A stretch of 64,000 bases of DNA from a virus (lineage: Duplodnaviria; Caudoviricetes). The translations under genes and the position numbers were made by a program. Location of the stretch: the IMG/VR virus record IMGVR_UViG_3300016662_000119, positions 270 to 64,269 of that record; one strand, given 5' to 3'. Of this stretch, positions 1-64,000 are shown one piece after another. Position 1 is the stretch's first letter. Each line of letters opens with the position of its first letter. Below the pieces are notes generated by a model. The model was not told the origin of the DNA. It saw nothing but the letters and a program-made list of their open reading frames with translations, and ran no database searches.

Positions 1-239
1 TCGGTCCACATCAGTTCTGCAATGGATGGTTCCTCGTCCAGCTCAGCACGCAAAACATCACGGATCATCGCTGCCGCACCATCAGTTGGCCCCAAGCTGC
101 GCTCCAGCTGGTCCGCCTTGGATACGATTGCGCGCAGGCGCCTGATCTCACGCAGCACGGCGCGCATGTCCCGCGAATCGCTACGAAGCCGGATTTCCAC
201 CAGCTCGACTGTAGTTAGGGGCGTTTGAGAATTTCTCAT
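1..239 (-). CDS. Hypothetical protein, runs off the window edge (MRNSQTPLTTVELVEIRLRSDSRDMRAVLREIRRLRAIVSKADQLERSLG...)
   Basis: Hand-translated. ATG at 239-237 overlaps the TGA of the upstream ORF (ATGA coupling) and the frame stays open to position 1. Confidence 0.7.
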   Translation of the reverse strand, partial: MRNSQTPLTTVELVEIRLRSDSRDMRAVLREIRRLRAIVSKADQLERSLGPTDGAAAMIRDVLRAELDEEPSIAELMWT

Positions 240-589
240 GACCGCATCGGTCGAACGTTCCGGGTATCGGTTTCCGGCTCTGGCATGGCCAGATCCACCG
301 CGCAAAGCCACGACTGCGCAAACTCGACCACATGGCCCTCTGCATTCGTTGTCCGCTCAAACCCTGCCAGCGTGAACTTGCCATCGTTCGCCCACACGAT
401 GAGCGGATCGAGCAGCTCCATCTAAGGGCCTGGTCTGCCGCGCGCCACCTTCACAGGACGCCTCAGGCCCTGATCGGTAACATCCATGATGACCAGCAAC
501 CCGTGGTGCTTGACGGTGTACCGGTCGTTCAGCATGTGGCGCTCCACAGCCACCCCGGCTGCGCGCATCTTAACCACTCTTATCTTCAT
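236..589 (-). pseudogene. SOS-box-preceded hypothetical gene split by one in-frame TAG (422-424)
   Basis: ATG at 589 reads MKIRVVKMRAAGVAVERHML...VARGRPGP-TAG-ATG-ELLDPLIVWANDGKFTLAGFER. The 354 nt are in one frame and start 15 nt from a LexA box. Confidence 0.6.
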
Positions 590-604
590 CGCATCAACCA
601 AAAA

Positions 605-624
605 TACTGTATATACATACAGTA
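605..624. promoter_or_regulatory. LexA (SOS) box
   Basis: TACTGTATATACATACAGTA matches the proteobacterial CTGT-N8-ACAG consensus with an AT-rich spacer. Confidence 0.9.
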
Positions 625-1137
625 TAACGAACTGGTACGAGTTGTACAGTAAACAAATGTACTGACATTCGTTGCTCAGCGCGCGTCGAAGAACAGTTCA
701 GATAGAGGCCACGCCTGGCTCTGGCAGCCGGCAAGAATGACGCATCGACGCAGTACTTGTCGGTAATGATGCGGGCGCTGGAGATCTTACTGAAGCTAAT
801 CGACCTCCGCCAGAGCCACGTACTGATGAGCAGCAGGGTGCGGCGGATTACATGCTGCACGACCATGCAGATGAGAAGCGGGCGGCGTGGGCGGCACTGG
901 GTGACCGGCTAAGGGAAATGCTGGACTGAAAATCTAGATCTTCGGTCACACAGCGAATTTCCCTATATGAGACCGATCTGCGGCCAACATATTGATGATA
1001 TCGATTCATGAGCTAAACCAAGCCCTACCCCGGAATTAATGGGTTACGCACTAATGGGGCTGGTAGCCCCGCCGGGGAGCGAGAATCATCGGAGCCGGTA
1101 TAAAATTTAGCAAGCCCGAAGGCTGCCAAATTTCAAA

Positions 1138-2067
1138 TTAATCTATTTCGAATGGCACTTGATGTTGTATCTTATAGAAAAACTCCTCTCCATTTTTAAA
1201 TGAAAAGTCAATCCTAATTGGATTAATATCTTCTTTTTTTGCTGATGCTAGTGCTGTAAATTTTCTTTTTTCCAATGGAGGAACATCAACACTAGCGAAG
1301 AACGGACGAGGTTTTCGGTCCGTATTTTTTTCATCTACTTCCCTTCCCTTTTGATCGGTATAAACTGTTAAAGGCAATGCTGTTTTATTATATACTTCGT
1401 ATATTACATTAACTTTCCCACCCGAAATTTCCCTACCCACATATTTAATAGGGAATTCACTTAACGCGTAACTATTACTCATCGAAGAGTGATAATAGCC
1501 ACCTAGCCCTGACCAACCTTTTTCCGAGAACGCTGCCAAACGATAATTCGCCCAACTACCATCAATAAATTCGTAAGCCTTTGGTCCGAAAGCCACTACA
1601 CATCCAAAAATCGCCAGCCCAATAAATCCCATCAATGTATTTGCGCCATTTAATGGAACGTCTTTAATTTTATCAACTCCACGGCCCTTACATGACTTCG
1701 ACGAAATAGACAATAACTTAGATATGTCCAATATCCCATTTTCCACAAGAATTATTGCAGAAACCTCTGACGCTTTGTGCAAGCGATCCAGTTCAATCAA
1801 TGAACCCGATAATATTATGCCAGTAGAGCTTGTTGCAAGAAGCTCACATTTCAAATCTGGGTCAATCTGAATTTGTATATCCTCCTCAACCTGCTTCCCC
1901 CTATTATAAATTATAACTTCACAAAGCGACCCTTTATCAGCTACTGTTGAATGCCTATAAAGCTTAGGAACAACAACATAAAGCTGCCTCATTTTGAACA
2001 AATAACCTAAAACCGAAGTAATTGCGAATAAAAATAGACCAACAACAATTTTCTCTAGAGTGTCCAC
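1138..2067 (-). CDS. AT-rich accessory membrane protein (moron), unknown function
   Basis: 309 aa ORF with an N-terminal hydrophobic helix and a second one mid-protein. Visibly much more AT-rich than flanking phage genes. Confidence 0.75.
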   Translation of the reverse strand: MDTLEKIVVGLFLFAITSVLGYLFKMRQLYVVVPKLYRHSTVADKGSLCEVIIYNRGKQVEEDIQIQIDPDLKCELLATSSTGIILSGSLIELDRLHKASEVSAIILVENGILDISKLLSISSKSCKGRGVDKIKDVPLNGANTLMGFIGLAIFGCVVAFGPKAYEFIDGSWANYRLAAFSEKGWSGLGGYYHSSMSNSYALSEFPIKYVGREISGGKVNVIYEVYNKTALPLTVYTDQKGREVDEKNTDRKPRPFFASVDVPPLEKRKFTALASAKKEDINPIRIDFSFKNGEEFFYKIQHQVPFEID

Positions 2068-2130
2068 GATATGAGTCAGTTTGGTTTCGGATACATATTA
2101 TACGTTCCAATTGAGAAATATATATCAATT

Positions 2131-2415
2131 TCACAACCAGAAATTGCGGCCCCGAACTCCCCTCGCCTCCACCACGCGAGCAGCCTCCCGCGATAGAGCA
2201 AACGAGTGATCCATCCGATCACCCTGCACGAATATCTGGCAAGCAAGCCCAGCCGCAGCCACCTCTTCCGTGCGCAAGATCAAGGTTTGAATATCTCGCG
2301 CCACTGCGTCAGGAAGTAGCCCGCCGGCCGGACCGGCTGCAGCGCCTCCCTCGGGGCCACCGGCACCGGCCGGGGCGGCAGGTCCAGCACTTTCACAAAA
2401 GGCGGGCTTGCTCAT
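2131..2415 (-). CDS. Hypothetical protein
   Basis: 94 aa ORF downstream of the methylase, with a Gly/Ala/Pro-rich N-terminus. Confidence 0.45.
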   Translation of the reverse strand: MSKPAFCESAGPAAPAGAGGPEGGAAAGPAGGLLPDAVARDIQTLILRTEEVAAAGLACQIFVQGDRMDHSFALSREAARVVEARGVRGRNFWL

Positions 2416-2467
2416 GCGCTCAGCAGCAGGCCGAGCGCAAACGCCACAGTCTTTCGTTCATTGCTGC

Positions 2468-3256
2468 TTAAAACAGCCCGGCCGGCTCAGCCTCCCTATC
2501 CCAGCTGTAAATAATCAACTCCTTACGCTCGACTCCCTTGCCACCTCCGCCCACGTTGTACTGGATACCGGTTGTATCCATCTGGAAGCCAGCAAACACT
2601 CTCCGGATGTCAGGATGGTCATTCAAGCTCAGGATGGCCTTCCCCTTCAGCCTAGCCATCAGCTCAGCCATCTTCTCGTACTGAGCGAATTCAAACTCTA
2701 CGCCATAGCCCGCCGTCTCCCAATACGGCGGGTCCAAGTAAAACAACGTATGCGGCCTGTCGTAGCGTTCCATGCATTTGTACCAGTCCAGATTTTCGAT
2801 GTAGGCGCCGGACAGGCGCAGGTGTGCAGCCGACAAGTTCTCCTCGATGCGTAGCAGGTTGAGCGGCGGCGCCGTGGTTGCTGTTCCCCACGTCTGGCCG
2901 TCGACTTTCCCGCCGAAGGCATGCTGCTGCAGGTAGAAGAAACGGGCCGCGCGCTGCAGGTCCGTCAGGGTATGCGGTGGCGTATCCTGCAGCCACTTGA
3001 ACACCTCGCGGCTCGACAGCGCCCACTTGAACTGGCGCACGAACTCCTCCAGGTGGCACTTCACGACGCGATACAGGTTGATCAGTTCGCCGTTGACGTC
3101 GTTCAGCACCTCGACTTCGGCGGGCGGCCGCATGAAGTACAGGGCGGCGCCGCCGGCAAAAACCTCGACGTAGCAAGTGTGCGGCGGAAATTGCGGGATG
3201 ATGCGGTCGGCCAGACGTCGTTTGCCGCCTATCCAAGGGATGATGGGTAATGCCAA
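2468..3256 (-). CDS. dam: DNA adenine methyltransferase (Dam/D12 class, N6-adenine)
   Basis: Motifs PWIGGKRRLA, YVEVFAGGAA, NDVNGEL and catalytic YLDPPY. Confidence 0.93.
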   Translation of the reverse strand: MALPIIPWIGGKRRLADRIIPQFPPHTCYVEVFAGGAALYFMRPPAEVEVLNDVNGELINLYRVVKCHLEEFVRQFKWALSSREVFKWLQDTPPHTLTDLQRAARFFYLQQHAFGGKVDGQTWGTATTAPPLNLLRIEENLSAAHLRLSGAYIENLDWYKCMERYDRPHTLFYLDPPYWETAGYGVEFEFAQYEKMAELMARLKGKAILSLNDHPDIRRVFAGFQMDTTGIQYNVGGGGKGVERKELIIYSWDREAEPAGLF

Positions 3257-3330
3257 AATGTGTACCTCCTAGTGGTAAAGTTGAATTCCTCCCATGAGGA
3301 AATCCAAGCCCACTCACCAGGCTTCACCGG

Positions 3331-3362
3331 CTGATTGCCGCTGTTAGCGCAGCGGCAATCAG
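3331..3362. promoter_or_regulatory. Perfect 13-bp hairpin in the methylase leader
   Basis: CTGATTGCCGCTG-ttagcg-CAGCGGCAATCAG, with no U-tract on either side. Confidence 0.6.
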
Positions 3363-3616
3363 CGCTCTGCTTTTTCATCGGGCAAACTGCAGCCCGCAAT
3401 TACCGCCTCCAGTTCCACCTCATACTTCCGCCCGCGCGGCCAGTCCCGCGCCAACGCCAGGACAATCTCGCCGTCCGTTGCTGCCGGCGCCAGCTGGTCG
3501 AACTCGTAGACCGGCCGCTGCAGCACCTCCTTTACGCATTGTGTAAGGACTGGAACTTCGACCCGCAGCGGCGCGCTGCCGCAGCCGGCCAGCACCAATA
3601 CAAGCATCCATTTCAT
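3359..3616 (-). CDS. Outer-membrane spanin (Rz1-like lipoprotein)
   Basis: Short signal peptide with lipobox VLAGC. Last gene of the lysis cassette. Confidence 0.8.
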   Translation of the reverse strand: MKWMLVLVLAGCGSAPLRVEVPVLTQCVKEVLQRPVYEFDQLAPAATDGEIVLALARDWPRGRKYEVELEAVIAGCSLPDEKAER

Positions 3617-4008
3617 CGCATACCCTCCAGCAGCAACCTGACAGCCGGCATGGCCTCGTCGCAGGTCGTGGCGCGCGCGCCAACAACTTGCGTCAGGGCG
3701 GCATCGTACTTCTTGCCCTTGGCAGCGGCGGCCGCCTGCGCCGCCGCGCCGCGCTCCTGCGCCGCCAGGGTTGCCTTGGCCATGCCATCGATGGCGCGGT
3801 TTTGCTCGCTGATCGAGGTCCGCAGCGCTGCGCCGACGCCCTGCTCCCGCACCAGCGCCGCGCGCGCGGCGTCACGGTCGCCAGCGACCAGCCACCAGCC
3901 GGTCGCGGTGGAGCTGGCCACCAGCAGCAGCGCGGCGGCCAGCACGATGGCGGCCGCCTTCCAGATCCCGCTGACGGCGGCGCCCGGCAGCGTGGCCAGG
4001 GCGCTCAT
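3613..4008 (-). CDS. Inner-membrane spanin (Rz-like)
   Basis: ATG at 4008 overlaps the endolysin stop. N-terminal TM helix followed by an Ala-rich coiled coil. Confidence 0.8.
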   Translation of the reverse strand: MSALATLPGAAVSGIWKAAAIVLAAALLLVASSTATGWWLVAGDRDAARAALVREQGVGAALRTSISEQNRAIDGMAKATLAAQERGAAAQAAAAAKGKKYDAALTQVVGARATTCDEAMPAVRLLLEGMR

Positions 4009-4442
4009 ACGATGCCCGCCACGTAGCTGACGCCGCCGCCGGCAAACTTGGCCGTCAGGACCTGGCGCCGCGGCGCGCCAGCCGACAGGGCAATGTGCAC
4101 CCACGTGCCTTCGTAGATCAGCTGGTCGAAGGCGATATCGCTTTGCCGGATCAGCAGGGCCAGCGCCTTGGGCGCCAGCTTGGCCGTGCTGATATCGGCA
4201 GCCAGGCCCAGCACGTGGGCGCTGTTGGCCGCGCCGCCCACGGCCTTGTTCAGCGCCGGCGAGCGGTAGCCGCTGGAAATGGTGATGGGCGCGCCCACCA
4301 GCGCGCGCACCTGCTCCAGCAGCGCGGCCAGGCGCGTGAGGTTGGCGACGATGGCGGGTGCCGGCGCGTTGTCGATACCCTTACGGGTGGCCACCTGCGA
4401 GGCGACCAGTTCGGCCAGGCTGAAATGTGGGCTCAGGTTCAC
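4005..4442 (-). CDS. Endolysin, peptidase M15 family (zinc D-Ala-D-Ala peptidase fold)
   Basis: GTG start at 4442: NLSPHFSLAEL...ISSGYRSPALNKAVGGAANSAHVLGLAADI...WVHI. Confidence 0.9.
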   Translation of the reverse strand: MNLSPHFSLAELVASQVATRKGIDNAPAPAIVANLTRLAALLEQVRALVGAPITISSGYRSPALNKAVGGAANSAHVLGLAADISTAKLAPKALALLIRQSDIAFDQLIYEGTWVHIALSAGAPRRQVLTAKFAGGGVSYVAGIV

Positions 4443-4867
4443 AGGCCACCCCGCACGTCCTTGACGATCGCGGCCGCGTCGCGCGCCAGCTCGCCGATGT
4501 CCTTGTCGCGGCGCTTGTCGAGCCAGCGTACCGTGGCGCCCAGCACCCACCAGGCGGGCAAGCCGGCCGCCACCATCAGCGGCGCAGCGATGAACAGGAA
4601 GCCCAGGGCCGGATCGCTGCCGTACAGCACGGCGACGGCGCGCGCGCTGTCGAACAGGCCCGGCATCCAGTTGCGCACGACCACGACCAGGGCCGGCCCC
4701 ATCAGGGCGGAAAAGAGAATGGTGACGAAGAAGCGCACACCCGCTTCCTTGGCAGTTTTTGGCCACATAAACATGAATCCCAGTGAGGTTGCGGCAGCAC
4801 CGGCCAGGACCGGGATGCCAAAAATTTTGATCAGTGCGCCGCCGGCGGCGGTTGTTTCGATGGCCAT
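4439..4867 (-). CDS. Holin-like membrane protein
   Basis: ATG at 4867. About three hydrophobic segments and a charged C-terminus, directly upstream of the endolysin. Confidence 0.75.
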   Translation of the reverse strand: MAIETTAAGGALIKIFGIPVLAGAAATSLGFMFMWPKTAKEAGVRFFVTILFSALMGPALVVVVRNWMPGLFDSARAVAVLYGSDPALGFLFIAAPLMVAAGLPAWWVLGATVRWLDKRRDKDIGELARDAAAIVKDVRGGL

Positions 4868-4893
4868 GTGATGCCTTTCAGGTGGTAGAAATG

Positions 4894-4916
4894 AAAAAAC
4901 CCGCCGAAGCGGGTTT
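4894..4916 (-). terminator. Rho-independent terminator
   Basis: AAAAAACCCGCCGAAGCGGGTTT, a GC hairpin with a T-tract on the minus strand. Confidence 0.75.
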
Positions 4917-4954
4917 GGGTGATGCTGCCGAAATTTAGTCAATGAATAGACTGA

Positions 4955-5053
4955 TCAAACATATTTTTGCAGCTCATGGGAAATACATACTACAAAATAG
5001 ATCAACTCAAGAAATGGACGAATATCTTGAACAAATTGATTAAATCGCTTCAT
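4955..5053 (-). CDS. Small 32-aa peptide MKRFNQFVQDIRPFLELIYFVVCISHELQKYV
   Basis: AAAGGA RBS upstream of the ATG at 5053. AT-rich and bracketed by identical hairpins. Confidence 0.45.
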   Translation of the reverse strand: MKRFNQFVQDIRPFLELIYFVVCISHELQKYV

Positions 5054-5273
5054 TGGGGGGCATCCTTTCGAAAGAAATAGGAGTCGGTACTCTGATTCCC
5101 ACTTTCTCGATGAACAAGGCTGCACCTGGCCAGCCGAATAGCACCGACTATTTCTCGATCCCTTAGCTCCCAACTAGTCCTGCCGCGTTACCGCTCTTAG
5201 CAGTTGCACCAATCTTCAGTCTGTGCTGCCCTCCCCCCTGCAAATTGACGAAAACCATCTGCCCAATAAAGGC

Positions 5274-5294
5274 AAAACCCGCCGAAGCGGGTTT
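5274..5294 (-). terminator. Rho-independent terminator after the tail spike gene (same hairpin as 4894-4916)
   Basis: AAAACCCGCCGAAGCGGGTTT. Confidence 0.7.
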
Positions 5295-5313
5295 GTGGTG
5301 GAATGCTGCTGTG

Positions 5314-6594
5314 CTACACGACCTTGACCATCACATAGGCCCGGCCGTCCGGTTCAATCGAAATCACACGGCCGACCGCGCGCAGGTACTGCTTCATGCT
5401 GAGGTCATCCTCGTGCACGGCAATGCCCTTGATGCCAGCACCGTCCTGCACCGGCACGATGTAGTCGCCTGGCTGGGCGCCTTGCACGTTGACCGGCACG
5501 CGGCCGGCAATGGCGATGCGGTCGACCTTCTGGCGCTCGACCTCCAACGCTGCATCGAACACGGCCATAGCCTTCGCATACAGCTGCATGGCGGCATCAT
5601 GCGCGGCCAGGGCGGCAGCATACGTGGCCTGTTTGGCCGCCCACTCGGCGTCGGTATCGCCGGGCGTCACCACTTCCTGATACTCCGGGGGATTGGTGCC
5701 GGGCAGCGCCCGCTGCTCGATTACATCAGCGCGGCGCGGTGGCGGCGATGGCACTGGCCCCGCCTGGGGTATCGGACGTGGCCCGACACAGGTCGCCCAG
5801 GAATCGCCGCCGACATAGGACGGGGCGGTCGATTTGATGGCAAACATGACAGCGTCGCCCCATTTATCAGTGATGGTATTGTCTTCCGTGATACCGATAA
5901 TCTGCCCCTTGGCGACTATCCCGCACAGGGCAGATTTGAAAATGTACTCAGCATAATCATTGCCCGGGGTATTAACGGTGCCGAGCGCACGGATACTGCT
6001 GCTGGTAGTTGAATTTTTCCCGATATACATTACGGTGGCAGCGACAGGCAGCAGATCGCCACTGCCTGCACGAAGCACCATTGTCTCCACAGAGCCTGAC
6101 AGGCCCGCCCGCAGCAGTGCCGTCCCTTGCTCGCCGACAGGAGTAAAACCACCTGACCCGGCCACCTGCACGAGATCGACGTCATTGTCGTACGTTGTCC
6201 CTACCAGCATCGAGCCTCGCTCCGTCAAGCGTGCTACCTCCCGCCATTTCCCAAGTCCTTCTCCCGTCTCGAATGCGGTGTAGCCGGCATAACGCTTCCC
6301 TGGGTCACCTGCGCCGACGATTCGAGTGCCGTACCCATCGGCACCTGGGTAACCAAACCGGATGGCAGTGCCGGCAATGCCAGAAACGCTAGAGTTCGTT
6401 ACCAATGCCAATTGTTCGATAATGCCAAGTTGCCCCAAGCGAATTGCGGTAATGGTCGATGTCGTGGTCATCGGACCAGTCAACGTCCCGCCAGTCAGCG
6501 GCAGTGCGTTGTATGGTCCAGCAGCAAATGCGGTGTACAGCGCGTTCAGGCACTCATTGACATTCGGCATGCCATCATAAAAAAAGTTAGCCAT
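5314..6594 (-). CDS. Tail fibre/spike with a probable C-terminal intramolecular chaperone (peptidase G2-like)
   Basis: LPLTGGTLTG fibre motif. DYAEY motif followed by IGI...KSTAPSYVGG...RIAIAGRVPVNV. End of the tail operon. Confidence 0.75.
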   Translation of the reverse strand: MANFFYDGMPNVNECLNALYTAFAAGPYNALPLTGGTLTGPMTTTSTITAIRLGQLGIIEQLALVTNSSVSGIAGTAIRFGYPGADGYGTRIVGAGDPGKRYAGYTAFETGEGLGKWREVARLTERGSMLVGTTYDNDVDLVQVAGSGGFTPVGEQGTALLRAGLSGSVETMVLRAGSGDLLPVAATVMYIGKNSTTSSSIRALGTVNTPGNDYAEYIFKSALCGIVAKGQIIGITEDNTITDKWGDAVMFAIKSTAPSYVGGDSWATCVGPRPIPQAGPVPSPPPRRADVIEQRALPGTNPPEYQEVVTPGDTDAEWAAKQATYAAALAAHDAAMQLYAKAMAVFDAALEVERQKVDRIAIAGRVPVNVQGAQPGDYIVPVQDGAGIKGIAVHEDDLSMKQYLRAVGRVISIEPDGRAYVMVKVV

Positions 6595-7448
6595 TAAATT
6601 CCTTCAATTTGCAGTGGTGCAGAATAGGTTTCAAAATACGGCGTGGCCACCGCGTCGATATTGCTGGCCTTGCCATACAGCATGTGGTCCTGCTCCAGCA
6701 GCGGATCAGGGTTTTCCGGGAACAGGCTGAACAGCATGGGCTCGCCCTTGCCGTTCTCGCGCAAGATGCGCATGAAGCGTGCGCGGTCAGTGGGCGTCAG
6801 GTGCGCCAGGTTGATGCTCAGCTTGTCGTTGCTCGGGCGAATCTGCGTCTTGAGGCCCCCTGCACCCGTGCGGTAGACCTCGCTGCCGTCCTCCGGCAGC
6901 AACTGGGCGCCGTACTCGGCGTTGTGTTCCGGCGACCAGTAGTTGCCCGTCACCAGGCGCGATATCTCCAGGTAGCCTTCCGGGCTTTGTGGTGACCACG
7001 CGTCGATCACCAGCTTGCGCACGCGCACGGGCGCAAACCAGGCGACGCCGTCGGCGCCGCCGCCACGCGCCCACGTGTTGACACCGCCCCACTTGTAGGC
7101 GTTCCAGCCCAGCGGTAGCACGCCCCAGGGGTATGTGCCATGCACGGCGGCCGGACACGGGAAGACGTTGCCTGTGTCGAGCACCGGCGCGCTATCGCCC
7201 GGCTGGGCATAGCCGCGCACGCGCATGCGCGCGCTGCTGGTCATATTGGTGAAGATCAGCGCCACGCAGGCGATGGATTCCTGCGTTGGCCAAGTCGCGG
7301 TGATGGTTTGCGCCGCGCTGGTGGCGCGCAGAATGGCGTTCTTGCTGTCGAGCTGCAGGTTTGCCGGCCCCAGCGTGCCGGCCTGGCTCGATGCGGTCAG
7401 CGTCGCCCGGTCGGCTGCGTTGTCATAAAGGATGCGGAGGTTTGTCAT
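6594..7448 (-). CDS. Minor tail protein
   Basis: 284 aa ORF coupled to its neighbours within the tail operon. Confidence 0.7.
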   Translation of the reverse strand: MTNLRILYDNAADRATLTASSQAGTLGPANLQLDSKNAILRATSAAQTITATWPTQESIACVALIFTNMTSSARMRVRGYAQPGDSAPVLDTGNVFPCPAAVHGTYPWGVLPLGWNAYKWGGVNTWARGGGADGVAWFAPVRVRKLVIDAWSPQSPEGYLEISRLVTGNYWSPEHNAEYGAQLLPEDGSEVYRTGAGGLKTQIRPSNDKLSINLAHLTPTDRARFMRILRENGKGEPMLFSLFPENPDPLLEQDHMLYGKASNIDAVATPYFETYSAPLQIEGI

Positions 7449-8182
7449 GGCAGGTTTGCGCCTTCAATAATAAAAATTGTGCTTTCACCATCCAGCCCGT
7501 CCTGATGTGGATCACCTGCCGGCATGGTGTAGCGCTGCACGACGCTACTTGTAGTACTCAGCTCGGTGCCACTTGTACGGCGCCAAAACGAGCGCCGCTC
7601 TTCGTGATCGAAACTGCCAGGTATTCCGCCTGCCGATTCCGAGATGCTCCAAAAGTTTGGCATCCCGATCCCAACCGGACGCTGCAGCAATGGGATGTCG
7701 ACGCGGGTAACTGTTCCGCCTGTCACGCCTGATCCACGCGGAAACAGGGGCGAATGCTGCCCGAAATCGGCAGCGATCACTTGGCTGAGTGGATCGCGCA
7801 GAACCAGCCCTTTTGGGGCTGGCGTCGCGCCTGGGAGGACAAACACCCATACGTCCAGAGCGAATTGCGTGTCGAACCCAAACGCGTCAGGTGAGGCGCC
7901 GCAATAGGCACGAATGTCCCAAATTCCTGCCGCCGGACTCGTCACACTGACAATGCCGACTTTGCGACCAAGAGGCAGATCAAACGCCACCAGAATCGGG
8001 CCGGGGTGGTAGACACGATAGTCCTGATAGCCAGCGACACGCCCAGGGGCGGCATTTCTCACGTCGCCAGCCGGCTGCACGACCGGTTGCGGCGTGGCCT
8101 TACCCAGGCAGTACGGCAGGCGCGCCTCGGATGTCACCACAAGCTCGCGCGCGCCATTGCGGATGCGAAGACGGGCGCTCAT
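7445..8182 (-). CDS. Tail-associated hypothetical protein
   Basis: 245 aa ORF with 4-nt overlaps on both sides. Confidence 0.7.
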   Translation of the reverse strand: MSARLRIRNGARELVVTSEARLPYCLGKATPQPVVQPAGDVRNAAPGRVAGYQDYRVYHPGPILVAFDLPLGRKVGIVSVTSPAAGIWDIRAYCGASPDAFGFDTQFALDVWVFVLPGATPAPKGLVLRDPLSQVIAADFGQHSPLFPRGSGVTGGTVTRVDIPLLQRPVGIGMPNFWSISESAGGIPGSFDHEERRSFWRRTSGTELSTTSSVVQRYTMPAGDPHQDGLDGESTIFIIEGANLP

Positions 8183-8463
8183 TTAACGAAGAGCGCGACC
8201 GGCTCACCAATACTCACACCATTGAAAATAAACCGTGGGTAGCCCAGGTCGTTATCGTATGTATATGCGAGACCCGACAAATTGTTACCACTGATGGTCA
8301 GGACTATCCCGGTCAACCCAGGCCCCATGCCAGGAAATGAATAGGCATGCACCCCGGACGGCACCGCATAAATCCCCAGGCACACGCCCCCCACTGCCAG
8401 ACGGGAATCAAATTTGACCCGGCTCGTGCCAGGTTCGCGCACGATCAAGACCTGGTCAGCCAT
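8179..8463 (-). CDS. Small tail-associated protein
   Basis: GGAGG RBS, then ATG at 8463 (MADQVLIVREP). Confidence 0.65.
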   Translation of the reverse strand: MADQVLIVREPGTSRVKFDSRLAVGGVCLGIYAVPSGVHAYSFPGMGPGLTGIVLTISGNNLSGLAYTYDNDLGYPRFIFNGVSIGEPVALFVK

Positions 8464-8487
8464 ACCGGCCTCCATTTTTGTTATTTT

Positions 8488-10464
8488 TCATGTAATCGCC
8501 GCTCCCAGCTCGATGTACGGCAAAGGATGCGTGCCGTCATAAAAGTAGATGCCTGTCGAGAGCAAATCGTAGCCAGCTGCCCCAGCCGCACGACCAGGAC
8601 TTTGTAGGATATTGAAGGTGCCGGTAACACCCGACAGTGCGCCGGTGAAGGTGGCGGCACCGGCAATGATCTTGAATTGCGGCGTGTAAATATCGCCGTT
8701 CGGATCGAAGCGCGCATATTTTCCTGCAGCGTAATTGCCCATCAGCATTCCAGCCTCACTCAAATGAAAGCCGTAGCCGCCATTGCTCGGCCATCCCCAG
8801 GCACCTGATGGATAGCCTGGGCCGCCATGGATGGTGGTGGCGGAAATATCACCCGCTGTCACCTTACCCAAGATACCGGACACAGCAGCTAGATCGTCGA
8901 CCGCCAACGCCTTTGCTGCCACCGTGCCGGGAACCAGCAAATTGCCATTCAATACGGTGTCGGCAGCCAGCCACTCGCCATTTACAAAGAACTTCGTCAC
9001 TGCATGCGTGGCGTCATGCAAGGTGACCACATCCCGGTTGATCGGCGCGCCGTAGCCGGCCTTGCCAATTTCATACACGGCCGAGGCGTCCGACCATGCC
9101 GAATAGCCGGGCGCCGTCACTGTGACGGTACCGCGCTGGCCGGATGGCCCGGCTACGCCCTGCCCCCCACGGAACTTCGACCAGGTGTAGTCCGCCTTGT
9201 TGGTGCTGGCGGCCGCACTGGGCTTGTTGACGGCCAGGCCCAGGTACAGGGTGCTGTCGCGGGGCGTGTCGTACAGCCCGGTGCCGTCGGCATTGTCCGC
9301 ATACTTGATCCAGGTGTAAGTAGTCTTGCCGTCCGCTCCGTCCGCTCCGTCGGCACCGTTCGCACCGTCGCCGCCTTTGATCAGGGACCACGCATAATCT
9401 GCCGGGTTGTCGCTCTCGACCGCCGTCGCCTTGTTGTAGGCCAGGCCGATATAGCTCATGTCGACGGGCGAGTCCGAAAAGCCGCCTCCGGCAGCGGTAT
9501 TGCCATACTTGACCCAGGTGTAGGTCGTCACGCCGTCGGCGGCCAGACGTGCGGCGGCCGACCATTCGCCAGGGGTGATATCGTCGGTTGCCGCGCGCGA
9601 CGCGGCCGTGGCGCCGGAGGTGAACAGGTAGGCACCGCCTGCCGTCGGCACTTGCGTCGACCAGCCGTTGTTCAAGCCGGCGAGCGCGCCCGATGCAAAG
9701 GTGAACGTGCATGCCGCGCTCGGCAGCTCCGGCGCAATATTGCTGGCGCCACGCTGGTAGATGCGCACGGGCGCTACATTCAAGCCATCCATGCCGTTTT
9801 GGCCGTTGCTGCCATCGGCACCGGCAGCGCCGTCCTTGGCCAGCTGCACGGCCCCCGACCACTCATTGGCGGCGATATTGTCCGTGGCATTGCGCGAACT
9901 GGCCGCCGACACGCATACGTACAGCGGCGCGGTACCGGCTGGAATGACCTTCGACCAGCCATGGGCCAGGTCGTTGCCGGCGGGCGTGGTGATGGCGGCC
10001 GTGGCAAACGTAAAGACCACGTCGCCCGGCGAATCCGTGGGAACGGCAGCCGAGCGCTTGTAGGCGAAGGCCTGGCCAGTGTTCAGGCCAGCCAGCCCCG
10101 TATCGCCCGCGACGCCATCGAATACCTTGCTGATCATATAGCTACCGATGTAGTCGACGCCGAATTCGCGGATGCGCGCCTGCACCAGGGCCGTATCTGT
10201 GGTCATGGTGGCAAAATCGACCGTGGCCACGTTGCCGTTGACGCTCAGCTGCGTGCCATCAGACACCGAAAACACGATATCGCCGACCACGTTCACTGGT
10301 TTGGCGGTGATGGCAATCGAGCCGGGCGCGCCGGCGCCGGCGCTGTTCACGCGAAACACTGGCGTGCTGCCAGTCAGCAGGATCGCCTTGCCGTCGGCCG
10401 TTGTGCTGAAGCGCTCCGCCGTGGCCTGCAGCAGCGTATCGCGCGCACCGCCGATAGCCGTCAT
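8488..10464 (-). CDS. Tail fibre/host-specificity protein with duplicated domains and collagen-like linkers
   Basis: ATG at 10464 (ATGA overlap). Two copies each of two modules, with GxY runs (GAAGADGSNGQNGMDG; GDGANGADGADGADGK). Confidence 0.8.
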   Translation of the reverse strand: MTAIGGARDTLLQATAERFSTTADGKAILLTGSTPVFRVNSAGAGAPGSIAITAKPVNVVGDIVFSVSDGTQLSVNGNVATVDFATMTTDTALVQARIREFGVDYIGSYMISKVFDGVAGDTGLAGLNTGQAFAYKRSAAVPTDSPGDVVFTFATAAITTPAGNDLAHGWSKVIPAGTAPLYVCVSAASSRNATDNIAANEWSGAVQLAKDGAAGADGSNGQNGMDGLNVAPVRIYQRGASNIAPELPSAACTFTFASGALAGLNNGWSTQVPTAGGAYLFTSGATAASRAATDDITPGEWSAAARLAADGVTTYTWVKYGNTAAGGGFSDSPVDMSYIGLAYNKATAVESDNPADYAWSLIKGGDGANGADGADGADGKTTYTWIKYADNADGTGLYDTPRDSTLYLGLAVNKPSAAASTNKADYTWSKFRGGQGVAGPSGQRGTVTVTAPGYSAWSDASAVYEIGKAGYGAPINRDVVTLHDATHAVTKFFVNGEWLAADTVLNGNLLVPGTVAAKALAVDDLAAVSGILGKVTAGDISATTIHGGPGYPSGAWGWPSNGGYGFHLSEAGMLMGNYAAGKYARFDPNGDIYTPQFKIIAGAATFTGALSGVTGTFNILQSPGRAAGAAGYDLLSTGIYFYDGTHPLPYIELGAAIT

Positions 10465-11927
10465 ACCAGCACTCCTACCGTCACGCGCCCAGCCAGCCAT
10501 TGGTGTGACAGCATCACCACCACGCCCGGCACGCCATCCTGCAGGCCGAATCGATCATCGCGCAGCACCACGGGCTGCCCCAGTTCCAGCATCATCTCAG
10601 GCTCTCCGTCGAATTCGTATATCGTGCGCTGCACCTTGTTCAAGGCAAGGCGCCGCGCCGCTTCCGCCTTGGCGTCTGCGTTGGTCTTGAGGCAGGTTTC
10701 AATTTGCGGCGGGTCGTCGGTCAGCCGGTACCGCGCCTTGACCGCAGTATCGACAGCCGTTTCCGTCAGCCACTCCGTCGCGTACAGGTCGGCATGCGCC
10801 GGCGGAATGCTGGTGGTCAGGCTGGCCTGCACGGTGTAGTTTCGGTCGAAGGCGATCTTGACGGCCGCCACCACCGGCAAGCGCTGCACCGGGCGCAGGG
10901 AATCGAGCCGCATGTGTTCGGGACCGATCTCCACCGGAATGCCAGCGGCCGGCAGCGCGATCTGCACCAGGCGCAGCTGGCCGGTGCGCGACATGACCGC
11001 CTGGGCGCCCACGCTGGCCGCCAGCTGCTGGATGGCCAGCGCCTGGTTCATCCGGTCCGCAACGTACAGGCCCACCAGCTGCGGGTGAGCGGCGTCGAAG
11101 GCGGCCAGGTTGTCCAGGTCGAGGTCGGCCAGGGTGAAGCGGTCGGACGCCTTGCCGTAAGCCGTGGCGATGCGCTGCACCAGCGGGGCAATGCGCGGCG
11201 CATAACCGCCGCCCTTGTCACCCTGCACGCTGACCGTGATGGCCGCCGAATACGGCGGCGTGGTGAGGTTGAAGCGCCCCGCCTGATCATTCAAGGCAAC
11301 AGCAATCGGCTTGCCGTTCGTGCGCACCTCGAAGCTCGACTCGACGGCGCCGAGGAAACCATATTCCAGGGTAACCGGGTCAGTCAGCAGCGGCGTGACG
11401 TTGTGGCATTCGCCGAACGGCACCGGCAATGTCGCGTCCTTGTTCGGCGTTGTACCGCCCAGCTTGGTCTCGGTGATGGGGGTATCCAGGCGCTGCAGCT
11501 TGTCGCGCAGCGACAGGTTGATCGATTCGCGCGCGGAACTGCCGATATCGGCAACGATGCCGTCAAAAATCAGCCGAAAATCGCTGCGCGGCCAGGCCGG
11601 ATCGCCGGACCAGGCCTTGATGGGGCGGTTGCGCCAGACGTCGGCGAGCCAGCCATCAAGCGCGCCATCGCCGTTGTCGAGCTCAATATCCCCGCCCGAT
11701 AAGCCAGCCTCGCCGGTCAGGCTGACCTGCTCGGTGAAGGCCAGACCGCCGGTGGCCAGCGGCAGGTACTCGACGTTGGGCGGGATATCGGCCGGGCCGG
11801 TAACATACGGCCAGGAGGAGATAAACCGCGTCTGTTCGACGCCCCCCACATTCACCTGCACCTCGATCAGCACCATGCGGGTGGCCGACGAGCTTTGCAG
11901 CCATGCCAGAAATTGCGCATCATTCAT
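10461..11927 (-). CDS. Tail tip/hub protein
   Basis: 488 aa ORF immediately after the tape measure gene. Confidence 0.75.
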   Translation of the reverse strand: MNDAQFLAWLQSSSATRMVLIEVQVNVGGVEQTRFISSWPYVTGPADIPPNVEYLPLATGGLAFTEQVSLTGEAGLSGGDIELDNGDGALDGWLADVWRNRPIKAWSGDPAWPRSDFRLIFDGIVADIGSSARESINLSLRDKLQRLDTPITETKLGGTTPNKDATLPVPFGECHNVTPLLTDPVTLEYGFLGAVESSFEVRTNGKPIAVALNDQAGRFNLTTPPYSAAITVSVQGDKGGGYAPRIAPLVQRIATAYGKASDRFTLADLDLDNLAAFDAAHPQLVGLYVADRMNQALAIQQLAASVGAQAVMSRTGQLRLVQIALPAAGIPVEIGPEHMRLDSLRPVQRLPVVAAVKIAFDRNYTVQASLTTSIPPAHADLYATEWLTETAVDTAVKARYRLTDDPPQIETCLKTNADAKAEAARRLALNKVQRTIYEFDGEPEMMLELGQPVVLRDDRFGLQDGVPGVVVMLSHQWLAGRVTVGVLV

Positions 11928-14900
11928 TGAGAGTACTCCACTCGTTTTGCCCAGGCAGCTGCCTTGGCGGATTTATCGACACCGGCCACGACCGTCTTCG
12001 CTGCTTTGTCGTTCGATTCGACCGTGGCCTGGATGGCGGCGCCGGTTTGCTTGGCCTGATCGGCGCGCAGGCCCTTGGTCTCAACTGTTTGGGCATCCAG
12101 CCTGGCGTTCAAGGCGCGGATTTCAGCGACCAATGCGTCGGACCCAACATTCGAGCCAGCCGAATAGCGCATGACATCGAAAACTACGGGGGCCGGAGCG
12201 CTAGAAAACGCGACTGGCGCAGCAACGGCTGGCGCATTAGTAAATTCCACACCCAACCCGCTCGACACACCCATCGCCGCCTGCAGGTTGGCGATGGCTT
12301 GCGCCACCGTCAGCACGCTGTCGTTGATGGTGATCAGGCCCGATACCTGGGCCTTCAGGGCATCCAGGCTGGCCTGCTGCACGTCGACCTGGGCCGAGGC
12401 CCATTTCAACGCCTCGTCGTTGGCCGCCACTACGCGAGCGTAATCTGCCGCGTAGCGTGCATCCGAAGCGTTGACCACCTGGGATGCCGTCAGGAAGGCC
12501 TGCTCGGCAGCCGACAGGCCGGACTGTGCCGTCGTGTCGCCGGCATTGGCCGCCGCCAGGGTCTTCTCGAACTGGGCCCGCGCCTCGGCGTACTTTTGCT
12601 CTGGCGTCAGCGTCGACTGGCTGCCCAGGGCCATGTTGGCGTTCAGGCCGTTGAGGGTGTCCACCCACGATTTCGACTTGTCCAGCGCCGTCTTGGCCGC
12701 TGCCGCCTCGGTGTCGTAGGCCTTGGCCAGCGCATCCTTGGCCGATACAACGGCCTTGGCCGCCTGCACCTGGTCGAACAGCGCCCGGTTGACGTCGGCG
12801 ATGCCGGCGCGCTGGATCGCCAGCAACTCCGTTTCGCTTTTCGTCAATTCGTTGAGCTGTTGCTGCAGGTCTCGACGCTCGCTGGCGATCTCGCTGGCAG
12901 TTTTCGCCACGGCAGCAAAGTCGCCGGTTGCCGCCGCCAGCTCAGCCGCGTAGTCGGCCGCCTTCTTGAACGGCTCAGCAATGGCGATCAACTGCGAATA
13001 CATCGCCTGGCCGGCAGCCGTGTTCAGGTCCTGCGCCAGCACCAGGGCCTTGAACTGCTCCACCGTCGTCACGCCAGACTGCCCCAGCCTGCCCATGGCG
13101 TCATTCACCGACTTGGTAATCGGCGCCATGCGCTCGGCTTCGGTCAGGAAATTCTCGACGAAGAAGCCGGTACCGCTGGTCAGCTTATCCAGGCCGCCGG
13201 CCGCAGCGATCAGGCTTTCGCTGAGCGCCACCGCCCCCAAGCCCGTGGTATTGAACGACTTGCCCAGCACGGCCAGTACGTCGGATACCTGCATAAAGTC
13301 GTTGGTGACGCGCACCAGCGTTTCCAGGTAGCCCTCGCCCACCGCCTGATACTGCTGCAGGCCGGCCACGCCGAACTTGGCCATGTCGTCGCCCAGCTTG
13401 GAAAAGGCCGTTTCCAGCGCCTTTTGCTGTTCTTCGCCCGACAGGTCTTTCAGACTGATCTTGCCCAGGTCAATCACAAAGGTATTGAGCTTGGCGTTGA
13501 AGGCTTCGCCGCCAAGGCCCAGCACGTCGGCCGCGCTGCGGATGGTCTGTCCCATGCTGCTGATGATCATGGTGAACTGGTCGTTCATTTCATCCGACAG
13601 CGCTGCCGTTTTGGTGCTGTCCTTGCTGCTGTAGCTGATGCCGAAGGCCTTTTTCTTGGTGTTGACATCGGCATACGCCTGGGCCGTAAAGCCCAGCGCA
13701 TCTACATTCCCCAGCGACATGGCCTTGCCGGTGATACCCTGGTCCTTGATTGAGGTCGAGGTGTTGAACAGTTTCGACACGACGCCACCGAGCACCGAAC
13801 CGAGCACAGCCCCAACGGCCAAGCCCAGCGGGCCGCCAATGGCCGCCATGCCCATCCCCAGATAAGTGCCGAGTGCCGCGCCGCCGACGCCGCCAGCCAG
13901 CGTACCGGCTGCCATGCCCAAGCTGCCGCCCAGAATGGTCGTGCCAGTTTGCACCCCTGCCGCAGCGCCGCCACCAGCAGCGGTCACACCGGAGCGCGCC
14001 AGCAGTCCCGCCAGATTACCGATACCTGACACCATCTGTTTCAGGGATAAATCCATCGAAATGGTATGCGCCAGGCCCAGGCCGCTGTTTTTCTCCATAA
14101 TGGCCAGCGAATGGGCAATCGATTCTGATTTCGCGGATGAGTCGCCCAGGATGGAGCCGGTACCGGTGGCGGCCTGGCGATCCTTCGCAGTGGTATCCGA
14201 TCCACCGCCGCCAGAGACGGCGAAGCCCAAGGCCGCCATCGCCGCCGCCATTGCAGCCATACGAATCCAAGCACTGTAAGGATCTCCCTGCGCTTGCGTT
14301 GCCACGGCGACGGCTGCAGCAGATGTGCCTTTTACTGTGTCGGCTGCAATTTGCGTTGCGGTGCCGGCCTGAATCGCGACTGTTTTCGCGGCCTCAGCAC
14401 CGAGCGTTGCAGTAGTCACAACTTCGACGGCAAACAACTTCTTCACCATCGATTCGATGGCCATCGCCATTTCCACGGCGCGGTAAGCTCTTTCCGCCCC
14501 TTCCATTGCCCGATAGCCGGCGGTGTTTTCCTTGAAAAATCCCTTAGCTGAGTTGGCCATATCACCATAGGATTTGATCTGCGCCTGCGCGCCCTGCTGG
14601 GCAGCGGCGGCCTGAGCCTTGGCTAACTTTGTCGGATCGCCATATGCATCTTTGGTAGCGACCGCCAACTGCGCAGCAATAGCCTGCTGTTGGACGGCAT
14701 AGCCAGATAAAGCCGTCGTGAGCCCGCCGATGGCAGTGCCTACCGCGCCGAACGAGGCCGTCATACCTTGCGCTGCCGACTTCGTTGCGGTATCGACAGC
14801 CGTCAGGATATCCAGCAGTTCCTTGGCCCTGGCCACATCGCCGCCCCGCTCTTGCGCCGAAGCCTTGCCTTGCACGATGCCAAGGCGTTTCATCGCTTCA

Positions 14901-17590
14901 ATCTTGCGATTAATGCCATCGATGACCTTCTCATTGCCATCGAAACTAGCAAGGGCCGCTTTTTGCTCTTCAAGGTCAGCGACAGCCAAAGCTGTCTTTT
15001 GCGCCGGCAACAAGCCGTAGGTGCGGATTTGCTCCTCTGTGACGGCGATCTGCGCATTAATCGCGCCAATCTCTTTATTGGTTGCCAGTACCGCCGCCTC
15101 ACTAAGCGCGTCCTTACGCAGCATTTCCTCCATTTCCGTAAGTTCGACGGCATCAGCTGCCCGCAAAATTGCCGCTGCGCGTTTAGCATCTAAATCATTT
15201 GCCTTTTTACTATTTTTTTCTGCCTCTACGCCAGTAGCGTTATGGTGATCTTTGAGGACTGCAATTTGCCTGGTATAGCCATTAATTTCCTCTTGTTCAG
15301 CGGCCCGCGCATTGTCACGTTTATTCTTAAAGTATTCCTCATCGCCAAGTCGCCCTGCCTTATGGAACATCTCGTTAATCTTGGCAAGCTGTCCAATTCT
15401 CTCTTTTTCGAGATTCACATCATCCTGGATGCGGGCTAGGCGATCCGCCATCGCGGTGTTTTCGACTTGGTCGGGCTTTACGCCGGCCGGCTTCTTCGAA
15501 AACTCTTTGATTGTTGCGAGGCGGCGCGCCTCGATGGCTTCCGGCGTGATCATCGCTTGAATAAGTGGGTCTTCCGATTTCAAATCGATAAGCCCTTGCT
15601 GTGTCCTCCGGTTCTTTTCCAGCTCGACATTCAGACGGCCGAGTGACTCTTCCTTGCGCTTGTCGTCGGCCGCCAGCATGCGTTGCATATCATGCATCAA
15701 AGCTGATTTTTTTTGCTGCTCGTCACCTTGTGCAATAGCTTGCGCTTCGGCAATATTCAGTTTCTCAACAGCTGCCGTTAATCCCAGGACAATTTTAGTG
15801 CGCGTCGCATCCATTTCTGGCGAGATGGTTCCTGGCGCCCGGCCCAGGCGAACATTGCTTTCTTCTAGTTGCTGGTCAAAGTGACTCAAGCGGAAACTGT
15901 AAGCGTCAACATCCTTGGCCAGTGAGCCTTTCTTGGCGAAATCACCAATTGCAGACATCGCCTCGCCGATGGCTTCGGTGACAGCATGCCAAGCAGTTGC
16001 CACTGACCCTAGATTTTTCACCATCTTCTCAGCACCGTCTTTCGTTGCCTTTGCAAATTCTTCCGTTGCCAAAGCAGATGCCGCCTTTTGCTCCCCTTCT
16101 TTTTCCAAGGCGCGAATATGCGCAAACACTTCGATTGTCAAGAAGTGATAGGTATCGTCAAGCTTCAATGCAGCCCGGGTAATTGCCTCGGTGGAGCGCG
16201 CGCCATTACCTGTCATTTGCACAGCCAGCGACTCAAATTCTGCAATGGTCTTTTTAATGGAGCTACTGCCAGCATGCTCAAGCGCAATGACGGCATCGGT
16301 AATGTAGGCGATCTGATCGCCCGTAAATTTGCCGGTGCCGGCCAACTCTGTAACGACCTTCTTGGCCTCACGGATACTCCCACCTGCCTCAGTCGCGGCA
16401 TGCGCCATTTCGTTCAGTTTGTCGCTGGTAACGCCTGCATAGTTGTTTGTCGAGATCAGGGCATTGTTCATTTCACGTTGCTCGCTTGCACCTTTGATCA
16501 TTGCGTAGCCGACCGTGCCCAGTGCGCCAGCAAACGCCAGTGCGGCCAGGCCGGCTGCGCTGAACAGCAGGCTGGCGGCGCCAGTTTGTTCGCCGAGGAC
16601 CATCATCGAGCCGCCAAAACGCTGGAACTGGCCCTGGCTCAGCTCATGGGCGAGCACGAGCAGTTCGCGCTTGGCGCTCGCCGATTGAAAACTCAGGCCC
16701 TCCATATGGCCGCCCGCCGACTTTGCGCCGGCGCCCGCCTCGGCCAGCTTGTTGATCAGCGGTGAAGCGGCGTCGGATACGCCCAACTGGGCGGCGCGGT
16801 AGGTTTGTAGCTGCTGGGTCGTCATTCCCAGCGTGGCCACTTGGTCCTGCAGGTTCTTGATAAAACGATCACCAGCGGCTGCTGCCCGATCCTGCGCTCC
16901 CGCTGCATCGCGGGCGGCCCGCTCTTCGCGGTGCATGGCATCTATGCTATTGCCTAATGCCGCTGCCTTGGTCTGGGCCGCACTACCCAGGCCCAATTCG
17001 GCGGCGCGATAGCGCTCCAGTTCACCGCGCGCCATGCCGAAAGTATCGATCTCGCGCTGAAGCTGCATCAGCATTCTGTGATTGGACTCTTCCAGGGTCC
17101 GAGCTGCGTCGGCGGCCTGCCGCATGATGCGGGTCGTGTCGGCCATCGCACCGTTGTAGTCAGCCTGCTTCTTCCAAGTACGCTCGGTGGCATTGCCAAG
17201 ACTATCAATCCCTGCAGCGGCAGCCTCACTGCTACGCCAGACGCCCATCGACGAACCCATGAAGCCGTCGAGCGTGTTGCTACCACCGAGGAAGACCGTG
17301 CGAATGCGGGTGGCGGTGGCGCCCATCGCGTCGATAGAAGCGGTCGCAGCATCCACCTTTTGGACCACGCGCGCGCCTGCCTCGCCCACAGCATCGACAG
17401 CGGCTGCACCTTCCGCAGTTTTGCCCTTGGCGTCCGCGCTCGCCTTGCCAAGTTTGTCTATGGCCGTCGTCGCGCTGTCGACCTTCTTCTCGACACTCTC
17501 ACTGGCGGCGCCGAGGCGATCCATGGCCTGGGCGCCCTGCTCCAGTTGGCGTGTATCAATCGAAAGTCCTAGTTCGGCAATGTCTGGCAT
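11924..17590 (-). CDS. Tail length tape measure protein
   Basis: About 1888 aa from MPDIAELGLSIDT. Ala-rich and helical, with a lambda-type segment (RELLVLAHELSQGQFQRFGGSMMVLGEQ) and hydrophobic stretches. Confidence 0.92.
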   Translation of the reverse strand: MPDIAELGLSIDTRQLEQGAQAMDRLGAASESVEKKVDSATTAIDKLGKASADAKGKTAEGAAAVDAVGEAGARVVQKVDAATASIDAMGATATRIRTVFLGGSNTLDGFMGSSMGVWRSSEAAAAGIDSLGNATERTWKKQADYNGAMADTTRIMRQAADAARTLEESNHRMLMQLQREIDTFGMARGELERYRAAELGLGSAAQTKAAALGNSIDAMHREERAARDAAGAQDRAAAAGDRFIKNLQDQVATLGMTTQQLQTYRAAQLGVSDAASPLINKLAEAGAGAKSAGGHMEGLSFQSASAKRELLVLAHELSQGQFQRFGGSMMVLGEQTGAASLLFSAAGLAALAFAGALGTVGYAMIKGASEQREMNNALISTNNYAGVTSDKLNEMAHAATEAGGSIREAKKVVTELAGTGKFTGDQIAYITDAVIALEHAGSSSIKKTIAEFESLAVQMTGNGARSTEAITRAALKLDDTYHFLTIEVFAHIRALEKEGEQKAASALATEEFAKATKDGAEKMVKNLGSVATAWHAVTEAIGEAMSAIGDFAKKGSLAKDVDAYSFRLSHFDQQLEESNVRLGRAPGTISPEMDATRTKIVLGLTAAVEKLNIAEAQAIAQGDEQQKKSALMHDMQRMLAADDKRKEESLGRLNVELEKNRRTQQGLIDLKSEDPLIQAMITPEAIEARRLATIKEFSKKPAGVKPDQVENTAMADRLARIQDDVNLEKERIGQLAKINEMFHKAGRLGDEEYFKNKRDNARAAEQEEINGYTRQIAVLKDHHNATGVEAEKNSKKANDLDAKRAAAILRAADAVELTEMEEMLRKDALSEAAVLATNKEIGAINAQIAVTEEQIRTYGLLPAQKTALAVADLEEQKAALASFDGNEKVIDGINRKIEAMKRLGIVQGKASAQERGGDVARAKELLDILTAVDTATKSAAQGMTASFGAVGTAIGGLTTALSGYAVQQQAIAAQLAVATKDAYGDPTKLAKAQAAAAQQGAQAQIKSYGDMANSAKGFFKENTAGYRAMEGAERAYRAVEMAMAIESMVKKLFAVEVVTTATLGAEAAKTVAIQAGTATQIAADTVKGTSAAAVAVATQAQGDPYSAWIRMAAMAAAMAALGFAVSGGGGSDTTAKDRQAATGTGSILGDSSAKSESIAHSLAIMEKNSGLGLAHTISMDLSLKQMVSGIGNLAGLLARSGVTAAGGGAAAGVQTGTTILGGSLGMAAGTLAGGVGGAALGTYLGMGMAAIGGPLGLAVGAVLGSVLGGVVSKLFNTSTSIKDQGITGKAMSLGNVDALGFTAQAYADVNTKKKAFGISYSSKDSTKTAALSDEMNDQFTMIISSMGQTIRSAADVLGLGGEAFNAKLNTFVIDLGKISLKDLSGEEQQKALETAFSKLGDDMAKFGVAGLQQYQAVGEGYLETLVRVTNDFMQVSDVLAVLGKSFNTTGLGAVALSESLIAAAGGLDKLTSGTGFFVENFLTEAERMAPITKSVNDAMGRLGQSGVTTVEQFKALVLAQDLNTAAGQAMYSQLIAIAEPFKKAADYAAELAAATGDFAAVAKTASEIASERRDLQQQLNELTKSETELLAIQRAGIADVNRALFDQVQAAKAVVSAKDALAKAYDTEAAAAKTALDKSKSWVDTLNGLNANMALGSQSTLTPEQKYAEARAQFEKTLAAANAGDTTAQSGLSAAEQAFLTASQVVNASDARYAADYARVVAANDEALKWASAQVDVQQASLDALKAQVSGLITINDSVLTVAQAIANLQAAMGVSSGLGVEFTNAPAVAAPVAFSSAPAPVVFDVMRYSAGSNVGSDALVAEIRALNARLDAQTVETKGLRADQAKQTGAAIQATVESNDKAAKTVVAGVDKSAKAAAWAKRVEYSQ

Positions 17591-17601
17591 AGGTCGCCCA
17601 T

Positions 17602-17656
17602 AAAAAAACCCGCTCAAGGCGGGCTGAAGTCATAAAAAAGCCACCCTAAGGTGGCT
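17602..17656 (-). terminator. Two tandem Rho-independent terminators upstream of the tape measure gene
   Basis: AAAAAAACCCGCTCAAGGCGGG and AAAAAAGCCACCCTAAGGTGGCT. Confidence 0.7.
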
Positions 17657-17688
17657 GCGGTCGCATGGGCCAGATTTATCTGACCAAA

Positions 17689-18027
17689 CTAATAACTAAA
17701 ATCTCCTGCCAAGCATTTTTTGTAGCCTACCAAGCGAGCACTCTTTGAATCTAACTTGACTGTGAATACATATCTTGCAACGTTTTCGAATAATCGCTCT
17801 TTCGCCAACTCGTTCTTTATCTCTTCATTGGTCGGCATCTTGGTTCGCTTAGGTGCATTTCTTTTGGTGTAGTCTTTTATATCTTGCTCGGTACCACCGA
17901 CTTCCATAGTCCTTGCATAACCCTCAGCCAACTCCCCGACCATAAGGCAATAGCCATCACTCGGTGCCGCCGAAGCGCTGCCAAGAAATAACCCGCCCAC
18001 CATAAATGCAAAGAAAAATTGCCTCAC
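17689..18027 (-). CDS. Secreted Cys-pair protein A (paralog of 49680..50012)
   Basis: GGAGG RBS then GTG at 18027. Signal peptide (SASA-AP) and motifs YCL...MEVGGTE...ARLVGYKKCLAGDF. Confidence 0.8.
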   Translation of the reverse strand: MRQFFFAFMVGGLFLGSASAAPSDGYCLMVGELAEGYARTMEVGGTEQDIKDYTKRNAPKRTKMPTNEEIKNELAKERLFENVARYVFTVKLDSKSARLVGYKKCLAGDFSY

Positions 18028-18115
18028 ATGCCCTCCTGTTTTCAAGGAGGCAATCTTACACCAGCACCAATAGCCGCCGGCATTTCTGCGGGCGGCTATT
18101 GATGTCGCTAATTCC

Positions 18116-18847
18116 TTATTTTTTCTCCGGCCCTGCAAGCGTCCCGGGTATTTCAAAACCGAGCAACTCTGGCTGGTCATCATCACCCGTCAGCTCCTGC
18201 TTATTCGCGCCGATCCTTAACCAGTCGGCGCGCGTATCGTTGCCAAGGAGAAGTCGATCAATAAATTGCTCAGCTTCCACGACCTGAGCCTTGGTCATAA
18301 CTGCAAACCTGGGAGAGCCCGCATAGAAATTCATGGTCTGGTAGACCTTGTGGAACGGCAATCGATGCTTCACCATGGCGCGAACGGCAGCGATCAGCAG
18401 CGGCTCGCGGTCACGCACCGAGCTGAGTTCTGGCTCTTCGATGCCTTTATCAGCAAGACGACCTTCACGACGCTGGAAATAATGATCTTCGAGGGCAGCG
18501 AACACGCCCCACGCCTGATCCGTCTCGATCATCTTTGCGTGGCGTGCGGCGCCTCGCTCAGTCCAAAGCATGAGGGAACGAGTCTTTGCTGAGATTTGTG
18601 ACCCACTTAAAGTTGGTCGCAAATCTGCCAGTGCTTTACCCGACACCTTGAAGAAGTGCACGCCCTGCTCGAACCGCGCCAAGTTGCGCGTGTGGTTCAT
18701 TTGGATATTTTTTACATCAGTGCCATACATCTGCGCCAGCAGCTCCGTAGTAATTACCTTTGCCCCGCCCCACACAAGTGCCGGCAGTGATTCAGCCTCG
18801 ACTGCGCGAATTGCATCCAGTTCCGCTCCTCGCGGTGGCGCGCTCAT
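18116..18847 (-). CDS. ORF6N-domain DNA-binding/antirepressor-like protein
   Basis: VITTELLAQMYGT...RNLARFEQGVHFFKV...LMLWTERGAARHAKMIETDQAW. Confidence 0.85.
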   Translation of the reverse strand: MSAPPRGAELDAIRAVEAESLPALVWGGAKVITTELLAQMYGTDVKNIQMNHTRNLARFEQGVHFFKVSGKALADLRPTLSGSQISAKTRSLMLWTERGAARHAKMIETDQAWGVFAALEDHYFQRREGRLADKGIEEPELSSVRDREPLLIAAVRAMVKHRLPFHKVYQTMNFYAGSPRFAVMTKAQVVEAEQFIDRLLLGNDTRADWLRIGANKQELTGDDDQPELLGFEIPGTLAGPEKK

Positions 18848-19866
18848 GCTGGCACTCGAAGCGCGGCAAGCTGAGCGCTATACACGTCACACTCCAGCGG
18901 ACTATTCGGATTAGGCGCCCGGTCAAACAGAACACCCAAGCCCTGCTCGCGCTTATATGCATTCAACTCATCGACCAATGCAGTGAGCCGTTGCTGCCAG
19001 TTATCCATGCGCGTTTGAGCGCGTAGGTATCGGGCCAGACCTTCGCGCATCGCTGTGATGCGGATTCGCGCACCTGAAACGTCATGACCATCACGCGCCA
19101 ACTGGTCCAGCAACTCCACCTCCAAGGCGCGATTGCGCGGGTCCATCAGAACCTTCGGCGACAGCATGCCGTCACCGAAGCGCTCGTCGCGGTCATGCGG
19201 ATCGGCTGCCGCAATCGGATAGTGGTAGTTGACCGGTTGCGCCTGCTCTTCGTCAACGATTTCCCAGGTAGTGGGAACGGTTTCCATGAATTCACAGGCA
19301 ATCGGAAACTGATCGGCGCGCAAATCTTCAATGGCCTCGACGTTGAACTTGCGCAACAGGGCCGAAGTCATATTGCGGAACGTAGGCTCAATCACCTTTC
19401 CACGATTCATCATGTCGGGGATTTCGTTGACCTTTTCCATGACGCGACGTTGGCAAATCTCTTTCAGTACTGCCAGTTGATCGCCTGCGATGCGCGCCGG
19501 CGCCGCTGCTAGGCGCTGGCGCTCGATCTCCGCGTCCAGGATGTTCAGCACCCACACGCGGAAAGCCTTGGCGGTGTCAGTCCTGGCAAACATGGCCAGC
19601 AGGTGCGCGCCGCGAAGACTGAAGATGCGTACGGATTGCTTGCCGCCCGCCGTCGCCAGCTTGACCACTTTGGTCATGGTGGCAGTGAATTCATCAGTGT
19701 GCTTCAAAAAAATCTTCGCCAGCCCGCTGCCCTTTTGAGCATACCCAAGTGCCAGCTCGATCTCGGACATCCGAAGCCAGATTTGCCCTGCTCGCGACAA
19801 CGGTTTTAGTGCTGCTCCTTGAAACGCAAGGGCGGTCGTGGTAGTATTCATTTCGTTAAACCTCAC
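18844..19866 (-). CDS. Bro-N-domain antirepressor (P22 Ant-like)
   Basis: QIWLRMSEIELALGY...VRIFSLRGAHLLAMFARTDTAKAFRVWVLNILD. Lies downstream of an arc-like gene. Confidence 0.85.
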   Translation of the reverse strand: MRFNEMNTTTTALAFQGAALKPLSRAGQIWLRMSEIELALGYAQKGSGLAKIFLKHTDEFTATMTKVVKLATAGGKQSVRIFSLRGAHLLAMFARTDTAKAFRVWVLNILDAEIERQRLAAAPARIAGDQLAVLKEICQRRVMEKVNEIPDMMNRGKVIEPTFRNMTSALLRKFNVEAIEDLRADQFPIACEFMETVPTTWEIVDEEQAQPVNYHYPIAAADPHDRDERFGDGMLSPKVLMDPRNRALEVELLDQLARDGHDVSGARIRITAMREGLARYLRAQTRMDNWQQRLTALVDELNAYKREQGLGVLFDRAPNPNSPLECDVYSAQLAALRVPA

Positions 19867-19923
19867 TCTCAGTGGTTGACATAAGCCCCGAATCCATCTG
19901 CCAGGATCGTTCGGGGTTTTTCT

Positions 19924-20082
19924 TTACGGCACAACATTCTTCTTTTCCTTCTCCCTGCATTCTTTTAACTTTTGCACAATCTCGTTATTAAGAGATCGGC
20001 CGCTCACATTTGCTTCGCACGCAAGCCAAGCGCGCAAATCTGAAGGCATCCGCAAAGGATAGGCACTTACCTGCTGGCTCAT
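19924..20082 (-). CDS. Arc-like ribbon-helix-helix repressor (52 aa)
   Basis: Hand-translated: MSQQVSAYPLRMPSDLRAWLACEANVSGRSLNNEIVQKLKECREKEKKNVVP. Confidence 0.85.
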   Translation of the reverse strand: MSQQVSAYPLRMPSDLRAWLACEANVSGRSLNNEIVQKLKECREKEKKNVVP

Positions 20083-20112
20083 AATTTCTCCTATATTTAG
20101 ATGAATTAACTT

Positions 20113-20162
20113 TAGACTCTTATAGACTCAGAGTCAAGTAGATTCTTGATCCAATAAGACTC
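20113..20162. promoter_or_regulatory. Candidate Arc/Mnt operator array between divergent RHH genes
   Basis: TAGACTC at 20113 and 20123, palindrome GACTCAGAGTC at 20125-20135, TAGATTC at 20139 and AAGACTC at 20156. Confidence 0.6.
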
Positions 20163-20180
20163 ATCGTGCACAATGCATGA

Positions 20181-20885
20181 ATGACAAAGCCATCGCAGAC
20201 AACACCATATCCCCTCCGCATGCCAGAAGAGCTACGTGCGCGCCTTGAGTCAGATGCGAAGCTCGCGGGCCGCTCTCTTCAAGCGGAGATCCTCCGGCGC
20301 CTTACCTTAACGCTTGGAAGTGACCCTTTGGCGCTTGACCCTGCACAGCTGAAAATTTCCATACCCAACAAGCTTTACAACAAAATACGGCGGGCCGCAG
20401 TTGAAAACAGTACTCTCCCCAACGACGAAATTGCGCAACGCTTAGAAGCGTCATTTGAAATCGGGCCAAAGCAAGATAGCGTCGCTCCGATTTTCGAGCT
20501 CGCGCTTCGCTTGGCAGACTCTCAAGGACTATTTGCTGGGGTGCTTGCAGCACTATCAAAGCGACTACTTGAGAAGCATCCACCTGAGTCCTTTGGCCTA
20601 ACAGAGCGCGAGTACGCAGTGACTGATCGATTGTTGTCAAAGTCGGTTCACCGAATCGATTACGACGAAAGCGACATAACTGAATTGTTAGGTATTGCAA
20701 GTTTGCTTGGTTCGATCGTGCCAAAGGAGTGGCCAGGCAATTCCAATACGGACATCCCTGCATCGCCACAAGGGTCTTCCGTATCGACAGACCCTTTACC
20801 GACAAAACGGGTGACGCGCTCCCCGCAAAAAAAAGCCATCGAAGGTGTACAAGTACACCCGCCTGTGCCTAAAAAAAATCCATAA
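20181..20885 (+). CDS. Mnt/Arc-family repressor with a C-terminal extension
   Basis: YPLRMPEELRARLESDAKLAGRSLQAEILRRL followed by a second degenerate RHH-like segment. Divergent from the arc-like gene. Confidence 0.8.
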   Translation: MTKPSQTTPYPLRMPEELRARLESDAKLAGRSLQAEILRRLTLTLGSDPLALDPAQLKISIPNKLYNKIRRAAVENSTLPNDEIAQRLEASFEIGPKQDSVAPIFELALRLADSQGLFAGVLAALSKRLLEKHPPESFGLTEREYAVTDRLLSKSVHRIDYDESDITELLGIASLLGSIVPKEWPGNSNTDIPASPQGSSVSTDPLPTKRVTRSPQKKAIEGVQVHPPVPKKNP

Positions 20886-21064
20886 AGTTGCATTTCAATG
20901 CAACTTCATAGTTTGCGAGGGACTTAAAGTCACTCGTAAATCTCAGGAGCATCCGCGTACCGGGTCCCTTCTTTCACCGGTATGCCGAGTATGCCGCGTC
21001 ATCACTCCCCTATCAACCACACCAATTGCGGATTTCCTGTGGTTGACAGCTCGCCACGAAAGGG

Positions 21065-21424
21065 CTACGGCTTCTTGTTTTGGTGATGCATAAACAACAC
21101 GTCAAGGCGATCGATCACGCCCTCTTCGAACGGATCGAAGCGCACGCCGTGGCGCGCCTGCCAAGCCAGTATCTCGGGACTGGTGAGCGCGTTCACGGCC
21201 ATGCCGCACTGGCGTTTCTGGTTCAGCTGGGCGAACCAGGTCCAGATGTAGGCCAGTTCGGGCGGCAGTTGGGGCACCGCTGGCGCCTCGGGCGCCCGGT
21301 AAAGCGGGTTTTGCCGGGCCGTGTCCAGGTGGTCGCCCTTGGCGTTGCCGTCGCCTGCCGCTGCTGCTCGATCAAACAGGTGATCGGCGTACAGCAGCAG
21401 GGCCTGGGTTAGACCTTCAAAAAA
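21065..21424 (-). CDS. Tail assembly chaperone gpT-like frame, reached by a -1 frameshift
   Basis: The -1 frame is open from the slippery site to 21065 (...PQLPPELAYIWTWFAQLNQKRQ...). Confidence 0.75.
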   Translation of the reverse strand, partial: FFEGLTQALLLYADHLFDRAAAAGDGNAKGDHLDTARQNPLYRAPEAPAVPQLPPELAYIWTWFAQLNQKRQCGMAVNALTSPEILAWQARHGVRFDPFEEGVIDRLDVLFMHHQNKKP

Positions 21425-21882
21425 TTGGCGTCATTTTCCAGGGCGGCCGTGACGCGCTCTTGCCAGGTCGGGTATTTGTCGAACGCCGTGGCGATCAGAC
21501 CCTTGTCGAACGGCACGGCGGCGCCATTGCTGGTGAAGCCGTACCAGTCGACGGCCACGGCCAGCGCCAGGCGCTTCTGGTTGTCATCGATGACGTGCAC
21601 CAACTGATCCGCGCCTTCGTCGGTGGAAGCGTCGATGGCGGTCTTGCGCTTGGCCGACTTCTTATAGCCTTCAGCGCGCACGGCGTGGCTTTCCTTGCGG
21701 TATTCGTCGGAATTCTTGCCGACGATCCTGATGCCGGCCACGGGCTCGCCGTCGGCGTCGAAGATCACGGGCACGTCGAAGGTCACGCGCGCGGCAGGCG
21801 CGGACAGGTTGGCGATGTCGAAGCCAGCGACGGCCAGGGCTTGAGCGGCGTTCAGGACTGCAGGTGCTTGGGTGGTATTCAT
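21409..21882 (-). CDS. Tail assembly chaperone gpG-like
   Basis: Lies between the tail tube and tape measure genes and ends AAT TTT TTG AAG GTC TAA. Confidence 0.8.
   Translation of the reverse strand: MNTTQAPAVLNAAQALAVAGFDIANLSAPAARVTFDVPVIFDADGEPVAGIRIVGKNSDEYRKESHAVRAEGYKKSAKRKTAIDASTDEGADQLVHVIDDNQKRLALAVAVDWYGFTSNGAAVPFDKGLIATAFDKYPTWQERVTAALENDANFLKV
21418..21424 (-). other. Programmed -1 frameshift slippery heptamer T TTT TTG
   Basis: X XXY YYZ heptamer in the correct phase, two codons before the gpG stop. Confidence 0.75.
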
Positions 21883-22063
21883 GGATAGTGCCTTTCGTGG
21901 GTTTTGATAAGTGCCCGTGCCGGCTGCCGCGCCCACGAAGGCGACAGCGACCGGCCGGTGCTGGGGTTGGCTTGCGCCAAAAAGGATGCCCGGCGCGTGG
22001 CCGGGCGAAAATGAAGCAAAAATAGCGTACCGTCAGGCCGTTCCCAAACTGACGGCCTGACAA

Positions 22064-23266
22064 TTACAGGCTCGTGTCCTGGAACGCCACGGTCGTGGCC
22101 TCGTGCTGCGCGTCAGCGCCCTGGTACCTGAGCACATCAAAAGAGCAAGTGATAATCTTGTTTTTCTCGCCATCATCGACCTTGGCCGAGGTGATCTTGA
22201 TGCGGCCCATGGCGATCGCCATGACTTCAGCCAGCGGCGCCGTGCTGGCTGCCATGGCGTAGGCCAGCGGCAGCTCGACTTCCTGCTTGAAGTAGTCGAT
22301 GTATGCCGAATCCTGCATCAGCACCGTGAACTGGCCGCTGCCCAGCACCTTGCCGCGCGAGGCGGCCGTGGCGAACTTGGAGCCGATCACGGGATCGATC
22401 TTGACCTGGCCATCCAGCGACAGCGACATGCCCGTGCAGATTTGCGACGGAATGCCGGCGACAGACAGCATCGCGGTGGCGCCAGAGAACTTGCCGGTAC
22501 CGGGCGTGGCGGCGGGTGCCGCGAAGTACGCCGCTGGCGTGGTCGGACCTTCCAGCTTGCCCATCAGGGTGAAGTCCATGCTCGTGATGCCATTCGGCTG
22601 CACGGCGATGTCGACCTTGCTCACCAGCTGGTCGATGAAGCAACGATTCACGGCGATGCCCGGATCCTGCACTTCCGCGGTGAACCAGTCCGTAGTGTGC
22701 CCGGTCAATGGGGTGAAGCTGCGCTTGCCGGTCGCGGTCACGGTCACAGGGTCGCCGGCGGCTTTGACCGTCATCGCCGAGCCGTCCATGAACTGGCCTG
22801 CCAATACCAAGGCAGTCACCGAGGTCACGAAGAAATTCTTGCCGTTGTTGGCGGAGCCAGTGGTCAGCAGGCCGCTGATGCGCACCACGGTACCGGCACG
22901 GTGGCCGTCGGCCAGCCAGGAGCCGGCGCTGCGCGTCAGGCCCGTTGCGCCCGATGCGATGGTGTTCTGTGCCGTGGTGACGCCGCCAGCAGTGAAGTCG
23001 CGGCGCAGCAGCGCGGCCAGCAGCACCGCGTAGGTCCCGCAGCTCGCCTCGCCCTTAATGGCGCCGGAGGTGCGGAAGTTGCCCAGGCGGGTGTCGCTCT
23101 GTTGCTGGCTTGGGTCGATCTCGGCCGAACTGTACTTGTCGGCGTCCGTGTCGAACGTCGCGGTCACGCGCGGATAGAGGCGGCCGGCGGCGGCCAGCGC
23201 CTTCGTGCCTTCCGCTGTTTGCTTGCCGATAACGAGCAGGCTGTCGATGCCGTTTGCAGTGGTCAT
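22064..23266 (-). CDS. Major tail tube protein
   Basis: 400 aa, Thr/Gly/Ala-rich, between the tail terminator and chaperone genes. Confidence 0.85.
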   Translation of the reverse strand: MTTANGIDSLLVIGKQTAEGTKALAAAGRLYPRVTATFDTDADKYSSAEIDPSQQQSDTRLGNFRTSGAIKGEASCGTYAVLLAALLRRDFTAGGVTTAQNTIASGATGLTRSAGSWLADGHRAGTVVRISGLLTTGSANNGKNFFVTSVTALVLAGQFMDGSAMTVKAAGDPVTVTATGKRSFTPLTGHTTDWFTAEVQDPGIAVNRCFIDQLVSKVDIAVQPNGITSMDFTLMGKLEGPTTPAAYFAAPAATPGTGKFSGATAMLSVAGIPSQICTGMSLSLDGQVKIDPVIGSKFATAASRGKVLGSGQFTVLMQDSAYIDYFKQEVELPLAYAMAASTAPLAEVMAIAMGRIKITSAKVDDGEKNKIITCSFDVLRYQGADAQHEATTVAFQDTSL

Positions 23267-23332
23267 GATGTGGATTGCCTTTCTTTGGTCGAAAAAAAAG
23301 ACCGCCGAGGCGATCTGTGTGGGGTGATGTAG

Positions 23333-23734
23333 TTACAGGTTGCAGAAATACCTGATCTTGACAGGGACCATCCAGCGATCACCGTCCTCGCGGCCGTCAG
23401 CGATTTCAGGCGTGCGCTCAATCTGAACGGTCACGTCGCCCTTCGTGAAGCTAGCGCCGCGGCGGAACAACTCCCTGATCATTTCAGCGCGCGCGCCGGC
23501 GGCGGCGGTGCCCTGCCCTGGCGGATACAGCAAGCTGACCTGGAAGATGCCGCGCTCCTGGCGTGCGCCATCGCCCATGGAATGATTGTCCGGTTCCGCC
23601 GGCAGCAAATAGGCCGCTTGGTACGGCCGGCCAGTGACTGGCGTGTACGGCACGTTCTGCCAAGCGGTGTCGATGGCTGGCGCGAGGCTGGCCAAGGCCG
23701 CCTCCAGCGCCGCTCGTATTGTTGGTTGGCTCAT
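23333..23734 (-). CDS. Tail terminator-like protein
   Basis: 133 aa with TAWQNVPY...GIFQVSLLYP...W. Expected position. Confidence 0.75.
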   Translation of the reverse strand: MSQPTIRAALEAALASLAPAIDTAWQNVPYTPVTGRPYQAAYLLPAEPDNHSMGDGARQERGIFQVSLLYPPGQGTAAAGARAEMIRELFRRGASFTKGDVTVQIERTPEIADGREDGDRWMVPVKIRYFCNL

Positions 23735-24231
23735 AATTTATAGCTCGAATAGCCTTGGGCGAACTCGCTTGCGGTGGTGCCGTCGCGCACGCCGTTCACA
23801 GCATTGTCCACAATGGTGCGGAATTCCACGACCGTCAGCATCACGACGCCGACGGGCGCCTGGCGCGACCAGCCCTCCTCGATGCGTTTCGCATAAGGTA
23901 AATTGTTGACTACGTAGATCACGTCACCTGCCTTCGCCGCGTTGATCGTGCTGCCGTGCGCGGCAATCGTGGCGCTGCCGTCCTTATCGATCAGGTCCCG
24001 CACGCCCGCAGCCGGCGAGCCGATGGAAAGCTGCCAGTTGGCGCGGAAGCGACCGCCGGTGTAGCCAGGCGGCGGTTTGCGCTTCCAGAACTTGGCATCA
24101 CCTACCGGCGAGCGCTGCACCAGCTTGTTGTCGATCTTCATGGTGATAGCACGCACTACCAGATCCTGATTAGCCCTCGTCTTGGCGATAAATTCGGCGA
24201 TCTGCATGGAAAACGACATACTGGCCATCAA
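23731..24231 (-). CDS. HK97 gp10-like neck/tail completion protein
   Basis: RSPVGD...GRFRANWQLS...NNLPYAKRIEEGWSRQAP. Confidence 0.8.
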   Translation of the reverse strand: MMASMSFSMQIAEFIAKTRANQDLVVRAITMKIDNKLVQRSPVGDAKFWKRKPPPGYTGGRFRANWQLSIGSPAAGVRDLIDKDGSATIAAHGSTINAAKAGDVIYVVNNLPYAKRIEEGWSRQAPVGVVMLTVVEFRTIVDNAVNGVRDGTTASEFAQGYSSYKL

Positions 24232-24602
24232 ATCCCCCTAAGTTGCAGTGTGTGCAGCACGGTCACGTCGACCGGCGCCGTGGTTTCAACGCTCTTTACC
24301 GTGTAGCTGGCGCCGCCGAACAGCACCAAATCGGCCGCCGTTGGCACTGGCATAGGCGCACCATTGCGCTGCAGCGGCGACAGCAGCAGCCTCTGGTCGC
24401 CCGCCAGGATCAATGTGCCGTCGATGTTCTCGGTCTCGTAGGCGATCTTCACGCCCGTGCCTTCGTAATTCGTTGCGGTAGTGGGCGCCGCGCCCAGGTC
24501 CGGGTCATATTCGCCGGTCACGACCTGGCGCAGCACCACGATGCCGCCCTTGCGGCGCAGGGACTGGTCGGCGCGCGCCGCCGTCTTGGTGTAGTCGGTC
24601 AT
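24228..24602 (-). CDS. Head closure/head-tail joining protein
   Basis: 124 aa, beta-rich, in the head-tail module. Confidence 0.7.
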   Translation of the reverse strand: MTDYTKTAARADQSLRRKGGIVVLRQVVTGEYDPDLGAAPTTATNYEGTGVKIAYETENIDGTLILAGDQRLLLSPLQRNGAPMPVPTAADLVLFGGASYTVKSVETTAPVDVTVLHTLQLRGI

Positions 24603-24605
24603 AGA

Positions 24606-24977
24606 CTATGGCACTTTCATATAGTCATACGGCGGCGTCTCTGCGAAGCGCACCGCCTTGATCGTGGTTTTGCCGTCGATCAGGGCACGCAGCACGCGAT
24701 GCCAGCCGTCCATGATGAAGCCTTGCTGGCACATAATAATAGGGTGGGTGGTGTCGACGTCCAGCGCTCGGCGCGCGTGATGCGCAATGCCGTAGGCCGA
24801 GCCCACAGGTGTCCAGACCTCGCTGCCGGAGTAGATTGCCGCCAGCGGCAGGTCGAACGGCACCAAATCCCTGGCGCGCGCGATCAGGTTGGTGACGATC
24901 CAAACCTTGTCGCCGTCGCGGTAGTTGTTGTCAACAACGAAACAGCCATCGATCTTCACTGCGGGATATGCGCTCAT
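24606..24977 (-). CDS. ParB/Srx-like domain protein
   Basis: PIIM...IMDGWHRVLRA resembles the ParB-N DGxHR motif. Confidence 0.6.
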   Translation of the reverse strand: MSAYPAVKIDGCFVVDNNYRDGDKVWIVTNLIARARDLVPFDLPLAAIYSGSEVWTPVGSAYGIAHHARRALDVDTTHPIIMCQQGFIMDGWHRVLRALIDGKTTIKAVRFAETPPYDYMKVP

Positions 24978-25483
24978 GCTCGTCTCACCTTGATCGAATT
25001 GCCGCCGCCGGTCGCGCCAAAATAAGGTGTGAGCAGTGAATCAACGGCAACGAAGCGCTCGCGCGCGTCCGTGGTGTTTTGGAAGTACTCATCCTCCAAC
25101 AGCCCAATCTTGGTTTTCTTGATAACGTTCGACCCCGTATCCAAGTCCGGCAGCAAGTCCTCGGCGGTAGCGCGCACGGCCAGGTCGATGCAGGCATTGA
25201 CGATGTCGAGCGGCACAATGGTGCTGGGCACGATGAAGCCGTCGACCGCCACGTTGTAGCGCGGCCAATCCAGCGCCTGGTGCTGATACACCCGGCGACC
25301 TGCCCAGCGCGTGCGGTAAGTCGCCATAAACAGCGTCGCCTTGCGCAAGGCGATTTCCTTCGAAGGCTCGGCTAGCGCCGCCCATGCGGTCTGGCCCAGG
25401 CTGGCGCAGCGCGCATCTGCCGCGGCGACACTGGCATAGGATTCGGCGTCGGCCAGGCCGGTGCCGCTTTCGATGGTGAGCAT
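24974..25483 (-). CDS. Head-tail adaptor (DnaT-like annotation family)
   Basis: ESGTGLADAESYASVAAAD...QALDWPR...VP..IVNA. Confidence 0.75.
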   Translation of the reverse strand: MLTIESGTGLADAESYASVAAADARCASLGQTAWAALAEPSKEIALRKATLFMATYRTRWAGRRVYQHQALDWPRYNVAVDGFIVPSTIVPLDIVNACIDLAVRATAEDLLPDLDTGSNVIKKTKIGLLEDEYFQNTTDARERFVAVDSLLTPYFGATGGGNSIKVRRA

Positions 25484-25589
25484 AAATGTCCTATTGCTTG
25501 ATAAGAAATTTCAATTTTCCTTTGAATTATCATAAAAGCATCTTATTATGACAATCTTAATGCATTTTCACTATCGCAAAGGAATGATA

Positions 25590-26246
25590 ATGAAGCCTAT
25601 CTTTACCAAAATCTTGCTCAGCACTTTACTTTTATTCTCATCGCTCCAGGCTCAAGCAACCACATACTCCAATCTTTCATATCCATACCACAATATTTCC
25701 GCTCTTGGAGTATGGCCGCCGTACTTAATTAGCATGGGTGAAACGTTTCACTCGCCCGGAGGAATGCTTAGGGATTTCACCTTTTATGCGGCTTCGGGTG
25801 AAGGCGCAAACGTTTCGTTAACAATTGCGTCTTGGGACGGAGGGAAAGCCGTCGGACCGGCGCTATACGTCAGCGCACCCATTGAGTACACGGGCGGCGA
25901 CCATGCAATCGGGGCAAAGGACATCAACTTAAAATTAATTCCCAATGAAAATTACATTGCATATTTGACGCCTGTAGGCATCATCAATCCACTTTCACAA
26001 GTGATAATGAAAGGATCTTGGTCTGACGGAGGCTTACCAGGTGGATACAGAATTCAATATACCCCTGAAGGTGTTGATCTTCTTGAATTCCAACGTGACT
26101 GGTTCCGCGATCAGTCGCGTGTACCAAACATGGCATATACAGCAAATATCACATTTCCTGTACCAGAGCCAGAAACCTACGCCATGCTGCTAGCAGGCTT
26201 AGCCTTCGTCGGTTTCGCTGCACGGCGCAAGGCTAAGTTGGCTTAA
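25590..26246 (+). CDS. PEP-CTERM sorting-domain secreted protein (moron)
   Basis: AAAGGA RBS. Signal peptide ending AQA and C-terminal VPEPETYAMLLAGLAFVGFAARRKAKLA. Antisense to the head operon. Confidence 0.9.
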   Translation: MKPIFTKILLSTLLLFSSLQAQATTYSNLSYPYHNISALGVWPPYLISMGETFHSPGGMLRDFTFYAASGEGANVSLTIASWDGGKAVGPALYVSAPIEYTGGDHAIGAKDINLKLIPNENYIAYLTPVGIINPLSQVIMKGSWSDGGLPGGYRIQYTPEGVDLLEFQRDWFRDQSRVPNMAYTANITFPVPEPETYAMLLAGLAFVGFAARRKAKLA

Positions 26247-26299
26247 TTGAATTCCGGCGTCGGTCAAGCTGTAGTGGTCAACCCATCCCGGACACTACG

Positions 26300-26615
26300 T
26301 TAAGTTTTTCTTCGGCGACGGCCGGTGCTGCTGTCGCCCGCAATTGCCGCACCGAATTTGTTCCCTGCGGTCAGGTGCTGATCGTTGAATCCTACTGTCA
26401 GCCTGATCAGCCCATCAGGGTTACCTGAACCTGGCGTGGCTGCCGCGGATAACAGCAGGGCCATCCCATATTCAAGAGAGTCGCCGTCGACCATGGAGGC
26501 ATGGAACGAGGCAGTAGACCACACCAGCCGTACCGGCAGAGCCGCTGACACTCAGGACTTGACCTTCTGGCAGGCGGATAGTTTGCGGCGTGCCGCCGGC
26601 GATGATGGTTGGCAT
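26300..26615 (-). pseudogene. Probable remnant of a deleted gene
   Basis: ATG at 26615 reads MPTIIAGGTPQTIRLPEGQVLSVSGSAGTAGVVY and stops after 47 codons. A second protein-like fragment in another frame ends at 26300. Confidence 0.4.
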
Positions 26616-26677
26616 GGTGGCTTTCGGGAATGCGGTTTATGGAATGCCCCGGCGCGCGCGGAGGTGATAGCCAGGGA

Positions 26678-27139
26678 TTAGGCCTTGGCGGCCTTGGCTG
26701 GCTTTTCGGCCGTGGCGGTTGCCGGTGCAACTTGCGACTGTGTGGCGGCGACTGCGGCATCTTTCGCGGCCTGGAGACTTGCCGCTTCAATGCGCAGGCG
26801 CTGCGCTTCAGCCTCGTTTGCGCGGGCCTGTTCGGCGACGCGATCCTTCTCGGACGCCAGTTCGCGTTCGCGCTGCTGCAAATCATCGTGCGCTACCAGC
26901 AGATCAGAGCGTACAGCCATCAGCTCGGCTGCGGTCGCCACGCGCTCGACCGCGCCTTGATCAATATATTCGGCCTTGATCGTGACTTCCGGCACGTCTT
27001 CAGCGGCATTGACGCGGCCAACAGTCACGTTTGCATCGATGATCTTGAGGCCAGCCTGGCGCGCGAGCGCCTTGACGTCCTCGTTATACTGGAACATCGG
27101 CCCAGCCAGATACCAGATGTTTTCCGGATCTTTTTCCAT
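26678..27139 (-). CDS. Head-associated hypothetical protein with a coiled coil
   Basis: 153 aa ORF directly after the capsid gene. Confidence 0.7.
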   Translation of the reverse strand: MEKDPENIWYLAGPMFQYNEDVKALARQAGLKIIDANVTVGRVNAAEDVPEVTIKAEYIDQGAVERVATAAELMAVRSDLLVAHDDLQQRERELASEKDRVAEQARANEAEAQRLRIEAASLQAAKDAAVAATQSQVAPATATAEKPAKAAKA

Positions 27140-27203
27140 TTGGAACTCCGTTTTTTGTGCTTTATTGAAGAAGCCGCGCCCCGTTTAGAGGCGCGGCGCA
27201 GGC

Positions 27204-28196
27204 TTACTTGGTCGCGTCACCGATGGTGATCACGCCCGCCGTATGCTTGTCGCTGGTGGCGACCTTGTCCCAGTTGGAGCCGGTGCCCAGTGCGGCATCG
27301 GATGGCGACTTGCCGCCCGAGGCTTCATCCCAGGTGTAGCCCTTCAAGCCCAGCCCGAAGGTGTAGTCGACCTGCATCGTGGTTTCGATACGCTGATTGC
27401 CGTTGCTCGTTTCGATGTTGCTGATAATGTCCGAGCCGTCGGTAACGGTTGCAGCACCCTCGGCCAGGGACAGCACGCGCAGCTTGGCAGGTGCCGCAGG
27501 ACCAGGCGCAGGGCCGACGGCAGCCGAGTACAGTGCCGGCGCGTCGGTAACCACCACCGGCTTGCCCAGCACATCCACCACGCGGACGTTTTGGGCCTGG
27601 AACAGCTGAGTAGCATTGGCCAGGTTGGCGCCGATCAACTTGTGGAAGGTCGTGCCGTTCATGATCTGCGCCACCAGGTTGCCGCTGTGGTCGCCGAACT
27701 TGCCATGGGCTTCGTTCATGGCGATATAGTCCACACCACGCGTCGCGCTCACATCGTTGACCGTGTTGGCGTTGTTGCTGATGGCCGCCACCAGCGCCAG
27801 GATGGCGGTGTTCAACTGGTCCGCCAGCATCGCTTCGGCGAAATTGCGCGAGGCAACTTCGATGCCTTCAGCCGTCGGCTTGTGCAGCCAGGTCATCTGC
27901 GATGGCTCGAAGCGGATCGGGCCGAAGCCACCCGCAATCTTCACCGAGTTGTGCTTCAACTGGGTCAGGTCGGTCGACGCGGCCACGCCATTGGCACCGT
28001 AGCGATTAACGCGGCGCTGGGCAGAATGGATAGCCGCAAAGAAGGATTCCTGCAGGAAGTCGCCTTCGAAGCCTTCGGTGGTCAGGCGGATGGCGCCGTT
28101 ACTGGCGGCGTTGAACTTGTCCACCATCTGCGCCAGCGTCTCGATGGTCGCCGGCATGATGTACTTGTTGAAGACTTGCATTTGGGAGAGAGACAT
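27204..28196 (-). CDS. Major capsid protein
   Basis: 330 aa downstream of the scaffold gene, with size and position typical of an HK97-fold coat protein. Confidence 0.88.
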   Translation of the reverse strand: MSLSQMQVFNKYIMPATIETLAQMVDKFNAASNGAIRLTTEGFEGDFLQESFFAAIHSAQRRVNRYGANGVAASTDLTQLKHNSVKIAGGFGPIRFEPSQMTWLHKPTAEGIEVASRNFAEAMLADQLNTAILALVAAISNNANTVNDVSATRGVDYIAMNEAHGKFGDHSGNLVAQIMNGTTFHKLIGANLANATQLFQAQNVRVVDVLGKPVVVTDAPALYSAAVGPAPGPAAPAKLRVLSLAEGAATVTDGSDIISNIETSNGNQRIETTMQVDYTFGLGLKGYTWDEASGGKSPSDAALGTGSNWDKVATSDKHTAGVITIGDATK

Positions 28197-28199
28197 TTT

Positions 28200-28979
28200 T
28201 TAGCCTTTCGCTAATTCGGGATATTGAGCAGCAAAAGCAGCGGCACGCTCTTCGCGCGTCCCGCCGAGATTGCCCGTTTGTTTTTGGCCGCCACCGCCGC
28301 CTTGATGTGCACCGCTGCCGGATGCGCCCGAGCCTTTGAGGATCTGATCCTTGTAGGGATACTGGTCCACCAGGGTTTCGAGTGCTTCATCAAAGTCAGC
28401 CAGATCCCCTGGGCGCGTGCGCGAGAAAATCTTGTTGCCAGCGCCGTCGTAGGCGACGACCTTGCCTGTCTCGACCTTGAAGGCCTGGCCGAAACGCGCC
28501 TGGACCAGGTCGACCGGAATGGCAAACTTGTCGGCGATGAGTTTCGAGCGATTGAAGCTGCCGCCGATCATTTCCGAATACAGGTTGCCGGTAATGGCGT
28601 CCAGTTCGGTCTTGGTGCGGGCCAATTCGTCGGCGTGGGCCTTGTTGGCGGCGGCGACCTGCTCTTCAGCCGCCTTCTTCGCTGCCAGCTTGATTTCTTC
28701 AACCTTGCCGGCGGCGACCAACTTGCCTTCGTCGACGTTCTTCATCAGTTCGATCGCCTTCGCTGCAGCGGCAGGGTCGTCAATGCCAGCGAACGCTTGC
28801 AGCTTTGCCTCAGCAGCTTCCTTGGCTTCGCGGTGAGACTTGGCCTCGCCGTTCAAACCTTGGATCTTCTGCACGGCGGCGGCCGCATCGAACGGGACTT
28901 CCTTCCCATCGTCATGTACGTAGACTGGCTTGCCATCCTGGACAACGACATTGCCATTTGCATCGAGTTTGAGTTTCAT
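28200..28979 (-). CDS. Capsid scaffolding protein
   Basis: MKLKLDANGNVVVQDGKPVY, a coiled-coil middle and a Gly-rich tail (SGASGSGAHQGGGGG). Confidence 0.8.
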   Translation of the reverse strand: MKLKLDANGNVVVQDGKPVYVHDDGKEVPFDAAAAVQKIQGLNGEAKSHREAKEAAEAKLQAFAGIDDPAAAAKAIELMKNVDEGKLVAAGKVEEIKLAAKKAAEEQVAAANKAHADELARTKTELDAITGNLYSEMIGGSFNRSKLIADKFAIPVDLVQARFGQAFKVETGKVVAYDGAGNKIFSRTRPGDLADFDEALETLVDQYPYKDQILKGSGASGSGAHQGGGGGQKQTGNLGGTREERAAAFAAQYPELAKG

Positions 28980-29053
28980 TTGGTGGCTTTCCGGGCATCC
29001 GCCCTTGTGAATGGCCTTCCGGCCGTGCACCGCGTCGCGTCCGCTTGCGGCAT

Positions 29054-29118
29054 AAAAAAAGGCCGCCTGGTTGCCCGGGCGGCCTGAAATGAATATAAAA
29101 ACCCGCCGTGACGGGTTT
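29054..29118 (-). terminator. Two tandem terminators
   Basis: AAAAAAAGGCCGCC...GGCGGCCT and AAAAACCCGCCGTGACGGGTTT. Confidence 0.6.
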
Positions 29119-29137
29119 GCTGATTTGCGTTTCTAAC

Positions 29138-29386
29138 TTATAGCCAATATTTGCTCAACTCGCGTTGAATGGCGCTTTCTAGAATATCTTTATCGACTTT
29201 TCCGTTTGCCCCAAGGCGTATGGATAAATGGAGGGCATAGTCACTCCCCTCCCTTCGGACCGAGTCGCATTCAATGAATTCGTTTTTCTCGTCGCCGGTA
29301 AAGTAGGCGAAGAAATCGAACCCATCACCTTTAACCCAGTAACCGCACCGCTTATCATCATGCTCAACAAATATATTGAACGCCAT
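29138..29386 (-). CDS. AT-rich 82-aa moron, unknown function
   Basis: ORF between MuF and scaffold with an acidic/aromatic composition. Confidence 0.65.
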   Translation of the reverse strand: MAFNIFVEHDDKRCGYWVKGDGFDFFAYFTGDEKNEFIECDSVRREGSDYALHLSIRLGANGKVDKDILESAIQRELSKYWL

Positions 29387-29437
29387 CTTTACGCCTTCCA
29401 GTAATCAATGTTTTAGGTAAATTACCTATTTTTCATT

Positions 29438-30658
29438 TTACTGGTACTTCGCCCGCAATTGCTCCAACGTCAGCTTGCGGCCCTTCAAGTTCATCAAGTC
29501 ATTCAGCGTGATCTTGCCCGCCTCATACATCTCGGCGCGGCCCGGGCCCAGATATTCGGCACGCCAGGCCTCGCCCTTGCTGGCGAGAAAGTCCTTGAAG
29601 TTCATCTTGCTACTCACCGGGCCGCCATCGCTGGGGCGCGTGCTATCGCCCGGCTCATCCAGCTCGATGCCAAGGTCGGCAAAGGACTTGGTGCGCGTGC
29701 TGAGGACACAGCGGCAGCTGAAATGAATGGCGCCGGGCCCTCCCGCCCATTCGTGAGTGTGATTGATCGGCTCCTGGTCGTGCAGCGAGTACTCGTGCAG
29801 GTCTCGCATCGCACACAGCAGGCAGGTATGCGAATCGAGCGTGCTGAGCCAGACCAGGCACTCGATTAGGTCCGCATTCTGCTGAAACGAGGCCAGCCGG
29901 GCAGCGTTGGCCACGGCCTGCACCGAACTGTGCACCAGCGCGCGCGCATTTGCGGCTGACGTTTTCAGGATGCCCTGCTCGCCCGGCGCAACCGGATCTG
30001 GCGCGGCGCCAGGCGGCTTGGCGGCTGGATCAACTGGCGGCATACCCGGCTTCGTTGCTGGCCCGGCGGGCGGCGCCTTCGAGTCGGGCATTGGCGGCGT
30101 GGCAGGCAATGCCGGCTTGTTTGTCGGCGAATCGGCCGCCTTGGCGCTCTTGCCAAGTACGCGCGACACGATCTGCGACGTCGTCTCACCCTGCGCAGCA
30201 CCGAGCCGGACCTGGCTGGCGAAGCGGAATTGCGTATCAAGTGCCTGGCGCTTCCACCAATCCGCCGACGAGGCGCCTTTGATCAGGGTGTCGCCGACCA
30301 GCTTTTCGAGGTAAGTGGCTGGCGGAAGCTTGGCGCCCAGTTCGATCTTGAGGCCCTGCGTCAACACCTTGGCCGTGTAATCGGCCTCGATGCGCACCAT
30401 GCCGGTCAGGTTACGGGACATTTCCGCCTGCATTCCGGTGTAGTGGGACGAGATCACCGCATTCGACTCGCGCAGCAGCGCGGCCAGCCGCTGTTTCCCA
30501 TAACTCGACACCTCCCCCTCGCCCAGCTTGGCAGCCAGCTCCTTCGACATGGCGCCCATCAGCGCAACGATCTTGCCCTGCACATCCGCCGAGAAGCGCA
30601 GCAGGTTCAAGGAGTGCACGAGGAACATCTCAGCAATCCACTCTTCAAGCGCACCCAT
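29438..30658 (-). CDS. Minor head protein (MuF / SPP1 gp7-like)
   Basis: WLSTLDSHTCLLCAMRD...PGAIHFSCRCVL. Follows the portal gene. Confidence 0.85.
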   Translation of the reverse strand: MGALEEWIAEMFLVHSLNLLRFSADVQGKIVALMGAMSKELAAKLGEGEVSSYGKQRLAALLRESNAVISSHYTGMQAEMSRNLTGMVRIEADYTAKVLTQGLKIELGAKLPPATYLEKLVGDTLIKGASSADWWKRQALDTQFRFASQVRLGAAQGETTSQIVSRVLGKSAKAADSPTNKPALPATPPMPDSKAPPAGPATKPGMPPVDPAAKPPGAAPDPVAPGEQGILKTSAANARALVHSSVQAVANAARLASFQQNADLIECLVWLSTLDSHTCLLCAMRDLHEYSLHDQEPINHTHEWAGGPGAIHFSCRCVLSTRTKSFADLGIELDEPGDSTRPSDGGPVSSKMNFKDFLASKGEAWRAEYLGPGRAEMYEAGKITLNDLMNLKGRKLTLEQLRAKYQ

Positions 30659-32023
30659 CTATGCCCCCGACAAATCAGGCCCAGCCGACTGGATGCGCTC
30701 TTGCTCCGTTTCCCAGTCCAGATCCGGAGAAAGGATGCCGCGGCGCTGCAGCTCGTTGAAGTACGTCTCGCCCGAGATTTTCCCGCCAGCGGCGCTCTTG
30801 AACAGCAGCTCTGCACTGGCCTCGGCGAGCGATGCGGCGCCGAAGTCTTTGAAAATGGTGATGTGACCGCCTTCGCCCTCCCCCACCCATTCAGCCATGA
30901 ACTGCAGCGCCTGGTCGCCTGCGTCCTCGACGTTGCCCGCGATCTTCTGCAGAGCGCATGCGCCCTGTTCGTTGTCGGCCAGGGTCTGCGATTCGGTCAC
31001 GTTGCCCGGCTTAATCACCAGCAGTTCGGCGCCAGCCTGGCGCATGCGGTCTTCAAGGTCGAGGATGGACAGACGGCCCGCCTCGATGGCCTTTCCACCG
31101 TGCTCGACGAATTTCAGGTCACCATCGGGTGAATCCGACTTTACTGCAGTCCCGGCGCCGACTGCGATATCGCTGCCTTCGAGCATCTTCGCAAACAGGA
31201 TCGGCACGCGCGCGATATGCAAAATGTTCTGCTGGTCGCTCTTGCTCTGCCAGTGCTCGATGTTGCTGTGCGCGAGCTCGAGCAGCGGTGGCGTGGCCTG
31301 CATGTAGCCCAGGCGCTTGCCGTAGACTGGCACAAAGGGGATAGTTTTCAGGCTCGTGACACCTTCCTCGAACAGTGCCCATTCCTTCTTGCTGCCGGTC
31401 TCGCGCTGGCGCCAGGTCTGCCAAATACCACGCCCCAGGACGCGCACCTGCTCGATTTCCTTGGTGTCGAAGTCACCATTCGGCTCGGACACGCTTTCCA
31501 ACAGCCGCAATTGGGTCAGCCCGTTCAGGCTGGTTGCATTCTTCGGCAGCCAGCCCAGGACGTTCTGCACATGCACCTGGACGAAGTACGGGCGCACGCC
31601 TGCGGCCTGCTCATCGGCCTTCGTGATCAAGTTGCCCGTCTTGGGGAAGTCGACCAAGATGCCGGCGAAGCCGTAGCCCATCGCCTCTTGGGTAATTTCC
31701 GAGAGGAAGCTATGCAGGTCGCGGCCGGACAGGTCGACATTTTGCAGCCAAGGCTTGAGCCGTTCCGGCACGTCCTCGCCCAGCGTCACCGGTTTGCTGA
31801 ATGGCTTGGCCGAGAGCACATCGATGGTGCGCGCATAGGCCGGGAACAGCGTGGCCACGGCCAAACGAAGGTCGTAGCTCCCGTTGTCCTCGCCTGGCCA
31901 CTGCGGCAGATACTTCTTGCCGGCCGCCCGCATGGTCTTCGTGCCGCCCAGCAGCGCGGCGATCAGCGCGCAATCCTCGTTCAGCTTGGCGGCTTCGGCT
32001 GATTGTGTGCGTACATCGGTCAT
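30659..32023 (-). CDS. Portal protein (DUF4055-like)
   Basis: 454 aa after the terminase. LLGGTKTMRAAGKKYLPQWP...Y..RL..A. Confidence 0.87.
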   Translation of the reverse strand: MTDVRTQSAEAAKLNEDCALIAALLGGTKTMRAAGKKYLPQWPGEDNGSYDLRLAVATLFPAYARTIDVLSAKPFSKPVTLGEDVPERLKPWLQNVDLSGRDLHSFLSEITQEAMGYGFAGILVDFPKTGNLITKADEQAAGVRPYFVQVHVQNVLGWLPKNATSLNGLTQLRLLESVSEPNGDFDTKEIEQVRVLGRGIWQTWRQRETGSKKEWALFEEGVTSLKTIPFVPVYGKRLGYMQATPPLLELAHSNIEHWQSKSDQQNILHIARVPILFAKMLEGSDIAVGAGTAVKSDSPDGDLKFVEHGGKAIEAGRLSILDLEDRMRQAGAELLVIKPGNVTESQTLADNEQGACALQKIAGNVEDAGDQALQFMAEWVGEGEGGHITIFKDFGAASLAEASAELLFKSAAGGKISGETYFNELQRRGILSPDLDWETEQERIQSAGPDLSGA

Positions 32024-32037
32024 GGAAATCCTTGTTG

Positions 32038-33324
32038 TTACATGCGCAGCGGCGCGGTGGTCGTCGTGCTCTTCACGATCGGGTAGCGCTTCACGAGGAA
32101 GTAGCCGTTCGCGTCATTCGGGTGGTCATGGCCAGATTTCTTGTCTGGCTGGCCATCGGCGCCCCACACCTGCTGCTCCAGCGCCTCAGTCGTCGTCGGG
32201 CACTGGTCGGTGTTGATCTTCCAGCGGCGCTCCCCCTGGGCGTTCAGAATCATGCCGTTGTAGGCGTTGACCCGGTCCTTGACCGCAGGGTTTGAGTGGT
32301 TCACTTCGAGCAGGAAGCCCGCCTGGCGCAAAATGGACAGGTCGGACTCGCTCGCGTTCTTGCTGCTGGTGTTCTGGCCGGACGCATCCGGGAAAATCTT
32401 CACCTGGTGGCCTTTGTCCTTGAAGTCTTCCTTGAGGATCCTGGCCATGGCTGGCGTGTCGCGCACCTGCACGCGCTCGGCCAGCGTGCGCGGCAGGCCG
32501 TCGCGCACCACGTTGACGCAGGCGGTCATGTTCTGGACGTTGAAGTCCAAGCCCACCATCAGCGGCTCGCCTGGCAAGATGATCTCGTTCGTGTGGTTCA
32601 GCGCGCGGTCGAAGTCCGCATACACGCTGCCGCTGGTCAGGTTGGTGAACTTGCCACGCAGGTAAGCGTCGATCAACGCCGGCGGGTAACTGGCCATCAG
32701 CGACGGGATATAGTCGTCTGGCAGGTTCAGCTCGTTGTCGAACGTGCTGGCCTGGATCAGGCCGTACAGGCTGGCCAGCTCCGGCTTATCCCGGATGGCC
32801 TTCACGAACTGCTGGTAGACGAACTTGAAGCCCTCGGGCGTCGTCGTCACGTCGATGCCGTTCATCAGGCCCGGCACCTTGTAGCGCATCCGGGCGATGA
32901 TCTTGCGCCAGGCCATCTGCGCCTTCTTCAGCGGCATCACGTCCAGTTCATCGATCAGCGCGTGGCCGATCTTGAAGCCGACGATGGTTTCCGGCTTCTC
33001 CATCGAGCGGCAGATGACCGTGCCACGGTACCGGCGGCCCTCGTACACCTCGACCTCGTGGTCGCCCTGCTTCACCTTGATGCGCAGGCCCATCGCATAG
33101 GCCACCTCCTCCATCGTGGGATAGAAGATGTCGCGAATCTGCGGATAGGTCGGTGCAAAATAGCCTTGGTTGATGCCTGGCCACTCCCAAAAGTGGGCGC
33201 AGATGCCCGCGCAGCCCACAAACGTCTTGCCGGAACCGAACCCGGCCACGTAGGCCTTGAACTTGTGCGGCAGCTGCAGGAAGCTAGACTGCGGGACGTT
33301 CAGGTCAAACTGGATTGTCGTCAT
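32038..33324 (-). CDS. terL: Terminase large subunit
   Basis: Walker A (AGFGSGKT), Walker B (ALIDE) and nuclease motifs GLDFN and DHPNDA. Confidence 0.93.
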   Translation of the reverse strand: MTTIQFDLNVPQSSFLQLPHKFKAYVAGFGSGKTFVGCAGICAHFWEWPGINQGYFAPTYPQIRDIFYPTMEEVAYAMGLRIKVKQGDHEVEVYEGRRYRGTVICRSMEKPETIVGFKIGHALIDELDVMPLKKAQMAWRKIIARMRYKVPGLMNGIDVTTTPEGFKFVYQQFVKAIRDKPELASLYGLIQASTFDNELNLPDDYIPSLMASYPPALIDAYLRGKFTNLTSGSVYADFDRALNHTNEIILPGEPLMVGLDFNVQNMTACVNVVRDGLPRTLAERVQVRDTPAMARILKEDFKDKGHQVKIFPDASGQNTSSKNASESDLSILRQAGFLLEVNHSNPAVKDRVNAYNGMILNAQGERRWKINTDQCPTTTEALEQQVWGADGQPDKKSGHDHPNDANGYFLVKRYPIVKSTTTTAPLRM

Positions 33325-33766
33325 GGTGCTTGGCGTCTTTCACGCCGAAGGTAATGGCGACAGGTGTGGGCGCCTGGTCGGCCGGCTCGGCCTTGCCCTT
33401 GTTCACGTAGATGTCGCCCACCTCCTTGGCGGCCTGCTCATAGAGACTGGCCACCAGCGGCAAGTTCCGCATGTTCTCGGCCTTCTGCGCCAGGCGGCCC
33501 AGGCCACGCAAGCGGAATGCCTTGCTGGCAATCGGGATTTCCTCGGCAGTGGAGCGGAACTTGGTCCGGGTCTCTTCAAAAATCGTTCGCCATTTCTGGC
33601 TCAGGTTCCTGCCGACGTAGGTATTCGGATCGTAGCAGGACACCTGCTGGCGGCTCACATCTAGCCCGAATTCCTCTTTTACCGCTATCGACACCTGCGT
33701 GGGCGAGTCGAAACAGGCCAGCGCGTTGACGATGTACAGCTTCACCTCGTCCTTGAGTGCGGCCAT
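33305..33766 (-). CDS. terS: Terminase small subunit (DUF2280-like)
   Basis: LACFDSPTQV..AVKEEFG..VSRQQV..YDP. Overlaps the terL start. Confidence 0.85.
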   Translation of the reverse strand: MAALKDEVKLYIVNALACFDSPTQVSIAVKEEFGLDVSRQQVSCYDPNTYVGRNLSQKWRTIFEETRTKFRSTAEEIPIASKAFRLRGLGRLAQKAENMRNLPLVASLYEQAAKEVGDIYVNKGKAEPADQAPTPVAITFGVKDAKHHDDNPV

Positions 33767-33796
33767 GTTTTAGTTTCCTGTAAAGCAACGTAAAGC

Positions 33797-34438
33797 CTAC
33801 GCGGCCTTCAGCAGACACGTTCCGCACGCCCTCGCTATGTTGATTTTCGCCACTTCTGGCGGTGTCTTTGCTGCGTCGATGATGCGCTGCACGTCCTCGC
33901 TGGCTCCGTAGCGCCGGACCACGCCGACGAACTCTTCGACGTCATGTGCGCGCATGCACAGCTTCGGCAGCCCGTATTTGTTGAAGGCCGGCGCGCCAAA
34001 TTCATCCTGCTCCTGTCCGATGTGATAAAGCTCGTGTTCGAGCAGCGCGCAGAATTCAGCGTCGCTGCAAGTCAGGCAATACGATGCGTCCAAGGTAATC
34101 AGGAAGTCCGGCACTGCGCCGAACCAGTCAACCATCTGCTGTTGCTGGCGGCCTTTCTGCCACGGCCCACAGCGGAACGTCACTTCCTCGCACTGGCCCA
34201 GCACGATGCGGCCTTGCTTGGCGAAGCCGTGTGGCGCCCACAGGAACTGCACATCGGCATATTCCAGGTGGGCGTGGTCTTCGTTGTAGAGCGCGCCGCC
34301 TTCGGTGAGGATGGTTGCGCGCGCCCACTTGAGCACCTCGAGCGCGGGCATGTAACGGTTGTTCAGCGGGTCGGCGAACTCGGGCGGCGGCATCGGGCGC
34401 GCTGAGGTGGGCGCAGCGGAATTTCGGTTTTTCTTCAT
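33797..34438 (-). CDS. Phage putative metallopeptidase
   Basis: HELYH zinc motif and HDVEEF. Confidence 0.8.
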   Translation of the reverse strand: MKKNRNSAAPTSARPMPPPEFADPLNNRYMPALEVLKWARATILTEGGALYNEDHAHLEYADVQFLWAPHGFAKQGRIVLGQCEEVTFRCGPWQKGRQQQQMVDWFGAVPDFLITLDASYCLTCSDAEFCALLEHELYHIGQEQDEFGAPAFNKYGLPKLCMRAHDVEEFVGVVRRYGASEDVQRIIDAAKTPPEVAKINIARACGTCLLKAA

Positions 34439-34442
34439 TCCG

Positions 34443-34532
34443 ACCTACTAGATGTAGTGTTTGACGGTAATTCTGGCGGTCTCAGCCCGGTAATTTTTGA
34501 CACTTTCGCTCGTCACCTACTAAATGTAGTGT
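34443..34532. repeat. Two 18-bp direct repeats ACCTACTA(G/A)ATGTAGTGT
   Basis: Copies at 34443-34460 and 34515-34532, each containing an imperfect palindrome. Confidence 0.75.
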
Positions 34533-34533
34533 C

Positions 34534-34779
34534 TCACGCGCCTTCGATGCTTAAATTGACCGGTGGCATGGTCGCGCCCAGCACCCACAGGGCGATAGAG
34601 CCGCCTGAATTCAGCACGGCCAGTTCCTCGACGCTCGGGCGCCAGTACGACACCACGGCGGGCAGATCGCCAACGTGCGTGCGCGTGATCGGCAGAGCGC
34701 CGCACGGCAGCTCGCCCTGGTCCCAGCCCGCTGGCGCGCCGAGAACGCCGTTATTCGATGGGTGTTGGATTTTCTGCAT
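34534..34779 (-). CDS. Conserved-type phage hypothetical protein
   Basis: MQKIQHPSNNGVLGAPAGWDQ...CGALP...SYWRPSVEELAVLNSGG. Confidence 0.7.
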   Translation of the reverse strand: MQKIQHPSNNGVLGAPAGWDQGELPCGALPITRTHVGDLPAVVSYWRPSVEELAVLNSGGSIALWVLGATMPPVNLSIEGA

Positions 34780-34998
34780 GGCTGCCTTCGTTGTGTCACC
34801 GCCCGCCCCCAGCAGGCGCCGCGGTGCATCGCGGCTGGAGTCCTCTGGATCTTTGCTACGTCGGTGAACTGCGCCCGTTTTGCAAGCCCTACCACAGGAG
34901 CGCGCTGGTAGTCGCAAAATCAACTAAAAAACACACTTTCGTAATACGAACTGCGAGTTAAGATTGCTTTTATCAAAACTCATCAGGAGGCTCGAATC

Positions 34999-35277
34999 AT
35001 GACCGATTTAGAAATAATGGCGGCGTTCATCCAAGCTCTCAGCGATCCACGTCCGAGGCCGCAGACCATCGAAGAGAAGATCGCCAAACTAATTGACATC
35101 GCCAACAGCCCATCTGCGAGCGAATTTCTGACCAAAATAGGAAACGAGTACATCGAATCCTCAAAATCAGCACTCTCGCTGAATGAAAGAAATTCATACC
35201 TCATTATTGGTTATGCATGCCTGGGGTACGCTGCAGAGCAGGCAGCAGCCGAACGAGCGCTAACTGGCGGCCGTTGA
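34999..35277 (+). CDS. 92-aa antisense moron, unknown function
   Basis: AGGAGG RBS before the ATG. Ends next to the 3' end of the tRNA. Confidence 0.65.
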   Translation: MTDLEIMAAFIQALSDPRPRPQTIEEKIAKLIDIANSPSASEFLTKIGNEYIESSKSALSLNERNSYLIIGYACLGYAAEQAAAERALTGGR

Positions 35278-35281
35278 GAAC

Positions 35282-35355
35282 TGGAGCGGGCGGCGGGAAT
35301 CGAACCCGCGTGGAAAGCTTGGAAGGCTTCCGCTCTACCATTGAGCTACGCCCGC
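35282..35355 (-). tRNA. tRNA-Gly (anticodon TCC)
   Basis: Reverse complement GCGGGCGTAGCTCAATGGTAGAGCGGAAGCCTTCCAAGCTTTCCACGCGGGTTCGATTCCCGCCGCCCGCTCCA folds as a full cloverleaf with an encoded CCA. Confidence 0.95.
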
Positions 35356-35637
35356 GAAATCTGGTTGCCAGTTACAGCGTCTGGCGCCGAATTGCCGGAG
35401 GTACAAAGTCCGTCGGCTGTTGTGCTGCGGCCTGCTCGGCGCATCCTGCTGGCTTCTTCGTCCCGGCTTAGCCTATGTCCGGTCGCCAGCGGTTGGCAGG
35501 TCTTGGTGATTCCATGGTTATAGGCTGCTTGATGCGCTAAGGCCTCGCCAGTGCCAAACTACCCGCTGCGCCGATGGCTAAATGCGCGGTAAGTCGCCTT
35601 CACATTTGCGCCGAATGGCGCTGGGATGAATTCTTCG

Positions 35638-35658
35638 CTACTTCATGGCGTACCTCCT
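35638..35658 (-). other. Two-codon minigene AGGAGG-N6-ATG AAG TAG
   Basis: Strong Shine-Dalgarno at 35653-35658, then Met-Lys-stop at 35646-35638. Confidence 0.5.
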
Positions 35659-35718
35659 TTTCAGGCCTGCGGCGGCATGTTCGCGCGCGCATCCAGCCAG
35701 TTCACATTTCAGGCAATG

Positions 35719-35895
35719 CTAATCGGCGTCCGCATCCAGCATGCGCTGGAACTGGCGCACCACGTCGATATCGAGTTGGTCGATGATTTCTTGCTGCGTT
35801 GGCGGCTCGACTGGCGTCATGTCGGTGACGATGCCGGCCATTTCCTGTGGCGTGCGGCGCCAGCGGAGGTGCTTGAGGAATTCGGCTGTAGCCAT
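35719..35895 (-). CDS. 58-aa hypothetical protein
   Basis: Hand-translated with a GAGG RBS: MATAEFLKHLRWRRTPQEMAGIVTDMTPVEPPTQQEIIDQLDIDVVRQFQRMLDADAD. Confidence 0.55.
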   Translation of the reverse strand: MATAEFLKHLRWRRTPQEMAGIVTDMTPVEPPTQQEIIDQLDIDVVRQFQRMLDADAD

Positions 35896-35923
35896 GACCG
35901 CCTCGAAAGTGGGCGCGCAATAG

Positions 35924-35947
35924 AAAAAGCCACCTCAAGGGTGGCTT
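35924..35947 (-). terminator. Terminator in the late leader (tR'-like position)
   Basis: AAAAAGCCACCTCAAGGGTGGCTT. Confidence 0.65.
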
Positions 35948-36191
35948 CAGTTTTTACTCCCACGGCTATCGTGCGTGGTGAGCGGCAAATTCAAGGCGAG
36001 CAGAGACGGCGCTGGGGCCGGGTACTGTCGCGAGTTCCAGCTATCGGCGCCAATATGGCGCGGGGTGCTGAAAAATTTTTACTATAAATTCACTTTATTA
36101 TTATAGCCAAATTATAGCAACATGAACATAGAAATTTTAAATTTACATACCACGACACTATAAAATTCAAAAAATTACAACAAAACTAAAG

Positions 36192-37202
36192 TTAGCCACT
36201 CATATTAATGACATGAGGAGCAACATTTATGTATCCACCTGTTCCATCGGCCATTTTAAAGAAGCCCCTTCGATCAGCAGACGTCACAAGATTTATGCTG
36301 CAATTGTGCCACTGCTTAGGTTCGACAGTAGCAGAGAAGAGCAAGAAGGGGGAGTTACTAGTGTCAACTGAAACCGACAGACCAGCAAAATCAAGATCAA
36401 AACACCCATCAAGTACTCTAACCCCTTTTGATGGAAACTGCGTCTTAAATTTTACATTGTATTCCGGTTGAAAATATCTAATAAGAGCTGCTTCTGCAAG
36501 GGAAACCTGCTGCCCTTTTTTCAATGGATTATCAACAATTCTTTTCATGCGCGTAGTATCGCGCTCATCAGAAATTGCTGCCTTATCGCGGCCATCCATA
36601 CTAATCATCAGATCGTAGTGAGGGTAGCGAAGCGTCACCAAATAAATTTCACTATCTGGAGAATTGTACATTACGTCGGCCAGAATTTTTTGAAAAGTAG
36701 AATGGCTTCGCAAGCGCTGAACAGCCGTACTTTTGCCGCTCGCAAATGACTGTCCAATGTATAAAACCTTTAAATTTTTCAAATCAGCCACTGATTTCAT
36801 ATGCGCAAGTTTATGTGCAAGAAAGCTAGCTGGCAGATGTCGTACTTTATTGCCTAAAGCATCAAATGTTTGAACTTCTCGATGAGGGTATCCTGAAAGC
36901 CGCAGATTAACAGCGCCATCCAACAATGCAAATTCTTCGCGAAATTCAATTTTTGTTTCCAAACCATTCACGCTATAGACCACGCGACCAGAAATGAATC
37001 CATCTACGTAACTAAAGCCAACAGGGTCAAAACGAACTGCCGGGCGTTGGCAAATAATATATATGTGAGATTCGTTTGATACTTTTTGTTCTTCCTCGCC
37101 CATAATTCCATCAGATAGCAACTGATCCGCCGCGAAAAACATGCAATAGTCATTAGTCAATGTAACGATATACTCGGAGATATAATTTTCGGATTTTTGC
37201 AT
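36192..37202 (-). CDS. AT-rich GIY-YIG-like nuclease-domain protein (moron)
   Basis: KVLYIGQS...QRLRSH...EAALIRYFQPEYN matches the spacing of the GIY-YIG core motifs. Confidence 0.7.
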   Translation of the reverse strand: MQKSENYISEYIVTLTNDYCMFFAADQLLSDGIMGEEEQKVSNESHIYIICQRPAVRFDPVGFSYVDGFISGRVVYSVNGLETKIEFREEFALLDGAVNLRLSGYPHREVQTFDALGNKVRHLPASFLAHKLAHMKSVADLKNLKVLYIGQSFASGKSTAVQRLRSHSTFQKILADVMYNSPDSEIYLVTLRYPHYDLMISMDGRDKAAISDERDTTRMKRIVDNPLKKGQQVSLAEAALIRYFQPEYNVKFKTQFPSKGVRVLDGCFDLDFAGLSVSVDTSNSPFLLFSATVEPKQWHNCSINLVTSADRRGFFKMADGTGGYINVAPHVINMSG

Positions 37203-37251
37203 GAGTTTTCAACGAAGAAGGTGCACTTTGGAAGGAATACATTATTACAAA

Positions 37252-37785
37252 TTACCAAACTCTCATTCTAGCAGATGACCTTCTAGAGTGACTTTCAAAA
37301 ATTTCACCAAGTTCACTCACCATATCCTTAATTCGTTCGCGTTCGAATCCTCCAGCGCACGAAACCTCTGCCGCACCCGAGCCGGCACATGTCACACAAT
37401 TACGCAAGCTCTTAAGCGACACGCCAGTACCGTTGCAATCCTTGCAATGGCCTTCCAACCAATGCGCCAGTGATGCATGCGCCACGCGCTTATACAGCGC
37501 ATGCGCCGTAAAGATATCGCGCTCGCTGTTAATTTTCACCCACCTACGAGCTTTGCCCTTTTCCGTCACGGCAGCAGTCCAGATACGCAACAACTGGGCA
37601 AGATTGCCCGAGTTCCCCTCGAAAAGCTTATTGATCGTGCCGTCCGCATACTTGACCCTGCACAGTAGCGAGCCGAGATCCCCCGCCAGTGCCGCTGCCG
37701 CGATCGCATCTAAGTCGTGATGAAACGCATCATCCCGGAGATTTGACGATTGCAACGATGCTACAAATTTTTCTGCGAAGCCCAT
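37252..37785 (-). CDS. Q-like late antiterminator with a zinc finger
   Basis: HCKDCNGTG...CVTCAGSG. Last early gene before the late region. Confidence 0.7.
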   Translation of the reverse strand: MGFAEKFVASLQSSNLRDDAFHHDLDAIAAAALAGDLGSLLCRVKYADGTINKLFEGNSGNLAQLLRIWTAAVTEKGKARRWVKINSERDIFTAHALYKRVAHASLAHWLEGHCKDCNGTGVSLKSLRNCVTCAGSGAAEVSCAGGFERERIKDMVSELGEIFESHSRRSSARMRVW

Positions 37786-37862
37786 GAATTCCCTTTCATT
37801 CCGTACGTCAACGTTAACACCCTTTTTTGACCAGTGCCAGCCCTGCCACTCTTCGGCACCTG

Positions 37863-38114
37863 TCATACCCGCAGCACGCCAGTCCGGTTGAATTCGCGCA
37901 CGGCTGCCGGGCCGGCACGCGCAATTGCGACGTTCGGTACGCTGCGTAGGAAGACCATGGTCTTGCCGACGCCCTCCCGCAGCACGCGCATTTCATCGCT
38001 ATTGACGCTGAAGGTGCCCTTGCGCCTAGCGTATAGAACCTTGCATTTCTTACTTATGCCGGCCCACCTCTTTCGATCCGCACCTTGTCCGGCTTTCCGC
38101 AGTACTCGCGCCAC
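37863..38114 (-). CDS. Hypothetical protein
   Basis: 83 aa basic ORF in the nin-like region. Confidence 0.5.
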   Translation of the reverse strand: MARVLRKAGQGADRKRWAGISKKCKVLYARRKGTFSVNSDEMRVLREGVGKTMVFLRSVPNVAIARAGPAAVREFNRTGVLRV

Positions 38115-38415
38115 AACAACGCCGGCTCGACTTCACGTCTCTCAGTCATACAATCGCCGGCTTCATCGCGGCTAGCAAAATGCGCTAGGCCAGCCAGGCC
38201 TGCACTACACCTCCTCACGCAAAAATAAATAATTGAAAAAGTGATAATTCAATAGAATTTCGAAAAAAAAATGTCGCACAATGAATCATTGTTCTATTCA
38301 ATTAATAATTTCATGAATTCACATTACACAATTTACTAGAAAAAACCACATTTTAAGGCTGAAAGGTCGCTCAGCCTTGATAATTTCCATCAAGCGACCA
38401 GAAAAAGGAAATAAA

Positions 38416-38655
38416 ATGGCTCTTAAAATAGTAAGTGCAATCTACGGAAATAATGGAAAAATCGCGGATATCACCGCAAAAGTTCAAGACATTGTAAAAA
38501 ATGGAAATGACGATGTTTTGATCAATAACGCAACTCTGGGCATCGACCCGGATATTGGAAAAGGAAAGCAATTCGCCTCCATATACTTTTATGAAGATGG
38601 CACGATTCACACAATCTCTGGCAAGGAGAACGATACACTGGACTTCGTGAAATAG
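38416..38655 (+). CDS. Small lectin-like (SUEL/DUF3395-like) protein, antisense moron
   Basis: AAAGGA RBS. IVSAIYG...DITAKVQ...NATLGIDPDIGKGK. Confidence 0.6.
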   Translation: MALKIVSAIYGNNGKIADITAKVQDIVKNGNDDVLINNATLGIDPDIGKGKQFASIYFYEDGTIHTISGKENDTLDFVK

Positions 38656-38908
38656 TTCGACGATTTATCAATAAAAATCGACACCTCTGCGAGACAAGCC
38701 AGGAATTATGGATTAGCAGCTAATTAGAGCGCAGTGGAGTCGATACAAAGCTTTTGCCTCACTAAAATTTCTTTCAGCCTTTATCTCCCACATCTTTTCT
38801 AGGCACAAAAAATACCAGTGCAGTGCATTTAATTTCCTGTTGCTTTGCGACTCATTGCAAATCCGCGACCAGTTCTCCTCGCTGCCAGCGCCTGCAAATC
38901 GCGGGCTA

Positions 38909-39241
38909 TCATTGGGCTTTCTCCAGGCGATGCGTGACCGCCTTGACGATTGCAGCACGGGCCGCGGCGTCCCTGTCCTGATAGAACCGGTACCACTCCA
39001 GGAAGCCGGCGGCATCGACGCCCGCTGACATCGGCATCAGCCGGATCTCGAACTGTGCGAGCAGCGGCCCGGCCGCAGCCCAGTCGCCCATCCAGTCGGG
39101 CACCAGCGCCTGTCCACGGCTTGCGGCGGAGCCCGCCGGCGGCGTGCCGACCAGGGCACCGCCCACTTCGATCAGGTTGGACCAGCCCAGCAGCTCGGCC
39201 AGGCGTTTGTTTGCTGCGATTTCGTTTTCTTGATTTTTCAT
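38909..39241 (-). CDS. NinX/ABA-sandwich-like phage protein
   Basis: LAELLGW...PDWMGDWAAAGPLL...RAAIVKA. Confidence 0.65.
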   Translation of the reverse strand: MKNQENEIAANKRLAELLGWSNLIEVGGALVGTPPAGSAASRGQALVPDWMGDWAAAGPLLAQFEIRLMPMSAGVDAAGFLEWYRFYQDRDAAARAAIVKAVTHRLEKAQ

Positions 39242-39277
39242 TTGAAGCCTTTTAAGCCGTTTTTTCTGATGGGTACG

Positions 39278-40093
39278 TCACTTCGTAGCGGCCATGGCCC
39301 TTGCGCAGTGCGGCGGCGCCTCTGGCAAATCCTGAGCGGCATTTGCGCTTGCCGGGCCAGGTGCATTTCTGCCGTCAGCCAGGTAAAGCTGCACGCGCTT
39401 AGCGGTCGACCGTTTGAATTCTTCGTCCGCCAGGCGCTGCTGCTCGACACGCTCCAGGCGCGCCGCCTCCTTCGCGGCAGCGCCGTCGGAAATCATTTTT
39501 TTAATGGCGGCAAGCTGGGCGCGCGCGGCGGCGTCCGGCGTCTGGTCCTGCTTGCCCTGCAGCAGGCCTGCCACGGCCGGCGCCGGCAGCAGCCCTGCCC
39601 TCACCGCATTGCCCAGCACCTCGACGTGGCGGGTCTTGTCCCAGCCCACGGACGCCACCCACTCGGCCGGGTGCCGCGCAGCGCGCGCTGCGGCAACGAT
39701 GCGCTCGTAGGCCTCCAGGAACGGCTTGCGGGCGCTGATGGCACCGCTGGACTCGAGCACTGGCCGGCAGATGCGGAATGCCTCAGCAATCTCGGTCGTC
39801 CAGACCACGCTGGCCATTTCGTCCTGGCTGGTCAGCGCGATAGCCCATGCCTCCTCCGCGCCAGGGCGGCCGTCCATGAGCTTGCAGCGCTTGGCGATGC
39901 CGGCCGGCACCGGCGCAAATTCGCCGTTCTCGTCGCGATAGGCCTGCAAGGCGGCTGCCACCTTAGGCAGCGGGTACGGCTCAAGGTTGGACAGCCAGGC
40001 GCGCGCCATCGCGGCCTCGGGCAACGGCTTGCCGTAGGCAGCCAAGGTCTCGGCCAGCAGCTGCATGAAGCGCGGGGTGTCGACGGCGTTCAT
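39278..40093 (-). CDS. Replication protein (helicase loader-like, P position)
   Basis: Follows the initiator gene. FAPVPAGI...GRPGAEEAWA. Confidence 0.7.
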   Translation of the reverse strand: MNAVDTPRFMQLLAETLAAYGKPLPEAAMARAWLSNLEPYPLPKVAAALQAYRDENGEFAPVPAGIAKRCKLMDGRPGAEEAWAIALTSQDEMASVVWTTEIAEAFRICRPVLESSGAISARKPFLEAYERIVAAARAARHPAEWVASVGWDKTRHVEVLGNAVRAGLLPAPAVAGLLQGKQDQTPDAAARAQLAAIKKMISDGAAAKEAARLERVEQQRLADEEFKRSTAKRVQLYLADGRNAPGPASANAAQDLPEAPPHCARAMAATK

Positions 40094-40962
40094 GCGGGCA
40101 CCATGTCGATGATGTCGCCGGCTGGAGCGGAAGCGCCCATCAACTCGCGCATGACTCGCTCATTCGTCTGCTCGATCGTCTCGCCGCCGGCGCTAGCGCG
40201 GGCCTGGCCAGCGTCGTTCCGGATGAAGCGGTCGATGTGGTCAGCATCGCGCAGGATCAGGCCCAGGCCGTTGTACTTCGTTTTGCTGTCGTTCTGGCCC
40301 ATGTTGTGCGGCGTTTTCGAACAGCCACGGATGGCCTTGCAGATGTCGGCCGGCGAGTAACCCTTGAGCGCCTTGACGATCAGGCGCTTGCGTTTGTCGT
40401 CCAAAACCGACTTGGGCGAATCCATGACTTTTTGCCAGAACGCGAAGATCGTCTTCACGGGGTCGAGCTGGGTTTGCTCGACAAGAGTCTCCTTCCCTTC
40501 CTGTTCCCTTTCCCTTCCTTTCCCTTCCTTTCCCTTCCCTTCCGCTTGAGCATGCTTAAGGGGCGTGACTGTCGCGTCATCCACGCGTGCCGCACGCGTC
40601 GAAGTCATTGATATATATAAAGATTCGTCCGGCGCTGGCAATTCCGAGTCAGATTCACGATTATTTATGACTTGGTGCTTGGAAAACGTCGGGATGAAGC
40701 CGAAAAACTCGCCTTCGACCTCATATTTCACTACAAATCCACGCGTCATCAACGCGTCAAGCACGCGTGAAAAATCAATTTCGTCGTATGGAAGAATATC
40801 GAGCTTGAGCGCGCGCGGGCGCCATTTAAAGCGCCCTTCCTTGTCGCAGCAGGTGAAAAGGCCCATGAATGCAGTGCGGATTGGAAGCCCGGACTGCTGC
40901 TCAAGGTCAAACAGGTCTTCATGCTTAAACAGCTCCGGTTTTACAGTGCGAATGCGGCCCAT
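40090..40962 (-). CDS. Replication initiator (O-like)
   Basis: MGRIRTVKPELF, an N-terminal winged-helix-type region, internal DNA repeats and a charged linker. Confidence 0.8.
   Translation of the reverse strand: MGRIRTVKPELFKHEDLFDLEQQSGLPIRTAFMGLFTCCDKEGRFKWRPRALKLDILPYDEIDFSRVLDALMTRGFVVKYEVEGEFFGFIPTFSKHQVINNRESDSELPAPDESLYISMTSTRAARVDDATVTPLKHAQAEGKGKEGKGREREQEGKETLVEQTQLDPVKTIFAFWQKVMDSPKSVLDDKRKRLIVKALKGYSPADICKAIRGCSKTPHNMGQNDSKTKYNGLGLILRDADHIDRFIRNDAGQARASAGGETIEQTNERVMRELMGASAPAGDIIDMVPA
40573..40768. repeat. Candidate origin iterons inside the initiator gene
   Basis: Two triplets of (A)CGCGT at about 11-bp pitch (40573/40583/40594 and 40741/40752/40763) flank an AT-rich patch TGATATATATAAAG. 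Confidence 0.55.
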
Positions 40963-41366
40963 CAGCGAGCCTCCTGCGCACGCGCCGCGCCGAGCAGTGC
41001 AACCACCAGCGGGTCGCCCACGGCGCCCGCCTTGCGGATCCAGTACTTGCTGCGCCAGCGCGCCTTCATTGAGTCATAGCGACCATCCTTCTTGGCCTTG
41101 GCCTCGAAGCGCAGGCGAATCTGGCGTTTGGTCAAGCGCGGCAGAATGCACGGCACGTCTGGCAGGTTGCCGACGGCATACACGGCCATAGCGGCGCCAG
41201 CGCGCGGGTGCGGCTTCCAGCTAGCGATGTAAATCCTGCGCTCGGCGTGCAGCAGGCGAACCCAGCGCAGCACGGCCGCCTGGCTGACGCCTGACTTGAT
41301 GACGATATCGGCTTTGGTGCCGGGCATGGCGCCCAACACGAATTCTCGGAAATTAATGCGCGTCAT
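40962..41366 (-). CDS. Hypothetical HTH-like protein
   Basis: TKADIVIKSGVSQAAVLRWVRLL. Confidence 0.6.
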   Translation of the reverse strand: MTRINFREFVLGAMPGTKADIVIKSGVSQAAVLRWVRLLHAERRIYIASWKPHPRAGAAMAVYAVGNLPDVPCILPRLTKRQIRLRFEAKAKKDGRYDSMKARWRSKYWIRKAGAVGDPLVVALLGAARAQEAR

Positions 41367-41851
41367 GTGTGTTCCATATTTTGTTTTTGGTCACCGGGCA
41401 CTGCAGCGAGTAGGCCCATCGACCGTAAAATTTCGTGGGTGCGGGGCACGGCCGCGCAAAAGGCAGCCTCCAGGCCGGCCAGCGACAGCTCAGCCGGGCG
41501 CGGGCGGCGACCATCGAGCACGTCGTGGCAGGCACTGCAGCCGAACGCTGCGGCCGTGTCTGGCGCCTTCAGGCCCATGCCCTTCCCGTCCGCCAGGAAG
41601 TTGCTGTGGCAGAGCACGGTGGTGTCAGGGTCGAAATTACAGACGGCCAGGCGCAGCGTGCAGTCCTGGCCGCGCGCGGCGCGCCGGATCGGCGCCGAGC
41701 GTGGGCCTTTTGACTTCAAGCCGGCCTTGCGCTTCGGCGCCGTGCGTTGTTGCGACTGCACGGAGAGCATGCCGGTGCTGGGCATAGGAGAGGTGCGCTT
41801 GAATGGCGTGCGCGCCAAGGGTTTTCCAGGCTTCATGGGTGAACGTTTCAT
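41363..41851 (-). CDS. DUF1364-like zinc-binding nuclease
   Basis: CTLRLAVC...TTVLCH...GKGMGLK..D..AAFGCSACHD. Confidence 0.8.
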   Translation of the reverse strand: MKRSPMKPGKPLARTPFKRTSPMPSTGMLSVQSQQRTAPKRKAGLKSKGPRSAPIRRAARGQDCTLRLAVCNFDPDTTVLCHSNFLADGKGMGLKAPDTAAAFGCSACHDVLDGRRPRPAELSLAGLEAAFCAAVPRTHEILRSMGLLAAVPGDQKQNMEHT

Positions 41852-41907
41852 TTCCCACCGCCAATACCACGCGTGTTACCATTCCGCCAACTTAAATTGG
41901 AGGAAGA

Positions 41908-42573
41908 ATGGCGCTCAAGCATAAAATATGGATGATTGCAATCGGCGCCATAGCTGTCCTCGCCCTTTGTGGATGGCTTATTTACACCCGAATTGAAACC
42001 AAGGATTGGGCTGCTTGGGTGCAGGCGGTTGGTTCCATTGCGGCAATATTTTTCGCGGTTGTGCTCACCTGGTATCAGGGCGAGGCATCCCTCGAACGCG
42101 AGCGGATTAAAGAACAGGATGATGTGAGGGGATTGCTGCTTAGCATTCGAGACGAGCTCAGCGTCAGTATCGAAATGGCTCAGCAGATGGTAGGGAACGA
42201 GCTCGAACGAACTCAGCGAGGAACAGCTTTTTGCTTTAGTTTCCCCGTGCAGGAAGACCCGTTTAATATATTTAACAGCATTGCAAATCGCTTGCCCCTT
42301 ATTAAGGACGAAGTTTTGCGATTGCAAATTGTAAGGACGTACGGCGTAGCGAAGGGAGCTATCGGCACTTTTCGCTTTAACAATGAGCTTATTGTCAAAC
42401 TTGAATGGGCTTGGAGGAAGGCTCGGAAAAGCCACGCCCATAGCGACAAAATTGAGGCCGAGTTGATTGATGTACAGATGATGGAGTATGGCGACGCGGT
42501 GCGAATGCACTACGCTCAAGTCAAGTTTGAGATCGAAGAATTGATGTCCCTGTTGCGCGAAAGAGGATTGTAG
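41908..42573 (+). CDS. Membrane moron, WxQAxGS family copy 1
   Basis: Two N-terminal TM helices, DWAAWVQAVGSIAAI, then a helical C-terminal domain. Antisense to the operon. Confidence 0.8.
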   Translation: MALKHKIWMIAIGAIAVLALCGWLIYTRIETKDWAAWVQAVGSIAAIFFAVVLTWYQGEASLERERIKEQDDVRGLLLSIRDELSVSIEMAQQMVGNELERTQRGTAFCFSFPVQEDPFNIFNSIANRLPLIKDEVLRLQIVRTYGVAKGAIGTFRFNNELIVKLEWAWRKARKSHAHSDKIEAELIDVQMMEYGDAVRMHYAQVKFEIEELMSLLRERGL

Positions 42574-42584
42574 GCAGTTCATTG

Positions 42585-43010
42585 TCAATCCTCCATCGCG
42601 CGCTTGATGCCAGTGGCGTCGAGGCCGGCAGCCTTGCAACCCAGGCGCGTGGCGTAGAAGTAGGTCATGTCGCCGTCGGCGCGTCCGGCCGTGGCCAAGC
42701 CAGCGGCCACCAGGCGCTGCATGGCCTCGTGCTGCTGGCCGCTACCAGCGGCAAAGTAGTTGCGCCAGCCCCACTTGGACTTCGGATAGTGCTGCACGGC
42801 GCCCAGCATGTGATGCAGCTTGGCGAAGTCGCCGGGCAGGGTCGCGGCACGAACGGCGGCCAGCGCGCAGGCGGCGCATTTTCCTTGCTGGGCCAGCTGC
42901 TTGACGGTGCTGGCTTTGCCGCAGGCACAGACTTTGCGGATCAGCGAATATGCGGACGCGAACTGATTTGCGATATGCGCACGTTCGCTTCTTGCCAAGT
43001 CGTACATCAT
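42585..43010 (-). CDS. Phage hypothetical protein with CxC/CxxC motifs
   Basis: 141 aa. KVCACGK...KCAAC...WRNYF. Confidence 0.65.
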   Translation of the reverse strand: MMYDLARSERAHIANQFASAYSLIRKVCACGKASTVKQLAQQGKCAACALAAVRAATLPGDFAKLHHMLGAVQHYPKSKWGWRNYFAAGSGQQHEAMQRLVAAGLATAGRADGDMTYFYATRLGCKAAGLDATGIKRAMED

Positions 43011-43042
43011 GATAGGATCCCCTCTTTAAATTTGGAGACAAA

Positions 43043-43468
43043 ATGGAAAACAAAGACAATCCAAACGGCATTCAGCGCCCCTTCAAGATGGATCAGATGT
43101 CTAGCTGGTTCGCTGATGGCGATGGATTTCGCGGGCGAGTCTCCGCTCGCGCTAGTGATGTCACGTGCGCAGTCAAGCGCAGCAGCCAAGACGAGGCTAT
43201 GGCGGATTCCGCCGCTCTCATGCACGCGCTGGAGTGGGCAGAAAAAAATGAACTTGTCGTATCGCATTCGATCAATGGGAAAAGAGTTGCGCATACCATG
43301 ATTTTTGCAATCGACGGCAAGTGGTATGCCACGTATCGAGTGGTTGAGGATCGGCAGCCCGTCATAGACTGGACTCGCTTCGAACTGCCGCCCCATGCCA
43401 GCAACGACTCCGACCGCAGTAAGGCGGTCGATAACGAAATCACGCGCCAACTGAATATATTGCGATAA
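43043..43468 (+). CDS. Antisense moron, unknown function
   Basis: GGAG RBS, 141 aa, convergent with the C5 methylase. Confidence 0.65.
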   Translation: MENKDNPNGIQRPFKMDQMSSWFADGDGFRGRVSARASDVTCAVKRSSQDEAMADSAALMHALEWAEKNELVVSHSINGKRVAHTMIFAIDGKWYATYRVVEDRQPVIDWTRFELPPHASNDSDRSKAVDNEITRQLNILR

Positions 43469-43470
43469 GT

Positions 43471-45417
43471 TCATGCCAACCTCGCAATTTCGCGCTCATG
43501 CACTAAGTTGGCGCGCATAGCGACATCAATGCGGTGGCCGAGCCAAGCCACATTTGACACTGCCCAGCTGTTGCCGATAGCCTTGTAGCGCGGGCCGTCG
43601 GCTGCTGCGCGCGCAACCTGGTCGCGTGTCATCACGCCGCCGCGTATAAGGTATTTGATCCAGTCCTGGTCGAGCTTTTCAGGCCGGATCGTGCGACCGA
43701 ACGGAATGAGGGTGTAGTCGTCAGGAAAATCCTGCAGGCGCTCGCATTCGCGGGGCGTGAGACGGCGGACGGCCATACCGACCAGTGCTATGGGCATGCC
43801 TTGTCCTGGCTTGCCCCCACCAGTGGACAACGCACCAGTGCGACTGCCATCGCCACCTTCGAGGCGGATTTCTGCGCGGCTGTTCTCAGCGAAGGCCGCC
43901 ACAATCGGCTGGCCGAGCCCAGTACCATCTTCACTTGCGTCGAAGCCTTCGGCCTTGAGGGTGTGCGTGACGCCACCGGTAATGCACACGGCGAGGCTCG
44001 GGCCCAACGCAGAATCACTTCCATCAGGCTGCTTGCCGTAGCTGCTGGTTAGCGCACCAGCTACTTCCCGGGAGCCGATTGTCTGGCACACGGCCTGCGC
44101 CTGCGGGCTGGAGCTGCCCAAAGCGCCGAACACCTCGGTACTGCTGATCGTGTTCTGGCGGGCGTCGAAGGCGATAGCCGGCGGGCTGCCGGCGTTGGCA
44201 TGGCTGCCGGCGTGGTTGCCAGCGCGCAGCGTCGGCGACAGGTCGACGCAAGCGTCACCGCCATAGTCCTTGCTGCTGAATGCGATGGGCGCCAGCGCAA
44301 CGCCGTGCTGCGAGCCGTTATCTAGTGTGTACATCGGCGCGCCAGCGTCACCGACGCCCAGGCCATTTTGATCCTTGCCGCGCGTAGCGTTCTGGATCGG
44401 GTATGCTGCCATTGGAATCAGCATGCCAGCCTCGGCATCTTGCTGTGTGGCGCTGCCAGAAGCCTTACCGTGCGCCTGCAGCGTGCCGGCGATCAGCGTG
44501 TCCAGACCATCACCGCGCGGGCGCTGGACGCTGCGGGCCACCGGAGCTTCTACGGCAGCACCGAAAGCAATGTCTTGCCCGTCGCTCTGTCGTGCTCCGC
44601 CAATATCCTCGGTACCAACTGGCTGCAGCCCTCCGCCGAGTTCGAAGTCTGCGCCGAGTCCGCCACCGCCTGTAGTGCGCGAGCTAATTGTTCCGGTAAC
44701 GTCTTGCCCCGTTTGACGGCTCGGCGGAGAATCCCGGCGCACGCCGTCGAACTCAAAAAGTACCTGTGCGGGATCGAACCCTGCTCCAGCACTTGCGATA
44801 ACGAACACACGGCGGCGGCGTTGGGCCACTCCGAAATATTGGGCGTCGAGGGTCCGCCACGCGACTGTTCGCGCGGGGCCATACACACAACCAGCGTACG
44901 CCCACTTACACCCTGGCGGCTCGATTGGATCATCTTCACCGGCAAGTCCAGCAAGGAAGCAGCCGAAGGCATTGTCTTTTGTGGAGAGGACTCCGGGGAC
45001 GTTTTCCCATAAGACAACGGCTGGAAGAAGTCCAGCTGCAGCGCGTCGTGCGTCAATTTCATCTGCAATCTCACAAAAAACAAGGGAAAGGTTGCCGCGT
45101 TCGTCGTCGAGCGAATTGCGCAGGCCGGCAATCGAGAACGCTTGGCACGGCGTGCCGCCGCAAAAAACGTCCGGCGCAGGCACGAAGCCGTCTCGGACCA
45201 GGGCAGCAACCTTGGTCATGTCGCCCAGGTTCGGCACATCCGGATAGTGGTGTGCCAGCACGGCACAAGGGAATGGCTCGATCTCGGCCAACCAGGCTGC
45301 GCGCCAGCCAAGAGGCCCCCAGGCGACGCTGGCAGCCTCAAGGCCGCTGCATACAGAGCCGAAGGTAATGGGCATAGTGAAGGCGTCGCTCTTCATGCTA
45401 AGATTCCTTTCGAGCAA
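43471..45417 (-). CDS. dcm: DNA cytosine-C5 methyltransferase
   Basis: Motifs I (FGSVCSG), IV (GGTPCQAFS), VI (ENVPG), VIII (QRRRRVF), IX (RRLTPRECERLQDFP) and X (YKAIGNS), with a long variable region. Confidence 0.92.
   Translation of the reverse strand: MLERNLSMKSDAFTMPITFGSVCSGLEAASVAWGPLGWRAAWLAEIEPFPCAVLAHHYPDVPNLGDMTKVAALVRDGFVPAPDVFCGGTPCQAFSIAGLRNSLDDERGNLSLVFCEIADEIDARRAAAGLLPAVVLWENVPGVLSTKDNAFGCFLAGLAGEDDPIEPPGCKWAYAGCVYGPARTVAWRTLDAQYFGVAQRRRRVFVIASAGAGFDPAQVLFEFDGVRRDSPPSRQTGQDVTGTISSRTTGGGGLGADFELGGGLQPVGTEDIGGARQSDGQDIAFGAAVEAPVARSVQRPRGDGLDTLIAGTLQAHGKASGSATQQDAEAGMLIPMAAYPIQNATRGKDQNGLGVGDAGAPMYTLDNGSQHGVALAPIAFSSKDYGGDACVDLSPTLRAGNHAGSHANAGSPPAIAFDARQNTISSTEVFGALGSSSPQAQAVCQTIGSREVAGALTSSYGKQPDGSDSALGPSLAVCITGGVTHTLKAEGFDASEDGTGLGQPIVAAFAENSRAEIRLEGGDGSRTGALSTGGGKPGQGMPIALVGMAVRRLTPRECERLQDFPDDYTLIPFGRTIRPEKLDQDWIKYLIRGGVMTRDQVARAAADGPRYKAIGNSWAVSNVAWLGHRIDVAMRANLVHEREIARLA
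44550..45062 (-). CDS. Alternate-frame ORF nested in the methylase (M.EcoHK31I beta-like)
   Basis: 170 aa from MKLTHDALQLDFF, containing SEWPNAAAVCSLSQVLEQGSIPHRYFLSSTACAGILRRAVKRGKTLPEQL. Confidence 0.6.
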   Translation of the reverse strand: MKLTHDALQLDFFQPLSYGKTSPESSPQKTMPSAASLLDLPVKMIQSSRQGVSGRTLVVCMAPREQSRGGPSTPNISEWPNAAAVCSLSQVLEQGSIPHRYFLSSTACAGILRRAVKRGKTLPEQLARALQAVADSAQTSNSAEGCSQLVPRILAEHDRATGKTLLSVLP

Positions 45418-45425
45418 TTTTTGGC

Positions 45426-46037
45426 ATGCGCATGAAATATCCCTACCTCACGCTCGCACTTCTGGTGTTTTTTTGCGTAGTCGACATCGTCATACTGGGA
45501 AATCACTTTGAGCTCACGAAATCCGATTGGTCGGGCTGGGTCCAAGCAATCGGTTCTATCGCTGCATTGGGGGTAGCGATATTTGTAATGAGTAGGCAAA
45601 ATAGACATGCTGCACAGTTGCTTATCGATGCCGATAAGCGCGCCCTGCTGCGAAGAGCGGATGCCGTTGGCGCGGTCATGGATCGCGCCCACACGCAGTT
45701 GCCAACTTTCTGTCAAATGATCAATGTGTCGATTGCCATGTCGGATGAAAGACTGATTCGGGCTTGCATGTCCACAGCGACGTTCGGAACGGCGGAGCTC
45801 CAAGTAGCAATTCGCGCAATTCCAGCGCACGAACTTGGTTCGTATGAAATGGTAAGTGGACTCTATAGAACGATAGAGGTATTGAGCGTCTTTGAAACCA
45901 TGGTGGGAAGGTGGTTGCAGGACGCTCAACTCCCAGCGCCCATCACGATCCTTGCATTTCTGACGGTAACCAACAACAGTTGCGAAGAAGCCAAAGCGAT
46001 TTTCTTGCGTGGAGTCGATAAACTCCGAACGGAGTAA
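45426..46037 (+). CDS. Membrane moron, WxQAxGS family copy 2
   Basis: Two TM helices, DWSGWVQAIGSIAAL. Antisense. Confidence 0.8.
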   Translation: MRMKYPYLTLALLVFFCVVDIVILGNHFELTKSDWSGWVQAIGSIAALGVAIFVMSRQNRHAAQLLIDADKRALLRRADAVGAVMDRAHTQLPTFCQMINVSIAMSDERLIRACMSTATFGTAELQVAIRAIPAHELGSYEMVSGLYRTIEVLSVFETMVGRWLQDAQLPAPITILAFLTVTNNSCEEAKAIFLRGVDKLRTE

Positions 46038-46069
46038 AAAGCAACTTTGGATACCCTCCAGATCACGCT

Positions 46070-46474
46070 TCATGGGCGCACCTCGGCAGTCGGCCGGCGA
46101 ACGACCACGACAGGCATTGCGCCCACCGTGCCACGAAAGTGCGGCGTGGCCACCTGGCCAGGTTTTTCTGGCTCGGCACCGAGCAGCGCCGCGCGCGAGG
46201 CGTCTTTCAGCACGTAGCGAATGCCCGCCAGGCGCACATTGCCCTGGATGAAGCGCGAGAAAATCATGCGCAGGCGGTGTTCCATGCCGGCCTCTTCTAT
46301 ATCGAAGCCCGCGCGCTCGCAGATTTGGTAAAAGGTGCCTGGTCCGGCCAGCATCGCCTGCAGCAGCGCATATGAGCGGGAACCCTGCTTCGGGAGCGTG
46401 ACGCCAGAATGGCGGCGCTTTGTCTTATTTACGCTAAAAGTCGGGCGCGGGCTATCGTCAGTTTGGCCAGTCAC
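46070..46474 (-). CDS. Hypothetical protein
   Basis: ORF coupled to the KilA-N gene stop (GTGA). The start is uncertain. Confidence 0.55.
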   Translation of the reverse strand: MTGQTDDSPRPTFSVNKTKRRHSGVTLPKQGSRSYALLQAMLAGPGTFYQICERAGFDIEEAGMEHRLRMIFSRFIQGNVRLAGIRYVLKDASRAALLGAEPEKPGQVATPHFRGTVGAMPVVVVRRPTAEVRP

Positions 46475-47220
46475 AATGCCACCTCCGCCAGGACCGAGTC
46501 GCGCCATTTCACTTGCTGGATGGGCGTGCCGCTGGCATGTGCCTTGCCGGTATCCATCACGTAGGCATGCTCCCTGCCCTTCTCGGTTGGCACCCAGTGC
46601 CCGGCGATGTTCTCTTGCAGGCCAGCCTGCACCAGCAGTTGGTTGAACGCCTTGGCACTCTTAACGAAGCGGCTGCCCAGTTCCGTAGGCGTGTAGTAGG
46701 TCTCCTGGCTGGGCGTGGCCAAGTGCGTGCGTTCCATCAACTGCAGCATGTTCACGCCGGTCAGCGCGGCCGTACCCTGGTTCGCGCTGATAGCCGCAGC
46801 GTTCTTGTCGAGCCCGATCAGGCGCGCAATGCCGAAGATGGCGCGGAATTCCTTGGCAGGCGAGACTGCGCTACGCGCGGGCGCGCCGGTCGGCGCTTGG
46901 CCGGTGGCCACGGCGTCAAAGGTGCGGATGACTTCCAGGTGGAACTTGGCGCTGATCCACATGGCATATGCGTAGACCAGTTCCTTGCAGACGTATGTGC
47001 CTCCCGTCCGGCCCTCGGATTTAACTACAGGAATTCCCGTAGTTTCTAATTCTGCAACAAGCTCCTTGGTTTGCTGATTAATCAGCCACGCGGATGGCTC
47101 GTGACGGCGTTCGCCGCCGGCCGCTTGGTGCAGGTCGTTCAAGCGGAAACGGCCAGCCTGATCTGTTGCAATGGCCGTATTCGCAATGCTGATGCTTTTC
47201 TGTTGTACAATTTGGCTCAT
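46471..47220 (-). CDS. KilA-N domain DNA-binding/antirepressor-like protein
   Basis: RFRLNDLHQAAGG...GGTYVCKELVYAYAMWISAKFHLEVIRTFD. Confidence 0.88.
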   Translation of the reverse strand: MSQIVQQKSISIANTAIATDQAGRFRLNDLHQAAGGERRHEPSAWLINQQTKELVAELETTGIPVVKSEGRTGGTYVCKELVYAYAMWISAKFHLEVIRTFDAVATGQAPTGAPARSAVSPAKEFRAIFGIARLIGLDKNAAAISANQGTAALTGVNMLQLMERTHLATPSQETYYTPTELGSRFVKSAKAFNQLLVQAGLQENIAGHWVPTEKGREHAYVMDTGKAHASGTPIQQVKWRDSVLAEVAL

Positions 47221-47443
47221 AAATTCTCTCAAAGATTTATAGCGTTTCAAGGAAGCCCGCCTGCAAGCGGGCTTTTTTATTGGCCGGCGCGCAGCTCTTC
47301 AAGCATCGCTTCGTAGTGCTGACGCGTCCGGACGTGACCGGGATCGACAGGCAGCGCGCCATCGTGCGACTCTTGCTGGGAGTGACCGCCCTGCTCGCCC
47401 GGCGCTGCGCTTGTGGCGGGCGCCGGCTGCGTGGTCGACCAGG

Positions 47444-47706
47444 TCAAGCCGGCACCCCGGCGCGCGCGATGAGTTTGAGCTCACGGATCGACACGTCGAA
47501 CACCTCGTGCATGCGGATCAGCAGCGAGGCGCCAATTGGCAGGCGGCCGTGGCGAATCTTCGAGATCACGGGCGGCGCCACTTCCAATGCGCGGGCCAGG
47601 CCGCGTCGTTCTTCGGGCCCTTGGCCAGCAGCATGTCGAGCAATTCGTTGTTGCCGTGGGCGTCGTCCAGCGAGCGGTACGGCTTAATTGCAGTTGTTTG
47701 CGTCAT
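47444..47706 (-). pseudogene. Small HTH protein with a one-base frameshift
   Basis: MTQTT...KNDAA in one frame continues LARALEVAPPVISKIRHGRLPIGASLLIRMHEVF in the next. Total length is 263 nt (3n-1). Confidence 0.7.
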
Positions 47707-47782
47707 GTCATATTCCTAATTGATGGTGATTAAAGTTGCCGATTCCGGCCGTGTAATGCTGTAGCTGTCGGGTGCGGGTCCG

Positions 47783-48058
47783 TTATGGAGGCTCGCGCCG
47801 CGGCACCTCGTATTTCTTCGCCACCCTGTCGGTGGCATCGCGCCATTTCTGGCGCGCTTCCTTGTGCGCGGCCTTCGCCGCGCTCTCGCCCTCCCCGTCC
47901 TTGGCGCCCTGCAGGTCTTTCTCGGCCTGGCGGTAGATCATCGAACGCTGGAAGATCAGCTCCTTCTCCTCGGCTGTGACCTCGGCTTGTTTATTCAATA
48001 GCTGCCTCCATGCCGTTAAACCCGCATCCGCACGACGCGCGGGACGACGCCAAAGCAC
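47783..48058 (-). CDS. Hypothetical protein
   Basis: Helical 91 aa ORF in the early right operon. The start is uncertain. Confidence 0.5.
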   Translation of the reverse strand: MLWRRPARRADAGLTAWRQLLNKQAEVTAEEKELIFQRSMIYRQAEKDLQGAKDGEGESAAKAAHKEARQKWRDATDRVAKKYEVPRREPP

Positions 48059-48306
48059 GGGCGCGGTGCCGGCAAAACTTGGGCCCTGTTATTTACTGAT
48101 TTGGGCCTAGCTCCGCTGGAAAACGGCGGCGTATCATTCCGTTTCGGCCTGGCGTCCAGGTGATTGCGGATGATTACGATCGTGCATTCGTTCAGCACGT
48201 CGCTGACGGTCTTGCGCATCGCAGTGCATGCGGCTTGCAAGGCATCCTTGTTGTCGTCAGTGATGTAGCCCTTGACTAGCGCGGTACGTTTTTGCTTCTG
48301 TTTCAT
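48016..48306 (-). CDS. Small basic regulator (CII position, RHH-like)
   Basis: GGAG RBS. KRTALVKGYITDDNKDALQAACTAMRKTVSDVLNE. Confidence 0.55.
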   Translation of the reverse strand: MKQKQKRTALVKGYITDDNKDALQAACTAMRKTVSDVLNECTIVIIRNHLDARPKRNDTPPFSSGARPKSVNNRAQVLPAPRPCFGVVPRVVRMRV

Positions 48307-48510
48307 GGTTTTCTCCTGGTGGTCGGTGTTACAGGGTTTGGGTGCAGCGAAATGCAAGTTGGTACTTGGTGCTGTTTTACGGTGGGCGCTCGCTGGCTGG
48401 CAATGCGCACTCCTCAACCGGCACGCCGCAAGGCAACTGGTGCGGTTCGAGCAGCGGGATGCGCACGAAGTCGTCCGCCGGGCGCGGCGGGGAAATTGGG
48501 ATCAGGCGGA

Positions 48511-48834
48511 TCATGGCTTCGCACCTACGTCGATCCCGACGGCGGCTCGCGCAGGCACGGTATCGAAAATGGCATTGGTAGTCGACGGCTGGCGGCCGGC
48601 GTGACCTGGATCGGCAACAACTAGCTCGGGCCAAATTTTGTGCCAGTCATCAGGGCGAAGCTCTCGACGCGTTACCTTGCCGCCCGTCGTCCCCTCAATG
48701 GCTGGGCAGTGCCGAATCGCGACTGGGCGGATGTTTTCGATCCACTGATGCAGAAGCGCTGGGGAAACGTTAATCGCACGAGCGAATTCAGCTTTCTTCG
48801 TGCCTGACTCGATGAGGTAGTTTTTGAGGTTCAT
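48511..48834 (-). CDS. cro: Cro/YdaS-like repressor
   Basis: KKAEFARAINVSPALLHQW...CPAIEGTTGGKVTRRELRPDDWHKIWPEL. Divergent from cI. Confidence 0.85.
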   Translation of the reverse strand: MNLKNYLIESGTKKAEFARAINVSPALLHQWIENIRPVAIRHCPAIEGTTGGKVTRRELRPDDWHKIWPELVVADPGHAGRQPSTTNAIFDTVPARAAVGIDVGAKP

Positions 48835-48844
48835 GCCGCAATAA

Positions 48845-48904
48845 TAGCATTGCTAGTATTAAAGTCAATAGCATAGCTCGTTGCGATCTTAAATAGCATC
48901 GCTA
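48845..48904. promoter_or_regulatory. OR operator: three TAGCA-N-TGCTA-type palindromes
   Basis: TAGCATTGCTA at 48845, TAGCATAGCTC at 48869 and TAGCATCGCTA at 48894 (24-25 bp pitch). Confidence 0.85.
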
Positions 48905-48914
48905 TACTTCGCAA

Positions 48915-49679
48915 ATGAAAAAAGAACCTAAGGCACTAGAAGATTGGCAGGTGGAAGACGCCCGGCGCCTCAAGGCGCTTTTCGATGCGCGCGAGCCGAA
49001 GATCTCACAGGCTGAATTTGGTGCGCAATACGACATTGGCTCGCAAGGCATGGTGTGGCAGTACGTGGCGGCACGCCGCCCGCTGAACATCAAGGCTGCC
49101 ACGGCTTTCGCTCGTGGCCTGGGCGTGACTGTCGAAGAAATAAGCCCACGAATCGCAAGCGAAATCGCTTCCGCAGCGTCGCATACTAGTTCGGCCGCTG
49201 GCCCTTTTGAAATGCAGGATGCCCGGCCAGTAACTGGTGACGATGACATGGCTCCTCCCATGGTTGCCATTCGGATGGTTCCTGAGCACCTGAGGGCAGG
49301 CATCACCGGTTTTGAAACCGATCATCTTTATGAGGACGGCGGCCACTTGCACGTTCCGCGCCAGTGGCTCGAAGAGAACGACCTCTCGCCGGATCAGCTG
49401 CGCGCCGTGAAGATCAAAGGCGACAGCATGGTACCGATGATGTATGCAGGCGATGTTGCAGTAGTAAATATCAAAGACAAAAGCCGTGTGAGCGGCGGAG
49501 TCTTTGCCTTGAACTTCAAGGGGGAATCGGTGGTCAAGCGGCTTCGATATGATCGTCGCGAATGGTATCTAACCTCTGAAAACCCCGAATTTCAGCATGA
49601 GCCATGCAGGACCGGGGACTGCAATGTCATCGGCCGCGTCGTGCGTTTCGAGCCGCGCAACTTTAAAGATAGGCTATAG
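48915..49679 (+). CDS. cI: CI repressor (HTH plus S24 autopeptidase)
   Basis: N-terminal HTH (ISQAEFGAQYDIGSQGMVWQY), AG cleavage site, and catalytic GDSM and VVKRL. Confidence 0.92.
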   Translation: MKKEPKALEDWQVEDARRLKALFDAREPKISQAEFGAQYDIGSQGMVWQYVAARRPLNIKAATAFARGLGVTVEEISPRIASEIASAASHTSSAAGPFEMQDARPVTGDDDMAPPMVAIRMVPEHLRAGITGFETDHLYEDGGHLHVPRQWLEENDLSPDQLRAVKIKGDSMVPMMYAGDVAVVNIKDKSRVSGGVFALNFKGESVVKRLRYDRREWYLTSENPEFQHEPCRTGDCNVIGRVVRFEPRNFKDRL

Positions 49680-50012
49680 ATGAAGAAAATCATTTTCACG
49701 TGCATCGCTGTCAGTATAGGGGGTACTGCATTCGCTGCCCCCAACGACGCATACTGCTTAAAAATGGGGAAGATGGCTCAATCTGCTGCGCAGGTGATGG
49801 AGGCAGGCGGTACCGAAGAGATGCTGAAGAATTTGCGCATAGCGAGTGCAGCAAAAAACAAGCAAGTGAAAAGTGAAGAGCAGCTGAAGATCGACCAGCA
49901 AAACGAGTCCATGATGGATACTATTGCCAGCTTTGTTTTCACAACCAAACAGGAGTCAAAGACAGCGCGCCTAGTTGTCTATAAAAAGTGCCTTTCCGGC
50001 GACTTTAATTGA
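49680..50012 (+). CDS. Secreted Cys-pair protein B (paralog of 17689..18027)
   Basis: Starts directly after the cI stop. Signal peptide (AFA-AP) and YCL...MEAGGTE...ARLVVYKKCLSGDF. Confidence 0.8.
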   Translation: MKKIIFTCIAVSIGGTAFAAPNDAYCLKMGKMAQSAAQVMEAGGTEEMLKNLRIASAAKNKQVKSEEQLKIDQQNESMMDTIASFVFTTKQESKTARLVVYKKCLSGDFN

Positions 50013-50497
50013 TGATCAGCATACGCTCGCTTGCCTTACTCGGCTTTGCACTCATGCCCGCTTTTACTCATGCCGAGACCTGGCAATTTACCGACGCAGC
50101 AACTGGCCGCGCCTACACCGTCAGCCAGGCCGTGCCGGCTGACGCCTGCAAGCTGCTCAGCAGTACAAAAAATCCGCACTTCACAGGCCCAGCTGTTAGT
50201 GAGCAGCCAGTTCCTGTATCCATGCGTGGGCCGCAGTCCTGCAACAAGATGGCAGCCCAGGAGGTCCAATTAGGCATCCGTGAATTCGCCAAGTCGCACA
50301 TCGAGGGAGATCACCTGGCCGTGCACTGGGTGTACGCAATCGAGCGACAGCCCGAGGCGAAACGCCTGCAGATGGTCACGGCCTATGCTGATATGGATGC
50401 GTGCTTGGGTGGCGCTGCGCGGGAGATCATGTTCTACCGCAAGGGTAAGCTAATGGGGATTGCATCCCCGACAACTGGCGTGCGGCTGGTGATGTAG
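50009..50497 (+). CDS. Secreted hypothetical protein
   Basis: Signal peptide ending THA, three Cys, overlaps the stop of the previous gene. Confidence 0.7.
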   Translation: MMISIRSLALLGFALMPAFTHAETWQFTDAATGRAYTVSQAVPADACKLLSSTKNPHFTGPAVSEQPVPVSMRGPQSCNKMAAQEVQLGIREFAKSHIEGDHLAVHWVYAIERQPEAKRLQMVTAYADMDACLGGAAREIMFYRKGKLMGIASPTTGVRLVM

Positions 50498-50642
50498 TGC
50501 AACAATTAGAGAGATTTCAGGTTGCATATTTATATATAATCAGAATTTCCTCCTAGACACATTATATTGCTGGCTCGAAATAGCCTAATTTAATGGATGA
50601 TATTCGCGCATTCACCTTAATTGGCAAGCATCTCAAGACCCA

Positions 50643-51560
50643 ATGGAACAATCCCCGCAAAAAAATATTGCCAGCATGGCAGCAACGAATATAGCTGACG
50701 CGAAATCAATTCCCAGCCAACCAATTGCGGTACCGTTGTTTGCAACATCTGCATATTTAAGCTTTGCTGAATGGCCAAAAGAGTCGACTGCGGCTTGCGT
50801 ACATGCATGCGAAATTCATCACCCGAGCGCCGGCCGCGTTACTGCATATGCAAAAATGTATCGCGCTACTGTAGGTGGCCGAGGATTGTTAAATGAAATT
50901 TCTGCCTTTATTCTTGGGAGGGCTTTAGGTGCACCAATGGCTGATCACGCCTTTGTTTGCATGATTCCGTTAAGCAGATTATCCTCACCGCCATCTCACC
51001 ATAAATGGATACGAGAGTTACTGGCGAAAAATAAAAATGCAGATTTCCCAGCATTTTGCACTAGTAAAATGGATGGAAGTGATGCAGTCATAGAATACCT
51101 CAGAGCAGGGTCCAAAGTATTTTCCGAAGATATTCGAAAATGGAGGGCGCTACCCCTCGCATCCAGATTTGATCAACATATTTCCAACACAGATCGACAT
51201 CTTGGAAATCTTCGGCGTACTGCCAAGCATACATATAAACTATTCGACCACGGCCGCATTGTGACGGATGATGGCGATTGGATTGCTAGCGACCTCGCCT
51301 CACGGACAGGAAAGAAAAATACTGACAGCCTGCTACTGGAGGCTTGGCCTGATGGCTGTCCCGCTGAAGTTGTTAGTGACATTCTCCTACATCTTGGCTA
51401 TCATGAGACGGCTTTAACTATTGCGCTGCCAGATTTGCGCTGGTGGTGGTCACGCCTTGCTGAACCATCCGATGCGGCAAGCTTTGAAAAATACTTGATC
51501 TATAGAGCCGCGGAGCTCAAGACAATGTATCAGACGGCATACGGCCAGCTACCACTATGA
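50643..51560 (+). CDS. HipA-like (HipA_2 family) kinase
   Basis: beta3 Lys (AYAK), helix-C Glu (LLNE), catalytic loop NTDRHLGN and Mg-binding FDHG. Confidence 0.82.
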   Translation: MEQSPQKNIASMAATNIADAKSIPSQPIAVPLFATSAYLSFAEWPKESTAACVHACEIHHPSAGRVTAYAKMYRATVGGRGLLNEISAFILGRALGAPMADHAFVCMIPLSRLSSPPSHHKWIRELLAKNKNADFPAFCTSKMDGSDAVIEYLRAGSKVFSEDIRKWRALPLASRFDQHISNTDRHLGNLRRTAKHTYKLFDHGRIVTDDGDWIASDLASRTGKKNTDSLLLEAWPDGCPAEVVSDILLHLGYHETALTIALPDLRWWWSRLAEPSDAASFEKYLIYRAAELKTMYQTAYGQLPL

Positions 51561-52444
51561 ACTATGATTTGCTACGAGCAGATGCTCAACATATTCAGCC
51601 TGCGCCAATTCAAGGCGACTGGCAAATTATTCAATTTCAACCCGACTTTACCACGGGCGAAATATTCAATATCGGCGTTATTTTCTTCGAAAAAAGAAAG
51701 AAAACACCCCATGTCAAGCTATTGCCCAGTCTCGCTGGATTTCGATCTATTTACGGAGCAAATGGCGCGGACAACTTCAAATTTCTTCTGCGCCTACTTC
51801 ACGAGCAGTTAGTAGAGCTTCACGAGCTGAGATCGCCAAGCCCGCAAATTATATTTGGTAAAAAAAAATTTACCTCGGGGAATAGTCCACAAGAAATCAT
51901 CTCCCATTTATATAAAAATATGGTCACGTTGGCCAGGGCAAAAGATGAAGCCGAGGATGATGCGAACGGTTTCTCTTCACTAAAGACAGAAGAGTTACGC
52001 AGGCGCGTATTTAAAGCTGCCCAGAAAAAAATGGGAAATGGTTGGTCATCAATATTTCGGAACGATCCAATATCTGTTTCCGATAACCGGGGCATGCGAC
52101 ACTCCCTAGACCTTCCAATCTGGCGTGGTGAGGATCTTTTAAGTGCTCAAATTTATGGGACTATACTATCTGCTCAGTTCAGATCGGATGCCTACCGGTC
52201 AGCTTCCCTTTCGACCGGATATGTTAATTTCAATCAAGCTGCTGAAATTGCAAAATCAGCCAAAGGCGGACTACTGATACTTCGTCCATCAAAAGAAAAC
52301 ACGGCATTTGATGAACAATTGCGCGCAGAGATCGATAACGATATTGATAAAATTACATGGCCATATATCAAACGTAGGGGAATTAAAATTCATGTTGCCG
52401 ATTCGGTCGACGAGTTGGCCAATGCAGCATTAGCCTTGCTATGA
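51557..52444 (+). CDS. DUF3037-like partner protein
   Basis: WQIIQFQPDFTTGEIFNIGVIF N-terminus. ATGA overlap with the kinase gene. Confidence 0.7.
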   Translation: MNYDLLRADAQHIQPAPIQGDWQIIQFQPDFTTGEIFNIGVIFFEKRKKTPHVKLLPSLAGFRSIYGANGADNFKFLLRLLHEQLVELHELRSPSPQIIFGKKKFTSGNSPQEIISHLYKNMVTLARAKDEAEDDANGFSSLKTEELRRRVFKAAQKKMGNGWSSIFRNDPISVSDNRGMRHSLDLPIWRGEDLLSAQIYGTILSAQFRSDAYRSASLSTGYVNFNQAAEIAKSAKGGLLILRPSKENTAFDEQLRAEIDNDIDKITWPYIKRRGIKIHVADSVDELANAALALL

Positions 52445-52464
52445 GTTCGAATTAAATCACCGTC

Positions 52465-52487
52465 AGCTCGCCTCGCGCGGGCTTTTT
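52465..52487 (+). terminator. Terminator after the kinase operon
   Basis: AGCTCGCCTCGCGCGGGCTTTTT. Confidence 0.65.
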
Positions 52488-52545
52488 AGGTTCATCGCAT
52501 TTCCAATCACTTCCATCTTAGCAATATTCGACGCATAATGCATTT

Positions 52546-52824
52546 ATGCAACTATGCGCCGCCATCATCAATATCAAGCAAATTCAGTTGGCCGTGGTCC
52601 AGATCGAGCCGGAGCATACCTGGCCGTCCACTGGCCCGGCCGCCCTGCTCCATGCGCAACGGTTCTTCCCTACCTTGCCTATTTTGCTGCTGTCGCCGCG
52701 TGTCGGCGGCTTCTCGCGCAGCTACTCCACGTTCGACATCGGTCCGCTGATCAGCCAGATCAACGCTGACGAAATCGAATGGCAGACCCACCAGCGCCCA
52801 CCGCCTCCCGAACTACCCTTCTAA
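52546..52824 (+). CDS. Hypothetical protein
   Basis: 92 aa followed by a hairpin and T-tract at about 52837-52862. Confidence 0.55.
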   Translation: MQLCAAIINIKQIQLAVVQIEPEHTWPSTGPAALLHAQRFFPTLPILLLSPRVGGFSRSYSTFDIGPLISQINADEIEWQTHQRPPPPELPF

Positions 52825-52900
52825 GCACGCATACCAGCCTCGACGATTCGGGGCTTTTTTTCGCCTATCGCTGGCCGTTGTTGAAATTTCGCATTTTTAC

Positions 52901-52936
52901 TAGCAATGCTATTGCGCTATTAAAATAGCTTTGCTA
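52901..52936. promoter_or_regulatory. OL operator: two palindromes matching OR
   Basis: TAGCAATGCTA at 52901 and TAGCTTTGCTA at 52926. Confidence 0.85.
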
Positions 52937-52972
52937 TTATCCATTCATCGAAAGCAAACACAGGAGTACGAC

Positions 52973-53062
52973 ATGTCCCCAGCAGAGCTCGCAGCACTCG
53001 AAGCGGTCCTCATCGCCCACGGCGAAGTGATCCCGGCAATCGTCCTTCCAGCGCGCGGCTAA
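52973..53062 (+). CDS. 29-aa first peptide of the pL operon
   Basis: AGGAG RBS. MSPAELAALEAVLIAHGEVIPAIVLPARG. Confidence 0.45.
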   Translation: MSPAELAALEAVLIAHGEVIPAIVLPARG

Positions 53063-53067
53063 TCACC

Positions 53068-53301
53068 ATGAGCGCCCGAGACGCCATCCCCGGCCTTTTC
53101 ACCGCTCCGCCGGCGCGCGCAACGCTGCGCAAGTACAACGTATCGATCAAGTTTGAGGACGGGAATTTTGAAGCAACAGCCTGGGCAGGAAGCCCGAATC
53201 AAGCGCATGAGCTGGCGCGAGTGGATGCGCGCATGGCGTCGTGCAGCGGCACATTTTATGGCCGCGAGCTGGGCTGGACTGCGGAACTGGCAAAGGTTTA
53301 G
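53068..53301 (+). CDS. Hypothetical protein
   Basis: 77 aa in the pL operon. Confidence 0.55.
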   Translation: MSARDAIPGLFTAPPARATLRKYNVSIKFEDGNFEATAWAGSPNQAHELARVDARMASCSGTFYGRELGWTAELAKV

Positions 53302-53446
53302 CGGTCGCCCGCCGCCGTAGGCAAGGCGGGACAGGCCGGCGGGCCGGATAAATGCCCTGTGGGATCAGCATGCCCCGATTGATCTTCGTGAGGATCGGGC
53401 GCCCGGGGAAGCCCGGCGCCACAACCAACCTTGAAGGAAATACAGC

Positions 53447-53626
53447 ATGTCGAATTTCAAAAAAGATCAGAAGGTGAATGTGAAGGGCACGAAAACCGAT
53501 CCAGCGGCGCGCCCGGGCAAGTTCGTGCAGACGCATCCGGGCGTGCGTGGTGACTTCCTGGAAGTGCTGCTGGACGGCTCGACGCAAAGCCAGCGCTTCC
53601 GCCCTTCGCAAGTGTCGGCAGCCTGA
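53447..53626 (+). CDS. 59-aa hypothetical protein (SH3-like beta pattern)
   Basis: Hand-translated with a GAAGGA RBS: MSNFKKDQKVNVKGTKTDPAARPGKFVQTHPGVRGDFLEVLLDGSTQSQRFRPSQVSAA. Confidence 0.55.
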   Translation: MSNFKKDQKVNVKGTKTDPAARPGKFVQTHPGVRGDFLEVLLDGSTQSQRFRPSQVSAA

Positions 53627-53862
53627 TTTTAAGCACGGGCTAGTCGCCCTGGCCCGTCTCGCCGGCGAAACCGGCGGCCAAGACATGACCATCGAATCTG
53701 CCGGGGTGATTGCCGAGCAGGTACGGCCAGATTAATCACCTGGTGTCGGCGTCCCATGAGGGATTCTCGATGGTCATGTGTTGGCGGCCCACCAGCCCCA
53801 GGAATCACACGCCCGACGGATTGACCGGGTCGCCAAAAGCCAATTAACTAGAGGAGCAGGAC

Positions 53863-54003
53863 ATGAGCTACATGATCACCATCCGCACCGGCCCGCGCGC
53901 CGAAGATATCGCGCAATTCGCCGCCATCGGCAACTTGGCCGCGCTGATTGATGCCGCCTACGACGGCGGCGCCCTCGGCGTGACTGCGATGGTGCGGCCA
54001 TGA
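53863..54003 (+). CDS. 46-aa hypothetical protein
   Basis: GAGGAG RBS. MSYMITIRTGPRAEDIAQFAAIG...; ATGA coupling to the next gene. Confidence 0.55.
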   Translation: MSYMITIRTGPRAEDIAQFAAIGNLAALIDAAYDGGALGVTAMVRP

Positions 54004-54233
54004 TCGCCCTCCTCCACCGCCTCCTGGCCGCCCACCGTCACTACCAAGCACAGCACCAGCACCGCATGAACAAGATGCGCCTGGCCGGCGTGCGCCGCGA
54101 GTTGGCCGGCCTCGAAGAAATGCGCAAGGAACTGATCACCGCGCAAATCGAAGCACTGATCGACCTGGACGCATCCGCCGCGCGCGTGCAGCGCCTGGGC
54201 CGCGCCCACCGGGAGGCGCAGTGGACGTCGTAA
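54000..54233 (+). CDS. Hypothetical coiled-coil protein
   Basis: 77 aa ORF. Confidence 0.55.
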   Translation: MIALLHRLLAAHRHYQAQHQHRMNKMRLAGVRRELAGLEEMRKELITAQIEALIDLDASAARVQRLGRAHREAQWTS

Positions 54234-54357
54234 GTCAAGCCGTGATGGACGTGGCCAGCCAGGCCCTGCGCAACTGGCATGCCGGCCACGCCATCGTCTA
54301 CGCCGTCCGCCTGGCGCTGTTGAAGGCAGAAATCATAAAACTAACAAGGAAAAAGTC

Positions 54358-55479
54358 ATGAACGCAGTTACGCAAGAAAGCCGCGCCGCGATGCAAGTTT
54401 CGCAATACGACCAGGGCGAGCTGCCAGTCGTGGCCACCAGCAGCGCCGCCCTGATCCTCGACAGCGCAAGCATGGACAGCATGATGCGCCTGGCCGACAT
54501 TATGGCCAAGGGCCGCGCCACCGTCCCGGAACACCTGCGCGGCAATGCTGCCGACTGTGCGGCTGTGGTGATGCAGGCCATCCAGTGGCGCATGAATCCG
54601 TTCGCTGTCGCGCAGAAAACCCACCTGGTGAACGGCGCCCTGGGTTATGAGGCGCAGCTGGTCAATGCGGTGATCCAGTCGAGCGGCGTTACCGAAGACC
54701 GTTTCAACTACGAATGGTACGGCCCATGGGAAAAGATCATCGGCAAGACCAAAGTTATCACCATGCCGGCCAAGGGCGACAAGAAGGAATACCAGTTCCG
54801 TGTTCCCGATTACGGCATGGAAGCAGAGGCGGGCCTGGGCGTGCGCGTTTCCTCGACGCTCAAGGGCGAGATCGAACCGCGCGTGCTTGATCTGCTGCTG
54901 GTCCAGGCCAGCGTGCGCAACTCCCCGCTGTGGGCCAGTGACCCCAAGCAGCAGCTTGCCTATCTGGCAGTCAAACGCTGGTCGCGCCTGTATGCGCCGG
55001 ACGTCATCCTGGGCGTCTACACCCCCGACGAGCTGGACGAAGGCAACCGCGAGGCGCGCGATATTACGCCGGATGCCGGAGGCATGTGCGCCCCAGCGCC
55101 AGCCCAGGCATCGCAAGCATTGATCGACGCGGCCGAAGCTGCTGCAGGCAAAGGTGTAGCAGCCTATCAAAAATTCTGGACTGAAACCGGCGTGCCAAAT
55201 CGGAAAGCCCTGGCTGCCGATCACGAGAGCCTGAAAGCAAAAGCTGTGGCTGCCGATCAAAGTCGTACGGTTGATGCGGCGCCGGCGTCCAGTGCAACGC
55301 CTCCCCCGCTCTCGCCTGAAATGGAAGAGTTGGCTGCCGATCTTGGCGCAGTCGCTGACGAGGGTCTGGAAGCATTTGTTGGCGCTTGGGATCGACTCTC
55401 CAAGACCACGCAGGACAAGCTGGCCGGCGCCTACCCGGCAATGAAGGCACGGGCAGAAGCTGTCGAGGTGGCCAAATGA
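54358..55479 (+). CDS. recT: RecT-family single-strand annealing recombinase
   Basis: VPEHLRGNAADC.AVVMQAIQWRMNPFAVAQKTHLVNGALGYEAQLVNAVI...PKQQLAYLAVKRWSRLYAPDVILGVY. Confidence 0.85.
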   Translation: MNAVTQESRAAMQVSQYDQGELPVVATSSAALILDSASMDSMMRLADIMAKGRATVPEHLRGNAADCAAVVMQAIQWRMNPFAVAQKTHLVNGALGYEAQLVNAVIQSSGVTEDRFNYEWYGPWEKIIGKTKVITMPAKGDKKEYQFRVPDYGMEAEAGLGVRVSSTLKGEIEPRVLDLLLVQASVRNSPLWASDPKQQLAYLAVKRWSRLYAPDVILGVYTPDELDEGNREARDITPDAGGMCAPAPAQASQALIDAAEAAAGKGVAAYQKFWTETGVPNRKALAADHESLKAKAVAADQSRTVDAAPASSATPPPLSPEMEELAADLGAVADEGLEAFVGAWDRLSKTTQDKLAGAYPAMKARAEAVEVAK

Positions 55480-56123
55480 TCATCCTTACCTGCGAGCAGG
55501 GAAGCCCCGAATGGCATGCCGCCCGGGCTGGGGTCATCACCGCCAGCATGTTCGTAGTGGCGCGCGCCAAGCTGAAATCGGGTGCGAACAAAGGCCAGCC
55601 CACCTCGGCAGCCAATGATTACGCCTTCCGCCTGGCCATCGAGCGCATCAGCGGCATGCCGCTCGACGAAGGATTCGAAACCTATGCCATGCGACGCGGC
55701 CACGACCTTGAGCCAGCCGCACGCCATGAGCACGAAGTGCAAAGCGGTCACGTTGTCGAGCGCGCTGGCTTTGTCCTTACCGAGGATCGATTGTTCGGCG
55801 CCAGCGCGGACGGCCTGATTGGCAACGATGGCGGCAGCGAATACAAGTGCCTTATCTCGCCAGAACGCCTCCGCGACGTTCTGATAAATGGCGATTTTAG
55901 CGAGTTCATAGACCAGGTACAGGGCTGCATGTGGATCACGGGCCGCCGCTGGTGGGATTTCTGCCTGTACTGCCCTGCTCTGGCTCCAGTCGGCAAAGAA
56001 CTGTGGTTCCGCCGCGTCGAGCGCGACGACGCCTACATCGACGCAATGGTGCTCGACCTGGTCGATTTTGAAAAACTGGTTACTGAAAACGAAACAATTT
56101 TACGAATGAAGGAGGCAGCATGA
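55476..56123 (+). CDS. YqaJ/lambda-exonuclease-like protein
   Basis: ATG at 55476. QGSPEWHAARAGVITAS...RGHDLEP...GASADGL...EYKC...QVQGCMW. Confidence 0.88.
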   Translation: MIILTCEQGSPEWHAARAGVITASMFVVARAKLKSGANKGQPTSAANDYAFRLAIERISGMPLDEGFETYAMRRGHDLEPAARHEHEVQSGHVVERAGFVLTEDRLFGASADGLIGNDGGSEYKCLISPERLRDVLINGDFSEFIDQVQGCMWITGRRWWDFCLYCPALAPVGKELWFRRVERDDAYIDAMVLDLVDFEKLVTENETILRMKEAA

Positions 56124-57391
56124 TCACCGAAACCACCCAGGCCGCGCCGGCCGCCACCGCCCTCACCCTGCCGCAGCGCGCGGCCGTCGCACTAGGCGCC
56201 GTGGACTACGAGGCAAAAATCAAGGAGCAGGTTGCGGCCTCGACCGACATCACCGCCGTCATCGATCCCGCCGGCCGCGAGCAGGCACACCGCATCGGAA
56301 TGAACCTGCTGAAACTGCGCACCGGCATCAAGGCCGTCGGCGAGGCCGCACGCAAAGATGCGACCGACTTCAGCAAGGCGGTAATTGCCAAGGAAAAAGA
56401 CCTGATTGCGCTGATCACGCCAGAAGAAAATCGCGTGTTCGAGCTGCGCGACGCCTACGACACCAAGGTTGAGGCCGAGAAGCAAGCTGCGATTGCGAAG
56501 GAGCGCGAGCGCATTGCCGCGATCCAGGCTGATATCGCGGCAATCCATGATGCGCCGCTGGAACTGGTGGGCAAGTCCGCTGCCGACATTCAGGCGGCTG
56601 CAGCTACCGTGGCAGCCATCGTCGTAGATAAGGAGCGCTTTGCCGAGTTCGAGAAGGACGCTGCCAAGGTCGTTGCCGAAGTGAGCGCCAAGCTGGCCAG
56701 CCTGCATGCCGCAGCAGTGGCGAACGAAGAAGAAGCCGCCCGCATTGCCGCCGAGCGCGCCGAGTTGGCGCAACTGCGCGAAGCGGCTGCCGAGGCCCGG
56801 CGCATCGCCCAGGTGGAAGCTGACCGCATCGCTGCCCAGCGCCAGGCCGAAGACGATCGCCGCGCGGCGCTGGCCGCCGAGCAGGAAGCAGAGGCGCTGC
56901 GCCAACGCGAAGCCCATGCCGCTGAATTGAAAAAGCAGGCAGACGCCCAAGCAGAGCAGAACCGGCTGGAGCAAGCGGAAATCGCACGCCAGCGCCAGGA
57001 ACTGCTGGAAATGCAGGCCACAGCAGCCGAAGCCGCACGGCTGGCCCAGGTCGAAGCCGACCACCTGGCCAATGATGCTGCGCAAGCCGAGCAGGCCGCG
57101 CAGCTCGCCGTGGCGCGCGCCGCCGAGCAAGTCGCCCAGGTTGCCGCGCCTGCGCCCTCCGCTCCTATCGGCATCCGCCGCGCGCCCGCAGCCATCGCGC
57201 CGGCCCCGAGCCGCCCAGCGCCAGCACCTGACCTGCTCGACGCCGCTGCCGATGACCTCTACCCATCCGACAGCGACATCCTCGATGTGATGTTCGAGCA
57301 GTTCGGCCTGACGGCGGCCGAGGCCATCGACCGCCTGGCCAAGTTCGACTTTGCCACCGCGCGCGCCGGCCTGATCGCCGAAGCCGCATAA
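56120..57391 (+). CDS. Long coiled-coil phage protein
   Basis: 423 aa Ala/Glu/Gln-rich heptads with a Pro-rich tail. Confidence 0.75.
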   Translation: MITETTQAAPAATALTLPQRAAVALGAVDYEAKIKEQVAASTDITAVIDPAGREQAHRIGMNLLKLRTGIKAVGEAARKDATDFSKAVIAKEKDLIALITPEENRVFELRDAYDTKVEAEKQAAIAKERERIAAIQADIAAIHDAPLELVGKSAADIQAAAATVAAIVVDKERFAEFEKDAAKVVAEVSAKLASLHAAAVANEEEAARIAAERAELAQLREAAAEARRIAQVEADRIAAQRQAEDDRRAALAAEQEAEALRQREAHAAELKKQADAQAEQNRLEQAEIARQRQELLEMQATAAEAARLAQVEADHLANDAAQAEQAAQLAVARAAEQVAQVAAPAPSAPIGIRRAPAAIAPAPSRPAPAPDLLDAAADDLYPSDSDILDVMFEQFGLTAAEAIDRLAKFDFATARAGLIAEAA

Positions 57392-57422
57392 ACACCGCCC
57401 CGCCCACCACCTGGAGAAACCA

Positions 57423-58133
57423 ATGAACACAGCAGTCGAAGCACCACAAATCACCCTGCAGGCCATCCAATCCTCGCAGATTGCCGCCATCGGCCACTGC
57501 CCGGCGACCGAAACGCTGGCCGTGCAGTTCTTCCGCAAGGGCGCGCCGGCGGACGTGTACCACTACGCCAACGTCACGGCCGCCGAATATGCAGCCTTCG
57601 CCGGCGCCGAATCCATCGGCAAGCACTTCTACGCGCACATCAAGCCGCATGCCGACAAGCACCCGTATACGAACATGGGCACGCCGGCCGTCGAGCTGGC
57701 GCCGGTCAAGCTGAGCAAGGAACTGCTGGCCGGGCTGCTGACGGGCCGCGAATACGGTAGCGAAATGGTCAAGGAAGAGGAGCAGCAGGCCAAGGCGGCC
57801 GGACTGATCGTGATCTTCGGCGCCAGCGACGACCTGATGGAGTTCCGTGGCTTCGTGGACGAAGAGCGCGGCGCTCCTACCATCGCACTGCTCGACGCCA
57901 AGGGCTTGTTGCCATTCCGCGAGGATATCCAGCACGACGACGATGCACTCAAGGACTATTTCGCCCGGGTGCCGCAGGTGCGCGCCGTGGATGCCCTGTG
58001 GGCCAAGGAGGACGGTTACAGCTGGACCTACCACACCGACGTGCCGCACGCCACCTTTGAAATCGTGGAAGACGGCGAACCGTACTGCCGCGGCATCGTG
58101 ATCGACGTGGCCGACCTGGGCGGTGCAGCGTGA
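57423..58133 (+). CDS. KTSC-domain fusion protein
   Basis: QSSQIAAIGH...LAVQF...YHYANV...Y.AF..AESIGKHF, followed by an acidic C-terminal domain. Confidence 0.75.
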   Translation: MNTAVEAPQITLQAIQSSQIAAIGHCPATETLAVQFFRKGAPADVYHYANVTAAEYAAFAGAESIGKHFYAHIKPHADKHPYTNMGTPAVELAPVKLSKELLAGLLTGREYGSEMVKEEEQQAKAAGLIVIFGASDDLMEFRGFVDEERGAPTIALLDAKGLLPFREDIQHDDDALKDYFARVPQVRAVDALWAKEDGYSWTYHTDVPHATFEIVEDGEPYCRGIVIDVADLGGAA

Positions 58134-58390
58134 CCGGCCGCCCGGCCCGCAAGTCCGCCGCGCAGCTGCAAGCGGTCTGTGACAAGTTCAATGATTCGCA
58201 CCAGGTCGGCGCGGCCGTCAGCGTCAAACTGGACGGTGGCGAGGTACGCGAGACGATTACCACCAGCGAGGCCCAAGTGCTCAGCGGGCACACCGCAGTC
58301 ATCTGGCTCAAGGGCGTCAGCGGCTGCTACCTACTGGATCGCGTCGCGCCGTTGGCTCTGGCCAGCACGACTGCTGGATCGCCGCCATGA
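58130..58390 (+). CDS. Hypothetical protein
   Basis: 86 aa with 4-nt overlaps. Confidence 0.65.
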   Translation: MTGRPARKSAAQLQAVCDKFNDSHQVGAAVSVKLDGGEVRETITTSEAQVLSGHTAVIWLKGVSGCYLLDRVAPLALASTTAGSPP

Positions 58391-58800
58391 CAAAGCAAAC
58401 CTACTTCCTTGTGCACGACGAGGCGCGGCGCCGGGCAGTTGAATTTGCAAAGACCGCGCCGCCCGGCTGGATGGTGGTGTTTTCCGAGCCGAAAAAGAAG
58501 CGCGCCCAAGAAGAAAAGTATCACGCCATGATCGGCGAGATCGCCAAGCAGGTCGAGCACATCGGGCGCAAGTGGGATGCGGATGACATGAAGCGGCTGC
58601 TGGTGGACGAGTTTGCCGACGAAATGCGCCTTGCCGGCATGCCGCTGCACCACGACGGGCGCGTGACGCCCAGCTTCGACGGGCGCCGGATCGTGCAGCT
58701 GGGCGTCCAGACCAGCGACTTCTACGTTAAGGAAGCCGCGCAGTTCATTGAATTTTTGTATGCCTTCGGTGCCGCGCGCGGCGTCGTGTTCTCAGAATAA
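58387..58800 (+). CDS. ninB: NinB/Orf-family recombination mediator
   Basis: FSEPKKKRAQEEKYHAMIGEIAKQV...WD..DMKRLL...TSDFYVKEAAQFIEFLYAFGA. Confidence 0.8.
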   Translation: MTKQTYFLVHDEARRRAVEFAKTAPPGWMVVFSEPKKKRAQEEKYHAMIGEIAKQVEHIGRKWDADDMKRLLVDEFADEMRLAGMPLHHDGRVTPSFDGRRIVQLGVQTSDFYVKEAAQFIEFLYAFGAARGVVFSE

Positions 58801-58809
58801 GGAAGCGCC

Positions 58810-60030
58810 ATGTTTTTCAAGAATCTTCAAATCTACCGCCTGCCCGCAAACTGGCCCATGAGCGCCCCGGAGCTGAACAGCATGCTTGAGCGCCAGGCCT
58901 TCACGCCCGCCACAAGCATGGACTTGGTGCGCCAAGGCTGGGCCCCGCCGCGCGCCGCCGGCACGCCGCTGGTGCACGCCGTCGGCGGCCAGTTCCTGCT
59001 GCAGCTGAAAACCGAGAAGAAGCTGCTGCCGTCGACCGTGATCAACCAGGTGGCCGCCGCCCGCGCGCTGGAAATGGAAGAAGCCCAGGGCTTCGCGCCC
59101 GGCAAGAAGGCCATGAAAGAACTGAAGGAGCGCGTCACCGACGAGCTGCTGCCGCGCGCATTCACCATTCTCAGCACCACGGCCGCGTGGATCGACCCAA
59201 TCAACGGTTGGCTGGTGGTGGACGCGGCCAGCCCGGCCAAGGCGGACGAAGTGATCAAGCTGCTGCTCAAATCCGTCGACAAGCTGCCGCTGGAAAGCCT
59301 GCGCGTCATGCGCTCGCCAGTGGCCATGATGACGGAATGGCTGCAAGCAGACGAATCCCCGGCCGGCTTCACGGTCGACCAGGACGCGATCATGCGCGCC
59401 ACAGGCGAAAGCAAGGCCCAGGTGGCGTACAAGCGCCACACGCTGGAAGCGGACGATATCCGCCGCCACATCGCCGCCGGCAAGCAGTGCACCCGCTTAG
59501 CCATGACCTGGAGCGACAAAATCAGCTTCGTGCTGGACGAGAGCCTGGCCATCAAGTCCGTCAAGCCGCTGGAGATCATCAAGGAAAGCGCCACGCGCAA
59601 CGACGACGAGCGCTTCGACAGCGATTTCGCCCTGATGACGGGCGAGCTGGCCAAGATGCTGACCGATCTGGTCGAGGCGCTGGGCGGCGAAGCCGAGGTA
59701 GATGCGCGGCCGCCGGGCCCTGCCGTTGACGCGGCGCCGGCCAAAGGCCATGAACCAGTGCGCGAACAACGCGTGGTGCTGGAGTTAAACGGCCAGGCGC
59801 CCGGCACCGTCCCGCCCGGCGACGGCAGCGCGAGCGATCCGCTGTACGACCAGGCCGTCGAGGTCGTACGCACACATCGCCGCGCATCTGTATCACTGGT
59901 GCAGCGCCACTTACGTGTCGGCTTCAACCGGGCCGGCAACCTGCTGGAAGCAATGGAGACGCTGGGCGTGGTGAGCGGCATGGCATCGAACGGCAATCGC
60001 ACGGTGCTGAAAAATCAGGGCACGAATTAG
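58810..60030 (+). CDS. rdgC: RdgC recombination-associated protein fused to an FtsK-gamma-like domain
   Basis: [11 protein letters not shown]...EKKLLP...[20 protein letters not shown]...FDSDFALM. C-terminus [11 protein letters not shown]...[26 protein letters not shown]. Confidence 0.9.
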
Positions 60031-60683
60031 CTGTCGCGAGTACTAGCGATTGTCACTTTAAGACGAGCCAACTGTACAGAAAGCGCTTCCAACTGCCGCT
60101 GAAGTTTTGGTCCTAGATGAGCCAGCGCGACTGCCACATCACCCGAGGGCGCTTCATTCATTGGAACTCTCTCAGCAAAGGTACTGTTTTTATTAAGGGC
60201 AGCAAGAAATGCACGTATCTCCGCATACGTTTCAACAATTTCATTTCGGAACACATCATTTTCAATTTTCCCAATTTCAAGAGCGCAAGCCTCATAAATT
60301 GGGAAGCTAGCAAGGATTTCAGGGTAAACCATTTGATAGCGTCCACTAAAAACCATGCCTGGATTGTTGCTCATGTCTGACTGTATAACTGACAACATTT
60401 TTTCGAAAGCGGAAATTTCGGAGCCGACTGCCTTTAGCAAATTACCCAGCTCAGCGGAACGTGCTTGTTTAGCTCGATATGTGGCATCACGGAACTGGCT
60501 GTTCATTATATAAACCGCACCCACAATCGCCCCGAACGAACCAATCGCTTGCGCCCATCCTGCAGCCTCGGATGTGCCAAAACCTTTGTAGCGCACCGCA
60601 ATGCCAAATCCTGCGATCAGGAATGCAAGAAATATTGTCACCATAACACTGACAGCTAATTTTTTTCTGGTTAATTTTTTCAT
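60027..60683 (-). CDS. Membrane moron, WxQAxGS family copy 3
   Basis: Two TM helices, [15 protein letters not shown]. Antisense to the pL operon and AT-rich. Confidence 0.8.
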
Positions 60684-60697
60684 AAGGAAATTGTAGC

Positions 60698-61393
60698 ATG
60701 AGCAAAGAGCACCCCATTCTATTCAACGCACCCATGGTGCGCGCGCTGCTCGACGGCAGCAAGACGCAGACGCGGCGGGTCATGAAGCCGCAGCCGGAAC
60801 CCAGCCCGCACCGCCCAGGTGATTACCAGTGGCCTTGCAACGCATTCCAGTCGATGGTGAGCGTTGCGGATACGCTTGCTCCTGGTGCCCACGGCATGGC
60901 CGGCGATGCGTGCCCACATGGTGCCCATGGAGATCGCCTGTGGGTGCGCGAGACGTTCTTCGCCTACGGCCGCTGGGTGACGCGCTACAGCAAGAAGAAG
61001 CGCCGCGACGAATGGCACTTCATCGACATGACGGCCGAATGCGACCGCGCGTACCAGTACGACGCCGATTCCCCGGACGTACCACTGGCGGCCTGGCGCG
61101 GCGGAGGCGCGCTGCCAGGCTGGTACAAGCGTCCCTCCATCTTCATGCCTGGCGCGGCCAGCCGCATCCTGCTGAAGATCGTGTCGGTACGCGTTGAGCG
61201 CCTGAATGACTGCAGCGACGCCGACGCCCGCGCCGAAGGCACAGCTGGCGGTCACGGTGTCATCCCGACCTATAACTACAATGCGACGCCTAGCGAGCAC
61301 TTCAGCCACTTGTGGGAATCCATCAACGGCGCAGGAAGCTGGGCATCCAACCCATGGGTGTGGGTGATTGAATTCAAGCGGGTGGCGCCATGA
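60698..61393 (+). CDS. ASCH-like phage protein
   Basis: PILFNAPMVRALLDGSKTQTRR...GDRLWVRET...PSIFMP..ASRI.L....VRVERL...NPWVWVIEFKR. Confidence 0.8.
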   Translation: MSKEHPILFNAPMVRALLDGSKTQTRRVMKPQPEPSPHRPGDYQWPCNAFQSMVSVADTLAPGAHGMAGDACPHGAHGDRLWVRETFFAYGRWVTRYSKKKRRDEWHFIDMTAECDRAYQYDADSPDVPLAAWRGGGALPGWYKRPSIFMPGAASRILLKIVSVRVERLNDCSDADARAEGTAGGHGVIPTYNYNATPSEHFSHLWESINGAGSWASNPWVWVIEFKRVAP

Positions 61394-62028
61394 AGCCGCT
61401 GCTTGCCTATGAGGTGCGCGAGCCTGGTGAAGGACACTGCGTTATCCGCTTTGCCACCAGCGGGGCCGCTGCGCGCCGTGAAGGCGCCAACGAACTGGAC
61501 TGCGGCTTTAACGAGGTCGAGCACTGCCTCCGTAAGCCGCAGTTCGACCAGTACGCTCCCGGCCCGGTGCCACACGCGGTGCTGATCGAGCATGGCTGGT
61601 GGTTCGAGTGCTGCCACTGCAGCCGGCGAATCAGCGAGGACATGCAGCAGGAAGCCGAGGATGAAGGTGAAGAGCACGAGCATCTGGAAGTTGTCACGGA
61701 TGGCGACGCCGTCTACTGCAGCCACAGCTGCGTGATGGGAGAGTTTGTCGAGCAGCGCGCGCAAAAGGCAGCCCAGGCGGCCCTGATCGAGTTCTTTGCG
61801 GTCAGGTATCCGGACTGCAAGATCCGCAGCATCTGGGTAAGCCACGCGCCGCTGCAGGGGCCAGACAGGCTCGGATATGCCCATGCGCTCCTCTACTTCA
61901 AGTTTCCAGGGGCGCAGCACGACGCCACCTTCACGTTCGGCGAAGACTGCATGCGCATCTCGCCTAGTGACAGGCCAGCTTTCTACGCGTGGCGCGGCAT
62001 CAAGATGTCCACCACGGAGGCAGCATGA
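61390..62028 (+). CDS. Cys-rich phage hypothetical protein
   Basis: WWFECCHCSRRI and VYCSHSC. Confidence 0.7.
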   Translation: MKPLLAYEVREPGEGHCVIRFATSGAAARREGANELDCGFNEVEHCLRKPQFDQYAPGPVPHAVLIEHGWWFECCHCSRRISEDMQQEAEDEGEEHEHLEVVTDGDAVYCSHSCVMGEFVEQRAQKAAQAALIEFFAVRYPDCKIRSIWVSHAPLQGPDRLGYAHALLYFKFPGAQHDATFTFGEDCMRISPSDRPAFYAWRGIKMSTTEAA

Positions 62029-62150
62029 CCGATGACGATGAAGTGCCGAACAGCGCACAAAGCCCCGGCACCGCGCGCGTGGCGGCGGCCCTGATCCTGA
62101 TTTACGTGGCGGCGACCCTGGCGGGCGTCCTGGCCGCGACAACCTGAAAG

Positions 62151-62483
62151 ATGAATATGAAAAAGATGATCGAAGCCGTGCAAGTTCAGCGCCGTGAGGA
62201 TGGCAGCTACTTCCACCCCGCCCTGGCCAATTCGCCGGACGATGAAAGCGCAGTAGCTTTCAGCGCATGGTTGGCGGAATGCGGGGTCGAAGTCACCCGC
62301 GTCTGGATGGAGATCGATACCGCACCGCTTTGCGCGCGCTACATGGACGACGATACCGACGCACTGAAGGAGTGGCAGCCCACCACGCCAGCCGGCGCAG
62401 ACTGGTTCCTGCTAGCCATCTTCGACACCGAGGACGATGGTCCCGTGGCGTACTTCGTCCGCCCAGCGCCGGCGGCGACGTGA
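62151..62483 (+). CDS. Hypothetical protein
   Basis: 110 aa acidic ORF. W.P..P....WFLLAIFDTEDDGP. Confidence 0.65.
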   Translation: MNMKKMIEAVQVQRREDGSYFHPALANSPDDESAVAFSAWLAECGVEVTRVWMEIDTAPLCARYMDDDTDALKEWQPTTPAGADWFLLAIFDTEDDGPVAYFVRPAPAAT

Positions 62484-62722
62484 GTAGCCGCAGCCCGGCG
62501 CCGCCGCCGGAAACCCCGGCCGAGGCCGCCTACAAGCTGGACCGCGCCGTGCTGCGCGCGATCCACACCTGCCAGCCCGTGCTATTCGACGGCAAGCAGC
62601 ACCACCTGCGCGCCATGGGTGCCCAGGTCCTGGGCGGCGGCGTGTCTTCCGTGATTTACCTGATGGGCGACGCGACACCGCGCCAGCCCGGTGAAATTAC
62701 CTTTTTGGAGCATGCAGAATGA
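62480..62722 (+). CDS. Hypothetical protein
   Basis: GTGA coupling at 62480. SSRSPAPPPETPAEAAYKLDRAVLRAIH... Confidence 0.55.
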   Translation: MSSRSPAPPPETPAEAAYKLDRAVLRAIHTCQPVLFDGKQHHLRAMGAQVLGGGVSSVIYLMGDATPRQPGEITFLEHAE

Positions 62723-62747
62723 TTAATCTCCTAGCAGTGAGCGCGCC

Positions 62748-63107
62748 ATGAACATGAGCGACGTAGAAATGCGCCATATCGCCGAAATGGTGTCAGCGCT
62801 TGGCAAGGCTGGCGGCAAGCGCACCGCCACCACGGCCGGCGAACTGAACAGGCAACAGATCTGCGCCACCCTCGGCGTCAGCGAATCAACGATCCGCCGC
62901 CTTGAGCAGGCAGGACTGCCATATACACCGGTCGGCGCGCGCTCCAAGCGCTACGACCTTGAAGAATGCAAGAACTGGTTAAAGGAAAACAACCAATGTC
63001 CATCTGGGACGACAAAAAAGGCAGGAAGCACGTCGGCATCATGGTCGATGGCAAAAGAATTCACAGAAAGCTGCCGGAAGGCGCAACTACGAGTGATGCC
63101 AAGTTAG
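62748..63107 (+). CDS. xis: Excisionase-like HTH protein
   Basis: LNRQQICATLGVSESTIRRLEQAGLP...RYDLEECKNW. Overlaps the integrase start. Confidence 0.75.
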   Translation: MNMSDVEMRHIAEMVSALGKAGGKRTATTAGELNRQQICATLGVSESTIRRLEQAGLPYTPVGARSKRYDLEECKNWLKENNQCPSGTTKKAGSTSASWSMAKEFTESCRKAQLRVMPS

Positions 63108-64000
63108 CTGAGGCAGAGTTGCGCGCAGCGGTTGCGCGCGCGCCGAAAAGCCAGCAGGTGCACATTCCTGGCGATCCGCCGATGGCCTTCATCCTCGCGC
63201 TCTACGTCGAGCACGCCGCCAGTCTACGCAGTGGCGACACGTCGAAGCATCATGCGAAACGACTTGGACCTTGGGCGGAGCGCTACAAAGCAAGCCAGGC
63301 CCAGGAGTTTGCCGATCATGTTATCCGTGACATGAGCAAGCTCATACCAAATAAGAAAACCGGAAAACTGGAGCCTGCCTATGCGCCAGCGACGGTGAAC
63401 CGGTCATTGGCCTGTGCAAAAAAAGGATTGCAGTTGGCATGGCGCCAGCGCCTCATTCCTGAAAACTATGGCTTGCGGATCGATAACGTGGTCGTCAACA
63501 ACAAGCGCGAGGTGTTTCTCACGGTTGAGCAAGTTAGGAAGATCGCATCCTTCTGCACGCCGATTGCGCAGGCTGCGATATGGGCGGCGCTGCTGACCGG
63601 TGCCCGCCGCGGTGAACTGTTCCAGATTCAGCGTGAGCATATTGGGAAGGATTCGATCACCTTCCCTGCGAGCAATACTAAAACACTTCGTATGCGCGTG
63701 GTGCCAATCATTCCGGCGTTGCGGCCATGGCTGAAGTATTTTCCATTGGATATGACTTTGTACGGTGTGCAGTCGTCGTGGCGCCGCGCGCGCGTGAAGG
63801 CTGGCATGCCTCACGTGAATTTCCATGACCTGCGCCATTCTTGCGCGAGCATAATGCTGGGCCTGGGCGTGGACCTCTACACCATCAGCAAAATTCTCGG
63901 CCATGCCAATGTGCAAACAACACAGCGCTACGCACACCTGCAGGTGGATGCTCAGCGCCTCGCGCTGGACAAGCTGTCCGCTCTGGTGGTGGCAAAGTAA
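62996..64000 (+). CDS. int: Tyrosine recombinase (integrase)
   Basis: AAAGGA RBS and ATG at 62996. Catalytic residues in TGARRGE, FHDLRHS, LGH and TQRY. Confidence 0.93.
   Translation: MSIWDDKKGRKHVGIMVDGKRIHRKLPEGATTSDAKLAEAELRAAVARAPKSQQVHIPGDPPMAFILALYVEHAASLRSGDTSKHHAKRLGPWAERYKASQAQEFADHVIRDMSKLIPNKKTGKLEPAYAPATVNRSLACAKKGLQLAWRQRLIPENYGLRIDNVVVNNKREVFLTVEQVRKIASFCTPIAQAAIWAALLTGARRGELFQIQREHIGKDSITFPASNTKTLRMRVVPIIPALRPWLKYFPLDMTLYGVQSSWRRARVKAGMPHVNFHDLRHSCASIMLGLGVDLYTISKILGHANVQTTQRYAHLQVDAQRLALDKLSALVVAK

Follow-up and report, generated by a model that had tools for sequence, protein, structure and literature searches.

Three membrane-protein genes lie backward in two early operons

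The 64,000-nucleotide stretch of viral DNA analyzed here (the window) carries three genes for small membrane proteins, each oriented against the operon that surrounds it. A fourth backward gene lies between the first two; it is not a member of their family, and a search of IMG/VR returned no relatives of it.

39278..46507, − strand: early-right operon segment, in which stop/start-coupled frames follow one another without a break
41908..42573, + strand: copy 1, 221 aa, class-A C-terminal domain
43043..43468, + strand: fourth backward gene, 141 aa, soluble-looking, outside the W-x-Q-A-x-G-S family
45432..46037, + strand: copy 2, 201 aa from the ATG at 45432, class-B C-terminal domain with an IPxHELGSY motif
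54358..64000, + strand: early-left operon, containing copy 3; RecT, exonuclease, NinB and RdgC-FtsK-gamma, then integrase
60027..60683, − strand: copy 3, 218 aa, class-A C-terminal domain

An earlier note on this DNA had described the three open reading frames (221, 203 and 218 aa), and their coordinates and strands were reproduced here, as was their antisense insertion: copies 1 and 2 are on the + strand within a − strand operon with replication O-like, HNH, C5 methylase and KilA-N genes, and copy 3 is on the − strand within a + strand operon. The open frame of copy 2 begins at 45426 and comprises 203 aa when read from there; as every homolog begins with MKYPY or MKK, translation more probably starts at the ATG at 45432. 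The TM2 strings reported as shared between the copies are exact. BLASTP comparisons gave E values of 4e-8 (copies 1 and 3), 1e-6 (copies 1 and 2) and 3e-9 (copies 2 and 3), and judged by their sequences the three are true, diverged paralogs.

The copies belong to a large family

A profile search at E ≤ 1e-3 retrieved 3,363 cluster representatives, of which 758 also passed E ≤ 1e-10. Family members are about 210 aa long, with nearly all of the 150 matches listed spanning ~170–270 aa, and conservation is complete or nearly complete at W, Q, A, G, S, A, A and at a Q further along. The worry, raised in the earlier note itself, that the motif is a generic transmembrane pattern lacking family support does not hold against this number of representatives and these near-invariant residues, and the proposal of a real family that joins a constant membrane module to fast-diverging cytoplasmic domains is borne out. 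Its description as undescribed also stands: no Pfam, NCBIfam or PADLOC family was found for it, and scans of the three proteins with 27, 137 and 36 relatives against these collections returned chance-level transmembrane matches only.

The only PHROG match was phrog_33632, of unknown function, obtained for all three copies (E 1e-6 to 2e-4) and confined to the transmembrane hairpin (protein residues ~11–79, profile positions 25–88 of 208). Sequence searches of solved structures yielded helix-bundle noise only. DUF4760 (PF15956), searched directly, gave no match in this record at E ≤ 10 and was absent from the Pfam scans of the proteins and relatives; links to it consist of a UniRef name on one homolog and Atlas scores of 0.77–0.78. 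A tblastn search of named phages with four diverse members found only three Burkholderia phages, all unannotated; isolated phages are otherwise nearly devoid of the family.

A constant membrane hairpin carries a variable helical bundle

The predicted topology is an N-in transmembrane hairpin. A short, positively charged, cytoplasmic N-terminus precedes TM1, which is followed by a periplasmic loop of ~12 residues with the conserved Trp at its end; the charge counts obey the positive-inside rule (K+R 2.2 versus D+E 0.7 at the N-terminus, 0.9 versus 1.6 in the loop). TM2, with the pattern Q-A-x-G-S-x-x-A-x-x-x-A, is predicted to pass unbroken into a long stalk helix that forms helix one of a cytoplasmic helical bundle. 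AlphaFold models (pLDDT 95 and 90) present this same plan in copies 1 and 2, in agreement with the two N-terminal transmembrane helices and helical C-terminal domain proposed earlier. In the copy 1 model, TM1 covers approximately residues 2–28, and TM2 starts at W37 within one uninterrupted helix that extends to residue 101. The oligomerization module and the pore proposed earlier are putative, being deduced from the small-xxx-small pattern and polar character of the TM2 helix.

The bundle, unlike the constant membrane module, diverges rapidly, and its sequences sort into at least two classes. The earlier note had assigned a common C-terminal domain to copies 1 and 3 and a different one to copy 2. 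This division stands at the level of sequence, whereas copies 1 and 2 have the same predicted architecture, and “different C-terminal domain” overstates what is better modeled as another sequence class with the same helix-bundle plan. An hhalign comparison of the copy 1 and copy 2 subfamily profiles aligned only the TM2/stalk region; the two C-terminal classes are therefore not demonstrably homologous. Fold searches (Foldseek against the PDB and BFVD, and a wide VIA-align search) retrieved nothing beyond 4HB sensor domains and four-helix bundles of generic or designed type, with hits at Z 10–14, which are uninformative because such values are the background level for helical bundles. The modeled helix bundle is of a generic up-down type, and its structural neighbors are uninformative.

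Backward placement and promoter-like motifs recur across the family

Among ~150 relatives, the gene lies mostly backward in early operons of temperate phages. Flanking gene calls were on the opposite strand in 359 of 456 cases at 80 IMG/VR loci and in 227 of 349 cases in 64 bacterial genomes, and independent annotations of Burkholderia phage vB_E438 and of Janthinobacterium prophages concur. Both backward insertion into lytic operons and repeated accumulation within one prophage, as had been claimed for this virus, are supported in the wider family, with related proviruses carrying one to three copies.

A standard two-hexamer −35/−10 promoter and terminator scan provided nothing useful and found no promoter. 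An extended −10-like motif nonetheless precedes all three copies.

41874..41882, + strand: extended −10-like motif TGTTACCAT upstream of copy 1, consensus match only
41899-41904, + strand: Shine-Dalgarno sequence GGAGGA ahead of copy 1
43010-43018, + strand: TGATAGGAT, before the fourth backward gene
45396..45404, + strand: extended −10-like motif TGCTAAGAT upstream of copy 2, consensus match only
60690..60698, − strand: extended −10-like motif TGCTACAAT upstream of copy 3, consensus match only

The pattern TGnTAnnnT occurred within 70 nt upstream of 52 of 147 family genes, compared with 1–5 of ~140 control windows. With its end 6 nt from the copy 3 ATG, TGCTACAAT suggests an mRNA that is leaderless or nearly so. 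On the opposite strand, the bases of TGCTAAGAT contain the start codon and ATGA junction of the C5 methylase gene, the Shine-Dalgarno sequence of which lies a few bases further. The layout is that of a noncontiguous operon, in which a backward gene with a promoter of its own sits between co-transcribed genes, the promoters here being putative and recognized as consensus matches only.

Copies 1 and 2 leave the operon strand open

Copies 1 and 2 contain no TTA, CTA or TCA codons, and the operon strand is therefore open across both; each is wholly overlapped by an operon-strand frame, hereafter a bridge frame. Copy 3 has no such frame because six of its codons are stops on the other strand. These stop-free, ATGA-coupled frames had been overlooked in the earlier note.

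41848..42582, − strand: bridge ORF 1, in exact antisense codon register to copy 1
43007..43474, − strand: operon-strand frame over the fourth backward gene, with an ATGA junction at either end
45393..46073, − strand: bridge ORF 2, linked through ATGA junctions to the 145-aa gene upstream of it and to the C5 methylase gene

GGAGGA and the ATG of bridge ORF 1 are found 2 nt past the stop codon of the gene upstream, and at its other end this ORF has a stop that overlaps the HNH start as ATGA. The early-right operon reads 145-aa gene, bridge ORF 2, C5 methylase, the 43007-43474 frame, 141-aa gene, bridge ORF 1, HNH, 134-aa gene and replication genes. The frame at 43007-43474 is not significant alone, since only 2.3 antisense stops are expected there. 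Given their own four-fold A usage, copies 1 and 2 should contain 9.1 and 11.0 antisense stops, yet each has zero; this expectation overshoots approximately twofold (observed/expected 0.43–0.65). The reverse frames of both are open beyond the codon-usage prediction, as in ambigrammatic genes.

Across the family, 54 of 147 genes (31 of 83 plus 23 of 64) have zero antisense stops, and the same trinucleotides are common out of frame. When genes with at least five expected stops were compared, the zero-stop state was found in 44 of 132 family genes and 27 of 219 flanking genes (12%; Fisher p 4e-6); as 10–13% of ordinary flanking genes share this state, the enrichment is about threefold. In 41 of the 54 genes, an ORF of at least 60 aa has its start overlapped by the bridge stop, versus 13 and 26 of 54 for the other two frames. 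The state has switched at least 26 times on the tree, and bridge frames showed no association with nesting between opposite-strand genes (p 0.47).

Which of the two overlapping frames is under selection at the protein level is indicated by the pattern of divergence. Differences between orthologs, counted in the membrane-protein frame, were 0.51–0.71 at position 3, 0.23–0.54 at position 1 and 0.15–0.42 at position 2, identifying this frame as the one selected. In bridge ORF 1, which has no family match, the most variable position is its own first codon position. A functional protein product of the operon-strand frames was rejected on the same grounds: they match no family, the amino-acid sequence they encode lacks conservation, their first position varies most, and four-fold sites are saturated just as in unbridged relatives. 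We give almost no credence to the converse possibility that copies 1 and 2 are codon-bias shadows of real operon-strand genes. Both strands are open over the full length, the operon-strand frames possess an RBS, an ATG and ATGA junctions, and the public gene call for this record took bridge ORF 2 rather than copy 2; against this, divergence peaks where position 3 of the membrane-protein frame coincides with position 1 of the operon-strand frame, many relatives with 5–21 operon-strand stops retain the membrane protein, the AlphaFold models are confident, and the operon-strand products match no family. The codon-position divergence and the relatives with many operon-strand stops led us to reject the shadow-ORF artefact. 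That the reverse frames are translated is suggested by their RBS, ATG and ATGA junctions only. The likely benefit would be that bridge frames keep ribosomes on the early transcript, providing translational coupling and shielding from Rho or RNases.

Comparison with known systems

The closest parallel in layout is SieB of lambda and P22 (PF14163), a superinfection-exclusion/abortive-infection protein that is expressed in the lysogen under antisense control (PMC12197685, PMC10883804). SieB is ~185 aa long with two N-terminal transmembrane helices and a cytoplasmic C-terminal domain, and is encoded by a lone backward gene in a lambdoid early operon (lambda 34482-35036, + strand, between N and ral on the − strand); size, helices and antisense single-gene position are all found in the present family. 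In sequence there is no relationship: PF14163 was not matched at E ≤ 1 by the three proteins or at E ≤ 0.01 by 137 relatives, and hhalign of the family profile with lambda SieB gave a probability of 0.35%. The C-terminal domain of SieB is also unlike a helix bundle, and no operon-strand frame covers sieB in lambda.

Reciprocal antisense control of prophage immunity has a precedent in Tha/Ith of Staphylococcus aureus phage 80alpha, where an antisense gene with a constitutive promoter is nested in an operon and the lysogenic and lytic programs are mutually exclusive, balancing immunity against autoimmunity (PMC11087260). In that system, in contrast, it is the inhibitor that is encoded backward, with the immune gene placed in the cI operon; its proteins have no relationship to those described here, and a stop-free frame was not reported (PMC11087260). 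For the bridge frames, the parallel is Culex narnavirus 1, the full-length reverse ORF of which is in exact antisense codon register, avoids the three stop-reading codons, and has no homology to known proteins, translation itself being thought important (PMC8316113). The bridge frames share this register and a product without homology; narnaviruses differ in being eukaryotic RNA viruses with one genome-length ORF, no operon and no stop/start coupling to neighbors. In the temperate proteobacterial Pseudomonas phage Fc02, olg1/olg2 and gene 10 overlap on opposite strands at the lysis-lysogeny region, one strand per program, with products that have exclusion activity and Gp10 in the insoluble fraction (PMC9936078); both products are functional proteins there, unlike here, and the arrangement adjoins the repressor. 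Pseudomonas phage records yielded no member of the present family.

SLATT and Saf_2TM proteins likewise combine a two-helix membrane module with a variable cytoplasmic domain, predicted to act at the membrane on a trigger; they differ in that no partner nucleotide cyclase or SAVED gene is present here. One homolog matched SLATT_4/SLATT_1 at E 0.08–0.13, far below cut-offs, no Pfam SLATT appeared among the families of 137 members, and Saf_2TM was matched at chance level (E 0.0024 in 1 of 137). PADLOC LeoBC (PDLC03841) was weakly matched by 6 of 36 class-A members, including copy 3 (E 5e-6), over profile positions 458–557 of 601 only, by a promiscuous model that matches 14 of 14 control genomes at E ≤ 1. 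Identity with Eleos LeoBC, a dynamin-like GTPase protein, was rejected: there is no GTPase domain, no LeoA partner and only the partial profile match.

A candidate lysogen defense gene

Taken together, a defense role, as a SieB-like exclusion or abortive-infection protein silenced when the early operons fire, is the best reading of our analysis. Support for it is circumstantial: the genes resemble lambda sieB in position and architecture, one distant homolog adjoins AbiEi/AbiEii, and there is the weak LeoBC match. Each copy would be transcribed in the lysogen from its own extended −10 promoter, TM2 would mediate oligomerization, and detection of some infecting-phage product by the cytoplasmic bundle would lead the membrane module to halt the infection by SieB-like abortive infection or exclusion. 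Several diverged copies may widen the range of phages covered. Upon induction of the resident prophage, head-on early transcription would silence each copy, following the noncontiguous-operon logic of lambda/P22 sieB and Tha/Ith. The whole of this explanation, paralogs of a prophage membrane family that are expressed backward in the lysogen and sense phage, together with operon-strand coupling frames, seems to us about evenly poised between right and wrong.

The variable part of the protein being cytoplasmic, recognition inside the cell fits better than recognition of an ejection apparatus. This bears on a rather unlikely alternative, that the proteins block DNA entry of superinfecting phages at the inner membrane as do P22 SieA or HK97 gp15: they are prophage-encoded inner-membrane proteins with a conserved Trp at the periplasmic face, and SieA-type exclusion is a known prophage function (PMC10883804), but only ~12 residues are periplasmic, and these are conserved. 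A non-defense service to the phage or lysogen, be it in host membrane physiology, lysis timing or the anchoring of a phage complex, is improbable though still worth weighing, as no defense family matches, the fold is generic and one member weakly matches a holin family (E 0.037); backward position in lytic operons, fast-evolving paralogs and multiple copies are instead typical of lysogen-expressed conflict genes (PMC7067206). The hairpin with its polar helix and the fully complementary operon-strand transcript would also suit an addiction or toxin-like membrane module that stabilizes the prophage, its mRNA checked by the antisense early transcript as in type I toxin-antitoxin systems, and antisense RNA does control P22 sieB (PMC12197685). 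We consider this quite improbable: the early operons are repressed in the lysogen, leaving no antisense RNA when the gene is on, and type I toxins are far smaller.

Returning to lysogen defense, a more specific and tentative proposal, on balance doubtful in full, is that W-x-Q-A-x-G-S proteins are a new and widespread class of single-gene prophage abortive-infection effectors with a constant pore-forming or oligomerizing hairpin and a swappable sensor bundle, for which backward placement is mechanistic and bridge frames avoid polarity. If true, backward placement would mean that the gene is on in the lysogen and off on induction, and bridge frames would let phages hold backward cargo in coupled early operons without polarity.

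Implications

The family comprises thousands of sequence clusters over alpha-, beta- and gammaproteobacterial prophages and folds confidently in prediction, yet is unnamed in Pfam, NCBIfam and PADLOC. It qualifies as a concrete candidate for a novel prophage defense gene through its conserved backward position, own promoter motif, fast-evolving paralogs and resemblance in plan to sieB. For genome annotation, the public gene call at copy 2 picked a meaningless frame. Stop-free backward cargo is also relevant to codon-usage studies and engineered phage design, as the gene shows how phages tolerate such cargo: codon choice leaves the operon strand translatable.

A membrane-protein family marked by a TM2 motif

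The three ORFs described in the earlier note are present, and they are mutually homologous, with BLASTP E values of 4e-8 (copies 1 and 3), 1e-6 (copies 1 and 2), and 3e-9 (copies 2 and 3). All three match the N-terminal part of phrog_33632, to which PHROG assigns no function; Pfam, NCBIfam and PADLOC hold no family covering the membrane proteins. Homologue searches returned 17 close relatives for copy 1, 49 for copy 2, and one for copy 3, mostly from Janthinobacterium, and an exhaustive profile search recovered 3,363 cluster representatives at E<=1e-3 (758 at E<=1e-10). Almost all of the 150 family matches listed are ~170–270 aa long. The W, Q, A, G, and S of the W-x-Q-A-x-G-S motif, two later alanines, and a glutamine ~18 residues further are invariant or nearly so; the motif thus marks a true family rather than a generic transmembrane pattern. 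The third family member of a Janthinobacterium sp. SUN128 prophage (L085:7097-7741) carries W-V-Q-A-L-S-S in place of the G-S form, and one operon-strand stop.

Provirus layout and backward gene placement

The window is nearly the entire 64,269-bp IMG/VR provirus, and the closest homologues bear names that suggest a Janthinobacterium host. PHROG and Pfam scans of the window revealed a mirrored lambdoid layout, within which the backward genes lie:

~2.5–35 kb, - strand: late and structural genes
Early-right operon, - strand: YdaS-like cro, KilA-N regulator, C5 methylase, HNH, replication O-like genes
41908-42573, + strand: copy 1, 221 aa
43043-43468, + strand: fourth backward gene, 141 aa, soluble-looking, in the public annotation, not a family member
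45432-46037, + strand: copy 2, 201 aa
48915-49679, + strand: CI
Early-left operon, + strand: RecT, exonuclease, NinB, RdgC-FtsK-gamma, integrase
60027-60683, - strand: copy 3, 218 aa

The C5 methylase probably starts at ATG 45396, preceded by an AAGGAA Shine-Dalgarno sequence, and not at the ORF-list TTG 45417 (window 45394-45417). The gene upstream of copy 3 (58810-60030) encodes a full RdgC domain fused to a KOPS-binding FtsK gamma domain; in convergent orientation, the stops of this gene and copy 3 overlap by 4 nt.

Backward insertion into operons, noted earlier for the three copies, is borne out as a family trait by flank counts and independent annotations. Of the crude gene calls in the flanks, 359 of 456 at 80 IMG/VR loci and 227 of 349 at 64 loci of bacterial genomes are on the opposite strand. 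In the independent annotation of Burkholderia phage vB_E438, the family gene is the sole + gene within a run of - genes beside the repressor; in those of Janthinobacterium prophages, it lies among opposite-strand YbcO, methylase, and replication genes. At locus L171, the family gene sits backward in an ERF/YqaJ recombination operon, flanked by SSB and RdgC; its 446-aa product (L171:5001-6341) has two matches to the family profile, as if two family modules had been joined in tandem. The presence of several copies per prophage also recurs, with one to three in related proviruses and three within the early-right operon alone of one Janthinobacterium prophage. On a metagenomic contig (L086:2770-5654 and L087), the AbiEi/AbiEii genes are followed closely, in the same direction, by the gene for a distant, 217-aa homologue of copy 1, with no obvious operon around it, a defence-island-like context in contrast to the usual operon nesting.

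Bridge frames on the operon strand

Copies 1 and 2 are each wholly overlapped, in exact antisense codon register, by an open operon-strand frame (bridge ORF 1, 41848-42582, and bridge ORF 2, 45393-46073, both - strand). Orthologue differences in the membrane-protein frame amount to 0.51–0.71 at third positions, 0.23–0.54 at first, and 0.15–0.42 at second; since third positions diverge most and second positions least, the membrane-protein frame carries the signature of the frame under selection, and in the other frame it is the first codon position that varies most. In many relatives the membrane protein is kept despite 5–21 stops on the opposite strand. The public gene call at 45393-46073 is a meaningless 226-aa operon-strand frame and lacks the copy 2 membrane protein, so bridge frames can mislead gene callers; at copy 1 the public call is the membrane protein.

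The codons TTA, CTA, and TCA, which read as stops in a bridge frame, are absent from copies 1 and 2, against 9.1 and 11.0 expected from their own four-fold A usage, an expectation that overshoots ~2-fold. Zero antisense-stop codons were likewise found in 31 of 83 family genes (IMG/VR set plus window) and in 23 of 64 (genome set), with a zero-inflated distribution (e.g., 31 genes with zero versus five with one); these trinucleotides are still common out of frame. Ordinary flanking genes also lack antisense stops in 10–13% of cases, and among genes with at least five expected stops, zero were present in 44/132 family versus 27/219 flanking genes (odds ratio 3.6, p 4e-6). In 41 of 54 cases (ATGA in 34), an operon-strand ORF of at least 60 aa has a start that overlaps the bridge stop, compared with 13/54 and 26/54 in the other two frames and 14–19/68 in unbridged relatives. 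From 46507 down to 41363 in the window, each junction is ATGA or TGAcaATG. Bridged and unbridged pairs both show saturation at four-fold sites, and switches between the two states number at least 26 on the family tree, versus 37 ± 2.8 with shuffled labels. Selection acts, repeatedly, on the openness of the operon-strand frame only.

Nesting is equally frequent in bridged and unbridged family members, and copy 3, with six operon-strand stops, has no bridge. A - strand frame (43007-43474) spans the fourth backward gene with ATGA junctions at both ends; this openness could be chance, as only 2.3 antisense stops are expected there. In the literature, the bridge frames are most closely paralleled by the reverse ORF found in ambigrammatic narnaviruses, where the act of translation seems to count in itself (PMC8316113). 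Long antisense ORF pairs have also been reported from bacteria and phage Fc02 (PMC9936078).

Candidate promoters

Of 147 family genes, 52 have a TGnTAnnnT extended -10 motif in the 70 nt before them, compared with 1–5 of ~140 control windows. In the window the motifs are:

41874, + strand: copy 1
43010, + strand: fourth backward gene, TGATAGGAT
45396, + strand: copy 2
60698-60690, - strand: copy 3

The motif often ends 6 nt before the family-gene ATG, which suggests leaderless transcripts for those genes. In copy 2 and many relatives, bases of the motif are shared with the ATGA junction and start codon of the gene that follows in the operon; the Shine-Dalgarno sequence of that gene lies a few bases past the motif on the opposite strand. 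The divergent cI/cro region follows the same style, with back-to-back extended -10 motifs at 48841-48859, TGCTATTAT (-) and TGCTAGTAT (+). A further TGCTATTAT at 52932 is a possible early-left promoter, and promoters of the extended -10 type seem to be the norm in this phage.

Structure and possible function

AlphaFold models built with family alignments (pLDDT 95.3 for copy 2, 90.0 for copy 1) share one plan: TM1, a short loop, and a single ~70-residue helix that forms TM2 and then helix 1 of a C-terminal helical bundle. Across 128 members, charge counts assign the N-terminus and the bundle to the cytoplasm and a ~12-residue loop to the periplasm. Structure searches returned nothing beyond generic or designed four-helix bundles. 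The difference claimed earlier for the C-terminal domain of copy 2 holds in sequence, where the bundle falls into class A (including copies 1 and 3) and class B (including copy 2, featuring an IPxHELGSY motif), but not in architecture, as the modeled plan is shared.

Lambda sieB is a close positional and architectural analogue: SieB has 184 aa and two N-terminal TM helices, and its gene is the sole + gene inside the leftward pL operon, although no sequence relationship to the family exists. Typical accessory loci are reported to include genes that run antisense to the lytic genes of a prophage (PMC7067206), and control of prophage immunity genes by antisense nesting is known (PMC11087260, PMC12197685). 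The best-supported reading of our analysis is that copies 1–3 would be lysogen-expressed exclusion or abortive-infection proteins. As to what such proteins might act on, a block to DNA entry is less favoured, given that the periplasmic loop is tiny and the variable part cytoplasmic; the same features favour family proteins that would sense a product inside the cell.

Follow-up and report, generated by a model that had tools for sequence, protein, structure and literature searches.

A two-gene cassette at positions 50498–52483 of the window, that is, the entire stretch of 64,000 nucleotides analyzed here, which is part of a 64,269-bp provirus record in IMG/VR, probably is a horizontally acquired moron, lodged within the immunity region of a lambda-like provirus, that encodes a divergent anti-phage system of the HipAD family (also described as DS-6 and PDC-M66), in which an atypical kinase would be the effector and a DUF3037 protein, the partner that restrains it. 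To judge by its sequence, the pair is a divergent member of this family rather than a system of a new kind. It opens no new mechanism; its significance is that the recently validated HipAD (PDC-M66) kinase defense family is extended to a divergent clade carried by high-GC proviruses, the hosts of which are probably Betaproteobacteria.

The cassette encompasses two genes on the plus strand that are preceded by a spacer and closed by a terminator-like hairpin. The first gene (50643..51560) encodes a HipA_2-like atypical Ser/Thr kinase of 305 aa, and the second one (51557..52444) encodes a DUF3037 protein of 295 aa, a HipD-like putative antitoxin. At the junction, which reads CCA CTA TGA AC, the stop codon of the kinase gene and the start codon of the partner gene share ATGA (51557–51560, a 4-bp overlap), so that the two genes are probably translationally coupled. 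The intrinsic terminator-like hairpin, followed by TTTTT (52465..52483, plus strand), is located 21 nt past the partner stop codon, and between the terminator-like site inside cI (49307–49320) and this hairpin, no other such site was found on the plus strand. The AT-rich spacer upstream of the kinase gene (50498..50642, plus strand) is conserved along with the cassette, at about 94% identity to the corresponding DNA of another provirus, L003, and contains TATAAT; no full consensus promoter was called within the spacer, and there is no clear Shine-Dalgarno sequence ahead of the kinase start. The GC content is 0.43–0.47 over approximately 50400–52500, compared with about 0.61 in the flanks, and GC3, at 0.39 in the kinase and partner genes, is likewise lower than in cI (0.61) and the recT-like gene (0.71); this drop in GC and GC3 fits horizontal acquisition of the cassette. 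The preliminary description of the locus, made from the sequence of the window, as two AT-rich genes with an ATGA overlap and a shared terminator is thus borne out. Its statement that the pair lacks a HipB-type HTH antitoxin holds as well: there is no HTH gene within the cassette, the nearest one being the phage cI, about 1 kb upstream.

The cassette is embedded in an immunity region with the gene order cro, OR, cI, two small ORFs, kinase, partner, terminator, 92-aa ORF, terminator, OL, and recombination genes, a layout that mirrors the cI-rexA-rexB-tImm-OL arrangement of lambda. A cro-like HTH gene (48514..48834, minus strand; Pfam YdaS_toxin/Cro-type HTH, E = 2.8e-14) is divergent from the gene for a cI-type repressor (48915..49679, plus strand) that comprises an HTH region and a C-terminal Peptidase_S24 domain (Pfam E = 6.4e-19). 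The two genes flank an OR-like operator cluster (48844..48905) of three ATAGCNNNGCTAT-type sites at 48844, 48868, and 48893, with a spacing of 24–25 bp, in a region where divergent promoter-like sites are present. On the other side of the cassette is an OL-like operator pair, CTAGCAATGCTAT and ATAGCTTTGCTAT (52900..52937, sites at 52900 and 52925), and RecT-like and exonuclease-like ORFs are located downstream of this cluster in the same orientation. With 0–1 mismatch, ATAGCNNNGCTAT is found in only five places of the whole 64 kb, namely, 48844, 48893, 52430, 52900, and 52925; the site at 52430, within the end of the partner gene, probably occurs by chance.

Three other ORFs lie next to the pair. 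Two of these, of 110 and 162 aa, with hydrophobic N-termini, are located between cI and the cassette (49680..50497, plus strand) and match no families in Pfam, PADLOC, NCBIfam, or PHROGs, and the third one, of 92 aa, lies downstream together with a second terminator-like hairpin at 52836–52855 (52546..52855 for both, plus strand). All were considered as candidate components of the system and rejected: in the other loci examined, the 110-aa and 162-aa ORFs do not precede the pair, and the 92-aa ORF is not found beside it.

The provirus L003 carries a copy of the pair that is 98% identical to that in the window. The repressors of the two proviruses are 84% identical in the C-terminal domain, but their N-terminal DNA-binding domains are unrelated. 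The DNA similarity between the two proviruses spans the cassette, the 92-aa ORF, and the second terminator-like hairpin, and ends at about 52872, just ahead of the second operator cluster. This is the pattern expected of heteroimmune phages, and accordingly, we read the segment 52880–52940 as OL/PL. The operator clusters and the end of the similarity to L003 together place the pair between cI and OL, in the slot equivalent to that of rexAB, as had been proposed in the preliminary description. Compared with the L003 copy, the kinase gene shows 16 synonymous and 7 non-synonymous codon changes and the partner gene, 23 and 2, respectively, and this synonymous excess in both genes indicates that the kinase and the partner alike are subject to purifying selection.

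The catalytic core of the kinase is intact, as originally noted, with the motifs AYAK, NE, DRHLGN, and DHG at residues 68–71, 84–85, 184–189, and 202–204, respectively. Among 63 sequences, E85, D177, D184, R185, N189, and D202 are invariant, and the conservation of K71 is at least 90%, so that the conserved residues K71, E85, D184, N189, and D202 make up a full set of ATP-binding Lys and Glu, DRHxxN catalytic loop, and metal-binding Asp. The sole Pfam match of the window kinase is HipA_2, at 12.2 bits, below the cut-off of 27; searches of PADLOC, including PDC-M66A, and of NCBIfam yielded no match, and the only good family match is PHROG 11186, which has no assigned function (5e-30). Among the sampled relatives, Pfam HipA_2 is matched by 26 of the 63 (best 2e-11) and PDC-M66A by 11 of the 63 (best 2e-10). 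The link between the window kinase and these two models is thus transitive: the relatives match them, but the kinase itself does not.

The AF2 model of the kinase (pLDDT 68.9, pTM 0.71) adopts a protein-kinase-like fold and begins with a disordered extension of some 30 residues at the N-terminus. When this model was compared with known structures using VIA-align, the Z scores were 12.8 for CtkA, 11.5 for PI4KII-alpha, 10.5 for Shewanella HipA, 9.1 for E. coli HipA, and 9.0 for HipT. The ranking comes from VIA-align; Foldseek went no further than a protein-kinase fold in general (E of about 1e-3 to 1e-4). When the PDB was searched with sequence profiles, there was nothing at E up to 10 for one kinase profile (A1) and only sub-significant matches to the catalytic loop of PI3-kinases for another one (A3).

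For the partner, the DUF3037-like N-terminus claimed in the preliminary description proved real but marginal. Its score against Pfam DUF3037 is 22.8 bits, with a cut-off of 22.6, and covers residues 23–55 only; similarly, the match to PADLOC PDC-M66B (E = 3.1e-6) is confined to residues 22–88. A feature search of the Atlas returned clusters that bear DUF3037. The close partner family consists of 11 clusters, which share their contigs with the kinases. The AF2 model of the partner has a mean pLDDT of 56.5, with values below 50 over residues 163–236, and is acceptable for the N-terminal domain only.

Phage defense, its requirement for the kinase and for the catalytic Asp, and toxicity upon loss of the DUF3037 protein have been demonstrated elsewhere for homologs of the pair. 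DUF3037 is strongly tied to HipA-like kinases, and the pair corresponds to the PADLOC candidate PDC-M66 (PMC12548924). In the Retron-Sda1 operon, deletion of the kinase results in the loss of defense, deletion of the DUF3037 gene is toxic, and the retron parts are dispensable; the HipA-like/DUF3037 pair inside this operon works as a stand-alone defense system (PMC12548924). DS-6, which defends E. coli, consists of the kinase DS-6A and of DS-6B, a DUF3037 protein with a weak match to DUF1829 (HHpred 0.78), and loses defense in the catalytic mutant, with D139A named in the strain list of the supplement; AlphaFold3 predictions include a contact between DS-6A and DS-6B and a contact of DS-6B with DNA (PMC13092281). 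According to the same source, DS-6 (DefensePredictor) was independently found in E. coli prophages and renamed HipAD by Brenes & Laub (2025) (PMC13092281). The preprint of Payne (2024) makes no mention of M66 or HipA. A 67-residue stretch of DS-6A matches Escherichia phage PhiR5_1 (PV340545.1) at 100% identity, and in the GenBank annotation of this phage, a 'HipA toxin' and a 'HipD antitoxin', encoded by genes that overlap by 4 bp (6378–6381), directly follow cI and precede kil/gam/bet/exo. PhiR5_1 HipA matches PDC-M66A (6e-15), HipD matches PDC-M66B over its full length (4e-16), and all 25 sampled relatives of HipD match both DUF3037 and PDC-M66B.

Both proteins of the window are homologous to this pair. 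BLASTP placed D184 of the window kinase opposite D139 of PhiR5_1 HipA, at an overall identity of 24% (E = 9e-4), and when the wide kinase alignment was compared with the same protein using hhalign, the match extended over the catalytic core with a probability of 96% (E = 4.9e-9). For the partner, the BLASTP comparison with HipD was not significant (E = 0.6), and neither was that of the narrow partner profile with the single HipD sequence; significance was reached only once the alignments were widened on both sides. The 14-member partner alignment (A5) and the 25-member HipD alignment (A4) then matched with an hhalign probability of 93.6% (E = 2e-7) over 243 columns, 23–296 versus 8–272, that is, nearly over the full length.

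As in the window, HipAD consists of a kinase gene followed by a DUF3037 gene, with a 4-bp overlap and the DRxxxN...D core in the kinase, and in PhiR5_1 it occupies the lambdoid slot downstream of cI, on the cI strand and ahead of the recombination genes. The two proteins are shorter in DS-6, the kinase being 249 aa long, compared with 305 aa, disordered N-terminal extension included, in the window, and the partner, 275 aa, compared with 295 aa; the DS-6 overlap is at 2415–2418 (PMC13092281 supplement). In PhiR5_1, unlike in the window, no small ORFs separate cI from the pair, and the host lineage is a different one; the relation between the partners is seen only by profile-profile comparison, and the curated Pfam and PADLOC kinase models miss the window kinase. 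Given that both proteins, the gene order, the overlap, and the prophage slot match those of HipAD but the curated kinase models fall short, we file the pair as a divergent member of this family. The preliminary description had presented the pair as a candidate kinase-based defense system, to be checked against Pfam, DefenseFinder, and PADLOC, and had specified beforehand that a match to a characterized system would count against it; the pair matches PDC-M66, DS-6, and HipAD, which are one and the same catalogued and characterized system, and the claim of novelty therefore fails.

The association of the two genes is maintained across distant relatives. In every distant locus examined (L002, L004–L012, and the Moraxella phage Mcat22), the kinase gene is overlapped or closely followed by a gene for a protein of 281–305 aa with a DUF3037-like N-terminus. 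Directly upstream of the pair, a repressor-type gene is found in L004 (HTH_3), L005 (HTH_3 and S24), and Mcat22 (Phage_CI_repr), and other relatives reside in chromosomal defense-island contexts, where their neighbors are HsdR of type I restriction together with Fic, a DEAD/MZB helicase, or Vsr together with a methylase. Among isolated phages, the closest pairs are those of the Moraxella phages Mcat22 and Mcat18, with 26% and 31% identity, respectively. Their two genes overlap as in the window and come directly after a CI-type repressor gene; in contrast to the window, this repressor gene itself overlaps the kinase start, which results in a three-gene string, and there the pair is unannotated.

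Other known systems share some features with the pair. The Retron-Sda1 operon contains the same pairing of a HipA-like kinase with a DUF3037 protein, a likeness drawn from the description of that operon, but, unlike the window, it also includes a reverse transcriptase and an ncRNA in a retron context. The canonical type II toxin-antitoxin system HipBA (E. coli HipA/HipB) and HipBST likewise rely on a kinase toxin, which has broadly the same fold as the window kinase and is neutralized by a protein partner. Canonical HipBA, however, has a gene for a HipB-type HTH antitoxin upstream in the operon and thus the reverse gene order, whereas in the window, the putative toxin comes first; canonical HipA is about 440 aa long, compared with the 305 aa of the window kinase, in which HipA_C, HipA_N, and Couple_hipA gave no Pfam match and NCBIfam gave none. 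The rexAB genes of lambda occupy the same slot as the window pair, in that they have the cI orientation, lie between cI and OL/PL, and end at a terminator, and they share with it the presumed role of excluding other phages from the lysogen. Otherwise, only the slot is common: RexAB combines a sensor with a membrane ion channel, includes no kinase pair, and has no sequence or fold relation to the proteins of the window, for which the Pfam, PADLOC, NCBIfam, and PHROGs results include no Rex family.

Under the mechanism that we propose for the window pair, the two genes would be transcribed in the lysogen together with cI or from a weak promoter of their own in the conserved AT-rich spacer. The DUF3037 protein would bind the kinase and keep it inactive, and might bind DNA as well. 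Infection by a heterologous phage would then lead to the release or activation of the kinase, which would phosphorylate an essential host or phage target by means of the catalytic D184, and phosphorylation of this target would stop growth and abort the infection, so that the lysogen population would be protected, as it is by rexAB in lambda. The binding, the trigger, the target, and the same behavior of the divergent clade are assumed here by analogy with the characterized pairs, and toxicity, neutralization, and defense would be extrapolated to the window clade across less than 25% identity. The initial interpretation of the locus as a toxin-antitoxin or abortive-infection pair stands insofar as, in homologous pairs, the partner restrains and the kinase acts (PMC12548924, PMC13092281); its novelty does not, given that such pairs are already characterized.

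The toxicity observed after deletion of DUF3037 in the homologous system fits any toxin-antitoxin pair, and in two heteroimmune proviruses, the cassette accompanies the immunity region. Both observations would also fit a prophage addiction module that mainly stabilizes the prophage or its immunity region, through the death of cells from which it has been lost, and that has no genuine function against phages. We consider this unlikely given that homologous pairs conferred measured, kinase-dependent protection against phages and that relatives are also found in the chromosomal defense-island contexts (HsdR/Fic, DEAD/MZB helicase, and Vsr/methylase). Addiction and defense roles are compatible with each other. 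Another conceivable function, given the intact catalytic core and the location in a slot that other prophage exclusion genes also occupy, is that of a non-toxic regulator kinase, which would modify proteins of the host or of phages, for example, to tune lysogeny or to exclude specific phages, with the partner serving as a substrate adaptor and not as an antitoxin; a precedent is Stk of phage 933W, a prophage kinase reported to exclude specific phages directly. This appears very unlikely to us: the window kinase has no sequence relation to the Pkinase-type Stk, matching only HipA_2 and PI3/PI4-kinases, and both proteins are homologous to a pair with toxin-antitoxin behavior.

The C-terminal half of the partner could suggest that this protein is itself the effector, with a nuclease-like domain, under the control of a kinase that acts as its sensor or gate. 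Structurally, residues 143–295 come closest to ERCC4/XPF-type nuclease-like domains (Z of 7.3 for FANCM, 7.2 for ERCC1, 6.2 for FAAP24, and 5.6 each for Mus81-Eme1 and Hef, in a low-confidence model), and in DS-6B, the weak DUF1829 match and the predicted DNA contact (PMC13092281) point in the same direction. However, Z of about 7 is the stated noise level of the structure-comparison tool, and the pLDDT is below 50 over residues 163–236, so that we treat the ERCC4-like matches, and with them the degenerate nuclease fold suggested in the preliminary description, as a lead only. Moreover, the top matches are mostly non-catalytic members of the ERCC4/XPF fold; no acidic or Lys residue of the C-terminal half is invariant across both clades, that is, in the window-type and HipD alignments, and for K186, which is invariant in HipD, the window clade offers no conserved equivalent. 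The Retron-Sda1 deletions, in which loss of the kinase abolishes defense and loss of the partner is toxic, are the opposite of what a nuclease effector predicts (PMC12548924). With no invariant catalytic-type residues across the clades and with the toxicity of partner loss in a homolog, the suggestion in the preliminary description that the kinase gates a nuclease effector is unsupported, and we regard it as highly improbable. A DNA-binding role of the C-terminal half is possible and would fit the published AlphaFold3 DNA contact.

A more speculative view, which we would grant a small chance of being correct, is that the pair stands for a sister clade of HipAD, both deep and rare, which the current models miss and which might have diverged in sensing or phosphorylation. 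For example, the C-terminal domain of the partner might be a catalytically dead ERCC4-like binder of DNA structures that would detect phage DNA or replication intermediates and then release the kinase.

The close kinase family is rare: a set of 5.8 billion proteins contains 13 clusters of it at 90% identity, which come from proviruses and MAGs. The profile of the close family retrieved 368 representatives among 1.84 billion, and a locus search with the narrow kinase alignment yielded only one genomic and four viral loci. The nearest genomic relative comes from a Comamonadaceae MAG, and the GC content of the window is about 61%. PADLOC v2, which missed the kinase, and Pfam HipA_2 under-detect this clade, so that profiles built from the sequences collected here would improve annotation. 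With the divergent HipAD pair of the window included, members of the family are found next to cI, in the rexAB slot, in temperate phages that are unrelated to one another, namely, an E. coli lambdoid phage, the Moraxella phages, and the window provirus.

The provirus in the window and L003, the sister provirus that carries a 98% identical copy of the kinase-partner pair, are heteroimmune. Between their repressors (window 48915-49679, L003 6307-7065), the S24 C-terminal domains are 84% identical and the N-terminal DNA-binding domains are unrelated, and, at the other end of the region (window 52872-52940, L003 about 10230), the DNA similarity stops exactly at the operators of OL, the second operator cluster. 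The two proviruses are a clean case of immunity specificity swapped around a common defence cassette.

Small ORFs lie on either side of the cassette. Immediately 3' of the repressor gene cI and 5' of the kinase gene, two overlapping ORFs of 110 and 162 aa (window 49680-50497) encode proteins with signal-peptide-like N-termini and without any family match; the second (162 aa) has a relative in L003. These may be envelope or exclusion proteins made in lysogeny. A 92-aa ORF of normal, that is, high, GC content (window 52546-52855), which is flanked by two terminator-like hairpins, lies immediately 5' of OL and is also kept in L003; it had no match in Pfam.

Distant kinase-DUF3037 pairs are found in different gene company. 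In four loci, namely, L016 (Moraxella phage Mcat22; 3576-5709), L004 (4052-6337), L002 (7454-9727) and L007 (810-3092), the kinase gene starts, as called, within the gene immediately 5' of it. This neighbour is HTH or repressor-like in three of the loci (L016, L004 and, weakly, L002); in L007 it matched no family. The resulting string of three genes runs from the repressor or HTH gene through the kinase gene to the DUF3037 gene. The pair might be under the control of the HTH protein, or this protein might just be the phage repressor. In three other loci, L009 (1-3380), L011 (1387-4941) and L012 (2191-3980), the distant pairs adjoin genes typical of defence islands, the neighbours across these loci being a 1845-aa DEAD/MZB helicase; Fic and type I HsdR; and a Zn-dependent phospholipase C, Vsr and a C5 methylase.

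Within the window, one copy of the operator motif with a single mismatch, TTAGCCTTGCTAT (52430-52442), falls on the final codons of the partner gene and is probably a chance occurrence.
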